Assembly (NCBI RefSeq): GCF_028641065.1 | Contig: NC_073401.1 | Location: forward strand, 20,026,001 to 20,090,000 | Origin: Leucoraja erinacea | Lineage: Eukaryota | Direction: 5' to 3' | DNA: 64,000 nt | Part shown: in pieces, positions 1 to 64,000 of the stretch | Layout: the number at the start of each line of letters is the position of its first letter | How positions within the stretch are numbered: position 1 is the stretch's first letter | Program-made: the position numbers and the translations under genes | The notes under the pieces: generated by a model | What the model saw: the letters and a program-made list of their open reading frames with translations, nothing else | The model's database searches: none | Told to the model about the DNA's origin: nothing

Positions 1-140
1 ATTGGGCAGTAATTAGCCGAACTGGGAACATGCTGCATTTTGTGACGAGGACAGACCTAGTCAGGCACAAAATTAAGGTATTGGAAGTACTATTGAGCTA
101 TAATTAAGAACTATAGAGAGGGTACTGAGCCTGGAAAGCC

Positions 141-1070
141 TTGCAGTTCCCCTCCACCTACATCAAGAAGGTGGCTTCACATGAAGATTCTCCACCATAT
201 TATCTTCTTATTGCTACCTTTGGGCAGGGGGTACAGAAGCTTCAAGACCACACCACCAGGTTTAGGAACAGCTACATTCCTACAACCATCAGGTTCTTAA
301 GCCAACCTGCACAACTTGACTGCAATAATGTTAAACTACAGACCACCTTTTGCACTATTATGGACTTGCTTTCTAATTGTGTTTTGCATTAATATATATT
401 TTTGCAGTCTTTTTCTTTTCTGTCTTGCAGAATCATTTGTGTTCTCTCAGCCCACGTGTCCGTGATGCTGCAGCAAGCAAATTTTCATTGTATCTGTACC
501 ACACAGTGCTCGTGCATATGACAATTAATTAGACAACTTTATCCTTTTGTCCTCGCTAGGACCTTGCCCAGGGAATGAATGTTTGCCCAAGGTTTCTCAC
601 AACTGAAAGTCAAGGCAGACCTGAAGACGCTGATTGTCCCCAGGCCAGCACTGTCCCTATACTCCCCTCCAACACTTACAGCCATCCAGGCCAAGCCCTC
701 TTCTAGCTGCTACCGGTAGGGAGGGGTACAGAAGCCTGAAGTCCAACACCACCAGTTCAGGAACTGTTACTTTCGCACAACCATCAGATTCTTGAATTGG
801 CCTGCACAACCCTAATCCTGCCTCGAAAATGGAACACTATTGATCACCACTAGTTCTAGCATTTACTTCTTTTCTGAATATTTTTTGCAGTAACATCTTA
901 TTTTTCAGTATTTTTCTTTTCACTATCCTGTAGAATTTGTGTGTAGATTCTGAAAAATTCATGTATTTGTATGTTGTCTGAGTTTATGTGCCTGTGATGT
1001 TGCTGCAAGATTTTAATTGTACCTGTACTTCATCTTACTTGTGGATGTGACAACAAACTCGACTTGATGA
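141..1070 (+). mobile_element. Two tandem decayed Rex-type LINE 3' ends (~141-540 and ~650-1070)
   Basis: TTRFRNSYIPTTIRFL motif; the two segments are similar to each other. Confidence 0.6.
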
Positions 1071-1104
1071 GAAATTTCACTTCTGCATGTCTATGAGGAA
1101 TAAG

Positions 1105-1360
1105 GTGGCACAGTGGAGCATTGGTAGAGTTGCTGCCTTATGGTGCCAGAGACCTGGGTTCGATCCTGACTACGGATGCTGCCTGAACGGAATTTGTACG
1201 TTCTCTGGGTGCCCAGGTTTCTGTCCACATCCTAAAGATGTGCGGGTAGGTTATTTGGCTTTGCAAATTTTCCCCAGTGTGTAGGATCGAACTTGTGTAT
1301 GGATGATCATTGGTCGGTGCAGGCTGGGTGGCATACTCTGTATCTCTAAACTAAACTAAT
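1105..1360 (+). mobile_element. tRNA-derived V-SINE with (CTAAA)n tail
   Basis: A-box/B-box-like ggtagagtt...gggttcgatcc; V-domain-like ggtttc..ccacatcctaaaga; related copies at ~4720-4900(-), 36400-36710, 50438-50790 and 59630-59790(-). Confidence 0.7.
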
Positions 1361-1456
1361 CCATTAAGGCCTGCTCTCCACAGAGTACAATACCAAAACA
1401 GGAATACTAAACATGTCCACAGCTACATATCTCTGACAGTATAAATTTGTGCATAC

Positions 1457-1649
1457 CTCTTTTTTCAGTGGTTCCATATATTCCCAAGAATTTAACCGGG
1501 GATCATAGCGCTCCACTGCATTTAATTCCTGGTGGTAGTCTCGACCTCCTATTGCATAGAGATACTCGCCCACTACACACACACAATGGTCAGCGTGTGG
1601 CTGTTGCATCGACTGGATTCTCATCCACCTGTTGTGCCGGGGATCGTAC
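1457..1649 (-). CDS. KLHL22: KLHL22 coding exon 4 (kelch repeats), 193 nt; remaining exons lie left of the window
   Basis: YDPRHNRWMRIQSMQQPHADHCVCVVGEYLYAIGGRDYHQELNAVERYDPRLNSWEYMEPLKKE; ttttaAG acceptor and GAG|GTATGC donor. Confidence 0.95.
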
Positions 1650-2164
1650 CTTAAAACGAGAGTTAAGCCAAAAAAATTCTCACTACTGTGAAGTTTTACC
1701 ACAGTACTCAACTCATAACACAGAGTCACAGCAGCTCAAATGCTTCTAGGTAAACATCACATGCATTGAAATGTAGCTTGTTCAAGGCCAAAACCAAGAA
1801 TGTACATTGAAAAGTCTTTAAAGAAGAGACGAAGCAATATTAATTTAGGAATAATAAAAACTAAACAGATGAGATAATTGAAATATTTACCAGTATATCA
1901 CCTTATTGATCGTAAACATACATATTATAAGACAGCATTCATCCTCATTGTAATGTTAAAAACAACAGCAAATTCTTTTAAAAGCCAGATTAACTCATGT
2001 TTGAGGAGGAAGACACAAAGCTTATGAACAAGAGAAGATACAAAACAGAGCATCATTATGGTGATACTTACCACATCCTGACAAACACCACAACTGAAAG
2101 AGCTGTGAAAAGGACAATGGTACTGACAGTGATGAAGCAGAACTGGGTGAGCTGACAACAAGGT

Positions 2165-2525
2165 GACTATACTCCACAGCAGGTAATGTAGCTAGACTAA
2201 GAGAGCAGGTTTACTGTATTGCACTCCATTAAAGTGGAAGAACTGGGAGCAGGTTAACATAGCACCATATCTCATAGTAAAGCAGGACAGGGAGATCGGG
2301 AGCAGGATTATTGGACTCCACACCCTGTAATACAGCGTGAATGTGCGATCACGTATTGGATCACAGTAACTGGGAGACTCGGGTAGGGTCACTGTACCCC
2401 ACTGCCCATAATACAATGTAACCAGGAGATTGGGAACAGGGTCAATGTACTCCACAGCCTGTAATACAGTGGGACTGAGAGATCAGTGGCAGAAGCACTG
2501 TACTCCACAGTACTGTAATAGTATA
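2165..2525. repeat. Degenerate ~50-bp tandem repeat in a KLHL22 intron
   Basis: Recurring (g)tactccacagc..gtaatacag...gagat motif. Confidence 0.5.
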
Positions 2526-3756
2526 CGAGCCAACCTTCCATATTATTGACTGCGACTGCCAAAGTCCTAAGGGATTAGATGGAGCAGAATTTGTTATGTG
2601 TGTCCAGCAAAGTTTTCTCAAGCAATATGCACGTGGCCCTACTAAGTGAGAGGTCAGCATTTAACCTCCTCTCAGGAAATTAGGCTGGGCAAGTGGTTGA
2701 AGTGTCAGCGTGGGAGCGCTTTAGGACCAATGACCATAATTCTAAAAAAAATAGGACTGGTCCACACATCAAAGCCCTAAAGTTGGGCAAGGCTAAATGT
2801 CGATTTGGAGAGGCTGTTTGCAGTTAAAGGGACGTCAGCAAATGGGAAGCTTTTTAAAGTGAAAAAAGGAGATGTCAAGGCCAACATGTTGGCTAGCAAG
2901 ATTAGTGAAATCTGGTTGACAAGGGGCATTGAGCATCTGGTCAGGTAAAGGAGACATATGTCATGTGGGCAGCCTGGATCAAGCTATCCCTAGAGGAGTA
3001 TAAGGGATGTAGGAGTACATTTAAGAAGGAAATCTGAAGGGCACACAGGTGGCAAAATATATCCTTGGCAGATAAAGTAAAGAACCTTAAAAAAAACACT
3101 ATAATAAGAGCAAAAGAGTAGAAGCAAAAGACTGCAGATGCCTGAATCTAGCAAAAAAAGAGAGCAGTTGGGGGAACTCAGTGTGTCAGACAGCGACCCT
3201 CCCCTGTCCCCTTCCACCTTTACCTCTACCTCCGGTTTTACATTTCACTTCTCTTTCTTCCTTATCTCTCACCCTGTATTCTCCATTTCCCCTGTGGCCT
3301 GGAAAGTTAGATCATATGAGATCCTGGATGAGCTAATCAATTGGATACAGAATTGGCTTGGTGCAAAAAAGTCAGAAATTGAAAGTGGAGGTTTATTTTG
3401 CAGGGGGGAAAAAAGGCCTGTGATCAGTGGTGTACAGAAGATAAAACAGTACAGCACAGGAACAAGCCCTACGGCCCACAATGACTGACGAACATAATGC
3501 CAAGATAAAATAATTTAATCTCATCACGAGAGAAGTCTGACGGGCAAGGCAGATGAACTCAGATTGTGAATAGGTGCGTGCAACTGGGCTGCTGTTGTCA
3601 TTACAGAAAACCTGTTAAAAGAGGGATGTTGGAAGAAAAGGAGGAGGAATGGAGAAGCAGGTTGATAACTGGTGAATGATTACAATGTTAGAATATACAA
3701 GCTATTCACTAAAATGTATTCTCTGGTGTACAATAGAAATAGAATTGATGTCATAC

Positions 3757-4475
3757 CTCCAGCAGTTCACCTCTGCTCTATATCCTGCAGTGTTGTTGTC
3801 CCCTCCCACAAGATAAGCAAAATTATTTAAAACAGCAATGCCCTGGTTTGACATCTTTGGCATCTGTGCCTGGGTTAACGTTCGCCATTCCTGGCTTAAT
3901 GGGCTCAGAAACTTGACTTCATCACTCAAGTCTTCATCCTGGGGAGAATACATCCCTCCAAATCCCACCACGCATTTGAATTCTGATCTCAACTGTGTCT
4001 GTGGTGTCTGAAGGACGGGTTGGAGGATCTCATTCTGGTGATAGGCCAGGGCATCTGCTAGAACCTCCTTGAGAGGACAAGGGCTCAGTCGATTGTACAG
4101 TTTCTGAAATGTCTGCTGCTCAATCAGCGCAAAACGGACCATCTCCAGCAGCTTTGGTGGGTCATGCAAGGAAACCCGGTCTCTCTCGATCTCCTCCTGC
4201 GTGTAGTGGTATAGCAAGGCAGCTTCATAGACATCTTTCTCAGAGTTTGCATGCAGTTTGTCACTGCTCAGCAGGCTCTGCACTTTGGCCAGGGGCAATC
4301 GACGGTAGGTCTCCGTTTTGCTGAAACTCAGAAAGTTTTCCAGGATGTAGAAGTCGATTCTGTCATTCAACTGTGTTAGATTGTAGTGCTCAGCCAACCT
4401 GTACAGCTCAAGAATGTTCTCGTCATCAATCCAGGAAACGAGGAAGTCACAGCAGAAATCAATCACCTCTGGAAT
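3757..4475 (-). CDS. KLHL22: KLHL22 coding exon 3 (BACK domain and first kelch repeats), 719 nt
   Basis: IPEVIDFCCDFLVSWIDDENIL...MSNQGIAVLNNFAYLVGGDNN...AEVNCWR; tccAG acceptor and AG|GTATGA donor. Confidence 0.96.
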
Positions 4476-5625
4476 CTGGATCAAGTAAACAGGTGTTAGC
4501 ATTCAAAATCATGCACAAACCGGTTCCACTAAGAAATGTGTCTCAATTTGGCAACAGACATGAAGATGAAAGTCAGGCAGCATGTACGCAGTCCCTTAAG
4601 CCCACCGAGACTTCACCGACCATCAAGTATTCATTTACTCTAATTCTGCACAATCTCATTTTTTATTATCCTCATATTTTTATCAACTGCTCCACCTCCC
4701 CCCACCATTCAGATTCTATCACCTCCACTTTAGGGGTAATTTAGTGGCCAATTAAACAATCAACCCCCGCACTACAGGATGTTGGAGGAAGTACTCACTC
4801 ACAGGGGAAAATGTACAAACTGCACACTCAGCACCTAAGGCCAGGATTGAACCCAGATTGTTGAGCTGTGGGACAACAGCTCTCACTGTGCCAATGTGCC
4901 ATTATAGAATTGGCTTACCATAATCCTCCTGGGACATGATCAGTGAAACAAGGTAGCTGTTGGAATGTGATCATGTATGCTTACGCTGAATGAACATTCC
5001 CGATATCACTTATTTATGGAAAGGGAACAACAAGATTATAAATGTATGGTCTGACCCTGGGAACAAGATATATACTTGAAAAGGACTGTGTTGGACAAGA
5101 TCTGAAGTGATACCAAATCAACAATAACTGCATTTCAAAAACACTTTGGACTATCCTGGAGCATTGAAAGTTGCCATTTAAACAGATTGTTTACTTTATT
5201 TTGACAATGGACAAATTTGCAGTTTTAATGTAGAATAAAATGATGCAATTTTGCAACATATTGTTCAGCATTCACTACAGAGCCAGGGGTCATTTTTGAC
5301 ACTGAACCGATAGAAGTATTAAATTTAATTAGACACAAAATCCAAATGAAATGTACAAAATTGCAGTGCCACAAACTGGCAAGTAATGTTTAACCGCTGG
5401 AATTTATGTAGCCTGTTTATGAAAACATATCATGAACGTTTCCAAGATCACTGTGCTGTCAGGAAATTAATTCAATGGATGTGGGTAGCATTGTCCAGAC
5501 AAACATTTTTTGCCATCCTACACTCCATTACTGAGAAGGTAGCCCAGCACTGTTGAAGTTCTGAAGTCACTGGAGAAGACAACTGATTTTCTTCTCTTAA
5601 AGGACATCCATCAGTGGTAGTGTTA

Positions 5626-7775
5626 AACCCCCTTTTCACGGGGCGACTTGACGCAAGAGGTAACCAGAGTTTAACATCGTGGGAACCTCGTGCGATAACA
5701 GTACGGCATTCGTGGACCACCGTGGTGCTAACGGCAGGTAATCGTGTAACTTGGGTACTCGGGAGAAAATTCAAACATGTTTGAATTTGTCCAAGTGTGA
5801 CTTGTACACTTGTGGTTGAGCATTGCAACATTTTATGAACGTAGTGGCCAGTGCGATATCCGTAGTAACTCTTGCGGTTACCGTGGGAACTCCTGCGAAC
5901 GGTGAACCCGGAAGTTGGATAGAGTGAATCCAGCCAGTTTGCTATTTACATACAAATCTAATAAAACTAGCTAACAAGCATTTCATTAATGTCAGTGTGT
6001 CTCTTTTTGTCTGAAAGCAGTTTCTAACTGGAGGAACTCCGCGGGCCAGGCAGCATCTACGGAGGGAAATTGACAGGCGAGCCTTTCCTCAGGCTGCCTT
6101 ATCTCTCTAACCCCCCCCCCCCAACTCCCACCCACACACACAAATGCTGGAGAAACTCAGCGGGTGCAGCAGCATCTATGGAACGAAGGAAATAGGCAAT
6201 GTTTCGGCCCGAAAAGTTGCTTATTTCTTGTGTATGTGTCGGAAGGAACAGCAGATGCCGGTTTAAAGAGAATGAGTAACTCAACGGCAGGCAGCATCTT
6301 TTGGGAGAAGGAATGGGTGACATTTCGGGTCGAGACCCTTCTGATATGCTGCTTGTCCCGCTGAGCTACATGTTGTGTCTATCTTCGTTTTAATCCAGCA
6401 TCTGCAGTTCCTTCCTGGCCGAACCCGATTGAAAGATGAGAGGCTGGGCGATAGAAATCATTAATTGAATTAAATAACTAGATACCTGTCTAATCGTATC
6501 TACAGGATTGGACAGGCTAGATGGAGGAAGAATGTTCCCGATGTTGGGGGAGTCCAGAACCAGGGTCCCAGTTTTACAGTCTACCGTGGGAACTCTTTAA
6601 TTACAGCGGGAAACCTTCAGTTTCCCAGGGGGTCGGGACGGGACTGGAGTTGGGAGGGAAAGGTGGGGGAGTCGAGGGAGAGGAGGGGGAGACAGATGGG
6701 GGTGTCTTCATTTACTGGCGGTGGGTGTCTGTCACTGAAACAGGCAGGTGAGATTTCGCATCCACCTTGTGTGTGCCTCTCTCTCTCTCTCTCCCTCCCT
6801 CCCTCCCATCTCACACAGGCATGAATGGAGGAACTCCGCGGGCCAGGCAGCATTTACGGAGGGAAATGGACAGGCGACCCATTCTTCAGGCTGCCTTATG
6901 TCTCTCTCCCCCCCCCAACTCCCACCCACACACGTGAATGCTGGAGAAACTCCGCGGGTGCAGCAGCATCTATGGAACGAAGGAAATAGACAACGTTTCG
7001 GCCCCGCTGCACCCGCTGAGTTTCTCCAGCATTCGTGTGTGTGGGTGGGAGTTGGGGGGGGGGGGGGGAGAGAGACATAAGGCAGCCTGAAGAATGGGTC
7101 GCCTGTCCATTTCCCTCCGTAATTGCTGCCTGGCCCGCGGAGTTCCTCCAGTCATGCCTGTGTGAGAGGGAGGGAGGGAGAGAGACAGAGAGAGAGAGAG
7201 AGAGGCAGTCCTGGTCAGTCCTTTTTGAAGATAGACACCAGTTGCTTGGAGCAACTCAGCGGGACAGGCAGCATCTCTGGAGAGAAGGAACGGGTGGCGT
7301 TTCGGGTCGAGAGCCTTCTTCAGACTGAAAGTTTCACCTCTCAGTAGATCATAAAATAACACAATCATCACGGTCAATGTGAGACACAGTCTTTATTCAT
7401 ATTTGACAAAATAAAAAGACGACTTCTTGCACATATTGAGAGAAGGTGCATCACACCAAACAACATTTGTCTAAAAAAAACATAGATTATTCTTCAGCTC
7501 ATTAAAGAGCTCGGGTGAAAAAAACCAATATAGTGTGTGACAACAAAGTAACATCATTTGTGCCACGTGATTAACTACACTACAGTCCACGATGTTCATT
7601 CACGATTAACGGGAAAGATCGGGAGACGGACAAGTCACTCGCACAAATGACAGAATTGCCGAGTACCGTGGGAACTCTTTACTCTACCCCCGTTATATCG
7701 TGTGATATCGTGCTAGACCACGACCACTCCACTCTGGCTACATCTTGCGTCAAGTCGCCCCGTGAAAACTAGCCA
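5626..7775. mobile_element. Non-autonomous PIF/Harbinger-like DNA element with internal repeat cargo
   Basis: TIR ttttcacggggcgacttgacgcaaga (5633) and its reverse complement (7743-7768); TTA at 5623-5625 and 7776-7778 as a 3-bp TSD. Confidence 0.75.
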
Positions 7776-9445
7776 TTATGCTCAATGCAGATGAGTTAAT
7801 TACCTGAATTTGAACTCCCCAACTACACCAGTGAGAGAATGAAATCTCTCCAGAAGTCTCCAGGTTTCTGGATTGCTTCCAATAATTTATCTCACCTTGA
7901 TGACTGTTGGGAATTGCATTGAATTAGAGCAGGAACAGGCTCTTTTGATTTAACAACTTATTCATAATTTGTCTCACAAGAGCAACAGCACATGGAAGAG
8001 ATTTTGAGGGCTGACATAAGCTTCTGTGGAACCATAGTTTCTGCAGGAGTCAGTGCCTCCAGATAGACAAGGTAACAAATGAAAAATGACAGAATGACAA
8101 AGAAAACCTAGTTCACATTCATTTTTTAACCATTTTCCTGGTTTAAGCAATGATTTAAAGCAAGTTCGATGATTAATAGTTATATTATCTGATATTCTAT
8201 TACCCAAGTCCAAAGGTTTCAGGTTTTAATTAGTAGATGAGTAAAATTGCATTGAAATAGCAAACTTAATGTAGTTAAAAGGTCAGTCGGGTGCTTCAAG
8301 AAGTGTTATCAGATGAATTATGTCAGCCTCAATCAGAGGGGGAGAGTGTCTTTCAGACAGATAGGCAAAGATGTTTATAAAGGAAGTCAAAGAAGTTTGA
8401 GGAGAGAACTCCAGAGTTTAGTGCCTTGTAAGCATAAAGTACAGTTGCCAAAGGTGTAATGAAGGAAGTAGAGGGGCACAGGAAGCCAGAATAGCAGCAA
8501 TGGAGAGATTTGGAAGATTTGTCCACTTGAAGGCTGTTCCAGATACAGAGAGAGAGGAGGGAGGAGGCTAAAAGGGAACAGGCAATGATCTAGCAAATGG
8601 ACCAGTGTGGGAAAATATGAAACTGCCCATTTTGGTAAAACAATTACAGATGTATATTATCTAAATGGTTACAGGTAATGGTGAAGCTCTGAGTCTTTCA
8701 AACTCTTTCTCAAAGGGCATTGGAGTTCAAGTCTTTGAATATTTTTATAGTTCTGGATGAGCAAAGCAGTGAAAGGTACTGTGGTAGGCACCTTTATTTT
8801 CCAGCTTTTTACCCCTACTACAATCAGTTTGAAGAAGGACTCTGCTCTGAAACATCGCTTGTCCATTCCTCCACAGATTCTGCCAGACCCGCTGAGTTAC
8901 TCCAGCGCTTTGTGTTTTACTTTTTGAATGGATTTACAAAGTAGCCTTATGCCACCTAGTGACTGAAAATGAATAATGCAGAAAAACATTAGAAAAAATG
9001 TTCTTCAATTAAAACTCAGCTGGCAGCTGATTATATAGGAATCTTGATAAAAAGGATTACAAGTCTAAGGACAGGACACAATGGTCATTTTTTGCACTGG
9101 AACCTTAACTCTCCGTTTCATATCCATGTCTCTGGTATCCAAAGATCTCTATTAAAGCATATTGCTCCTGTGACTAACTCTCCCACACAAGATCATTCTT
9201 CCAACTTCTTATTCAACCATCCCTCCAGCAGTTGTATGCTCCCATAAAAGCCAACCACTCCACCTTTTTAGTGTCCTAACTCTTTCTCAAAATCTAATCC
9301 TGTACCCCAGCTCTCCAATGAAGCTGCCTGCAAAATTGCTCACTGAAGCTCAAATTTCTATTCCTTTAACCAAGCACACAGCTGACAATAGCCTGTGTCC
9401 TTTGTCATCTTTACTTTTTTGCATATCTTTCATTAATTTGTTTTA

Positions 9446-11073
9446 CAGTGCCCTCCATAATGTTTGGGACAAAGATCCGTCATTTATTTATTTGCCTCTG
9501 TACTCCACAATTTGAGATTTCTAATAGAAAAAAATCACGTGGTTAAAGTGCACATTGTCAAATTTTAATAAAGGCCATTTTTATACATTTTGGTTTCACC
9601 ATGTAGAAATTACAGCAGTGTTTATATATAGTCCACCCATTTCAGGGCACCATAATGTTTGCAATGCCATGTAAATGAAAGTTGTCATGTTTAGTATTTG
9701 GTTGCTTATCCTTTGCATGCAATGACTGCTTGAAGTATGCGATTCATGGACATCACCAGTTGCTGGGTGTCTTCTTTGGTGATGCTCTGACAGGCCTGTA
9801 TTGCAGCCATCTTTAACTTATGCTTGTTTTGGGGGCTAGTCCCCTTCAGTTTTCTTTTCAGTGTATAAAAGGCAGGTTCAGATCAGGTGATTGACTTGGC
9901 CACTCAAGAATTTACCATTCTTTAGCTTTGAAAAACTCCTTTGTTACTTTAGCAGTATGTTTGGGATCATTGTGTTGCTGTAGAATGAACCGCCGGCCAA
10001 TGAGTATTGAGGCATTTGTTTGAACTTGAGCAGATAGGATGTGTCTATACACTTCAGACTTCATTATGCTACTACCATCAGCAGTTGTATCATCAATGAA
10101 GATAAGTGAGCCAGTACCTGCAGCAGCCATTCATGCCCAGGCCATAACACCCCCGCATCCGTGTTTCACAGATGAGGTGGTATGCTTTGGATCTTGGGCA
10201 GTTCCTTCTCTCCTCCAAACTTTGCTCTTGTCTTAACTCTGATATAAGTTAATCTTCGTCTCATCTGTTCACAAGACCTTTTTCCAGAACTGTGGTTGCT
10301 CCTTTAAATACTTCATGGCAAACTGTAACCTGGCCATCCAATTTTTGCAGCTAACCAGTGGTTTGCATCTTGAAGTGTAGCCTCTGTATTTCTGTTCATT
10401 AAGTCTTCTGTGGACAGTGGTCATTGACAAATCCATATCTGACTCATGAAGAGTGTTTCTGATCTGTCAGACAGGTGTTTGGGGATTTTTCTTTATTATA
10501 GAGAGAATTCTTCTGTCATCAGCAGTGGAGGTCTTCCTTGGCCCACCAGTCCTTTGCGATTATTAAGCTCACCTGTGCTCTCTTTCTTACTAATGATGTT
10601 CTAAACAGTTGATTTTGGTAAGCCTAAGGTTTGGCTGATGTCTCTAACAGTTTTATTATTGTTTCTAGTCTCATAATGGCTTATTTGACTTTCATTGGCA
10701 CAAGTTTGGTCCTCATGTTGATAAACAGTAATAAAAGTTTCCAAAGGTGATGGAAAGACTGGAGGAAAGACTAGGTGCGGAAAGCTCACATACCTGCATT
10801 CAAGAGGCAATTAAACACACTTGAGCAATTACAAATGCCTGTGAAGCCATGTGTCACAAACATTATGGTGCCCTGAAATGGGGGGGGACTATGTATAAAC
10901 ACAGCTGCAATTTCTACATGGTGAAACCAAAATGTATAAAAATATCCTTTAATAAAATTTGACAAAGTGCACTTTAACCACATGTGATGTTTTCTATTAC
11001 AAATCTCAAATTGTGGAGTACAGAGGCAAATAAATAAATGATGGATCTGTCCCAAACATTATGGAGGGCACTA
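9446..11073 (-). mobile_element. Full-length but decayed Tc1/mariner DNA transposon with long IR/DR-type TIRs
   Basis: TA|CAGTGCCCTCCATAATGTTTGGGAC...GTCCCAAACATTATGGAGGGCACTA|TA; ~220-bp TIRs with an inner direct repeat; transposase fragments ...FILQQHNDPKHTAK and ...DISQTLGLPKSTV; frameshifted. Confidence 0.93.
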
Positions 11074-11359
11074 TATATCTCTCTACATCTATAACTCTCG
11101 TTTCCCTTTCCCGACTCTTAGTCTCATGGAGGATCTCGACCCGAAAACATCAGCTATTCCCTTTCTCCTGAAATGCTGTCTGACCCGCTGAGTTACTCCA
11201 GCTTTTTGTATCTTTCTATTCAAGAGTCCTTAGTGTTTTTACATGAGTGAAATGTCTGACAGTCCATTTCAGAATTGATATCTTTCTAATTAAGTAATTT
11301 GCATCTTAATGAAAGGTTCTGTAACATGTACTATCCAGCTTGTTTATCTACCAGAGAAC

Positions 11360-11990
11360 TACTGTGGCCTCACAGGTCAACAAGGCTTTCGGCACATTGG
11401 GTTTCATCTGTCAGAGTACTGAGTATAGAAGTTGGGAGATTATGTTGCAGTTGTACAAGACATTGGTGAGGCCACATTTGGATATTGTGCTCAGTTTTAG
11501 TCACCGTGAAATAGGAAAAATGTTAAGCTGGAAAGGGTGCACAGACGATTTACGAAGATGTCGCTAACACTCGAGGGCCTGATCAGGCTAGGACTTCCTT
11601 GGAGGGCTAGAGGATGAGGGGTTATCTTATAGAGGTAAATGCGCAGAGTCCTTTACCCAGAGTATGAGAATCAAGAACCAGAGGACATTGGTTTAAGGTG
11701 AGGTGCAGGAAGATTTAATAGGAATCCGAGGGGCAGAATTTTACACAAAGAGTGGTAAGTATATGGAACAAGTTCAGCCATGATCACAATGAATGGCGGT
11801 GCTGGCTCGAAAGGCCGAATGCCCTAGTTGTGGCAGGTACTATCAGAACATTTGAAACACATTTGGACAGGTACATGGATATAATAGGTTTATAAGGATA
11901 TCTGCAAGCAGGTGCGACTAATGTATATGGGGCATGTTGGTGGTCGTGGGCAGGTTGGGCCGAAAAGCCTGTTTCCGTGCTGTATGACTA
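11360..11990 (+). mobile_element. CR1 LINE fragment; other CR1 pieces at ~2640-3120, 13940-14165, 16255-16700(-), 22320-22960(-) and 25240-25690
   Basis: MLQLYKTLVRPHL and KFADDTKI motifs in the ORF track. Confidence 0.75.
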
Positions 11991-12433
11991 CTATATCCCA
12001 CAGCCAAAGAGGTGGAATGTACCACTCAGACCTTAATGCTGTAAATGCACCACAAGGAGGGGGGAAGGGTCAACTCTGATGTGATTCTCCATTATCAAAT
12101 AGAACTACATCTAAAATCAAGGTTATTTGGTGAGAGTTGGTGGGAAATATTTTGATTCAGGACCAGATTTGACACAACCAAAAATTGATTCAGTTAAAGG
12201 GGTCCTATGAAGCCCTTCCACTTGAAGTACATCTGTAGATCCAGCAGATCCTGAAATCCTTGTGATAGGATATTCTGATTTGTCTCAATTCTCGTGAAAA
12301 CTTTGATGCATCCCATGAGACCAAACCCCATGAACTTGTAATCATATTAAATTGTGTAATTCCTGGTTGGCATACTACTCCCTCAATTAGTGTTTGTAAT
12401 CAAGCCTGTGGGGGAAATATATTAGTCCATTAC

Positions 12434-12599
12434 CTGTAGCTGACAAGCAGCCACCAGCACATCCTGCACGTTGTCCAGATTCAACTCCATTTTGGAAGTG
12501 TAAATAAAGTCCAAAATTTTGCACATGACCGCATAGGATATGTCATGCAAAAATATTTCCTTCTCCTGCATCTCCCGCAGTCCACCAGCAAACATTCCT
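12434..12599 (-). CDS. KLHL22: KLHL22 coding exon 2 (BTB domain), 166 nt
   Basis: tttacAG|A-GGA-ATG (R-GMFAGGLREMQEKEIFLHDISY...LVAACQLQ)|GTAATG; the frame joins the previous exon (203+166 nt = 123 codons). Confidence 0.95.
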
Positions 12600-14445
12600 C
12601 TGTAAACAAGAAGATACTGATCAGAGTTCACTCTCATTTATATTATTGGGCAGGGATTTATCTAAGATAGAAAAATTACCATGACATAAAAACTATAGTG
12701 AATGGAGTGGATTCAGAAAATCATCCATGAAAAGCTATAACCCTTCAGCAGCAGAAGAAATATAGTCTACCACTACTTCTAGCCCCATGGTCTGGCATAT
12801 CTCACATTCTGTGATTATCTTCAAACATGAGATTGACCTTAATTCAGTATGAAGAAAATGGCATCACCACACCTGACATACCACACCCACCACCGAGGTG
12901 TCACAGCTGCAACGTGGGAGAGTGTGTACACTGAACAAGGACACAATTAAGCATATCTACAGGTAACAGAAGAATATTCTTTTTGTCTTTTACGCTTGCT
13001 CCAAAGCATACACAAAGTCAACCAGATAATGTAGAAAGTGTCCACAAGCGGGGTTCTAAATAGGGGTTCAAAAGAGGGGTAAGAGAGGTGAGGATGGGTT
13101 AGAAAGTGGAAGGTGACAGAGTAAGAATTTGAGAGAGAAGCAGAGCTACACTAGGAATTCAGGGAGGTGGAAAGGCAAGGATGTTGGGAAAGAAGGTTTT
13201 TTTTTTAAATAAAAAAGTTGGGAGGGACATTAGGAAAGAAGGGGGAGAGAAGAGTGGGGAGGAAAGTTGGATAGGATGAATATAGGATTTATAGAACATA
13301 GAGGGATGTGGACCTTGTACAGACAGATGAGATCAGTTTAACTTGGCATCATGTTCAATGCAAACATTGTGGGCCGTGGGGTCCGTTCCTGTGCTTGACT
13401 GTTCTATGTTCTAATGGGTGGAAATACCAAGGTACCAAAAGTCTTCTTGACCATCCTATCGTCCCGTGACGCTAATGGAGTTAACCATTCTCAATCCAAC
13501 TCACCTAGATGAACAAGATCCTACTGTATTTTTTGATAACCAACATCACTAATTACAACAACAACCACTTTAGTGTAATTGAACTGCAAAGCACAGGAAC
13601 TGGCTATTCAGTCCACAATGTCTGTGTGGAACGATGCCAAGACCAACTCTAAACTACCTCCACATAATCCATGTCCCTCCATTTCCTACATATCTATGTA
13701 TAAATCCAAAAGTCTCTTAAACATCTGCCTTCACTACCCCTTGCGCAGTGCATTCCAGGCACCCACCACCCTCTATAAAATCTAGCCCCACACATCTCCT
13801 TAAAACTTTCTCCCTCTCACCTTAAAGCAATGCCCTTTCATCAGCAAATTTATTAAGCTGCCTTGTACATTCTCATCAGTTTAAATTCCATTTGGAATAT
13901 TTTGGAGGACCAAGAAACCAAGAACCATCCAAATTGGTGATATAAACAGTGAGCATGGCTTTGTAAATGTGAGGTTGTGTCTTACTAACTTCATCATGTT
14001 TTTTTGAGGAGGTGAAGGTGATCAATGAGGGTATGACGGTGGATGTTATCCACATGGATTTTAGTAGGGCAATTGATAAAGAGCTCATGGTAGGCTAATC
14101 TAGATTTAGATGATTGTATGAATTTGGAACTGGTTTACTGACAGAAGACAGGGTTGTGATGGAAGGACAAAGCAAAATCGGATTGACCAAAAAATCTGAA
14201 TTCCTCCAGAATTTCAGGCATGCAGACTTGAAACAGGCATTTATTCTTTGATATACACCAAGAAATGAGAAGAATATACAGGTGATTTTACTGCAATGTT
14301 TAATCAGTTAACAAATCAAATGCAATTAGTCATCCATTGACATCTAAATAGGCATTCAAATCAAAACACTCACATAACACAATGCCCAATCACACCTGTG
14401 AAAAGCTGAAGTCACACAGGCATGCACACCCACAAACACTAGTAC

Positions 14446-14648
14446 CTAAAGTAGTCGCATGATGCTGCTAGAAGTATGCGGTGAGCTTCAATGGACTTTC
14501 CCTCTACGATCAGTATAACATCAAATAGACTTGCACTGTTCCGGAGTGCGACTAGTCCATCGAGCAATGACTGGGAATGTGCTGAACTCTGATAGATCTG
14601 GCTCACTTTTTTCTGACTTTGCTGTTTGCCCACACACTCTTCTGCCAT
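14446..14648 (-). CDS. KLHL22: Kelch-like protein 22, first coding exon (start of BTB domain); the exon extends 5' to an acceptor at ~14719
   Basis: MAEECVGKQ...SAHSQSLLDGLVALRNSASLFDVILIVEGKSIEAHRILLAASCDYFR closely matches the vertebrate KLHL22 N-terminus; ends AG|GTACT (phase 2); upstream ttttcAG acceptor. Confidence 0.95.
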
Positions 14649-17600
14649 GGTCAATGTTGTTGTTGACACCCAGATTTCCAGAAAACCTGTCCGACCGGTG
14701 GCTTTCCAGACTGACTGCTCTGAAAAATATTAAAAGGTGCCAAAAACATTCAGCTTAAAAAGCACAAGTAAAGGCCAGAATCACTTTTGATTTCATATTA
14801 TTATGTTTATTGAGTTGAAGTCAAAGCATGATTCCATCAGTTTTCAAGATATTAAGGGAAACTATTAGGATGGAGAGAAACTGCGTAGGCTGGTTATTGA
14901 ATCAATGATAGGATCATATTCTTACTTTATGAGCCTATACAATCTACTGCTCGAGTTTGTAAACATTTCTACACACAGAAATAAGTATAAATATGAATCA
15001 CTTCCACAAATCACAATTTATACTTGGCCAACTGAGAATGATCATTCTCAGAAGATAGACACAAAAAGCTGTAGTGACTCTGCAGGACAGGCAACATCTC
15101 TGGAGAGAAGGAATGGGTGACGTTTCAGGTTGAGTCCCTTCTTCAGACTGCATCTGCAGTTCCTTCTTACACATGATCATTTTCAGCCTGTGTCTCAAGC
15201 TGAACCGGATATCTTACAAACCAAGGGACCTATTTAATCAAGCAGAATTCCTTATCTTCGATCTTTGCTTAGATTTTACAATCCAACTTAAACTCATTTT
15301 ATTCACTGTGCTTTCTGAGCCAATATCCATACACATTTCTTTGCTAATTTAAGAACAGGAGCCGAACTGATCCAAAACTTCATTATTCGGAGGATATCCT
15401 AATTAAATCAGCTCCCTCTACTGTCCTCCTTGTATCACCACAGTAATGACAGAAATGAACATGGGACGATCATACAACTTATAGCTAAACATCATACCAT
15501 GAACGGAAAATATCATCTCAGATTTTATTTTGTTATTGACCTCTCCTTCCCTAATGAGTTTTATAACCTGTAAGCTGCTATTGCCTGTCTCTATTGATTA
15601 CCTACTCAAGGCAACTGGAAATATCTTCACTAAGTTTCAATACACAGACATTTTTCAGTGGGGGTAACCTCAGAGTGATTAGAAGTCGAATCCCTGGCTA
15701 ATGTACTCACTGCCATCGGTGTTCAAATTAACTTGATATTGGTTCCACCATTTCTACTGGGAGCCTATAACTGTAGAGAAGGGTCTCAACCCAAAACGTC
15801 ACCTATTCCGTTTCTCCAGAGATGCCATCTGACCCTCTGAGTTACTCTAGCTTATTGTGTCTATCTTCAATTATAATTACTGCTCAGGTTAAGTATTACA
15901 ATTTCTTATCTACTGGGATTTTCCTGCACATAGCTACATGGTATCCGAGATTACAAAAAATAAACTGCATTTACTTTAATGCAACAAACCTCAGAGTCAT
16001 TTAAACTTAAAACATCAATCAACACTTGAAATTAAGATGTTATTGCAATCAAAGAAACACATTTGAGGAAAAGGCAGGAATGGCATTTTAATGCTCCTGG
16101 GTATAGATAATCCATAATCGATGCCTAACTTGGGGGAAAACCGAAAAAAGGGTCTCAACCTGAAATGTCACCCATTCCTTCTCTCCAGAGATGCTGCCTG
16201 TCCCGATGAGTTACTCCAGCATTTTGTGCCTAACTCTGGAAAACTTCCTCTGCACTCCTTCCACACTCCCCACATCCTTCCCGTAACGTGGTGACCAGAA
16301 TTGCACACAATTCCCCAGATGCGGCCTAACAAAAGTCCTGTAAAATTGCATCACCACTTCCTGATTCTTATACTCAATGTCCTGACTTATGAAAGCAAGC
16401 ATACCACATATCTCTTTTACCACTCGATCCACTTGTGATGCCACTTTCAGGGGGTTAAGACCCCAAGATCCCTCTGGTCATCATTGTTGTGAAGGGTCAT
16501 GCCATTAATTGTATAATTTTCCCTTACATCTGACCTCCTAAAATGCAACACCTCACACTTGCACGGATTAAACTCCACCTGGCATTTCTCCAGCTGATCT
16601 ATAAACTTCTGTATACTTTGACTGCCCTCCTCACAATCCACAATCCCAGCAATCTTGGTGTCATCTGCAAACTTAATAACCAACCCAGCCACGTTTATGT
16701 CCAAATTGCAGAAAATATACAAACGAGCCAAATAAAACAACCCTGTCAGGATCAGAGTAACTACACCACAGAAACAGTCCATTTGGCCCAAATGTTTTAT
16801 GCACAAACCTATTACTTCTTGTCTTCCTATCCTTCCTATTTATTTTTATTCCCTTTACCATATGTGTGTATCTCATTAAAAGTAAATGAGCTACAGCATC
16901 ACACACTTTATGTGGCTGTGCATATATTATAATTATTCCATGAAAGAAAAACTTCCTAAATTACAGGAGTAAAATGGAAAGGCCACGCGGAGTTGGTGTT
17001 CGAAGTAACAGACAATTTATTAAAACTGGTGAGCACCAGGAGACTAGTCAAAGCTGATCTCCCGAGTGTGACTTTGTAGCTTTTTTTTATATTCTCAGAT
17101 GACAAGAGTACACAGAAACTTGATTAACAGTAAAACGAGGTGTTGATTACAAAATGGAGCTTATAGGTTACAATCAGAATAAAATGATTGATCACGTCTA
17201 ACTTCGTTGATAATAGATCCAATTTTCTGTTACAACGATAGCTGCATGCAATAATGCGATCAATAAAGTTCCTGAAACTTGGGTGTCTTCACTGCTGAAT
17301 TCCACAATTTACTTTTAGGCTTTGGCTGTGGACCCCTGCCACCACATTAGCACAATCCACAAATAAACACAAAAAGCTGGAGTAACTCAGCAGGTCAAGC
17401 ATCATCTAAGAAGAAGATACCCTTCGTCAGACTGTGAGACAGGGGAAAGGGAGATAAAAAATATAGAGAGAAATGGAACAAATGAATATGCAAAATATAT
17501 CATAGTTACTCTCTCATATATCCCTTGTTTCCTTTTCCCCTGACTGTCTGATCTCGACCCAAAACGTCACCTATTCCTTTTCTCCAGAGATGCTGAGTTG

Positions 17601-20099
17601 CTCCAGTTCCTTCCTATAGCACATTCCACATCCCTATTTACTAGTTATTAGCTTTCACTATTCTTTCCCTTACAACACTTTTATGATCTCTGGGCTTATC
17701 CACAAATAGTGCACATCAGTCTGAAGAAGGGTCCCGATCTGAAACATTACCTATTCATGTTCTCCAGAGATGCTGCCTGACTCACTGACTTATCCCAGCA
17801 CTTTGTCTTCTTTTATAAATCAGCATCTGCTGTTGCTTGTTTCTAAATGCTATTAAATAAATCTGGTCACTGATAGCAAAAGCAACAGTCAAACAAAGAC
17901 ATTATGGGGCAATATATGGCCAAAAATTTATCATGCCAGAGGGTCAATTTATGGGGCTGAAGCAATTATAAAAGTAGAAATGAGCAGTCTTGATAATGCA
18001 CAAGATGAGAAATTTGAAACGCAAAAGAATTTGCATCAACACTTTGCTCACATATGGTGAGCAACACAAAGAATTGAAATTTAAGGGAAATCACCAGAAC
18101 CCGTCAAGGATCAATTTCAACCTGAAAAGGAGTAGCCGAGTGGATAACTGGAAGGATGGTGGGAGTACTGGACATGGGGTGATTGAAATGACTACTGGAT
18201 TAGTTGAGAGCGGGGTAATTGAGGACTGGTGAATTGGGAAGTGGATTATTTGGGGTAGGGTAATTTTGGGAGGGATATTTGGGGAAGTGATGTAATGGGA
18301 GAGTTAGGTAAATGAAATGAGGTATTTGGGGAGTGGGGGTGATTAAAGTGGGGTATTTGGGGGAGTGGGATGCTTTGGGGGGTTGTTCTTAGAATGGGGT
18401 ATATGGGGGGGGGGGTGAGGCTGTACTTAGAATTGGCTACCTATGGGTGGCATACTTACAATGAGGTAATTGGAATAGTGGGAAAATAGAATGGGGTAAT
18501 TGGGGAAGGTGGTATGTGGGACGGTGCTATAATTGGGAGAGTGAGGAACTAGTATTGGTTTATTATTATCACATTTACCATGAGAGTGAAAAATGTGGCA
18601 TGCTATCCAGGTAGAACATCCATACATTAATAAAATTAAACTATGCATAATGTAGTGTTAGTTACAGGAAAAAAATGCAGATAATAGAAAGAGAACAAAG
18701 CTCACAAGAAGGGTCTTGACCACAAGCGTCACCCATTCGTTCTCTCCAGAGATGTTGCCTGTCCCGCTGAATGACTCCAGCTTTTTGTGTCTATCTTCAG
18801 TTTAAATCTGCAGTCCCTTCTTACACATTAAGCCCACAACCATCGGATTACCATAGTTTATAACCATAGTTTATAAGAGATCTATCTATTCAAGAGTCCG
18901 AAAGCAACAGGGAAGAAGCTTTTCCTTAATTTGGTGGTGCATGCTTTCAATATTCAGTACCTTCTGTCTGACAGGAGAGGGGGCTGATCGAATGAGCAAG
19001 GTGTGAGTGCTTCTTGATTAGATTGGCTGTTTGTCTTTTGGGATGGGAAGCTGGTATGCATGATGTTAACGACTGTACACACAACTCTCTGAGTGGAGTA
19101 AATAGAATGGGGAAGTGGTGTAATGGAATGAGCTATTTAAATAATTAGAATGGGGAATTTGGTGGAAGTGGTGTCATTGGAATGGGGGAATTTGATGTAC
19201 ATTGCCATGGGGTATGTTTGTAGTATGAATGGGGGAATTTGGGGAACCAATGTGCTTGGATGGGTGTCTGGGGTAAATGGAGCTGGTGGTTTTGGTGAAT
19301 GGGGCGATTGCAAACTAATTGCGCAGAGTGTTTAGGGTAAGTGGGGTAATAGAAATGGGCTAGCAGACCATTGGGGAGTGAGGTATGAGGTAAGGAACTG
19401 GTTTAAACCAAACATAGACACAAAAAGCTGGAGTAACTCAGCAGGTCAGGCAGCATCTCCGGAGAAAATGAATAGGTGCGTTTCGAGTCGAGACGTCACC
19501 TATTCCTTTTCTCCAGAGATGCTGTCTGACCCGCTGCGTTACTCCAGCTTTTTTTTGTCTATAAATGCGGTAATTCAGTAGGGTGCATGGGGGAAATTGG
19601 GTATATAATACCGGGTGTTTTGAGAGCTGGGGTAATTGGGATGGAGTGTTTGGAACATGGTAATTGGAAGAGGATGTTTGTGCGGAATGGTGTAATTGGA
19701 GTGAGATACTTGGGCTATTGAGTTAACTGGAGCGGGGTGCAGATGGGAATTGGATGTTCATGTTGGGGGCCAGGTTGGAGCCAGATGTTTGGGAAAGTGG
19801 AGTAATAAAGCGGACTGTTGGGGCAGGATTATGATGATTCGGGGGACTCGAGGATGCTAAGCTTAAGAAAAAAAAACAAAGTGCTGGAGGAACTCGACGA
19901 GTCAGGCAGCACCTGTGGGGGAAATGAAGAGACGTTTCGGGTCGGGATCCTTAACTGATTCGGGGCAGGCTCGCAGTGCTGAGTGGGAGGGGCTGTGTGG
20001 GAGAGCTGGCTGGAAGGGAAAGGGTCAAGGGATGAGTGAGGTGGGGGCGCCGGTTCTGTTTCAACACGAGTCTGTTGACGTCCGTGCTTCCCCACCAAT

Positions 20100-20420
20100 G
20101 CCCTGAATTGGCACCTGCAGCCGCAGCGAGCGTGCGGCTGAGAATTAGTAAAAACCGCAGGTGGGGGGGGGGGGGGGGGAGACTGCTAGTCGCTGCTCTG
20201 ATCTAGAAACCCCTACCTTCACCTTGTCACAGCAGCGCTGGGCCTGGACTCAGGCCTCGCCAGCTGGGCCCGAGGCCCGCGCCTCCTCCCGCTCGAGCAC
20301 CGCGCCCGCCGCCATTTCCTTCCCTCCCTGCGCACGAAATGGCGGCGGGTGACGTAGCGGACGGCACGCGGAGGGGCAACAGCGCGTCCGGTGGAACGGC
20401 CCCTCGTCCCCTCGTCCCCA
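20100..20420 (-). promoter_or_regulatory. KLHL22: CpG-island promoter and probable non-coding exon 1 of KLHL22
   Basis: CpG-dense island upstream of the first coding exon; paired YY1-like motifs (20305-20318, 20336-20349); CRE half-site TGACG at 20350; candidate minus-strand donors AAG|GTGAAG (exon end 20223) and AAG|GTAGGG (20217). Confidence 0.65.
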
Positions 20421-20624
20421 AACACCTCAACACCCCTCCAGCCTCCCCGGTTAACCCCCAACCTCCTCCAAAGTCACCCCAATACCCCGTTAACCCACCC
20501 CCTCCTATCCAATCACCCCAGTCCCCTCCTCTAACATCACCTCACTAACCCCCCCCCTCTCCAGTTACCCCCAGCCCCCTCCTACCCAATACCCTGTCAA
20601 CTCACTCCTCCCTCCTCCCCAATC

Positions 20625-21020
20625 ACATAGAAAATAGGTGCAGGAGTAGGCCATTCGGCCCTTCGAGCCTGCACCGCCATTCAATATGATCATGGCTGAT
20701 CATCCAACTCGGTATCCTGTACCTGCCTTCTCTCCATACCTCCTGATCCCTTTAGCCACAAGTGCCACATCTAACTCCCTCTTAAATATAGCCAACGGAC
20801 TGTGTAGCCTCAACTACCTTCTGTGGCAGAGAATTCCACAGATTCACCACTCTCTATGTGTGTGAACAAAAATGGTTTTCTCATCTCGGTCCTAAAAGAT
20901 TTCCCCCTTATCCTTAAACTGTGATCCCTTGTTCTGGACTTCCCCAACATCGGGAACAATCTTCTTGTATCTAGCCTGTCCAACCCCTTAAGAGTTTTGT
21001 AAGTTTCTATAAGATCCCCC
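20625..21020 (-). mobile_element. CR1 (HER1-like) 3' fragment
   Basis: RGDLIETYKTLKGLDRLD...TRDHSLRIRG; same tail as 33905. Confidence 0.85.
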
Positions 21021-21242
21021 CTCACCCTCCCCTCTCCAATCACCTCACCCCTCCTGTCACCCTAATACCATGTCAACCCACTCCTTCACCCCCTCTTCAC
21101 CAATCACCTGGTCTCCCTCCTCCCCAATCACCCCAAAGCCTGTCAACCCAATTGCCCCCTCCCTCCAGTCACCCCCAGCCCCCTCCTCCCCAATCCAGTG
21201 TCAACCCAATCCTCCACCCCCCCCCCCCCCCCCCCAATATCC

Positions 21243-21664
21243 TGTCTCAAGGATTTAGTCCTCGATAGTCACTTTAATTGATGACCGAGGATCAGAAGGT
21301 AATTAATACGCACCCACGAGCTCTCCACAAGACATTCAATGGCATTGAAAGATAAATCTTCCAAAAACAGTCTCCTGATTAAAAGTTTATTGTAGTAGTA
21401 CAAACAGTAAGATAATTCATACTAGCTTCTTGTATAAGCACATTTCAATCATACTCGTGGTCATGTTCGTGCATGGTCAAAAACTGTCTCTTCCTTGATC
21501 TTCTTCGAACTAAACTAAACTCCTTGGGAGTCTGCACGACAATCCCAGCCGCAAACACTCCTCAGACTACGTATAATTCCCACCCACATAAATACAGGCA
21601 GATTAAATTTAAAGGTAACTGGTTATAGTTATAACATACTGAGTTAAGCTAAATGGCTACTACA
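21243..21664 (-). mobile_element. Possible solo LTR
   Basis: TG...CA-bounded AT-rich island inside a C-rich tract; AATAAA on minus at 21387-21392; no clean TSD. Confidence 0.3.
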
Positions 21665-24600
21665 GCCCCCCTCACAAACCACAATCACCACTCTCGCCAA
21701 TCACTTCACCATCCCACCCAACTAAGCCCTGGCAGACAGAACATGAGTATTTGGCAAAACAGTTGCCCAGTGCAATCATGATTGGTCTCACTGATGTAGA
21801 GGAGGTGCCATCATGTGCACCATTTGCTGGCCATTTTAACGCCCCTTCCCATTCCCCTACTGCCTACTCCACTGCCAGATTGAGGTCATGTACAAACTGG
21901 AAGAACAGTTCCTCGTATTTCACATGGGTAGCCTACAACTCAATGGTTGAGCAAGTAACCCTCCCCCCCCCCCCCCCCCCCCATCCATGCACACCTTTCT
22001 CCCACTAAACCCGTCACCCTGATCCCTTTCTCTCTTTCTACACTATCTTCACCAATCAACCCCTCCTCACCTGTAGCCATCTCTCACCTGCCAGGTTTTG
22101 CCCCAACCAATCTCTCTTTATCATATTTCTATCTCTTGCTCTAATCAGTCTGAAGTATTGTTTAGATTCAGAACTGTCTCATTCATAAGAGACAAAGGAT
22201 TGTGGAGGAATGGTGTTATTCTTGCTGCAGATCTGTGACTAGTGAAGTTCTTCTGGGATTTGTGATGGGACCTCTATTGTTTGTGATACTGTACATATAT
22301 ACGACTTAGATGTCTATCTATGCTATTACCTTGCCTCTAATACCATGGGCTCCTATCTTGTTTAGCAGCCTCGTGTGTGGCACTTTATCAAAGGCCTTCT
22401 GAAAATAACATCCACTGACTCTCCTTTGTCTATCCTGTTTGTTACTTCCTCAAAGATTTCCAACAGATATGTCAGGCAAGATCTCCCATTAACAACACCA
22501 TGCAGACTTCAGCCTATTGTGTCGCTTCCAAATCCCCCAAAACATTGTCCTTAATAATGGACTCTAAAATCTTACCAACCACTATATTCCCTTTCTTATG
22601 CCTCACTTCCTCTTAAACAGTGGAGTTACATTTGTGACTTTCCAGTCCTCTGGAACCATTTCTGATTCCAATGATTCTTAAAAGATCACTACTAATCCCT
22701 CCACAATCTCTACAGCTACCACTTTCAGAACCCTGGGATGTAGTCCATCTGGTCCAGGTGATGTATCCACCTTCAGGCCCAAGCACCTTCTCCTGAGTAA
22801 TAGTGACTGCACTCACTTCTGCTTCCTGGCATGTTGCTGGTATGCTCCATTGTGAAGACTGATGCAAAAAACATTCACGTTGTCCGTTATTTATTTATTC
22901 CCCATTACTACTTCTCCAGCATCATTTCTCAGCAGTCCAATGCCCACTTTTTTGGTAGTCACGTCTTTGGAATGTGGGGTAGTCAAGAGTGTTTTATTAT
23001 CATGTGTCCCAGATAGAACAATGAAATCCTTACTTGCTGCAGCACAACAGAATATGTAACCATGATAGGGATTACTGCTGCATGGTTGTCCAGATTTTCT
23101 GTGGGGTTTAATGTCTTGTTCGTCAAATATTCTTGTCCTCAGCTGGCTAAAAGTTGTACTTTTGCACCGATGATGATTATGAATTTCATCACCCATGCAC
23201 ACATTCTCTGAGTGGTGGCTCTGAGATATGGGAAATGGTCCACACTTTCAGAGTCTCGTCGTAGGCAGATATTGTCAGATGCCAGTGTTGTGCAGCGGGA
23301 TAGACAAGAGGACTTTTGTTCTGCAGGTCTGAAGAAGGGGCCCCAACCAAAAACGTCACCTCCAAAGATGCTGCCTGACCCACTGAGTTACTCCAGCACT
23401 TTGTGTCTTTTTTTGTTCTGCAGATGTTAGATGTAACATCCATCCTCATATATATCGGTGAATGAGTCAATGATCATTTGGAGGTCAGCCTCTGACCTGT
23501 GCAACTACAAGTGCCAATGTGTACAGCAGTTCGTGCTCTGCTGTTAGAGTAACGTTGATTCTAAAGTGGAGGTGACATAAGTTCAAGAGTTTCCTATTAG
23601 TCCTATAGATAAGTTTCTTGCTGGAATGGAATTAGTTGCCAGTTACATCTGCAGAAAGATGCAGTCGGAGTATTGATGCAGCCTTGCTTGATACTAGTTT
23701 GCATTGAGACTGAGACCGGTCTATTGTGGATCCATTAGTTTGGATCATTTGTTTGCCATTACGAAGCAAAAATAAAATGGCGATCAGTTTCCAAATTTGA
23801 GGAGGATGCACCATAGAAAGCATAATATCCATTGCACTCCTACTTGTTATGGTATGTTGGTTTAAACCAAAGATAGACACAAAAAGCTGGAGTAACTCAG
23901 CGGGACAGGCAGCATCTCTGGAGAGAAGGAATGGGTGACTTATCGGGTCGAGACCCTTCTTCAGACTGGTTTGGGATAAGGGAAACGAGAGATATAGAAG
24001 GTGATGTGGAGAGATACAGAACAATGAATGAAAGATATGCAAAAATGTAACGGTGATAAAAGAAACAGGGCATTGTAAGCTGTTGGCAGGTGAAAATGAG
24101 AAAGTAGTGCGACTTGGGTGGGGGAGGGATAGAGAGAGGGGGAATGCCGGCCACTGAGTTACTCGTTTTTTATGTTTATATTCTACATTATTTCCTCTTT
24201 TGCAGTATCCGATTTATTCATGGAAATTATATCAGTCTCCTATTGAGTTTTTCACTCTATCTTGGTACACATGAATGTAATGAACGAATACCAATGCTGC
24301 ACAGCCCATCCTGATTGATGAAGTCAAAGGCTTTAGCAAGATTCAGAAGGGTACTTTTTGGTGGCTGATACTGCCCTACGATTCAGGAAGCTGCTCTTGA
24401 GCCACTGAAGAACGGTAATGAGTTTCCTTGAAGCAAATTGCAGGGAAATCCAGCTGTAATTAATGTAATTTGATTTGCCGTCTTTCTTGAAGATGGTCAC
24501 AATTATGACATCTGAATTTCCCTGACATATCCTCCACTGCCCAGGTATGAGTGATGAACATTCTTACTGCCAAATTGTAGAACTTCAGCACAGCTACTGT

Positions 24601-24935
24601 TTGTTTGTGAGGTTTCAGTTTGTAGTTGATATAAGGCCTGTTCCACTTCTTGACAGTCACGAGTGGCAAAGCTGAATTGAATAGATGCAGTGTCTAAAGT
24701 AGGCGTACCTTAAAGCAGATGTTTGCTCCCTAAACTTATTGTGCTACAATCATCTGAGCAGGACCTAGTCTGTGTCTCTAAAATTGACTCTTCACTTCTC
24801 AACCATTGCTGACTGAATTACAATCAATCTCGGTTTGATAAAATTAATGGAAATGTTTTAATATTGGGTCCTGTAAAGTGCTCACAGATGTGGCTGTTGA
24901 TTAAGACCAACCAAGGTTTGGAGTTCAGCATTTAT

Positions 24936-25008
24936 CTACAGGAACGTCATAACGGTACCATTTTTCCCAATCTGCCACTTCTCCAGAGGATAAAATCGAA
25001 TCAGGATT
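24936..25008 (-). CDS. DDT: DDT exon 3, 73 nt to stop (protein 118 aa in total)
   Basis: ttttgtAG|A-ATC...: [26 protein letters not shown], the typical DDT C-terminus; ATTAAA at ~24857-24862 on minus. Confidence 0.95.
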
Positions 25009-25971
25009 CTACAAAACAGAAGTTAAGAGTTCAGAGAATAGTAAATTACAATTTATTTCTTGATATTTCTTTCTGGTGTTACTGAAGTGGGTTAATCAAG
25101 AGTGTTGTGGCAGGCTACTCCCGGCCATGATGGGAAGTCTAGCTACATGTATAAAGTTTGAATTCACATTTCCGGAATTCTTAAATCTCCCAGGCCACTG
25201 ATACATGTTCTTAGGTTCGAATGAAGATTTGTATCAAATCTGAATATTCTAAGCAGGAGTTGGAAAGCCATGATGTAGATGTACATTGCGTTGGCAAGGC
25301 CACATTTGGAGTACTGTGTATATTTCCGGTCCCCCTGCTACAGGAAGGATGTCATTAAACTGAAGAGTGCAAAAAAGATTTAGTAGGATTTTAGGGCAGG
25401 GTGTCCAAACATTCCTGACAGGTATAAGATGAGAGGGGAAAGATTTAAAAGCGACCAGAGGAGTAACTTTTTCCACAGTGTGGTGTGTGTATGGAATGAG
25501 CTGCCAGAGGAAGTGGTAGAGCTTGTGTAATTACAACTTTCAGAAGATAGTTGGCGAAGTGCGTGGATAGAGAAGGTTTGGAGAGATGTAGGCCAAGTGC
25601 AGGTAAATGGGACTAGCTCAGTTAGACAATTTGGTGGGCATGGACAAGTTGAACTGAAGGATCTGTTTCCCTGCGAATAGCCTGTGACTCTTACGTTCTG
25701 AGGTCATCGGCCTCCACCAAATTTATAAGCAGCGTGCTCCAGATTCCAATCAGTGAAAAAAAATCCTCAGATCCTCTCTACACCTTTTACCCTAAACCCG
25801 TGTTCCCTAGTTTTAGAATCCTCTGTAACCATGCGTTTCGTGCCCAGGGTCATAACCTTCAAAATTAAATACAAGGTTTTCTACAATTTCCTCTGGCTGC
25901 TCATTTCTTATTCACTCTGTGTTAATATGTTCTGCCTCTTGGACCATAAAATGCTGAACTCTCAACACTTA

Positions 25972-26148
<177 letters not shown>

Positions 26149-27319
26149 CTACAAAGAGAAAACGTTCTTTTAGCCATAGATTCTCAAAGTAATATATTAA
26201 TAGTAGTGACTCTGGAAAAGTTGAATTCATTATAAAGCATCAGAATTATCAGAACAAAGAAGTGTTAGAGAATTAACATGCTTTAGTAAGGAGCAGCAAA
26301 ATAGGAGAGAGATCAAAGACAAAAGGGGCAGTCTGTTTATACGCTGGGCTGAAAAGCTTAGTGCAAAAAAGAGAAATAAACCAACAGACAGCGTCAGAAA
26401 TAAAGAGTCACTGAGTCTCTGATCCTATTCTCCCTGGGCAGCAATGCAGCCCCTACCTCACTGTGGTCCTGACCCTTCATGGAGCTCAATGTCCAAGTGG
26501 ATAAGTCAGGGTGCCTGGGTTGCAGGAGGGCCCCTGGTTTAATAGGAGCTTGCAGAGGTTTAGGGCTCCTTGCTCTGTCAAAGCCCAGATAGGGTCAGTC
26601 CCTACTTCTGTAAGAGCCTGTGAGGAAATAGGACCTTTGGGTCTCAGCTATCTCATGTCTTTTCATTTTGCTTGAAAACTGCTTAAATCCAATACCCACT
26701 CCACAAACCACACTCCTGCTCTGAACCACGAGTTACTCCAGGTTTTTGTGTCTATCTCCTGCTCTGAGCTGTTTGGTAAGGTAGCCTGACTGGTGGAGTC
26801 CCCCAGCTCTGTCCATACTGCTCTAAGTAAGTTACAGAGGCATATGGCACAGAAGCTAGCCCATTCACCCACTAAGTTCACAATAACCACCAGCCACCCA
26901 TTAAGTGCAACATCAGGCACATCAGATGAAAAAATGAAGTACATTGTGAACAGAATAAGCCCAGTATGGAGGTACACAAAAATGCTGGAGAAACTCAGCG
27001 GGCCGAAACGTTGCCTATTTCCTTCGCTCCATAGATGCTGCTGCACCCGCTGAGTTTCTCCAGCATTTTTGTGTACCTTCGATTTTCCAGCATCTGCAGT
27101 TCCTGCTTAAGCCCATTATGGAGCCAGAGAGATCTGCAAGTAATCAAACTCTTCACTGATTATATTAATTACTGTTGACTTTTTCTAATCTCTGCCCTTA
27201 GATTTGACTCCATGTTATCAAGGAACTGTTGGACATTTATCTGAAACACTGGCTTTATCCTGGTTGACATGGCCTGAAAATGGTACTGAGGAAGTCTGGT
27301 AAGTGATACTCTTAAAAAT

Positions 27320-28030
27320 ATGATGACAAGAGTTCAGGGCATGCATATGTCCCTGTTAAGAAAGAAGGGCAAGGCAGGTGGCTGTGAGAAGCTTAGATGA
27401 CAATAACATTTGATGCTCTGGTCAGGAAAAAGAAAGAGGTATGAGACGGGTATTGGCAGCTGGGATCATGATCAGTTCTATAGGACTTCGGTTAGGTAAA
27501 ATTTGGAGTATTGTGTGCCATTCTAGTCACCCCATTACATGAAAGATTTGGCTTTGGAGAGGGTGCAGAGGTGGTTTACCAGAATGCTGCCTGGATTAGA
27601 GGGATTTATCTACGTGGAGAGGTTGGATAGAATTCGACTGGTTTCTCTGGAACGTGGAAGGCTGAAGGGAGGCTTGCTAGAAGTATATAAAATTATGAGT
27701 GGCGTGGATAGGGTAAACAGTCTGAACCTTTTTTCCAAGGTGGAAATGTCCATCACTAGAGGGCAAAGCTATAAGGTGAGCGTGGGGAAAAGTTTATTAA
27801 GAGATGTGCAGGGCAATTTGTTTGAACACAGAAAGTGGTGGGGGCCTGGAACGTATTGGTGGAGGCAGGTACGATAGTGGTGGTGTTTAAGAGGTTTTTA
27901 AGATAGGCACACATAAGTACAGGGAATTGAGGGACATGGATCACACATAGACCGATGAGATCAGTTAAATGGTGTCATGTTCGGCATAAACATTGTGTCC
28001 CGTTCCTGTGCTCTACTGCTCTATGTTCTA
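27320..28030 (+). mobile_element. CR1 LINE fragment in DDT intron 1
   Basis: LERVQRWFTRMLPGLEG...RLKGGLLEVYKIM motif. Confidence 0.8.
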
Positions 28031-28579
28031 AATTGACAAAAGGCAAACAAGAGCTGGTGTAAATAAAGATAGACGGATGACTAGAACTATCTCTAGCTCT
28101 CAATCAACAGGAGTTACATGGGACAGTGGGTGACCTTATACTTCTGAAAGATCAGTTAAATGAAGACAGTAGAAACTGCAGTTTCTGGTGTCTTGATTAA
28201 AACACAAATTGCTGGGGAAACGCAGGCAGCATCTGTGGAGGGAATGGAATTTCTGGGTGGGACCCATCTCCAGACTTCCAGGAGCTTAATGAATTTGCTT
28301 ATGATAACTGCTGGTGGTTGTATTAATACGTTTCTGTCCTCATTAAATTAAGGGAATTAAGTAAACAATAGAACAAGTACAATGCCTTTTGCAACCTAAG
28401 GACTTTTGATCTCAATCGTTAACTATTTCTTCACATATGCTGCCTGAGTTGCTGAGTTTCCAGCAGTTTCTGCTTTTATTTCAGATTTTCAGCATGGGTG
28501 TTTTGGTTATTTCCCATGCTGCCGTTGTGCGCCTCTTACCCAAGGGGCGGTTCGGTGGCACCCGTTTATGAGTTGCAAC

Positions 28580-28617
28580 CAAAGATCCTATAGCAGAGCT
28601 CTGCTATAGGATCTTTG
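28580..28617. mobile_element. 38-bp palindromic micro-MITE with 8-bp TSD (DDT intron 1)
   Basis: gttgcaac|CAAAGATCCTATAGCAGAGCTCTGCTATAGGATCTTTG|gttgcaac. Confidence 0.85.
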
Positions 28618-28807
28618 GTTGCAACTACCCTGCTGCCCACCCACCGCGTCCTCTTGGAGGGTCAGTGCAGTGCAGACATCCACCGTCAGCAGCCCCGGCC
28701 GTCTCCCCACCCCGGTAGCCGGAGAGGGCAGCTAGTCGGCCCGGGATGAGTGGGAGTTGGGCAGGGCGGGGCGGGGGGAAGGGGACCCGTGCAAAAGCAC
28801 CACCTGC

Positions 28808-28915
28808 CTCCTGCGGCTTGTCGAGGATGGCGGCCGCTGCCCGCGCCAACCGCTCCAACAGATCCTCGGAGAAACAGCTGGCCGCAAGGTTACTCTCCAG
28901 CTCCAGGAAGGGCAT
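28808..28915 (-). CDS. DDT: D-dopachrome tautomerase (MIF-2) exon 1, 108 nt
   Basis: MPFLELESNLAASCFSEDLLERLARAAAAILDKPQE with catalytic Pro after Met; lies in a CpG island; the frame requires a GAG|GCAGGT (GC) donor. Confidence 0.92.
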
Positions 28916-29180
28916 CGTAAAGCGGTGGCTGAGACGCGGCGTGTCCTGTTGCTCCGGGGCCGGGTGAAGGGGGAGGGCGGTTGTGTCGGAAATGGTTGGA
29001 GCAGGGGCGGGGTATGGGAGGAGAGGGGCCGGTTTGGGGATTGGGGAGGAGAGGGGCCGGTGTGTGCATTCCCCACATACACAGGGACCAAAGGGCAGAG
29101 ACAGCTGAATGTCCAGCTCAGCTCCCACTATACCCTCCCTTGTGCAAATACTGATGCTTTCCGTTTCTCCTAGTGTAAAG

Positions 29181-29202
29181 CAAAGATCTTATAGGATCTT
29201 TG
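29181..29202. mobile_element. 22-bp micro-MITE with 8-bp TSD (DDT promoter); further copies at 29352-29370 and 29440-29461
   Basis: gtgtaaag|CAAAGATCTTATAGGATCTTTG|gtgtaaag. Confidence 0.85.
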
Positions 29203-29749
29203 GTGTAAAGTGCTGCTGGAAGATCATCTGGATTGCATGAAACTTGTTGCTCTCCCAGCACAGCGAGAGTGCGTCAGGGAATGTTGCCCAAGTTGGACTG
29301 TGTTCCTCCCTTGTGTAAATACTGATGCTTTCCGTTTCTCCTAATGTAAAGCAAAGATCTTATAGGATCTAAAGCGGTTGGCTGCATCGCTTCAGTGCCT
29401 CCCTCAGCACGTTGTCTGGAATAGGCCAGTAGGCAACATCAAAGATCCTATAGGATCTTTGCCGTCTAGGGTCGTGGACATTGAGGGACAGGGTCGGAGG
29501 GGGCACTCCAGAAACAGAAGAAGGGATAATCACCCCAGGGGGGGCACATGTGGCAATTTGTATCAAAATAGGTGTGAAAACTAACTACTCAGCAACACTA
29601 TTGAATATATAAACGCTGTGAATATATTAAGAGTTTTAGCAGTTTTGTTTAATATATATATTTTGAATATTTTCTAAATTCTGATTATTTTTGGAACAAC
29701 TCTGGCTTAATATTAAGTGAGGTGAGGTTGTGAACCATGGTTCAATTAG

Positions 29750-30856
29750 GTGTGACTAGGTAACCGGGTCCCGATTGAAGACATTTGTGAGTTTGATATT
29801 GTCTGTTGATATTTTAGATGTATATACATTTTGATTAAATTGAGCAAATCTTTTGTTAATATCTTTGGGTAGTGTCATCAATTCCCCTTTATCTGACCTA
29901 ATTTTTGAAATCATATGATCTTTTTCCCGTTTTTTCATTTGTCGTGCCAGGAGTTTATGTGGTTTATCACCGAATTCAAAATTTTCTTGTTTTGTAATTT
30001 GAAATAATATAATAACTCTTTCAGATAAAATTCTATTCAGGTTAAATTTCAATATTAATATCTTATTATGTTTATCCATAGTTGGGTCTTTAGCATTGTC
30101 TAAGTCCAATTGTCTAATTTTTTCTTCTAAAAACAATTGTTCCGTCTTATTTTTTTGAAAAGCTTGATATTAAATTATCGATCCTCTGATAAATGCCTTA
30201 AACGATTCCCATAATAATGAGGGTGATATACCTGGGGTGTCATTGGTCTCAAAAAAAAATTCCATCTGTTGTCTTAGATATGCACAACCCTGAGGGTTGT
30301 TTACAATTTGGGGATTGAATCTCCAAAACAATTTTTTTTTGGTCAATCTTATTTTTAGAAAAAAAGTTAGCGAGGCATGGTCTGAAATAATGCTACTATG
30401 GTATTTAGGATTTAATGTGAATACTAGAAAGTAATCAATACGTGAATATGTTTTATTTATCATTGAGTAGAAGGAGTATTCCCGTCCAGCTGGGTTTGCA
30501 ATCCTCCAAACATCTGTTATGTATGTATTTTTATATATGTATTTAATATTTCGCTAGATTTAGATTTAACCTTTTTTGTTTTGCTGATTTGTCCAGATAA
30601 TTATCAAGGACTCAATTGAAATCTCCCCCAAATATCACATTTTGATAATTAGGCTCTGAGATTAGATTCAAAATTTTGTTAAAGAATTGAGGCTTATCAA
30701 AATTAGGCGCATACATATTTACCAAGGTAAATGAGGTCGAGTGTATCCCTCCCGTAACATAACATACCTCCCATCTTTGTCTATTATTGTGTTCTTTGGT
30801 TTAAATGGTATTCCTTTACGAATTATAATTGCCGTACCTCTAGATTTAGAAATATA
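29750..30856 (-). mobile_element. Decayed L1-clade LINE ORF2 5' part (endonuclease region)
   Basis: YSRIDYFL...SDH...WRFNP...LLWESFKAFIRGSII and FEFGDKPHKLLARQ motifs; frameshifted. Confidence 0.85.
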
Positions 30857-31680
30857 CTAGACCAAGTGCAGACCCGTTGGGTCTGTTCCCCCAGCATGCA
30901 GTTGTGGGGGGGGGGGGGGGTGGCATGCAGCGTCACACACACTAACTATCTCCCCCCCACCCCCCACCCCACGCACTCACACTAATTACCCCCCTTGATA
31001 TTATATTAATATTATTAATTTGCTCCTTTTACCCCATAACCACCCTATCTACTGACGCATAGCCCCCAACTTGCAGTCACAACGAGGGGGGGGGGGCAGG
31101 GGTAGAGAGTGAGGGCAGAGAGAGAAGGGGCAGAGACAGAGAGAGACAGAGACACAGAGAGGGGGGAAGGGGGGAGAGGGGGGTGGAGAGGAGGAGAAGA
31201 GGGAGGGTGGGTGAGGGGGGGGAAGGTGGGGGAGGAGGGGAGAGAGAGAGGGTGAGAGTGAGGGGGAGAGAGGGGGTGCTGAGAGGGGGTGAGGGGGAGA
31301 GGTGGGGAGCAGGGAGGGGGAGGGAAGAGGTATATTTCCTCAAACTAACCATATTTTCATTTTCAAACCACATTATGGGTACTCACAGCTGTGGAGACAT
31401 TTGTTCAGTGTTATTCAGAGCTCTGATTGAGGCACACCACTTGCAGAGACTGATTGAGGCACACCACTTCCTGGTTGTATAGTCCCTCCCCCTCCCTCCA
31501 GCAGGGGCAGCAGAGAGAATGGGGAATTTTGTAAAAAACGTTAATATCTCTGTCATTTTTCATCGACGGGAAAAATCCTTGGCACACATGCGGCGGAGGG
31601 GGGCTCTGAGCGAGGTGGCCGAAAATGACGGTCATAGGTGGCGGCGTTCTCTCGGAAATCACAGCACAGAAGGCCATTTC
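30857..31680 (-). mobile_element. Helitron-like non-autonomous element inserted into an L1
   Basis: Minus-strand 3' end CAGACCC-AAC-GGGTCTG hairpin + CACTTGGT + CTAG|T, the classic Helitron terminus; internal GA-rich simple repeat; 5' end uncertain. Confidence 0.6.
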
Positions 31681-32449
31681 TGTCATATGGTGCAACACAA
31701 TACCTTAGTCATCTAGGTGTTAAGTGCGTACTTGTCTCTTTTTGATATTGTTGGCACTTCCCTTTAAAAAATGTCCTAAAAAAAACCCCCAAAAAAGTGA
31801 AAAGTGATTCAAAAACAAAATAAGTGATATTGCAGTACAGTGATAAAAACATTGTACTGCTAAAATGAACTCACCAAAAGGTGGTAGAAGTAAATTTGAC
31901 GACTTCCGTCGTTAATAAACATTTACCTCCACTCCCTTTACCGAATAATATTTGAAGAAGGGTCAGTACAAAGGTATCTAGAGACTCATCAGACATATAA
32001 GTCTGATTAAATCTTTTCATGAACATACATTTACTATTTACTAACATTTGTTATATTAAACTTCACAAACCTACACCATTGTCTTGCAATAAAATTCTCC
32101 TTCAGGTTGGAAGTGGTTAACCAAAAATACATTCTTGGCTATGTTCCAATTGCCGTATGCTTAGATCGCTTCCCTTCCATCTAACTTCATTAAATTAAAT
32201 TTAACTTCATTCTAACATTATATTAAACAGTTCAAGAGTTCCAGAGTTGCATTTCTGAATTAGTTACACACATATTAGTATATTATTATAAAATTAACTT
32301 AAATCAATATAGTTAAAACACCACCAATAATATACGGGTCAGTTAATAAGTTAGAATCCATCTCACCCCCTCCAGTGGAATGGCTCCCTATTCAATATAC
32401 TAATTCATTTCAGATTAATAAAGCTGTATTAAATCGTTCTGTTAGTATG

Positions 32450-32877
32450 CAATTGCCCGCTGCACCAAAAAAACCCAGAATATAATAAAGGACATCTCCC
32501 ACCCCGGACACTCCCTGTTTGAACTGTTGCCGTCAGGCAGACGGTACAGATCCACAAGGACAAGGACAAATAGACTAAAAAACAGTTTTTACCCCACTGC
32601 TATAAAAGCACTAAATGTAGCCGCCAAGGAACGCAGGGGCGATACAGACTAAGGGACTGTGGTAACGGTGAAATCGACAGAAGGATGGAGGGTTGGGTGT
32701 GTATGCGTGCTTTGTCTGTGATATTTATTTATTTGCTTATCTTTATTATTTTACCGTGGATGTTTCGTTAGCTTTAGAAATGTTTGAATGCTGCACTGAC
32801 TGGCTGACATTTTAAATTTCGTTGTACATGGCCCATGTTACAATGACAATAAAGAAACTATTCTATTCTATTCTATT
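32450..32877 (+). mobile_element. 5'-truncated Rex/Babar-type LINE 3' end with (CTATT)n tail
   Basis: HPGHSLFELLPSGRRYRS...RLKNSFYP motif; AATAAA plus microsatellite tail; near-TSD gttagtatg/gttagaatg. Confidence 0.7.
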
Positions 32878-32999
32878 GTTAGAATGTAATACTATGTTAA
32901 TATGCCATGAAACAAATCTTTTTATTAATAAGTTATGACTTTCGGCTTGCTTTGATTACATTGTTACATGTTCCACGACTCCCTTTTGTTCTCATCGAA

Positions 33000-33902
33000 A
33001 TGTGACGACGACCTTGGTTACACATTCCACAGCTGATAAATGTCTACACTTTGCAATTCCGCCATCTTAACAAAGTCTTTTTTTTGAATATCAGTTAATT
33101 CAAAAGTCATAATTTCTCAGCTTGCCCTCAACCAAATGTTATAACCAAACCATCTCTAGATAGTCGTGTTATTTTACTTTCCCTTAATCTCCTTTACGAG
33201 TTCTTCTGCATATGTATATGCCTCTTCTGGGTCAATGAAGACACGCTCCGAATTCTTATAGGTAATCTTCATTTTAGCTGGGTACATAATACCATATCTT
33301 AAGTCCGGAATCCCTTTCAGAATCTGTCTTTGAAAACAGATTCCATTTCTTTGCTACCTCTGCAGGGTAATCTCTGAAGAATTTGACAATCTCATCCTCA
33401 AATTTCAAATTTGTCCCATGAGGTAATTTCTTCATAATATCTTCCAGAACAGAGATATCGTGAAATTTCATTATAATCTGTCGCGGGGGGGGGTCTCCCG
33501 ACCGCGCTCAGGCTCTTTTGACCCGGTGCCATATCTATCTTCGGTTTTTCAAGCAGATTGAATACCTTTTTAAGTAAGTTGGCAGTGAATTCACGGGTAT
33601 CATGTCCAGTTTCTCTTCCTTCTCTCACTCAACTATTCTTAAATTCTGCCGTCGTGATCTGCCTTCCAAGTCCAAACATTTCTCCGTCATTTTGGCCAGC
33701 TGCCCCAAGGTATTCTGCTGTTCCTTTTTCACTCTCCATCTCGTCATACATTTCCTTCATCGCAATTTCCATTTCTTTCATAGCAGAGCTGAATGCTTTC
33801 GTAGTGTCTTCCCACTTTTGCTTCCAGTCCTTTCGCACCCTTGCAATTTCTGCACTTAAATCGGTCTCAACTTTCTCAATGCATTTTTTCAGAATACCGT
33901 TT
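33000..33902 (-). mobile_element. Decayed L1 ORF1 (coiled coil plus RRM/CTD fragments)
   Basis: Coiled-coil-like and PPRQIIMKFHD...IVKFFRDYPAEVAKK fragments upstream of the ORF2 remnant on the same strand. Confidence 0.7.
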
Positions 33903-33904
33903 TA

Positions 33905-34512
33905 GAAACATAGAAAATAGGTGCAGGAGTAGGCCATTTGGCCCTTCGAGCCTGCACCGCCATTCAATATGATCATGGCTGATCATCCAACTCAGTATCC
34001 TGTACCTGCCTTCTCTCCATACCTCCTGATCCCTTAAGCCACAGGGGACACATCTAACTCCCTCTTAAATATAGCCAATGAACTGGCCTCAACTACCTTC
34101 TGTGGCAGGGAGTTCCAGAGATTCACCACTTCTCTGTGTTAAAAATGTTTTTCACATCTCGGTTCTAAAGGATTTCCCCTCTATCCTTAAGCTGTGACCC
34201 CTTGTCCTGGACTTCCCCAACATCGCGAACAATCTTCCTGCATCTAGCCTGTCCAACTCCTTAAGAATTTTGTAAGTTTCTATAAGATCCCCCCTCAATC
34301 TCCTAAATTCTAGCGAGTACAAACCGAGTCTATCCAGTCTTTCTTCATATGAAAGTCCTGACATCCCAGGAATCAGTCTGGTGAACCTTCCCTGCACTCC
34401 CTCTATGGCAATAATGTCCTTCCTCAGATTTGGAGACCAAAACTGTACACAATACTCCAGGTGTGGTCTCACCAAGACCGTGTACAGTAGAACCTCCCGG
34501 CTCTTATACTCC
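33905..34512 (-). mobile_element. CR1 (HER1-like) LINE 3' end
   Basis: VRPHLEYCVQFWSP...LERLGLYSLEFRRLRGDLIETYKILK...TRGHSLRI; tail ...ggcctactcctgcacctattttctatgtttcta. Confidence 0.9.
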
Positions 34513-34880
34513 TTTGATGAAAGACACCGGGTCCGACGAGCCCGAGCGAGGTCGGGAGACCCACCCCCCCCGAGACAGATTATAATTAAATTTCACGATA
34601 TCTCTGTTCTGGAAGATATTATGAAGAAATTACCTCATGGAACAAATTTCTTTACTGAGTAAAGTGATTAGTTCATACAGAAAGGATTGCTGTGTCCCTC
34701 ACTTTGCAGAGACAACCCTAAAGCCAAGGTAACGTTTAGAGAACATCATGGTGTAAAATAAGATTCCAATCACCATACTGGCCACTGGCTAGTGCCAGCC
34801 ACTGGCACATCCATGTGCTCTTGGAGAAGTTGGCAGAGGATTCCTAACCTCCAGCAGAGGTTAATGTTCACCACTCCTAT

Positions 34881-36383
34881 TGTAAAAGTTAGTTTTATAG
34901 GGAGGTTTCACAGCAGTCGGGTCACGACCCATGACCCGTACTGTTGCTACGCTACTCCAAGTGGATTACACGCGATGAACTGCAGGTAGGCACTTATCAT
35001 TGTTTCCAGCATAGCGGGCCCGTTAAAACCCGCTGAAATTGTCAATTTTTGCGCTGTAAATCATTATGGAAATCAGGATAAGCATGTGAGACATTTAGCA
35101 TACTTCAGAATTCCAAAAGTGAGGAGAAATGACGATAGATAGAAACGAGAGCTGAAGCAAGGGACAACACCAGCCAGAGTGCTTGACGAACATTGGCCGT
35201 TTGCTCACTGCATTTCATCAACTAAGGCATTATTTGTGTTTTTTCTTGATTCCTTTGGCATCTAAAAAGTTTCAGAAGTGATAAATCTGGTTGTAATTTT
35301 TTTAAATCGCCCATGGTTCTCGTGGGTTTTTACATACAAAATGAAAACGCATCTGAAGAAAATTTACAGCCAGATTTATCACTTCTGAGATTTTTTAGAT
35401 ACCAAAGGAATCAAGAAAAAACACAAATAATGCGTTACTTGATGAAATGCAGTGAGCAAACGCGATAATTCCCAATATTTTCAGTTCCGATATCTGCACA
35501 GCCAATGTTTACCAAGCACTTTAGCTGTTGTTGTCCCTTCAGCTCTCGCTTCTCTTTACCTTCATTTCGCTTCACTTTTGGAATTCTAAAGTTAGGTAAA
35601 TGTCTCTCACACTTACCCCGACTCCCACAATTTTTTTCAGCTCATTAATAACATATACCAGAAGTTACGTATGTCCTCCAGATGGATTGAGCGGCTCCGT
35701 GCGACAAGCCCTATGACCCAGTGACCTTACGTGCAACCCCTCTATAACAACTTAACAGGTTCGCTTCTTAATAAACAGACAAGACACAAACGTTTGGTAG
35801 ACCAGTTCAAAACTTTACTTATTATCGGCCGATGGAAGGGAGGGAGAACTCTAGTCAAGTGAGCAATACAGACACTTCACTGTCCTCAGTCCACTTCCCC
35901 GAACAACAGAATTACATCGTATTATATAGTGGAGTTTTTTCACCTTAGCACATTCCACAGACATTAGTCATGGTCAGAGGTACAGGAAAATAAAGGTTTC
36001 TACAGAATGCATCACATCAAAGGCATTTTGTCACATGGTCCAAGATATATTTAAAAAATTGGCCATTTGGTATTGCCCCTTAGATGAATCTAGTTTCCTC
36101 TCTATCACTTCCTCCCTCATAAACATTGGACATTTGGTGCAAGGCATTTTACATATCAAAGAGATCAATCTAGCTTCTTCTCTGTTTCCTCTCTCGTCAC
36201 TTGGGAGACAAGTGGTATAGTATTCATTATCTCAATACACCGCAACCTGAGGCAAGCCTAGACTTTCCTTTCTGTATTAATCTACTGGAGAAAAGCCCAA
36301 TTTGAGCCTAAATATAAGCTGTAAGCTAGCCCAGGAACCAATTTAATATCTTCTTATATTTTTTACTTAATTCAGCTTTATCA
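34881..36383 (-). mobile_element. Probable solo LTR (~655 bp after removing the nested 34900-35742 element)
   Basis: TG...CA ends; absent at the paralogous site in copy B (~42505); near-TSD ctat/ctct; TATA-like (35920-35928) and AGTAAA (~35813) on minus. Confidence 0.55.
34900..35742. mobile_element. Non-autonomous fold-back DNA element with TATA target duplication
   Basis: TATA|GGGAGGTTTCA...TGCAACCCCTC|TATA; long internal inverted repeat (~35080-35300 vs 35360-35620). Confidence 0.75.
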
Positions 36384-37052
36384 CTCTCTCCATGCCCTCA
36401 CTGCAGCACCAAAGTAGCTCAGGTGCCTCAAAGCTCCAGACATCTGGATTCAGTTCCGACTTTGGCCTCTGTCTATGTGAAGTTTGCACATTTCTCCTGT
36501 GACCATGTGGATTTCCTCCCAGGTCCCAAGAAGTGTAGGTTTATTGGCTGCTGCAAATTGCCCCTGGTGTGTGGGTGAGTGGTAGAACTGGGAGGAGTTG
36601 AGGAAAATAAAGTCATTAATATAGGATTAGTGTATATGGGTGGTTGATAGTCAGCATAGGCTCAGGGGGCTGAACAATCTGTTTCCATGCTGTACCTCAA
36701 CATGATTCTAGTAATCTCTGAGACACGTCAAGGTCTCACATCATTTTAAAAGTATCTGGATGAGCATTGGGGAAGCTTGTGCGGTCACAGGAAGAACGTG
36801 CCAACTCCACACGGACAGTGCCCGAGGTTGATGTTGAACCCAAGTTGGTGGAACCATGAAGAAGTGGCTCTGCTAGAGCAGGGTTGGTGTAGCTGGTCCA
36901 ACAATGGCAAGCTGAGGTATGACTGCTAGTAGCATCAAGCATGGGTGGGGAGAATGGTGGGCAATGGGGCTTCTGCAGGGTGATGTCGGGTGAGAGAAAA
37001 GTTGGCGAAGAATCAACCTGACGGAGAGTGATGCTCCAAACCTCTCCTGCAG

Positions 37053-37203
37053 TGTGGCCATTCTGAAATACCTGGCTGGTAAATACAAGACCCCCGACCA
37101 CTGGTACCCCACCAACCTCCAGCAAAGGGCTGGTGTGGATGAATATCTCTCCTGGCAGCCCACAACCATAAGGTTCCACGGATCAAGGCTCTACATGTTC
37201 AAG
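37053..37203 (+). pseudogene. GSTT copy A: orphan exon 3 of a theta-class glutathione S-transferase inside a partial duplication (~34650-38620)
   Basis: VAILKYLAGKYKTPDHWYPTNLQQRAGVDEYLSWQPTTIRFHGSRLYMFK with intact AG/GT; flanks homologous to introns 2 and 3 of copies B/C; no exons 1, 2, 4 or 5 found for this copy. Confidence 0.8.
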
Positions 37204-40200
37204 GTAAACTTGTCAACTCCCTCCACACTCACTGACCCTCCTCCAGTCTTCCTGCCAACACTCACTCCCAATCCTCTGGCATTCTGCCTCTTGGTCTGCC
37301 TCTCTCTTTCTTACAGTAAGTTGCTGCTTTGAAACCCTCACCTTTGAAGAGGTTTTGCTGGCCCTGGCAATTGGCTAATGTGGCTGATGGAAGTGTTTAT
37401 TTGCTTTGCTAATCATAATCATACTTTATTAGCCAAGTGTGTTTTGCAACATACGAGGAAATTGATTAATCGACTGATCTTCAGTCAGTTTATTGCAGTG
37501 ACAGCTCTTCCTACCGCTGCGTGGTGAACAACCAGCTCGCGTTATGATTATTCACTCATTTTGTGCCCCTCATACCCCTTCCTTCACAGACTGAGGCTGT
37601 TCTTTGTCCAGTCAGTAAGGCCCACAAAACATTGCCTCTGCTCCTGCCCTGATTCAGTGCAATTGTTTCTCCAGGATTTACGGAGATGACTTTCAAGGGC
37701 ACTTTGAACCTTTAGTGCATTGCTCAGCCACAGCCTTGCAGTGGAGGTGAGGAGAAGGGCATTGTAGCCACCATGTACAGTGTGGTGGGGAAATCTCCCC
37801 CTGTGCTCTAGAAGATTTGCACTGCTCCCAACAGTCAAGGCACAGCCTGTATTCATCATGAAGGGAGGGGGGGGGGGGGGGGGGGGGGGGCGTGGAGAGG
37901 TGAGGAGCAGTGGTCTTGTGTTGGAGTCAGAGTTTAGGAGTTATGGAAGCAGGTCAAAACATCATAAGTGATAGGACCAGAATTAGGGCATTCGGCCCAC
38001 CAAGTCTACTCCGCCATTCAATCATGGCTGCTCTATCTGTCCCTCCTAACCCCATTCTCCTGCCTTCTCCCCATGACCTCTGACACCTGTACGGATGACA
38101 GCAAGATCAAGATCACTATCAAAACACCCTCACCTGTATCCACCAGTTACTTGCAAGGTTTGGTTCTATTCCTCCTCTTTTACAGCTTTCTTTCCCTCAT
38201 CCCTCGAAGCTGGTTCCCAACCCGAAATGTCACCATGTTCTCCAGACGTGCTGCCTGCCCCACTAAATTACTCCAGCAGTTTGTGTATTTATTTGTAAAC
38301 CAGCCTCTGCAGTTCCTTATTTCAGCAAGACCAAGATGCGTAGTCAAACAGTGTCAGAGGAGGTGATGGTGTTGTGTTGAAGGCCGGGGTGTGGGAAGGG
38401 GGTTGACACTGTGCGGAGGCATAACAGAAGGGGGAGAACTGCAGGGTGCAGTTGAAGTGTGGAAGGAGATGGCAGAACTCAGTGGGTGATTGAATGGGTT
38501 GGGGAGATCATCAATCTTATGGAAGAGTGTGGAAAGGTCAAAGTTGGACGGTTAGGTTAGAGGGGAGGCCAGAGATCACAGAGAACTGGTGGAGTGAGAT
38601 TCCAAGAGTTAGTGAGTGTGAGTCCTATCACAGGGTATGTTATTTGCAAACTCTTCAATGCCACAGTCCCTTCCTTTCAGGTTTTTTGAAGTTGGGAAGC
38701 TTGATCCACATGCTTATACTTTCAAACTTTGTTCATTTCAAGTGATAATATTTACATTGCCAACACACTTCCCTTTTGTGGCTTGGCCAAGCTGCAAATT
38801 GCATTCTGTACATTATGAACTAACTGGGTCCCCGAGTTTTGAAATTGATCCCATCGTCCTGGGTTCCCATCCCAAATCAAGTCCAGGTCTCGGACATTCC
38901 CTTCCTGGCTATCACAGCTAAACCAAGAAAGAATGCAAACATAAAGTGATGTGGGAAGTCGGTGGGCCAGGCGGCATCTCTGGAGGACATGGATAAGTGA
39001 CATTTCAGGTTTCAGTTCTGCTTGTGAAACAGCTTCTGCTTGTGAACGGGTGCAAGGGGTCGATCAGTTAATGTTAAAATTAGGTTATTTTCTGAGATTT
39101 GTGAATGTTTGGATGTATTGAGGGCTGAGGGGGAGTGTTTTGGATTGCAGGGATGTTATCGGCAATGGGACTTAGGCAGGAATGTGGGCTTGTGGACAAT
39201 AATAGGGCAACTGTGATCTAATTAAATGATGGAGTAGTCCTAAGGTGCTTTGTGATCCATTTGATTATTGTTAAGGACCATATTTTCAGCTACATTTTAG
39301 ATATTAAGGGAATCAAAGGACATGGGTTTAATGCAGTCTAAGAGAAGTGGTAGTGAGGTGAAGGACGAGCCATAACCATTGAATTGTGGAGCAAGTGTGA
39401 CGGGTACATTCTTATTCTCATTTCTCATGTACTTATTGAGATCCTATGGCCATGCTTAACCTCACACTACTCAATCACAATCACAAGCACAATAATACTT
39501 TATTGACCAAGTATGTTTTGCAACATATACGAGGAATTTCATTTGCCAAGTCAGTCATACAAATCAAAAGCAACGGAACACATAAAATACATTTTAACAT
39601 AAACATCCACCACAGTGACTCCTCCACATTCCTCTCTGTGACAGAAGTCGGAAAAAAAGTTAAAATATCTTCCCATCTATGCTCTCAAGCCCTCCGTAGA
39701 TGGGACGATCTGGACTGCCGTAGCCGGCGGCGTTTGGGCCCTCCACATCAGGGCGATCAGCTCCTGCATCAGGGGAATGCCAGGTCCCCCGCACCGGTGA
39801 TCGGACCCCAGTTCGGGGCTGGTTGAGCCTCTGCGTCGTTGGAGCTCCAGGCTCGGCCTCTCCCGAGACTGCGAGCTCTTGATGGTCAGTCCGTAGGCCA
39901 TCGGTTGGAGCGATCCCAGGCAAAGGATGTGTTACGTTTCAGGTTGGGACCCTTCAGATGGAAATCGTGACCCAGAATGTCACCCATCCTTTTTCTCAGG
40001 TACGCTAGCATTTTGTGTCTATCTTCAGTATATACCAGCATCTGCAGTTCATTTCTACACATTTTGGCTGCTCCATTGCCAAATCTCCTCTAGGTGTCCC
40101 CTCCTTGAAGAGGTGCTCCTCCACTACCCTTGTTCCATTTGGGGGAAGGAGAGCGAGAACAGAACTCCAGGACACAGAGGAGACATGGATAATGGGTCCA

Positions 40201-40416
40201 TCCACAGGGGACTAACCATTTTACTGAAGAAAGAGGATATCTCGGATATCCTCAAGTGGGAAGGTCTAATCTTGGGAGCAGATACAGTGGAGGTGGAGAA
40301 AGTGAGAATGGGGCATGATATGAACAACACCGCCAATTTCCATTTCATCTGAATTGTTATAGAAGATGGAGACCAAATGCTGGAGTAACTCAACGGGACA
40401 GGCAGCATACGGAATG

Positions 40417-40450
40417 GGTGACGTTTCGGATCGAGATCCTTCTTCAGACC
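40417..40450 (-). ncRNA. Candidate minimal type-I hammerhead ribozyme in a Penelope-type repeat
   Basis: GGU-CUGAAGA-A-GGAU(CUCG)AUCC-GAAA-C-GUC-ACC: catalytic boxes, stem II, GUC site and 3-bp stem I. Confidence 0.55.
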
Positions 40451-40942
40451 GTGATCCACTACTCTGCAACTGAATAACCACTATTGCTTGTTTTTGGCAG
40501 TGATGAAGATATTACTCTGAGACATCTCATAATCATAATCATACTTTATTAGCCAACTATGTTTTGCAACACACGAGGAATGTGGATTGCCACACAGTCA
40601 TGTCAATAAAAAGCAACAGAACACACAAATAAAAGGGTTTCGGCCCGAAACGTTGCCTATTTCCTTCGCTCCATAGATGCTGCTGCACCCGCTGAGTTTC
40701 TCCAGCTTTTCTGTGTAACACAAATAAACACATCTTAACATGAACATGCACTACAGTGACTCCTCCACATTCCTCCGAGACATTTCGTTTGGTCTCCAGC
40801 GGGCAGGCCGGTTGCCTTCCCGTGTTTCACAGACAGTATTGCACACACTGGGCAGCGAGTTTAACATTAACTGTTCTGCGCCCCCGAGGACATTGACTTC
40901 CTCCCACGCTGAAGGCGGAGTCCATCCGGGCTGGGGAACAAA

Positions 40943-40979
40943 CAAAGGGATAGATCTTTGCTCCATTGTAGAATCTTTG
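40943..40979. mobile_element. 37-bp micro-MITE in the GSTT-B promoter; a second partial copy at ~41094-41116
   Basis: ggaacaaa|CAAAG...ATCTTTG|ggtacaaa; empty site in the copy C promoter at 52125-52132. Confidence 0.8.
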
Positions 40980-41194
40980 GGTACAAACTCCACGCGGCTC
41001 CAGACTGCTCCAGCGATAAGGGCTGCTGTGTAATTAGCTCGGCAATCTCCTGCGACCTTTGGACTTGGTGGGGGAGAGACGTCGTTGTGGAGCGGAGCTC
41101 TGCTATAAGATCTTTGGTGGAGCCCGAGTCAGATGACTGCTCCGCCCATCCGCCAGTGTCGGTGTGTCGCCCACTAACTCAGCCGCGCTACACC

Positions 41195-41306
41195 ATGGTT
41201 CTGCAACTTTATCTCGACTTGAACTCGCAGCCCTGCCGCTCCGTCTACATCTTCGCCAAGAAAAATAACATCGCCTTTGAATTCAAGTCAGTGAGCCTGA
41301 CAGAAG
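41195..41306 (+). CDS. GSTT copy B exon 1 (theta-class GST), 112 nt
   Basis: MVLQLYLDLNSQPCRSVYIFAKKNNIAFEFKSVSLTEG with theta catalytic Ser11 (SQPCR); caccATGG Kozak context; G|GTAGGC donor. Confidence 0.93.
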
Positions 41307-42077
41307 GTAGGCGGAGAGCTACCCTCTCCACATCTCCCTCCGCCTGGCCTTATCCTCCACCCCCTCTACACAGTCCACACCACATCTTCCCTCCCCACCC
41401 TCTCCCCTCTCCCCTCTCCCCTCTCCCTCCGCTTCTGCCACCCCCTCACCACACCACACCTCCACATGCTTCCTTCCTCTACCCTCTCTATACCCCCATC
41501 TCCCCAACATCTCTCTACCCACTCTATCCCCGCTCCATCTTCCCCATCTCTCCGTCCTCCATCACCCCCACACCACTTCACCGCCACCCCAACTCTCCAC
41601 TACATCCCATCCCCACCACCCTCGCCTCCTCCACCACACTCTCCAATTCTCCTCTTCTTGACCTCATTCCCCGCTATCCCCACCTCACTATTTCACAACC
41701 CCTCCACCACCTCTCTACTACCTATCCATTCCCCTACTCCACCCGCTCCTCGTCCTTTTCCCATTTATTTCCCGTTTTGTTTCAGGGCCAAATCCCACTT
41801 TGTACAGTTGAATCCATTTGGCCCACTGAGTCACCTGCTGCCTTTCTCTGCTTTTCTTCCCCCCGAACCTCATCTCTTTCAATCTCCACCCCATTTCCAC
41901 CTCTTCTCTCCTCTATCTTCTCTGCTACCTCCTGTTCACTGCCCTCCTTTCTCTGCACCCTTCTCACTTCTCCATCCACTGGCTGCACCCCCTCTCCCCG
42001 CTGCCGTCTCGCACCGTCCGACTGGGACACATGGACTCGTGGCTGTGGTGTGATCTCCAGTCGTATCCTGTCCACAG

Positions 42078-42165
42078 GCCAACAATACAGTGAGGAATTT
42101 GAAAAAGTCAACCTGCTGAAACGAGTGCCAGCTCTGAAAGATGGGGACTTCACATTGGCAGAGAG
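42078..42165 (+). CDS. GSTT copy B exon 2, 88 nt
   Basis: QQYSEEFEKVNLLKRVPALKDGDFTLAES (cis-Pro motif VP, G-site ES); AG/GT boundaries. Confidence 0.93.
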
Positions 42166-42799
42166 GTTGGTGCAAATTTCCAGTCCCAGCTCTCTAAGCA
42201 AGTGTCGTGCAGAACAGAACTGAGGGGTGTTGGTGTTGTAGGAGGGAAGACTTGCTTCAGGTTCTGCAGGTTTATTTCCTGAGTGAAGTGATTAGAACAG
42301 GCAGAAAGCATTGCTGTGCCCCTCACTTTGCAGAGATAACCCTAAAGCCAAGGCAACGTTTAGAGACCATCGTGGTGTAAAATAAGATCCCAATCACCAC
42401 ACTGGCCACTGGCTAGTGACAGCCACTGGCACATCCATGTGCTCTTGGAGAAGTTGGCAGAGGATTCCGAACTTCAAGCAGAGGAAGGATTAATGTTCAC
42501 CGCTCCTCTCCACGCCCTCACTGCAGCACCAAAGTAGCTCAGGTGCCTCACAGCTCCAGAGATCTGGATTCAGTCCCGACTTTGGCCTCTGTCTGTGTGA
42601 AGTTTGCCCAAGGCTGATGTTGAGCAGGGTTGGGTGAAGCTAGCCTAACACTGGCAAGCTGAGGTATGACTGCTAGTAGCATCAAGCATGGGTGGGGAGA
42701 ATGGTGGGCAATGGGGCTGCTGCAGGGTGATGCCGGGTGAGGGAAACGTTGGCGAAGAGTCAACCTGACGGAGAGTGATGCTCCAAACGTCTCCTGCAG

Positions 42800-42950
42800 T
42801 GTGGCCATTCTGAAATACCTGGCTGGCAAATACAAGACCCCCGACCACTGGTACCCCGCCGACCTCCAGAAAAGGGCTCGTGTGGATGAATATCTCGCCT
42901 GGCAGCCCACAACCATAAGGTTTAACGCATCAAGGCTCTACATGTTCAAG
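42800..42950 (+). CDS. GSTT copy B exon 3, 151 nt
   Basis: VAILKYLAGKYKTPDHWYPADLQKRARVDEYLAWQPTTIRFNASRLYMFK; AG/GT boundaries. Confidence 0.93.
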
Positions 42951-43936
42951 GTAAACTTGTCAACTCCCTCCACACTCACTGACCCTCCTCCAGTCTTCCT
43001 GCCAACACTCACTCCCAATCCTCTGGCACTCTGCCTCTTGGTCTGCCTCTCTCTTTCTTACAGTAAGTTGCTGCTTTGAAACCCTCACCTTTGAAGAGGT
43101 TTTGCTGGCCCCGGCAATTGGCTAATGTGGCTGATGGAAGTGTTTATTTGCTTTGCTGATCATAATCATACTTTATTGGCCAAGTGTGTTTTGCAACATA
43201 CGAGGAAATTGATTAATCTACTGACCTTCACTCGGTTTATTGCAGTGACAGCTCTTCCTACCGCTGCGTGGTGAACAACCAGCTCGCGTTATGATTATTC
43301 ACTCATTTTGTGCCCCTCATACCCCCTTCCTTCACAGACTGAGGCTGTTCTTTGTCCAGTCAGTAAGGCCCACAAAACATTGCCTCTGCTCCTGCCCTGA
43401 TTCAGTGCAATTGTTTCTCCAGGATTTACGGAGATGACTTTCAAGGGCACTTTGAACCTTTAGTGCATTGCTCAGCCACAGCCTTGCAGTGGAGGTGAGG
43501 AGAAGGGCATTGGAGCCACCATGTACAGTGTGGTGGGGAAATCTCCCCCTGTGCTCTAGAAGATTTGCACTGCTCCCTACAGTCAAGGCACAGCCTGTAT
43601 TCATCATGAAGGGGGGGGGGGGTCAGAGGTGAGGGCAGTGGTCTTGTGTCGGAGTCAGAGATAAAGAGTAATGGATGCAGGTCAAAACATCATAAGTGAT
43701 AGGAGCAGAAATAGGCCATTCGGCCCAATGAGTCTACTCCGCCATTCAATCATGGCTGATCTATCTGTCCCTCCTAACCACATTCTCCTGCCTTCTCCCC
43801 ATGACCTCTGACACCTGTACAGATGACAGCAAGATCAAGATGACTATCAAAACTCCCTCACCTGTATCCACCAGTTACTTGCCAGGTTTGGTTCTATTCC
43901 TCCTCCTTTACAGCTTTCTTTCCCTCATCCTTTGAA

Positions 43937-44094
43937 AAGAGAGCTAGATAGGGCTCTTAAAAATAGCAGAGTCAGGGGATATGGCGAGAGGGCAGGAACG
44001 GGGTACTGATTGGGGATGATCAGCCATGATCACATTGAATGGCGGTGCTGGCCCGAAGGGCCAAATGGCCTACTCCTGCACCTATTGTCTTATT
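43937..44094 (+). mobile_element. Short CR1/HE1 3'-tail insertion present in copy B intron 3 but absent from copy A
   Basis: Flanked by atcctttgaa and atccctcgaa; single site in A at ~38200. Confidence 0.75.
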
Positions 44095-45117
44095 ATCCCT
44101 CGAAGCAGGTTCCCAACCCGAAATGTCACCATGTTCTCCAGACATGCTGCTTGGCTCACTAAATTACTCCAGCACTTTGCGTATTTATTTGTAAAACAGC
44201 CTCTGCAGTTCCTTATTTCAGCAAGATCAAGATGCGGAGTCAAACAGTGTCAGAGGAGGTGATGGAGTTGTGTTGAAGGCCGGAGTGTGGGAAGGGGGTT
44301 GACACTATGCGGAGGCATAACAGAAGGGGGCGAACTGCAGGGTGCAGTTGAAGTGTGGAAGGAGATGGCAGAACTCAGTGGGTGATTGAATGGGTTGGGG
44401 AGATCATCAATCTTATGGAAGAGTGTGGAAAGGTCAAAGTTGGACGGTTAGGTTAGAGGGGAGGCCAGAGATCACAGAGAGAACTGGTGGAGCGAGATTC
44501 CAAGGGTTAGTGAGTGTGAGTTAGTGACTGGAACCTAGAGCCCATCTTCTCCCTAGGTCAGAGTCAGCTCGTTCTCAGCACCATCATCCTCAGATGTCCC
44601 TGGGGGTGGGGGGGGGGGGGGGTGTCTCTGGTGTGCAGGGGGTCTGTCCGAGGAGGGAGAGAGCCGGTCAGTGGGCGGAGAGAGAGGGGGGGGGGGGAGA
44701 GGTGCCTGCGTGAGGCGTACCATGCGAGGGAGGGGGGTTTGGGTGGAGGGTCCATGGACGAGGGTCCATGAAAGGGCCTGTCTGCGGGGGGGAGGGGCGG
44801 CTCATGGGCGAAGTGGGGGAGGGGAGGACGGTGGGGGGAGGTGGGGCATTCATTGGGACGGAGGATGCTCAGTGAGGTTGTGCAGTGCAGCCGGTGGTAT
44901 CTCTGACACTGAGCTGGGCTGTGGGCGGGTGTGAGGTGATGCGTGGGAGTGGAGACCCCCAGTGAACTGAGGGAGCTGCCGGGTCTGGCTGTGTGTGTTG
45001 ATTGTGTGTCTGGCTGATGCCTGGTCATGTGTCTGGCGTGTATCTGGATGCTGCTTGACTGTGTGTCTGGCTGGCCGTGTGTCTAGGCTCACTGACCTCT
45101 GACCCGCTTGCCCACAG

Positions 45118-45294
45118 GGCTTGCTGCCCCTGCTAACCGGGCAGCCCATTCCCGCAGACAAGATAGACGAGGCTGTGAGCGATCTGCAGGCGTCCATCCG
45201 CTCCCTCGAAGACAAGTTTCTCCAAGACAAACCGTTCATCGCCGGGCGTGAGGTGTCGCTGGCAGATCTGGTGGCCATCGTGGAGCTGATGCAG
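45118..45294 (+). CDS. GSTT copy B exon 4, 177 nt
   Basis: GLLPLLTGQPIPADKIDEAVSDLQASIRSLEDKFLQDKPFIAGREVSLADLVAIVELMQ (N-capping box SLAD); cacAG acceptor and GTGAGT donor. Confidence 0.93.
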
Positions 45295-46102
45295 GTGAGT
45301 GCAATGGACCTTTGCCAGTGTGACATACCCACCAGAGGCCCGCTGACATACCCACCCAACCAAGGCACCCACACACATACCCACCCAACCAGGATGCCAT
45401 AGACCCACAGACATACCCAGCCAGACTCTTAGAGACCCCAGACTTTCACTGGACCAGATAACCCCACTCTTCTTCCTGGATGCCAAGCCCAATGTACACC
45501 CCTCCCAGGCTGGGTGCAGAACACAATGAAACATTCACCCTTTCCCCTTCTACCGTCAGCAATGCTCAGCCCCTCTCCCACACTCACTCACAATGAGTCC
45601 CAGAGGAACTCGTACACATACACAGTCTCATGGCTCTGACCCCACTCACTCCATTGCTCAGCCCAGTCTATCCGCTCCGTCTCAGCATCACTTTCCTCAC
45701 ATTCTGGATTGCTTCCGTGATCTTTTATTCACCCATCTCTTTCATCCCATGGAAGCATCTCTCCACTGACAGCCTGCATCTCATATCTTCCTCTCTTGCA
45801 TTTGCTCTCTTTCCCCTCTTGTTTGCACTCTTGCTTCTCTCTCTCTCTCTCTCTCTCCCTCTCTCTCTCACCCTCACCCTCACTTTCACTTCCTCTCTCA
45901 CACACTCTCTCTATGACTTCCATGTTCCAGACTGAACCCTTAAGCCTCAGCTTCACGCTGTTACTTCCTCTCATCCACACTACTCACTCTTCAGCCCCTT
46001 CACATACCCCGCCATTACCCTGCCCCCCCCCCCCCCCCCCCCTTATATTCCCACTGTGCTGTTGGCTGCAGATTTTCACTCTGTTACCTAATTTCACCAC
46101 AG

Positions 46103-46306
46103 CCTCTCGGTGTGGGATTCGATCCGTTCAAAGATCGACCAAAGCTCAGTAGCTGGCGTGACAGAGTCGTGGCAGCCCTGGGCAAAGAGTTATTCGATGA
46201 GGCCAATGAGAAGATGCTGAAGAGCGTAGAAAATTCAAGTAATTTGGATGTTAAGTCTCCCACAACGCAACGCCTCGCGATAAGTCTGAAAAAAGCATAC
46301 ATGTGA
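46103..46306 (+). CDS. GSTT copy B exon 5 to TGA (protein 243 aa)
   Basis: PLGVGFDPFKDRPKLSSWRDRVVAALGKELFDEANEKMLKSVENSSNLDVKSPTTQRLAISLKKAYM*; exon lengths sum to 732 nt in frame. Confidence 0.92.
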   Translation, partial: PLGVGFDPFKDRPKLSSWRDRVVAALGKELFDEANEKMLKSVENSSNLDVKSPTTQRLAISLKKAYM

Positions 46307-46379
46307 TGGAGCCAGTCACCAGGCGGCTCCTGGAGTACTTGTCACCAGCAAAGTCATGTGCTAGGAGCATCAAGCTTAC

Positions 46380-46940
46380 TCCGCCATTCAATCATGGCTG
46401 ATCTATCTCTCCCTCCTAACCCGATTCTCTTGCCTTCCCCCCCATAAGTCCTGACATCCATGCTAATCAAGAATCTATCTATCTCTGCCTTAAAAATTTC
46501 CATTCCATGGCAAAGAATTCCTCTGATTCACCACCCTCTAACTTAAGAAATTCTTCCTCGTCTCCTTCCTAAAGGAACGTCCTTTAATTCTGAGGATCTG
46601 ACCTCTAGTCCTAGACTCTCCCACTGGTGGAAACATCCTCTCCACATCCACTCTATTCAAGCCTTTCAGTATTCGGCATGTTTCACTGAGGTCCCTCCCT
46701 CGTTCTTCTAAACTCCAGCGAGTACAGGCCCAGTGCCATCAAACGCTCCTCATATGTTAACCCACTCATTCCTGGGATCATTCTTGTAAACCTCTGGGCC
46801 CTCTCCAGAACCAGCACATCTTTCCTCAGATATGGTGCCCAAAATTGCTCACAATATTCCAAATATTGCCTGACCAGTGCCTTATAAAGCCTCAGCATTA
46901 CATCCCTGTTTTTTTTAATTCTAGCCCTCTTGAAATAAAG
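46380..46940 (-). mobile_element. Antisense CR1 fragment in the 3' UTR region of GSTT-B (paralogous copy at 56625-57190 after GSTT-C)
   Basis: MLRLYKALVRQYLEYCEQFWAPYLRKDVLVLERAQRFTRMIPG; duplicated together with the gene. Confidence 0.85.
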
Positions 46941-47144
46941 GCTAGCACTGCGTTTGCTTTCTGCAATTTCCTGTAATTAAATAAAATGCTAGAAGTTCCT
47001 GCATCTCAATGGCAGAGTTGTCTCTTTGTATTTTGTCCTGATTTCTCCCTTCACTGGAGGTTCCCCTTGCTGAGGTAACTCCCCACATCCTGCCCCCACA
47101 CCCCCCAGCACCAGGGACACATTGACAATAAATAAAAACTGGAG

Positions 47145-47613
47145 TGTTTAAGAAGGAACTGCAGATGTTGGAAAATCGAAGGTACACAAAAAAGCTGGAG
47201 AAACCCAGCAGGTGCAGCAGCATCTATGGAGCGAAGGAAATAGACAACGTTTCGGGCCGGGGACAAGAAAGGAAAAAGGAGGAGGAGCCCGAAGGCTGGC
47301 GGATGGAAGGAGACAGCAGGGGGACTGAGGAAGGGGAGGAGACTGCAAGGACTAACAAAATTGGGAGAATTCGATGTTCATGCCCCCAGGATGCAGACTC
47401 CCCAAGCGGAATATGAGGTGCTCTTCCTCCAATTTCCGGTGTTGCTTGCTGTGGCCATGGTGGAGACCCAGGACAGAGAGGTCGGAGACGGAGTGGGAGG
47501 GGGAGTTGAAGTGCTGAGCCACCGGACGGTCAGCTTGGTTATTGCGGACCGAGCGGAGGTATTCGGCAAAACGATCGCCCAACCTCCGCTTGGTCTCACC
47601 GATATAGATCTGT
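47145..47613 (-). mobile_element. 5'-truncated Penelope-like retroelement (GIY-YIG endonuclease C-terminus plus terminal repeat)
   Basis: YIGETKRRLGDRFAEYLRSVR...VAQHFNSPSHS...RKLEEEHLIFRLGSLHPGGMN; flanked by aactggag at 47137-47144 and 47614-47621; absent at the paralogous site after copy C. Confidence 0.85.
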
Positions 47614-48599
47614 AACTGGAGAGCAGGAAGCACTCAGCAGGTCAGGGGGGCACCTGTGGAGTTTAAATACTCGATGTTTCAGTTCGAAGATGCTTCCTCA
47701 GAATTGCTGGAGTAACATAACAGGTCAGGCAGCATCGATGGATAACTGCCTCTAGATTATCATACATAACTGGATAGATAACATTTCTGCTTGGGTCCCT
47801 TCTTCAGCCTGAGCTGCTGAGTTATGGGACTTCACGTCTGTGTAAAGGAGCATCTGCAGTTCCTTGCATGAAAACAAGTTTGTTTTAGGGAGAAAAGTGG
47901 GGGGAGCGATGGGTTCCAACAAAGAGACTGTCTCTCACAGGGTGAGCCCGAATGACCCAATAAGCCTGTTGTTAGAAGCAGTTTGGGTTGGATCCGAATA
48001 AATGAACAACGGTGTTTCAGAGGGAGTGGTGGTGGGATCACGTTGAAGGTGGTCGTAATGTCGAAGAATTATATGTTGGATGTGGCGGCTGGTGGGGTGA
48101 AAAGTGACGATCAGGGAAATATACTTATTCAGTGTAGAAAGGAACTGCAGATGCTGGTACATACCGAAGATAGGCACAAAGTGCTGGAGTAACTCAATGG
48201 GCCAGGTAGCATCTCTGGAGAAAAAGGATGGATCACGTTTCTGGTCGGGACCTTTCAGACGGAAATCGCGCCCCAATATGTCAATCATCCTTTTTCTCAG
48301 AGGTACGGCAGCATTTTGTGTCTATCTTCAATATATACCAACATCTGCAGTTCATTTCCACACATTTTGTCTGCTCCACTGCCAAATCTCCTCGAGGTAT
48401 CCCCACCTTGAAGAGGTGCTCCTTCTCTACCCTTGTTCCATTTGGGGGAAGGAGAACCAGACGAGAACTACAGGACACAGAGGAGACATTGATAAAGGAT
48501 CCATCCACAGGGTACTAACCACTTTACTGAAGAAAGAGGACATCTCGGATATCCTCAAGTGTGAAGGTCTCATCTTGGGAGCAGATAGCAGATACAAAA

Positions 48600-51500
48600 G
48601 CCTGTCCCTTTGTGATTTGTAAGCTCACCAGTGCTCTCTTTCTTCTTAATGATGTTCCAAACAGTTGATTTTGGTAAGCCGAAGGTTTGGCTGATGTCTT
48701 TAACAATTTTATTCGTGTTTCTCAGTCTCATAATGTCTTCTTTGACTTTCATTGGCACAACTTTGGTCCTCGTGTTGATAGACAGCAATAAGTGTCCAAA
48801 GGTGATGGAAAGATTGGAGGAAAGACGAGGTGCTGAGAGCTCTCTTATGCCTGCCTTAAGGAGACAATTAAACACACCTGAGCAATTACAAATGCCTGTG
48901 AAGCCATGTGTCCCAAACATTATGGTGCCCTGAAATTGGGGGACTATGTGTAGGGGGGTTGCATGTAAGGTCATCGGGTCAAAGGGTGTGACGCAGGGAG
49001 CAGCTCAATCCTTCTGGAGGATATGGCAGCCTCCAGCATACACCGTTAACGCACAAAACGCGGACTTTATTACCCGTTTAAAACCGCCGAAATGGTCAAT
49101 TTCTGCGCTGTAAATAATTGTGGAAATAGGGCTAACCGTGAGAGAAAACCACCAAAGTCACTTCTGCTCACTGACTTGCGAAAGAGCAGCGTGCCGGCGG
49201 ATTGAGGCCAAGTCCCGGCCCTGACTGAATCCGAGCACCAAGGTGTAAGCGGCCGAAGGTGCGCATCCCTCCGGACAGCCCCCAATCCCCCCGGGGTCAG
49301 CGCTGTCCGCCCAAGGCCGCCCTCTGCCCCGTCTCCCCCTATGTGGCCGCACGGTCACAGGCTGTGGGTCGGCAGCGCCCACACACGGGGCCGCGGCTCC
49401 GGGCAGCGGACACACATAAACCAGGCAACGTCCCCGTCAGCTACAGCAGAGTTGGGGACAGTCTGGTCCCTCCGCCCACCCAGAGTCACTGACCGCACTG
49501 CACCGACCCCCACACCGGGGTGATTCACCTCCCCCACACCCTCCCACACGGGGGACAGACGGACCAGGATCTGCGAGTGTGGAACGAGTCAGTGTGGAGT
49601 CCGGGTTCTGTACTTCCAGCATGACCCGATGACCTTACATGCAACCCCCCTATACATAGTCCCCTCATTTCAGGGCACCATCATGTTTGGGACACATGGC
49701 TTCACAGGCATTTGTAATTGTAAGTGCTTACCTGACGTTCGCCGCTTGTACTCCAGAGAGCGTTGCGTGCTCGGGTCGGGACCTCGACTGCCCTGCAACC
49801 TCCCTATGGATAAAATGCCAATCAATCTTTGCCTGCTTGCACCTGACCACATATTTGCTTGATAATAAAACACATTGCATGCTGAGCTCAAAATGAAATT
49901 GTTTATCAAAAATTATCCTAATATGCCTATTTTAATTGAGGAAAGTTACTTTCTTTACCTGAGAAAAGTTTGTTTTATTTCTATGCTTTGCTGAATAAGC
50001 AGGAACTCTGACCTGTATTTAACCAAATACTCTGTTGAACATCTAAGCTTTTCTTAAATGTTTAAATGTTTGCGGTCATTAAAAGTCTCGAGAGGAAGCA
50101 GCAGTTTTAAACAATAATATTGTAGTCAGCATCTCAACAAGTCTAAGCTGAGGAGAGTGCCTGAGATCTGTTGAAAGATGGTCATAAATCTTGTGCTGCG
50201 AAAGTTATTAAGCTCGATCATACTGTTTTGGTTAACCAAAACTAGAAATGGTATTTGGAAAATATATCTGGACACCTGGCCTGAAATAGGATGAAAATCA
50301 GCTTAATATTAGTAAATGACAATGTTAAGATAGAGGTCGGACAGCTTCCCCACCTCTGCCCGCCCCACCGTCTGTCAGCTGACAAGTACAATGTGATACA
50401 TGAAAGTACATACACTCCAGAATTCTGGTAACACTAACGGGCAGCACAGCGGCATAGCTGGTAGAGTTGCTGCTTCATAGGCCCGAGATACAGCTTCAAT
50501 CCTCACCTCAGGTGCTGGTTAATAGTTGGTTGCTGTATGAGAGCTTGTGATTTTTTTCCAGGTTCTCCTGTTTCCTCCCACATCTCAAAGACGTGCTGGT
50601 TGATAGTTGGTTGCTGTATATTGCCTCTAGTGTGTAGGTAGAATATAGGGGAAGTTAAAGAGAACGTGGGGAGAATAAAAAAAATAGAAGAATTTAAGAT
50701 GAATGTAAATGGGCAATTGATGATCTGTGCAGACTCAATGGGCCAAAAGATCAGTTTTGGGCTGTGTCTCTCTTTGACTTTGACTCTACAAAACCAAAGA
50801 GACAGAAGACTGCAGCTGCTGGGTTCTAGAGCAATGTCATAGAGTCATAGGAACAGAATTAGGCCATTCGGCCCATCAGGTCTACGCCATTCAATCATGG
50901 CAGACCTATTTCTCCCTCCTAACCCAATTTTCCTGCCTTCTCCCCATAACCCCTGACACCCACACTAATCAAGAATCTATCTATCTCGGTCTTAAAAATA
51001 TCCACTGACGGCCTCCACAGAAGGATTGAGGCCAAGACCCGGCCCTGACCGAACCCGAGCACCAAGGTGTAAGCGGCCGAAGGAGCGCATCCCTCCGGAC
51101 AGCCCCCAGTCACCCCCCGGGGTCAGCGCTGTCCGCCCAAGGCCGCCCTCTGCCCCGTCTCCCCCTGTGATGCCGCACGGTCACAGGCTGTGGGTCGGCA
51201 GCGCCCACACACGGGGCCGCAGCGGACACACGGGGCCATAAACCCGGCAACATCCCCGTCAGCTACAACAGAGTTGGGGACAGTCTGGTCCCTCCGCCCA
51301 CCCAGAGTCACTGACCGCACTGCACCGGCACCGGACCCCGACCCCGACCCCCCACACCGGGGTGATTCACCTCCCCCGACCCCCACACGGGGGGGACAGA
51401 CGGCCCGGGATCCGCGAGTGTGGAACAAGTCAGTGTGTGGTCCGCATTCTGGGGCGAATCTGACGTTCGCCGCTTGTACTCCAGAGGGCGTTGCGTGGTC

Positions 51501-51718
51501 GGGTCGGGACCTCGACTGCCCTGCAACCTCCCTATAAACACAGCTGTAAATTCTACACTGGGGCAACCAAAATGTATAGAAATGGCGTTTATTAAAATCT
51601 GACAATGCGCACTTTAACCACATGAGATTTTTTTTCTATTACAAATCTCAAATTGTGGAGTACAGACGCAAATAAATAAATGATGGGTCTTTGCCCCAAA
51701 CATTATGGATGGTATTGT
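48600..51718 (-). mobile_element. Truncated copy of the same Tc1 family, split by nested insertions (48953-51532)
   Basis: 48600-48950 matches ~10545-10895; 51533-51718 resumes the TIR (tataaacacagctg...cccaaacattatgga). Confidence 0.85.
48953..51532. mobile_element. Related TATA-TSD element, rearranged and partly duplicated
   Basis: Ends GGGGGGTTGCATGTAAGGTCA and TGCAACCTCCC|TATA; inserted in the Tc1 site atgTATAaac; shares an internal motif (cccgtt..aaaaccg..gaaat.gtcaattt.tgcgctgtaaat) with 35020-35090. Confidence 0.7.
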
Positions 51719-52000
51719 ACAGTGGAGGTGGAAGAAGTGAAACTAGGGGATGATATGAACAACACGGCCAATTTTCATTTCATCTGCATTGTTATAGTTG
51801 TCACAAAACGCTGGGGTAACTCAGCGGGACAGGCAGCATCTCTGGAGAGACGGAATGGGTGACGTTTGGGATTGAGACCCTTCTTCAGACGTCACCCACT
51901 CCTCTGCAACTTAATAATCATTGCTTATTTGGTCTCCACCGGGCTGGCCGGCCGGCGTGCCTTCCCGTGTTTCACATACAGTATTGCTCGCACTGGGCAG

Positions 52001-52038
52001 CAAAGATACCAGAGCGGAGCCCCGCTATAGTGTCGCCG
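52001..52038. mobile_element. 38-bp degenerate micro-MITE in the GSTT-C promoter
   Basis: ctgggcag|CAAAGATACCAGAGCGGAGCCCCGCTATAGTGTCGCCG|ctgggcag; empty site in copy B at 40848-40855. Confidence 0.8.
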
Positions 52039-52261
52039 CTGGGCAGCGAGTCTAACATGAACTGTTCTGCGCCCCCGTAGACGTCCAACCCGACAATGAC
52101 TTCTGAAGGCGGAGTCCGGACTGGGGAACAAACTGCCCGCGGCTCCAGCTGCTCCAACTATAAGAGCTGCTCGACAATCTGCTGGGATCATTGGCTTTGG
52201 CGGAGGAGAGGCATCGTTGTGGAGTCCGAGACAGGTGACTGTGCCCCCGACTAACCCAGCC

Positions 52262-52373
52262 ATGGCTCTTCAACTCTACCTCGACCTGAACTCGCAGCCC
52301 TGCCGCTCCGTCTACATCTTCGCCAAGAAAAATAACATCGCCTTCGAATTCAAGGCAGTGAGCCTGGCAGAAG
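52262..52373 (+). CDS. GSTT copy C exon 1, 112 nt
   Basis: MALQLYLDLNSQPCRSVYIFAKKNNIAFEFKAVSLAEG; gccATGG context; G|GTAGGC donor. Confidence 0.93.
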
Positions 52374-53138
52374 GTAGGCGGAGAGCTATCCTCTCCACAT
52401 CTCCCCCACCCCGCCTTCCCTCAACCCCTACAGCCTCTCCACAGTCCACACCACATCTTCCCTCCCCACCCTCCGCCCTCTCCCCTCTCCCTCCGCTTCC
52501 ACCACCCCCTCAACACACCACACCTCCACATGCTTCCTTCCTCTACCCTCTCTATACCCCCCATCTCCCCAACATCTCTCTACCCACTCTATCCCCGCTC
52601 CACCTTCCCCATCTCTCCTCCCTCCATCACCCCCACACCATTTCACCGCCACCCCAACTCTCCACTACACCCCATCCCCACCACCCTCGCCTCCTCCACC
52701 ACACTCTCCAATTCTCCTCTTCTTGACCTCATTCCCTACCTCACTATTTCACAACCCCTCCACCACCTCTCTACTGCCTATCCATTCCCCTACTCCACCC
52801 GCTCCTCGTCCTTTTCCCATTTATTTCCCGTTTCCTTTCAGAGCCAAATCCCACTTTGTACAGTTGAATCCATTTGACCCACTGAGTCACCTTGACACAT
52901 CCTGCTGCCCTTCTGCTTTCACCTCGAACCTCATCTCTTTCAGTCTCCACCCCATTTCCACTTCTTCTCTCCTCTATCTTCTCTGCTACCTCCTGTTCAC
53001 TGCCCTCCTTTCTCTGCACCCTTCTCACTTCCCCATCCACTGGCTGCACCCCCTCTCCCCGCTGCCATCTCGCACCGTCCGACTGGGACACATGGACTCG
53101 TGGCTGTGGTGTGATCTCCAGTCGTATCCTGTCCACAG

Positions 53139-53226
53139 GCCAACAATACAGTGAGGAATTTGAAAAAGTCAACCTGCTGAAACGAGTGCCAGCTCTGAAG
53201 GATGGAGACTTCACATTGGCAGAGAG
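53139..53226 (+). CDS. GSTT copy C exon 2, 88 nt
   Basis: Same protein sequence as copy B exon 2 (two synonymous changes); AG/GT boundaries. Confidence 0.93.
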
Positions 53227-54005
53227 GTTGGTGCAAATTTCCAGTCCCAGCTCTCTAAGCAAGTGTCATGCAGAACAGAACTGAGGGGTGTTGGTGATGT
53301 AGGAGGGAAGACTTGCCTCAGGTTCTGCAGGGTTTTTTACTGAGTGAAGTGATTAGAACAGGCAGAAAGGATTGCTGTGCCCCTCACTTCACAGAGACAA
53401 CCCTAAAGCCAAGGCAATGTTTAGAGACCATCGTGGTGTAAAATAAGATCCAAATCACCACACTGGCCACTGGCTACTGCCAGCCACTGGCGACAGCCAC
53501 TGGCGACAGCCACTGGATTTCCTCCCAGGTCCCAAAACGTGTAGGTTTATTGGCTGCTGCAAATTGCCCCTGGTGTGTGGGTGAGTGGTAGAACTGGGAG
53601 GAGTTGAGGAAAATAAAGTCATTAATATAGGATTAGTGTATATTGATGGTCAGCATGGGCTGAATGACCTGTTTCCATGCTGTATCTCAACATGATTCTA
53701 ATAGTCTGTGAGACATGCCAAGGTCTCGCAACATTTTAAAAGTATCTGGATGTGCATTGGGGAAGCTTGTGCGGTCACAGGAAGAACGTGCCAACTCCAC
53801 ACACACAGAACGTGCCAACTCCACCAAGAGCAGGGTTGGGTGTAGCTGGCCTAACAATGACAAGCTGAGGTATGACTGCTAGTAGCACCAAGCATGGATG
53901 GGCAGAATGGTGGGCAATGGGGCTGCTGCAGGGTGATGCCGGGTGAGAGAAATGTTGGAAAAGAGTCAACCTGACGGAAAGTGATGCTCCAAACCTCTCC
54001 TGCAG

Positions 54006-54156
54006 TGTGGCCATTCTGAAATACCTGGCTGGTAAATACAAGACCCCCGACCACTGGTACCCCGCCAACCTCCAGCAAAGGGCTCGTGTGGATGAATATC
54101 TCGCCTGGCAGCACACAGCCATAAGGTTCCACGGATCAAAGCTCTACATGTTCAAG
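54006..54156 (+). CDS. GSTT copy C exon 3, 151 nt
   Basis: VAILKYLAGKYKTPDHWYPANLQQRARVDEYLAWQHTAIRFHGSKLYMFK; AG/GT boundaries. Confidence 0.93.
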
Positions 54157-55207
54157 GTAAACTTGTCAACTTCCACCTCCAGTCTTCCTGCCAACACTCA
54201 CTCCCAGTCCTCTGGCACTCTGCCTCTTGGTCTGCCTCTCTCTTTCTTACAGTAAGTTGCTGCTTTGAAATCCTCGCGTTTGAAGAGGTTTATCTGGCCC
54301 CGGCAATTGGCTAATGTGGCTGATGGCAGTGTTTATTTGCTTTGCTAATCATCATCATATAGGCTGTGGGCCGAGCATCAAAAATGTATCTAGAATTAAC
54401 CTTCATGACCCATGTCTAGGAACTACTTGAAATTTTGCACAGATTTAGATAAAATATAATTGAGAAGGAAGTCATAACTCGTCAGTGCCAAAAGTTACAC
54501 ATTAATTAATTAAGCTAATTACAAAATGAGATCGAAAAAGTAAACGCCGTCTAATGTTCAATGCTCATTTTACTCCATGGGGAGCCTAATTCTGTGCTGC
54601 TGTCTTTTGAAACCTTATATTATTATTATATATACATATATATATATATGATGTGAATATGACTGTGATTATATATAATTATATTATATACAAATAGTAT
54701 AATTAATATAATTGTGAGTGTGTATTTTGAATGAGACTGCCGCAGAGGATCGGCTCCTGAAACCCCTAATTAATGGGTGCGGGCAGTTCCTGTGGGTTCC
54801 CCCGTTTACTGAACCCCATTGACTGCCAGTGTGCAGAGTGGGGCGTCCCATGTGAGGGAGGGGGGTTTGGGTGGAGGGTCCATGGACAAGGGTGCGGCCC
54901 ATTAAAGGGCCTGCCTGCGGGGGGGAGGGGCGGCTCATGGGTGTAGTGGGGGAGGGGAGGACGATGGGGGGGAGAGGGGGCATTCATTGGGACAGAGGGT
55001 GCTCAGTGAGGTTGTGCAGTGCAGCCAATGGTTTCTCTGACGCTGAACTGGGCTGTGGGCGGGTGTGAGGTGATGTGTGGGAGTGCAGGGAGCGGACCAA
55101 GACCCCCGGTGAACTGAGAGAGCGCCGGCTGCCGGGTCTGGCCGCTGTCTGGCGGTGTATTTGGCCGTGCGTCTGGGCTCACTGACCTCTGACCCGCTTG
55201 CCCACAG

Positions 55208-55381
55208 GGCTTGCTGCCCCTGTTAACCGGGCAGCCCATTCCCACAGACAAGGTGGACGAGGCTGTGAGTGATCTGCAGGCATCCATTTGCTTGTTCGAA
55301 GACAAGTTTCTCAAAGACAAGTTCATCGCCGGGCATGAGGTGTCGCTGGCAGATCTGGTGGCCATCGTGGAGCTGATGCAG
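55208..55381 (+). CDS. GSTT copy C exon 4, 174 nt (one codon shorter than B)
   Basis: GLLPLLTGQPIPTDKVDEAVSDLQASICLFEDKFLKDKFIAGHEVSLADLVAIVELMQ; in-frame loss of Pro from KPFI. Confidence 0.9.
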
Positions 55382-55937
55382 GTGAGGGCAATGGACCTTT
55401 GCCAGTGTGCCATACCCACCCAACCAGGGTGCCATAGACCCACACACATACCCACCCAAACTTCAGAGACCCCAGACTTTCACTGGACCAGATAACCCCA
55501 CTCTTCTCCCTGGATGCCACAGCTAAGATCCCTTGACCATTTAATTATGGAGATTGGAAGCCAAGCCCAATGTCCACCCCTCCCAGGCTGGGTGCAGAAC
55601 ACAATGAAACATTCACCCTTTCCCCTTCCACTGTCAGCAATGCTCAGCCCCTCTCCCACACTCATTTACCCTGAGTCCCAGAGGAACACTCCCACCCCAT
55701 GGTCCCACGTACACAGTCTCATGGCTCCGTCCCCACTCACTCCATTGATCAGCCCAGTCTATCCGCTCCGTCTCAGCATCACTGTCCTCACATTCTGGAT
55801 TGCTTCCGTGATCTTTTATTCATACATTACCCATCTCTTTCATCCCAAGGGACCATCTCTCCACTGACAGCCTGCATCTCATCTCTTCCTCCCTTGCATT
55901 TGCTCTCTCTTTCCTCTCGTGCTTGCACTCTTGCCTC

Positions 55938-55972
<35 letters not shown>

Positions 55973-56363
55973 CCCTTACTCCTGATTTTCCACTGATTTT
56001 CCACTCCCTTATTTCACTTTCCCTCCCTTATTCTTTCCTTCTCCCATTCATTCTTTTTCTCCCTCTTTGTCTCTCTCACTCTTCGTCTCCCATTCATTCT
56101 GTCTCTCACTTTTCTTACGCTCAATTTCACATTCCCTCTCTCCTTTGCTCTCTCACTTTCACTCCCCCTCTCTCTCTGACTTCCATGTTCCAGACTGAAC
56201 CCTTAAGCCTCAGCTTCACGCTGTTACTCACTCTCCTCCACACTTGTCACTCTTCAGCCCCTTCATATACCCTGCCCTCCCCTCTATATATCCCACTCCC
56301 CATTCCGTTGCCCTCGCTGTGTTGTTGGCTGCAGATTTTCACTCTTACCTAATTTCACCACAG

Positions 56364-56603
56364 CCTCTCGGCGTGGGATTCGATCCGTTCAAAGATCGAC
56401 CAAAGCTCAGTAGCTGGCGTGACAGAGTCGAGGCAGCCCTGGGCAAAGAGTTACTCGACGAGGCACACGAGAAGATGCTGAAGAGATCAGGAAGTTTAAG
56501 TCATTTGGATGTTAACTCTCCTGCAATGCAACGCTTCACATTAGGTCTGAAAAAAACATACATGTGGTGGAGGACACCAAGTGGCTGCAAGAGTACCTGC
56601 TGA
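56364..56603 (+). CDS. GSTT copy C exon 5 with a 12-aa C-terminal extension (protein 254 aa)
   Basis: PLGVGFDPFKDRPKLSSWRDRVEAALGKELLDEAHEKMLKRSGSLSHLDVNSPAMQRFTLGLKKTYM-WWRTPSGCKSTC*; TGG at 56565 where B has TGA. Confidence 0.88.
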   Translation, partial: PLGVGFDPFKDRPKLSSWRDRVEAALGKELLDEAHEKMLKRSGSLSHLDVNSPAMQRFTLGLKKTYMWWRTPSGCKSTC

Positions 56604-58846
56604 CGGTAACTTCACCAGCAAGGAGCATCAAGTCTACTCCACCATTCAATCATGGCTGATCTATCTCTCCCTCCTAACTCTCTTCTCCCCATAAGCCCTA
56701 ACATCCATGCTAATCAAGAGTCTATCTATCTCTGCCTTAGAAACTTCCATTCCGTGGCAAAGAATTCCTCTGATTCACCACCCTCTGACTAAAGAAATTC
56801 CTCCTCATCTCCTTCCTAAAGGAACGTCCTTTAATTCTGAGGCTCTGACCTCTAGTCCTAGACTCTCCCACTGGTGGAAACATCCCCTCCACATCCACTC
56901 TATTCAAGCCTTTCACTACTCGGTATGTGTCACTGAGGTCCCTACCTCGTTCTTCTAAACTCCAGCGAGTACAGGCCCAGTGCCATCAAACGCTCCTCAT
57001 ATGTTAACCCACTAATTCCTGGGATCATTCTTGTAAACCTCTGGGCCCTCTCCAGAGCCAGCACATCTTTCCTCAGATATGGTGCCCAAAATTGCTCACA
57101 ATATTCCAAATACGGACTGACCAGTGCCTTATAAATCCTCAGCATTACATCCCTGTTTTTTTTATTCTAGCCCTCTTGAAATAAAGGCTAGCGTTGCGTT
57201 TGCTTTCTGCAATTTCCTGTAATTAAATAAAATGCTAGAAGTTCCTGCATCTCAGTGGCAGAGTTGTCTCTTTGTATTTTGTCCTGATTTCTCCCTTCAC
57301 TGGAGGTCCCCCTTGCTGAGGTAACTCCCCACATCCTGCCCCCACACCCCCCAGCACCAGGGACACATTGACAATAAATACAAACTGGAGATGCTGGAAA
57401 TATTGAAATAAAAACAGAAAATGCAGGAAGCACTCAGCAGATCAGGGGGCACCTGTGGAGTTTGAAGACTCGATGTATCAGATCTAAGATGCTTCCTCAG
57501 AATTGCTGGAGTAACATAACAGGTCAGGCAGCATTGATAGATAACTGCCTCTAGATTATCATACATAACTGGATAGATAACATTTCTGCTTGGGTCCCTT
57601 CCTCAGCCTGAGCTGCTGAGTTATGGGACTTCACGTCTTTGTAAAGGAGCATCTGCAGTTCCTTGCGTGAAAACAAGTTTGTTTTAGGGAGAAAAGTGGG
57701 GGGAGTGATGGGTTCCAACAAAGAGACTGTCTCTCACAGGGTGAGCCCAAATGACCCAATAAGCCTGTTGTTAGAAGCAAATGATGTCCCTGTGTGTGCG
57801 TTCCTGTGTGTGAGGCTGTGGGTTACAGCCATCAGGACAGACTGTACCATGACACTGGTACCATGTCCACAGCCCATTGTCAGTGCCCACATGGGGCATT
57901 GCCATCAAGAGGCAGTGGTCACAGTACTGATTTATTGAAGCACAACTCGGATTGTGTGGCATTACGGTGGGTGAACTGTTTGAGGGAAGTGGGTACGGAG
58001 GGAAGGGTGGAACACTGGAGGGAAGTGGGTGAGTTTGGTTGGTGGAGGCCCCTTCACACTCTGCACTTCGATATCATGGCTTGTCATTTCTCCCGTTCTC
58101 ATGTCTACTCCCCTCCTTTACATGTGTAGGAAGGAACTGCAGATGCTAGTTTGAACCAAAGATAGACACAAAATGCTGGAGTAACAGCGGCACAAGCAGC
58201 ATCCCTGCATAGAAGGAATGGGTGATGTTTCGGGTCAAGGCCCTTCTTCAGACTCACTGCTCACACACAGAGTGGATGTACAGAGGATGTTTCCCCTAGT
58301 GGGAGAGTCTAGGACTCGAGGTCATAGCCTCAGAATTAAAGGACATTCCTTTTGGAAGGAAATGAGAAGGAATTTCTTTAATGAGAGGGTGGTGAATCTG
58401 TGGAATTCTTTGCCACAGAAGGCTATGGAGGCCAAGTCAATAGATATTTTTAAAGCAGAGGTGGATAGATTCTGGATTAGTACAGGTGTCAGGGGTTATG
58501 TGCAGAAGGCAGGAGGATGGAGTTAGGAGGGAGAGATAGATCAGCCATGATTGAATGTAGACTTGATGGGCCGAATGGCCTACTTCTGCTCTTATCACTG
58601 ATGATCCTCTCACTGCCCACGCACACACCCTATGAGTCCCAACACACGCGCATACATAACAATATTGTACCATTGGCTGTGCTGCCCTGGGCAGCGACTG
58701 CTTGACCTCACTGGGCTCAGTGCTGAGAGCACACAGCTGTTCCTGCGGGGCTCCTGGGCAGCAACACCAATCACTGGGCCGTGATATACAACAGGTGGCA
58801 GACTCACACAGCTAATGACACTGAGAAACACTGATTGGTAGAAACA

Positions 58847-58852
58847 TTTATT
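58847..58852 (-). terminator. Polyadenylation signal AATAAA for GSTT copy D
   Basis: tttatt on plus, ~350 nt after the stop codon, followed by GT-rich sequence on minus. Confidence 0.6.
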
Positions 58853-59057
58853 GCTAATGTTTCAGAGAGAAATGACACAGAGGGGCAATGTAATGGACAA
58901 AACAAATACAGAGCAATAAAATCCATATGGGGACGAGCAAAGAACTGGGGGATCGGGTCCTCATGCTGCCTGTTATACAGTTAAACGTGGCATCATGGTT
59001 GCACAGACACTGTGGGCCAAAGGGCCTCTACCTGTGCTGTACTCCTCAATGCCAGGA

Positions 59058-59172
59058 CAGGTGTGTGGGGCTGTGTGTAGACAGGTGTGGGTGTGTACAG
59101 GCAGGTGTGTGGGTGTGTGTACAGGCAGGTGTGTGGGTGTGTGTACAGGCAGGTGTGTGGTTGTGTGTGTGT
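59058..59172. repeat. 24-bp GT-rich minisatellite in the GSTT-D 3' UTR
   Basis: caggtgtgtgggtgtgtgtacagg repeated about 4.5 times. Confidence 0.8.
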
Positions 59173-59198
59173 CCTCACTGGGTCTGCAGACCCGCCCG

Positions 59199-59405
59199 TT
59201 ACTTTCCCCCCTTGAGGAGCATCTTCTTCATGGCTTCCAGCAGCTCGGGCTGCTTCTGCGAGATCGATTCCAAACTCTGCTGTATGTTTAACACAGGGCC
59301 GTGAACCTCATCAAACAGCTCTTTGCCAATTGCCTTCTTCACCCGCTCTCGCCAAGCGTTGAGTGCGGCGCTGCCATCCAGCGGGTCGTGCCGGCCACCC
59401 AGGGG
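59199..59405 (-). CDS. GSTT copy D exon 5 to TAA
   Basis: PLGGRHDPLDGSAALNAWRERVKKAIGKELFDEVHGPVLNIQQSLESISQKQPELLEAMKKMLLKGGK*; cccAG acceptor. Confidence 0.92.
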   Translation of the reverse strand, partial: PLGGRHDPLDGSAALNAWRERVKKAIGKELFDEVHGPVLNIQQSLESISQKQPELLEAMKKMLLKGGK

Positions 59406-59790
59406 CTGGGGAGTGAGGAGAGAGGTCAGGTCGTTAATGAACCGGCTGCACAGCCTGCCCTTGCCTTGGGACCGCTCTGTGGAGCCAGTGACCATCCAGC
59501 AGAGCCAGTGATCCTGTACAGCCAGCAGGCTCTCCACTAGTGGAGCTAGTGACATCCCAGTGAAGCCTGTGACCTCTCTGTGGAGTCAGTGACCTCCTTC
59601 AGACTGTCCCCTCTATCCAGTCAGCTTATAGCGAGTCAATTAACCTACAAACCTGTACATCTTTGGAGTGTGGGAGGAAACCAGAGATCTTGGGGAAACC
59701 CCATGCAGGTCATGGGGAGAATGTACAAACTCCGTACAGGCTACACCCATGGTCAGGGTTGAGTCTGGATCTTTGGTGCTATAAGTGCTG

Positions 59791-60452
59791 TAATGCCCGT
59801 CCCACTTAGGAAACCTCTGGAGACTTTGCGCCCCACCCAAGGTTTCCGTGCGGTTCCCGGAGGTTTTTGTCCGTCTCCCTAATGGTCGAAAGTGGTTTCC
59901 GCTTCTTCTATCTTCCGGCGATTATTTCAAAAAATTCAAAACCGGCCGCGACTAAAAATATGTTCAAGAAGGAACTGCAGATGCTGGAAGATCGAAGGTA
60001 CACAAAATTGCCGGAGAAACTCAGCGGGTGCAGCAGCATCTATGTAGCGAAGAAAATAGGCAACGTTTCGGGCCGAAACCCTTCTTCAGACTGATGGGGG
60101 GTGGGGGGGGAGAAGACCTCCTCCTCCCTTTTTCCTTTCTTCTCCCCCCCCCCCCCCACCCCCCACCCGTCTGAAGAAGGGTTACGGCCCGAAACGTCGC
60201 CTATTTTCTTCGCTCCATAGATGTTGCTGCACCCTCTGAGTTTCTCCAGCAATTTTGTGTACCTCCGTGACTAAAAATAGGTTGCCGTTTTAAAAATCGG
60301 TAATTTTTTAGTCAAAGCCGGTTGCGATGCTAGTTGAAGGTGGTTGCCAGAGGTTGCGGGTGGTGGAAGGTAAGATCTTCCACTACCCGCAACCTCTGGC
60401 AACCACCTGCAACCTCCGGCAACCGCCTTCAACAAGCATCGCAACCGGCTTC
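59791..60452. mobile_element. Harbinger-like palindromic MITE (one end lost) containing an inverted Penelope-type insert (59961-60265)
   Basis: Start TAA|TGCCCGTCCCACTTAGG; internal palindrome ggttgccagaggttgcggg...cccgcaacctctggcaacc. Confidence 0.55.
60059..60201. ncRNA. Two opposed candidate minimal hammerhead cores (60059-60092 minus; 60169-60201 plus)
   Basis: CUGAAGA-A-GGGU(UUCG)GCCC-GAAAC-GUU and CUGAAGA-A-GGGU(UACG)GCCC-GAAAC-GUC. Confidence 0.5.
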
Positions 60453-60576
60453 AACAGGGGTATTAACGCAGCAACTCTACCACTGCGCCACAGTGCTGAC
60501 AGTGGGATCAGTCCATGGAAGTGCTAGCACATGTGAAGGGCCGAACGGTCTCCCGGGGTGGGGTCCCATTACCCAC

Positions 60577-60753
60577 CTGCATCAGCTCAACAATGGCAAC
60601 CAGATCCGCCAGGGAGATGTCTGCTCCGGCCACGTAGGGTTTGTCCTGCAGGAACTTCTGCTCAAACTTCTTCACGCTTTGGGTCAGCTCATCCACAGCT
60701 TCCTTCGTCCCGGGCGCCTGCCCCGGGCTCCCACTGATGAATGGCACCATCCC
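60577..60753 (-). CDS. GSTT copy D exon 4, 177 nt
   Basis: GMVPFISGSPGQAPGTKEAVDELTQSVKKFEQKFLQDKPYVAGADISLADLVAIVELMQ; cgcAG acceptor and GTGGGT donor. Confidence 0.93.
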
Positions 60754-62039
60754 CTGCGGGCACAACGTTAGGACACACCTCACTGGCACTGCCAAAGGGA
60801 CGAGCACCCGGCCTGGGGCGGTGGAGAGATGTGCGGAGAATGCGGGCACGGTGTTTGTACAGACCCTGCTGGCACTGCCAGAGGCTCCTGGTGTGGGCTG
60901 GCGAGAGGTGTGTGCAGACCCTACATGTACGACGTTAGTGTGGCTGGCACAACCGTAGAGACCTGGACCTGGTGTGGGCCGGTTGAGGTGTACGGAGATA
61001 CGACACCACAGGGCTGCAGCAGGCACTCACAACCCTCTGGCAACAATGAATGAATGAATGAATTGGCCAAGTAGGTACACATACAAGGAATTTGCCTTGG
61101 TGCTCCGCTTGCATGTAACAACACGACATACAGTAACAATGAAGAATGACACATAAAACATTAAACATTAACAATAAAACATTATAGTGTAAACATGTGA
61201 ATGAAATAAAATACCAGAGCAAAAGGAGGCTACAGACTATTGGTTATTGAGGAGAGCTACTGCTCGTGGAAAAAAGTTATTTTTATATCTGGCTGTGACG
61301 GCTTTGACAGTCCGGAGTCGCCTTCCAGAGTGAAGTGATTCAAAGAGTTTGTGGCCAGGGTGAGCGGAGTCAGAGGTGATCTTACCCGCCCGCTTCCTGG
61401 CCCTTGCAGTGTACAGTGTTCGTCAATGGGAGGGGAAGGTTGCAGCCAACAACCTTCAGCCCATTCCCCCCCCCCCATCAACTAGTTAATGGAGAGCAGT
61501 GAGGCGTCGAGGCCAGTAGGACTGGGACTGGGATGTCACAGCAGGAGCTGGGCTGGTGCCTGGGGATGGGCCACAATGTCTGAGCTTCTCACTGAAGCCA
61601 TTGATCACCCCGCACCAAGGCAGAACAACCCACAGCAGCGGGCACTGATCCCAGGTGTAAACCTCTCGGGCAAAGGCACAGAGGACTCGGCTCAGTGCTG
61701 GCAACAGCAAAGCAGAGTTACCTGTAAATCAGGAGGAGGTGCGTGAGAGGGACACAGTTGTTTGTTGAGGGGCATTCACTGTGTGCCCGAGGCAGGAAGT
61801 GTGGTCTCCTCCACACACACAGAGTGAGAGCCTGGCTTGGCCTGGAGCCGGCAATCACCACACACAGGGGTGTGGGCAGAGGCTGTTAACAGGTCTGGAG
61901 AGATTAAATTATAAGGAGAGGCGGGACTTTGACTCTCCCTGGAGCTTTGGAGGGTGAAGTATAGAAAATCACTAGAGGCAAAGGTACAGTGAATGCCACA
62001 GTCTTTTCCTCAGGGTAAGGGAATCTAAATTCATAAGTA

Positions 62040-62760
62040 TAGGGGTAGAATTAGGCCATTTGGCTCATCAGGTCTACTCTGCCATTCAAACATGGTTGAT
62101 CTACCTTTCCCGCTCAACCCTATTCTCCTCCCCATAACCCTGACACATACTAATCAAGAATCTATCAATCACCACCTCATAAATACCCATTGACTTGGCC
62201 TCCACAGCCGTCCGTTGCAATGAACTCTACAGATTCACCACCCTCTCTCTCTGACTGAAATTCCTCTTTGTCCCCTTTCTAAAGGTACGTCCTTTAATCC
62301 TGAGACTCTGGCCTCTGGTCCTAGACTCTCCCACTGGCGAAAACATCCTCTCCACATCCACTTTATCTAGGCCTTTCAATATCCGGTAAGTTTCAAGGAG
62401 GTCCCACATCATCCTTCTAAACTCCAGCGACTACAGGCCCATCAAACGCTCCTCAAATGTTAACCCAACCAATCCCTGGATCAATCTCGTAAACCTCCTC
62501 TGGACCCTCTCCAATGCAGGCACATCCTTCCTCAGATATGGGACCCAACAGTGCTCACAATACTCCAAATGCTGTCTGACCAGTGCCTTATAAAGCCTCA
62601 GCATTACATCCCTGTTTTTATATTTTAGTCCTCTCAAAATATATTTGCCTTCCTTGCTACTGATTCAACTTGCAAATTTACTTTTTGGGAATCCTACACC
62701 AGCACTCCCAAGTTACTTTGCGCCCCAAATTTATGAATTATCTCCCCATTTAGAATTTAG
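62040..62760 (-). mobile_element. CR1 fragment in GSTT-D intron 3; further CR1 3' ends at 58270-58590 and 63585-63800
   Basis: LRLYKALVRQHLEYCEHCWVPYLRKD...TRGQSLRIKG. Confidence 0.8.
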
Positions 62761-63827
62761 AATTGTAACAGGTCATTGGTTTAAAGTGGGAGGGGAAGAT
62801 TTAAAAGGGACTGGAGGGGCATCTATTTCACACAGATGATGATAGTGTAAGGAACGGTCGGCCAGATGAAGTGGTTGGAGCAGGTGCCAAAACAAATTTA
62901 AGACACTTGGCCAGGTACATGGATAGGAAAGGTTTGGAGGTATATTGACCAGGCTCTGGCACAAGGGATTAGCTTGGTTAGTTATGTGCAGGAAGGGAGT
63001 GCAGATACTGGTTTACACAGAAGATAGACGCAAAATGCTGGAGTAATTCAGCGGGGCAGGCAGCATCTCGGGATAGAAAGAGTGGGTGATTTCGTTCAAG
63101 ACTCTTCTTCAGATTGTCTGACGAAGGGTCTCGACCCGAAAGGCCACCTGTTCTTTCTCTCCAGACATGCTGCCTGTTCCGCTGAATTACTCCAGCATTT
63201 TGCGTCTAGCTGGGTTAGGTAATTTGGTTGGCATGGTGGAGTTGGGCAGAAGGGTGGAATTTTGTGCGGTATAGGTCTGTGACTCTACAGTGAGCGCCGG
63301 GGGAAGGTTGTGGGTTGAAGTCCGGGGAATAACCAGGGGTTGGAGCCGTGCTTTCCCTGGTCAGTGCAGCACCGGGCTGAACCATACAAGCATTCCTCCC
63401 AAAAGCTGCAGAAAGTGGGGTCCACCTTCAACGGGAAGGAAGGGGATGGGTGTGGGTCAGGGGTTGACCTGTGGGGGCAGCTGGCCAAGTAGTGGGTGTA
63501 GGCTAGGGTGAGGGGGGTGGGAGAGGACTCTGTGAACACTTGCACAATGCCGGTGGCATGGTGGAGAGGAAGTCTCCCCAATTCTGGCTTAAGGAATTCT
63601 CTGCCACAGAAGGCAGTGGAGGCCAATTCACTGGATATTTTCAAGAGAGAGTCAGATTTAGCTCTTGGGGCTAACGGAATCAAGTGATATGGGGAAAAAG
63701 CAGGAATGGGGTACTGATTTTGGAGGATCAGTCATGATCATATTGAATGGCGGTGCTAGCTCGAAGGGCTGAATGGCCTACTCCTACACCTATTTTCTAT
63801 GCTTCGATGTTGTTGGGCATTTCTCAC

Positions 63828-63978
63828 CTTGAGCAGGAAGACCCGTGAGGCCTGGGGCCGTAAGCCGCTGTGCTGCCAGTCGAGGTACTCATTCACCAGC
63901 GCTCGTTGCTGCAGGTCTCCCGGGTACCAGTGGTCAGGCGTCTGGTATTTGCTGGCCAGGTACTTCAGGATGGACACA
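63828..63978 (-). CDS. GSTT copy D exon 3, 151 nt (exons 1-2 lie right of the window)
   Basis: VSILKYLASKYQTPDHWYPGDLQQRALVNEYLDWQHSGLRPQASRVFLLK; ctgcAG acceptor and GTGAGA donor. Confidence 0.93.
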
Positions 63979-64000
63979 CTGCAGGGGAGAGTGGAAGGTT

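What the first reader, a model, noticed from the sequence alone, without database searches (positions are those of the whole stretch)
28572..52046. Promoter-clustered palindromic micro-transposon (22-38 bp, CAAAG...CTTTG, 8-bp TSD)
Seen: seven copies (28580-28617, 29181-29202, 29352-29370, 29440-29461, 40943-40979, ~41094-41116, 52001-52038), all within ~550 bp of the ATG of DDT, GSTT-B or GSTT-C; I noticed none elsewhere in the window. Five have recognisable flanking duplications (gttgcaac, gtgtaaag, ggaacaaa/ggtacaaa, gtggagc-, ctgggcag). The duplicated GSTT promoters show reciprocal empty sites: the B inserts are absent at 52125-52132 and 52219-52226, and the C insert is absent at 40848-40855, so these inserted independently after the duplication. 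Known: CA-starting TIRs with 8-bp TSDs fit hAT-like transposases, but typical MITEs are far longer. Inference: these are nearly pure abutted TIRs that are mobilised into, or retained at, open CpG-island promoters and repeatedly remodel them.
Basis: partly seen in the sequence, partly recalled or inferred. Interest (0 to 1): 0.85.

Follow-up and report, generated by a model that had tools for sequence, protein, structure and literature searches.

The report
Transposon excision scars in fish promoters
Tiny palindromes beside three gene starts in a ray or shark are real, but they look like scars left when a longer jumping gene cut itself out again, not like miniature jumping genes.

Summary
All seven copies are present, but only six are independent: 29352-29370 lies in a 66-bp local duplication. 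Three have exact 8-bp flanking duplications, two have near or truncated ones, and two have none. The three empty paralogous sites are confirmed. Copies sit at 3 of 4 gene starts in the window.

The 'mobile micro-transposon' reading is the weaker one. The six copies show five different structures. The 22-bp form is the join at the longest self-complementary motif of the longer arm (1 of 353 possible joins). One copy lost an arm, one has an inverted piece of the arm inside, and one lacks its duplication. These are the product classes sequenced after P-element excision in Drosophila, where a staggered cut leaves terminal-repeat tails at the donor site. P elements also prefer promoters and make 8-bp duplications.

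Best reading: scars of a longer, promoter-seeking transposon that cuts like P (0.5). A hAT-type parent that collapsed by internal deletion is the main rival (0.28). No parent element or transposase was found, so the family is unassigned, and genome-wide enrichment could not be tested.

The parts
28572..28625 (.). E1: 38-bp perfect palindrome (28580-28617; two 19-nt arms) between exact 8-bp duplications; in DDT intron 1
   Evidence: the 8-mer is itself palindromic, so the whole is a 56-bp palindrome
29173..29210 (.). E2: 22-bp remnant (29181-29202) between exact 8-bp duplications; 266 bp upstream of the DDT ATG
29305..29370 (+). 66-bp local duplicate of 29134-29199 carrying E3 (29352-29370); not an independent insertion
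   Evidence: 97% identity over 66 nt
29440..29461 (.). E4: 22-bp perfect palindrome with no flanking duplication
40935..40987 (.). E5: 37-bp asymmetric remnant (40943-40979): 20-nt right arm, short left arm and an inverted copy of the arm start; 7/8 duplication; GSTT-B upstream region
41087..41124 (.). E6: remnant with intact right arm and centre (41094-41116); left arm lost at a short shared motif with the left duplication; 79 bp upstream of the GSTT-B ATG
51993..52046 (.). E7: 38-bp diverged remnant (52001-52038) between exact 8-bp duplications; GSTT-C upstream region
40848..40855 (+). Empty site in GSTT-B matching E7 (single copy of the 8-mer)
52125..52132 (+). Empty site in GSTT-C matching E5
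52219..52226 (+). Empty site in GSTT-C matching E6
28808..28915 (-). DDT-like first coding exon (ATG at 28915; 3' boundary approximate)
41195..41305 (+). GSTT-B first coding exon
   Evidence: GST_N and GST_C weak matches in later exons
52262..52372 (+). GSTT-C first coding exon
   Evidence: 92% identical to B

Best explanation
The units are donor-site scars of a longer cut-and-paste transposon that cuts like the P element. (1) A longer element inserts near gene starts and duplicates 8 bp. Shown: duplications, empty sites, local clustering. Inferred: that the inserted element was longer. (2) Its transposase later excises it with a long staggered cut, leaving the first ~19-20 nt of each terminal repeat as two identical 3' tails. 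Inferred from Drosophila P, where the tails are 17 nt. (3) Host end joining seals the tails at self-complementary spots: at or near the tips (38 bp), at the internal 6-nt palindrome (22 bp), with a templated piece (E5), with loss of one arm (E6) or with loss of flank (E4). Shown: the structures. Inferred: the pathway. The scars are probably immobile; each leaves about 30-46 extra bp near a gene start.
For: Drosophila P excision junctions are short palindromes of the two terminal repeats between 8-bp duplications, with the same junction recovered repeatedly (14 isolates of one junction), plus one-sided losses, deletions past the duplication and templated insertions (PMC2895639 Tables 1-3). The six independent copies show five structures that map onto these classes. 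The 22-mer is the single longest-microhomology product (6 nt) among 353 joins of two 20-nt tails, also top for 17- and 19-nt tails; E2 ranks in the top 2 of 349. This is not circular, since the arm beyond position 14 is known from the longer copies. The same 38-bp centre recurs in E1, E6 and E7 although their arms differ. P elements make 8-bp duplications and 73% of insertions lie within 500 bp of a transcription start (PMC3878927; PMC7776569). P-type elements and an excision-competent transposase exist in a vertebrate (bioRxiv 10.1101/2024.03.22.586318). Target half-sites: T at position 2 in 8 of 10, G/C at position 1 in 9 of 10, purine at -1 in 9 of 10, compatible with the P motif.
Against: No parent element or transposase was found: 0 of 235 frames of 75 aa or more match THAP, P or hAT domains, and no long element with these ends is in the window. 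17-nt tails cannot give 38 bp, so a longer stagger or some repair synthesis is needed. The most informative position of the Drosophila P target motif (A at -3) is met in only 1 of 10 half-sites. The core target pattern fits hAT equally well. The Drosophila Table 1 comes from Rad51-deficient flies; in wild type most products include repair synthesis. Zebrafish THAP9 excision gave larger flanking deletions in S2 cells, and tail remnants were not described in what I read. The 22-mer can also arise by slippage within a 38-mer or a longer hairpin. I found no paper placing P elements in skates or rays. Only six events.
Confidence: 0.5

Rival explanations
1. Collapsed in place without a staggered cut: a longer hAT-type (or other 8-bp duplication) element or MITE lost its interior by abortive gap repair or by replication slippage across the stem-loop. 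Palindromic motifs in a terminal repeat appear as direct repeats at the two ends, which fixes the 22- and 38-bp lengths.
For: The NTNNNNAN target of hAT matches 8 of 10 half-sites. The 22-bp junction at the longest motif is predicted equally. Tol2 also favours transcription starts. The termini resemble those of both a hAT and a P-superfamily element as I recall them (recalled, untested).
Against: hAT excision leaves flank-derived footprints, not terminal repeats. Gap repair should give mostly longer, variable derivatives, yet 6 of 6 independent copies are 38 bp or shorter and no longer copy is in 64 kb.
Confidence: 0.28
2. One reading: the 22- and 38-bp units are themselves mobilised as minimal non-autonomous elements.
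For: Two lengths recur (38 bp in E1 and E7, same centre in E6; 22 bp in E2 and E4). Exact 8-bp duplications abut three of them. No longer relative is in the window.
Against: No two independent copies are identical and there are five structures among six, whereas MITE families are defined by homogeneous size and sequence (PMC3698922). Drosophila P needs 138 and 216 bp of its ends, and Anopheles P-MITE ends are somewhat under 100 bp each (PMC1562414). No room is left for subterminal binding sites, and pairing two ends 22-38 bp apart is hard to picture (inference).
Confidence: 0.14
3. Clustering reflects retention or local hopping rather than targeting (compatible with the first two): long insertions near promoters are removed by selection unless they collapse, or one donor hopped locally.
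For: All copies lie within 24 kb. P elements hop locally over about 50-150 kb. The putative KLHL22 promoter has none.
Against: Even counted as three clusters, landing in the 7.5% of the window near four gene starts has p = 4e-4. Selection alone does not explain the absence of scars in introns and intergenic DNA.
Confidence: 0.2
4. Not transposon-derived: host-made palindromes or captured fragments.
For: No transposase link was shown.
Against: One shared arm sequence at unrelated sites, 8-bp duplications and empty paralogous sites.
Confidence: 0.04

Closest known systems
Drosophila P-element excision junctions (Chan, Yu, McVey 2010, PMC2895639)
   Same: Short palindromes made only of the two terminal repeats, between 8-bp duplications; recurring microhomology junctions; one-sided loss; templated insertions; loss of the duplication.
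   Different: Laboratory-induced in flies with 17-nt tails (34 bp at most without insertion); here natural, in a cartilaginous fish, up to 38 bp, parent unknown.
P superfamily: P element, zebrafish Pdre/THAP9, Anopheles P-MITEs
   Same: CA...TG termini, 8-bp duplication, preference for 5' ends of genes.
   Different: P-MITEs are 205 bp or longer and homogeneous. The extended 14-bp P target motif is not matched at -3. No transposase here.
hAT superfamily (hobo, Hermes, Ac/Ds, Tol2) and its non-autonomous derivatives
   Same: 8-bp duplication with NTNNNNAN core; Tol2 favours transcription starts.
   Different: hAT footprints consist of flank-derived palindromes, not terminal repeats.
MADE1 (human mariner-derived MITE; recalled, from no call)
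   Same: An element that is almost nothing but two abutted terminal repeats.
   Different: As I recall about 80 bp, TA duplication, thousands of homogeneous copies; not checked here.

Membership tests
P superfamily (or its excision scar) | 7-8 bp target duplication | tested here: met
   8 bp is the best length in 4 of 6 copies tested; P gives 8 bp, 1360 gives 7 bp
P superfamily (or its excision scar) | CA...TG termini | tested here: met
   9 of 10 aligned arms start CA; P and Pdre2 termini start CA
P superfamily (or its excision scar) | THAP + DDE transposase in an element with the same ends | not testable with these tools
   none in the window (0 of 235 frames); no host genome available
P superfamily (or its excision scar) | Terminal-repeat tails of fixed length left at the donor site | tested here: inconclusive
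   structures fit, but need tails of 19 nt or more rather than 17
P superfamily (or its excision scar) | Drosophila 14-bp target motif beyond the 8-bp core | tested here: not met
   A at -3 in 1 of 10 half-sites; purine at -1 in 9 of 10. This is a D. melanogaster P trait, not known to define the whole superfamily
P superfamily (or its excision scar) | Promoter preference | tested here: inconclusive
   3 of 4 gene starts in one window; no genome-wide test
hAT superfamily | 8-bp duplication with NTNNNNAN core | tested here: met
   T at position 2 in 8 of 10 half-sites, P = 4e-4
hAT superfamily | hAT transposase in an element with the same ends | not testable with these tools
   none in the window
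hAT superfamily | Excision footprint made of flank-derived palindrome, no terminal repeat | tested here: not met
   the inserts consist of the shared arm, not of flank; so not hAT footprints, though they could be deleted hAT elements
MITE (mobile non-autonomous family) | Terminal inverted repeats and target duplication | tested here: met
   E1 and E2 fully; E5 and E7 imperfectly
MITE (mobile non-autonomous family) | Homogeneous size and sequence | tested here: not met
   five structures among six independent copies, none identical
MITE (mobile non-autonomous family) | High genomic copy number | not testable with these tools
   only the 64-kb window is available

The most novel reading that the evidence does not exclude
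The 38-bp (and perhaps the 22-bp) palindrome is a true mobile unit: a DNA transposon made of nothing but two terminal repeats, moved by a host-genome transposase into open promoters across ray and skate genomes. It would be far below the end lengths reported for P elements and P-MITEs and would need a way of pairing ends unlike the known one.
Probability: 0.14. Interest if true: 0.85.

Novelty: new variant of a known kind. Interest (0 to 1): 0.5.

Why it matters
If these are P-type scars, a vertebrate germ line hosted a promoter-seeking transposase active enough to mark 3 of 4 gene starts in this window, some several times. Such scars are too short for ordinary repeat annotation (inference), yet they would record the cut position of an unstudied vertebrate transposase (tails of about 19-20 nt rather than 17) and the end-joining choices of the germ line. 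They would also be a measurable source of promoter turnover between duplicated genes and between species, and markers of germ-line open chromatin. The mechanism itself is known from Drosophila experiments. I found no description of natural scars of this kind in cartilaginous fish in ten searches of the open-access library; Repbase, Dfam and subscription journals were not searched.

Tried and rejected
Seven independent insertions: rejected, E3 is a passenger of a local duplication. More copies or a longer parent in the window: none; other short matches to the terminal 7-8 nt (21 sites read, including the known copies) do not continue into the arm. A transposase in the window: none; one weak Tc1-type HTH match below cut-off. 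Structured RNA family: 0 Rfam matches at gathering score. Relatives or contaminant contigs among bacterial and archaeal genomes: 2 matches to a 19-nt arm pattern, both lone arms with no inverted partner in the fetched DNA, read as chance. Homology between the DDT upstream region and the GSTT-B/C promoters: none beyond the elements. Deciding P versus hAT from the target motif: inconclusive. Literature on P elements in skates or sharks: nothing relevant. A structural paper on hAT cleavage was not held; two other papers served for that point. The one supplement listed for PMC1562414 was not read; it may or may not bear on the terminal sequences.
Full report
SETTING. The window is from a cartilaginous fish. 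Its kelch-like gene is closest to KLHL22 of rays and sharks (93% to Narcine bancroftii, 91% to Hemitrygon akajei, 90% to two sharks, at most 66% to bony vertebrates). 'Skate' is plausible but was not established. The genes are KLHL22 (minus, coding from 14654 down), a DDT-like gene (minus, ATG 28915), two complete GSTT copies B and C (ATG 41195 and 52262), a GSTT fragment with only exon 3 near 37 kb, and a fourth GSTT whose start lies outside the window.

OBSERVATION. All 7 listed copies are there. The paired-end pattern occurs 3 times against 0.04 expected (0 of 100 shuffles). A profile scan finds no further strong arm in 64 kb: 9 arms score above 15 against a null mean of 0.35, though 7 of the 9 trained the profile. 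Flanking duplications are exact 8/8 for E1 (28580), E2 (29181) and E7 (52001), 7/8 for E5 (40943), 7 nt with a truncated left side for E6 (41094), and absent for E3 (29352) and E4 (29440). The chance of 8/8 is 1.6e-5 per site. The GSTT-B/C alignment shows 3 of 3 empty sites with one copy of the 8-mer. E3 is not independent: it lies in a 66-bp, 97% identical copy of 29134-29199. Only E1, E2 and E4 fold as significant hairpins, of six folded.

CLUSTERING. All copies are 79-525 bp from an ATG. Segments of 1.2 kb around the four gene starts make up 7.5% of the window; for KLHL22 I used the CpG island at 19.7-20.9 kb, where a non-coding first exon is inferred from a splice-donor-like site. Three independent clusters falling there has p = 4e-4, six independent events 2e-7. 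Against a simple 'CpG-island promoter' rule: the KLHL22 island has no copy, only 4 of 7 copies and 3 of 13 island-like segments coincide, and E1 is intronic. One window cannot show genome-wide targeting.

ANATOMY. Read inward from each end, ten arms share one 20-nt pattern with 0-6 differences. The six independent copies have five structures: full 38 bp (E1, E7), 22 bp with duplication (E2), 22 bp without (E4), one arm plus an inverted piece of the arm start (E5), and one arm plus centre with the other arm lost at a short motif shared with the flank (E6). No two are identical. I enumerated every join of two arms cut at any positions. The 22-mer is the product with the longest microhomology, 6 nt, among 353 distinct products for 20-nt arms, and likewise among 258 and 320 for 17- and 19-nt arms; for 22-nt arms it ties with the 38-mer among 417. 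E2 ranks in the top 2 of 349. So the 22-mer derives from a longer arm by a microhomology event. The 38-mer needs arms of at least 19 nt; its microhomology is 0, 2 or 6 nt depending on how the unseen parent continues.

MECHANISM. The closest published picture is the P-element donor site. P transposase makes a 17-nt staggered cut (PMC7776569, passages), leaving 17-nt terminal-repeat tails on the chromosome. Chan, Yu and McVey sequenced the repaired sites: palindromes of the two tails between the 8-bp duplications, one junction recovered 14 times, asymmetric joins, deletions past the duplication, and templated insertions (PMC2895639, passages with parts of Tables 1-3). Snap-back synthesis that creates inverted pieces at junctions is described in PMC2943611 (passages) and fits E5. 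P insertions are strongly promoter-biased, 73% within 500 bp of a start (PMC3878927, passages), and Anopheles P-MITEs are enriched 5' of genes (PMC1562414, passages). Zebrafish has P-type elements with 8-bp duplications and a transposase that excises them (bioRxiv 10.1101/2024.03.22.586318, parts 1-2 of 5 and passages). hAT elements form hairpins on the flank and leave flank-derived footprints (PMC3878927; PMC5873905, passages), which is not what is seen. I therefore read the units as scars left by insertion and later excision of a longer element. The structures and sites are shown; the longer parent, the staggered cut and the repair pathway are inferred.

WHAT SPEAKS AGAINST IT. No parent or transposase was seen (0 of 235 frames). 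Tails of 17 nt cannot make 38 bp. The Drosophila Table 1 is from Rad51 mutants; wild-type repair usually includes synthesis, which could lengthen tails but should also blur lengths. Zebrafish THAP9 left larger flanking deletions. The target core (T at position 2 in 8 of 10 half-sites from five sites) fits hAT and P alike (PMC3276498 and PMC2577343, passages), and the most informative P position, A at -3, is met once in ten. In-place collapse of a hAT-type element by gap repair or hairpin slippage predicts the same 22-bp junction. Together, the two 'remnant of a longer element' readings carry about 0.78.

TIMING. The B and C promoters differ at 33 of 271 aligned positions (12%), their first introns at 34 of 728 (4.7%). 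The E7 arms differ from the majority at 9 of 40 positions, more than half the promoter divergence predicts (P = 6e-4; 0.05 at twice that rate). Both E7 arms share the same base change at position 8, which points to a different subfamily. E7 may instead predate the duplication and have been lost precisely in B. E1 is a perfect 56-bp palindrome and probably young (inference). Several waves of activity are likely.

NOVELTY. Ten searches of the open-access library found no description of these elements or of natural P-type scars in cartilaginous fish (listings only unless cited). Passages of the little skate genome paper mention only LINE-dominated repeats (PMC10115646). PMC10824691 had no shark or skate mention, and bioRxiv 10.1101/2021.02.01.429122 names a skate only for THAP5 (passages). 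The MITE definition is from PMC3698922 (passages). Repbase, Dfam, supplements and subscription journals were not seen, so a longer parent may already be catalogued. I recall longer elements with similar ends in skate assemblies, but this comes from no call and is only a lead.

VERDICT. A real, non-random feature. Most likely a known kind of product (terminal-repeat scars of a promoter-seeking transposon) in a new, natural vertebrate setting with a different arm length. Family membership is open: works like P, not shown to be P. Interest 0.5; a truly mobile 22-38 bp element remains possible (0.14) and would rate 0.85.

Noticed in passing
window 34647-38623: GSTT fragment holding exon 3 and parts of the neighbouring introns but no exon 1, 2, 4 or 5. 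It lies between the DDT promoter and GSTT-B; whether its lost 5' part relates to E4's missing duplication is untested.
   Followed up: partly
window 40788-41194 vs 51928-52261: The paralogous promoters differ by 12% while the first introns differ by 4.7%: faster promoter change or gene conversion of the gene body.
   Followed up: partly
window 52033-52049: The aberrant right end of E7 matches an inverted copy of the nearby right flank at 6 of 7 positions (read); possibly templated repair, possibly chance.
   Followed up: no
window 29134-29199 and 29305-29370: 66-bp local duplication in the DDT upstream region that ends inside the scar; it may have arisen during repair at that site.
   Followed up: partly
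window 34894-35745; related end at 51501-51538: A different MITE-like element with a 104-nt internal inverted repeat and short matching ends; unrelated to the finding's arm.
   Followed up: no
window 48573-49004: Weak match to the Sleeping Beauty transposase HTH domain (E 2.7e-4, below cut-off): probable Tc1-like fragment upstream of GSTT-C.
   Followed up: no
window 6901-7069, 19422-19553, 26970-27078, 59993-60267: Members of an abundant short repeat family occurring as inverted pairs 18-43 nt apart.
   Followed up: no
window 5767-5788 and 15032-15051: Perfect 22- and 20-bp palindromes unrelated to the family.
   Followed up: no
window 59247-63983, minus strand: A fourth, more diverged GSTT gene (exons 3-5, 41-66% identical to GSTT-B) facing GSTT-C; its promoter lies beyond the window and would be a good extra test site.
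   Followed up: no
window 19851-20650: CpG island that looks like the KLHL22 promoter and non-coding first exon; it carries no copy of the element.
   Followed up: partly
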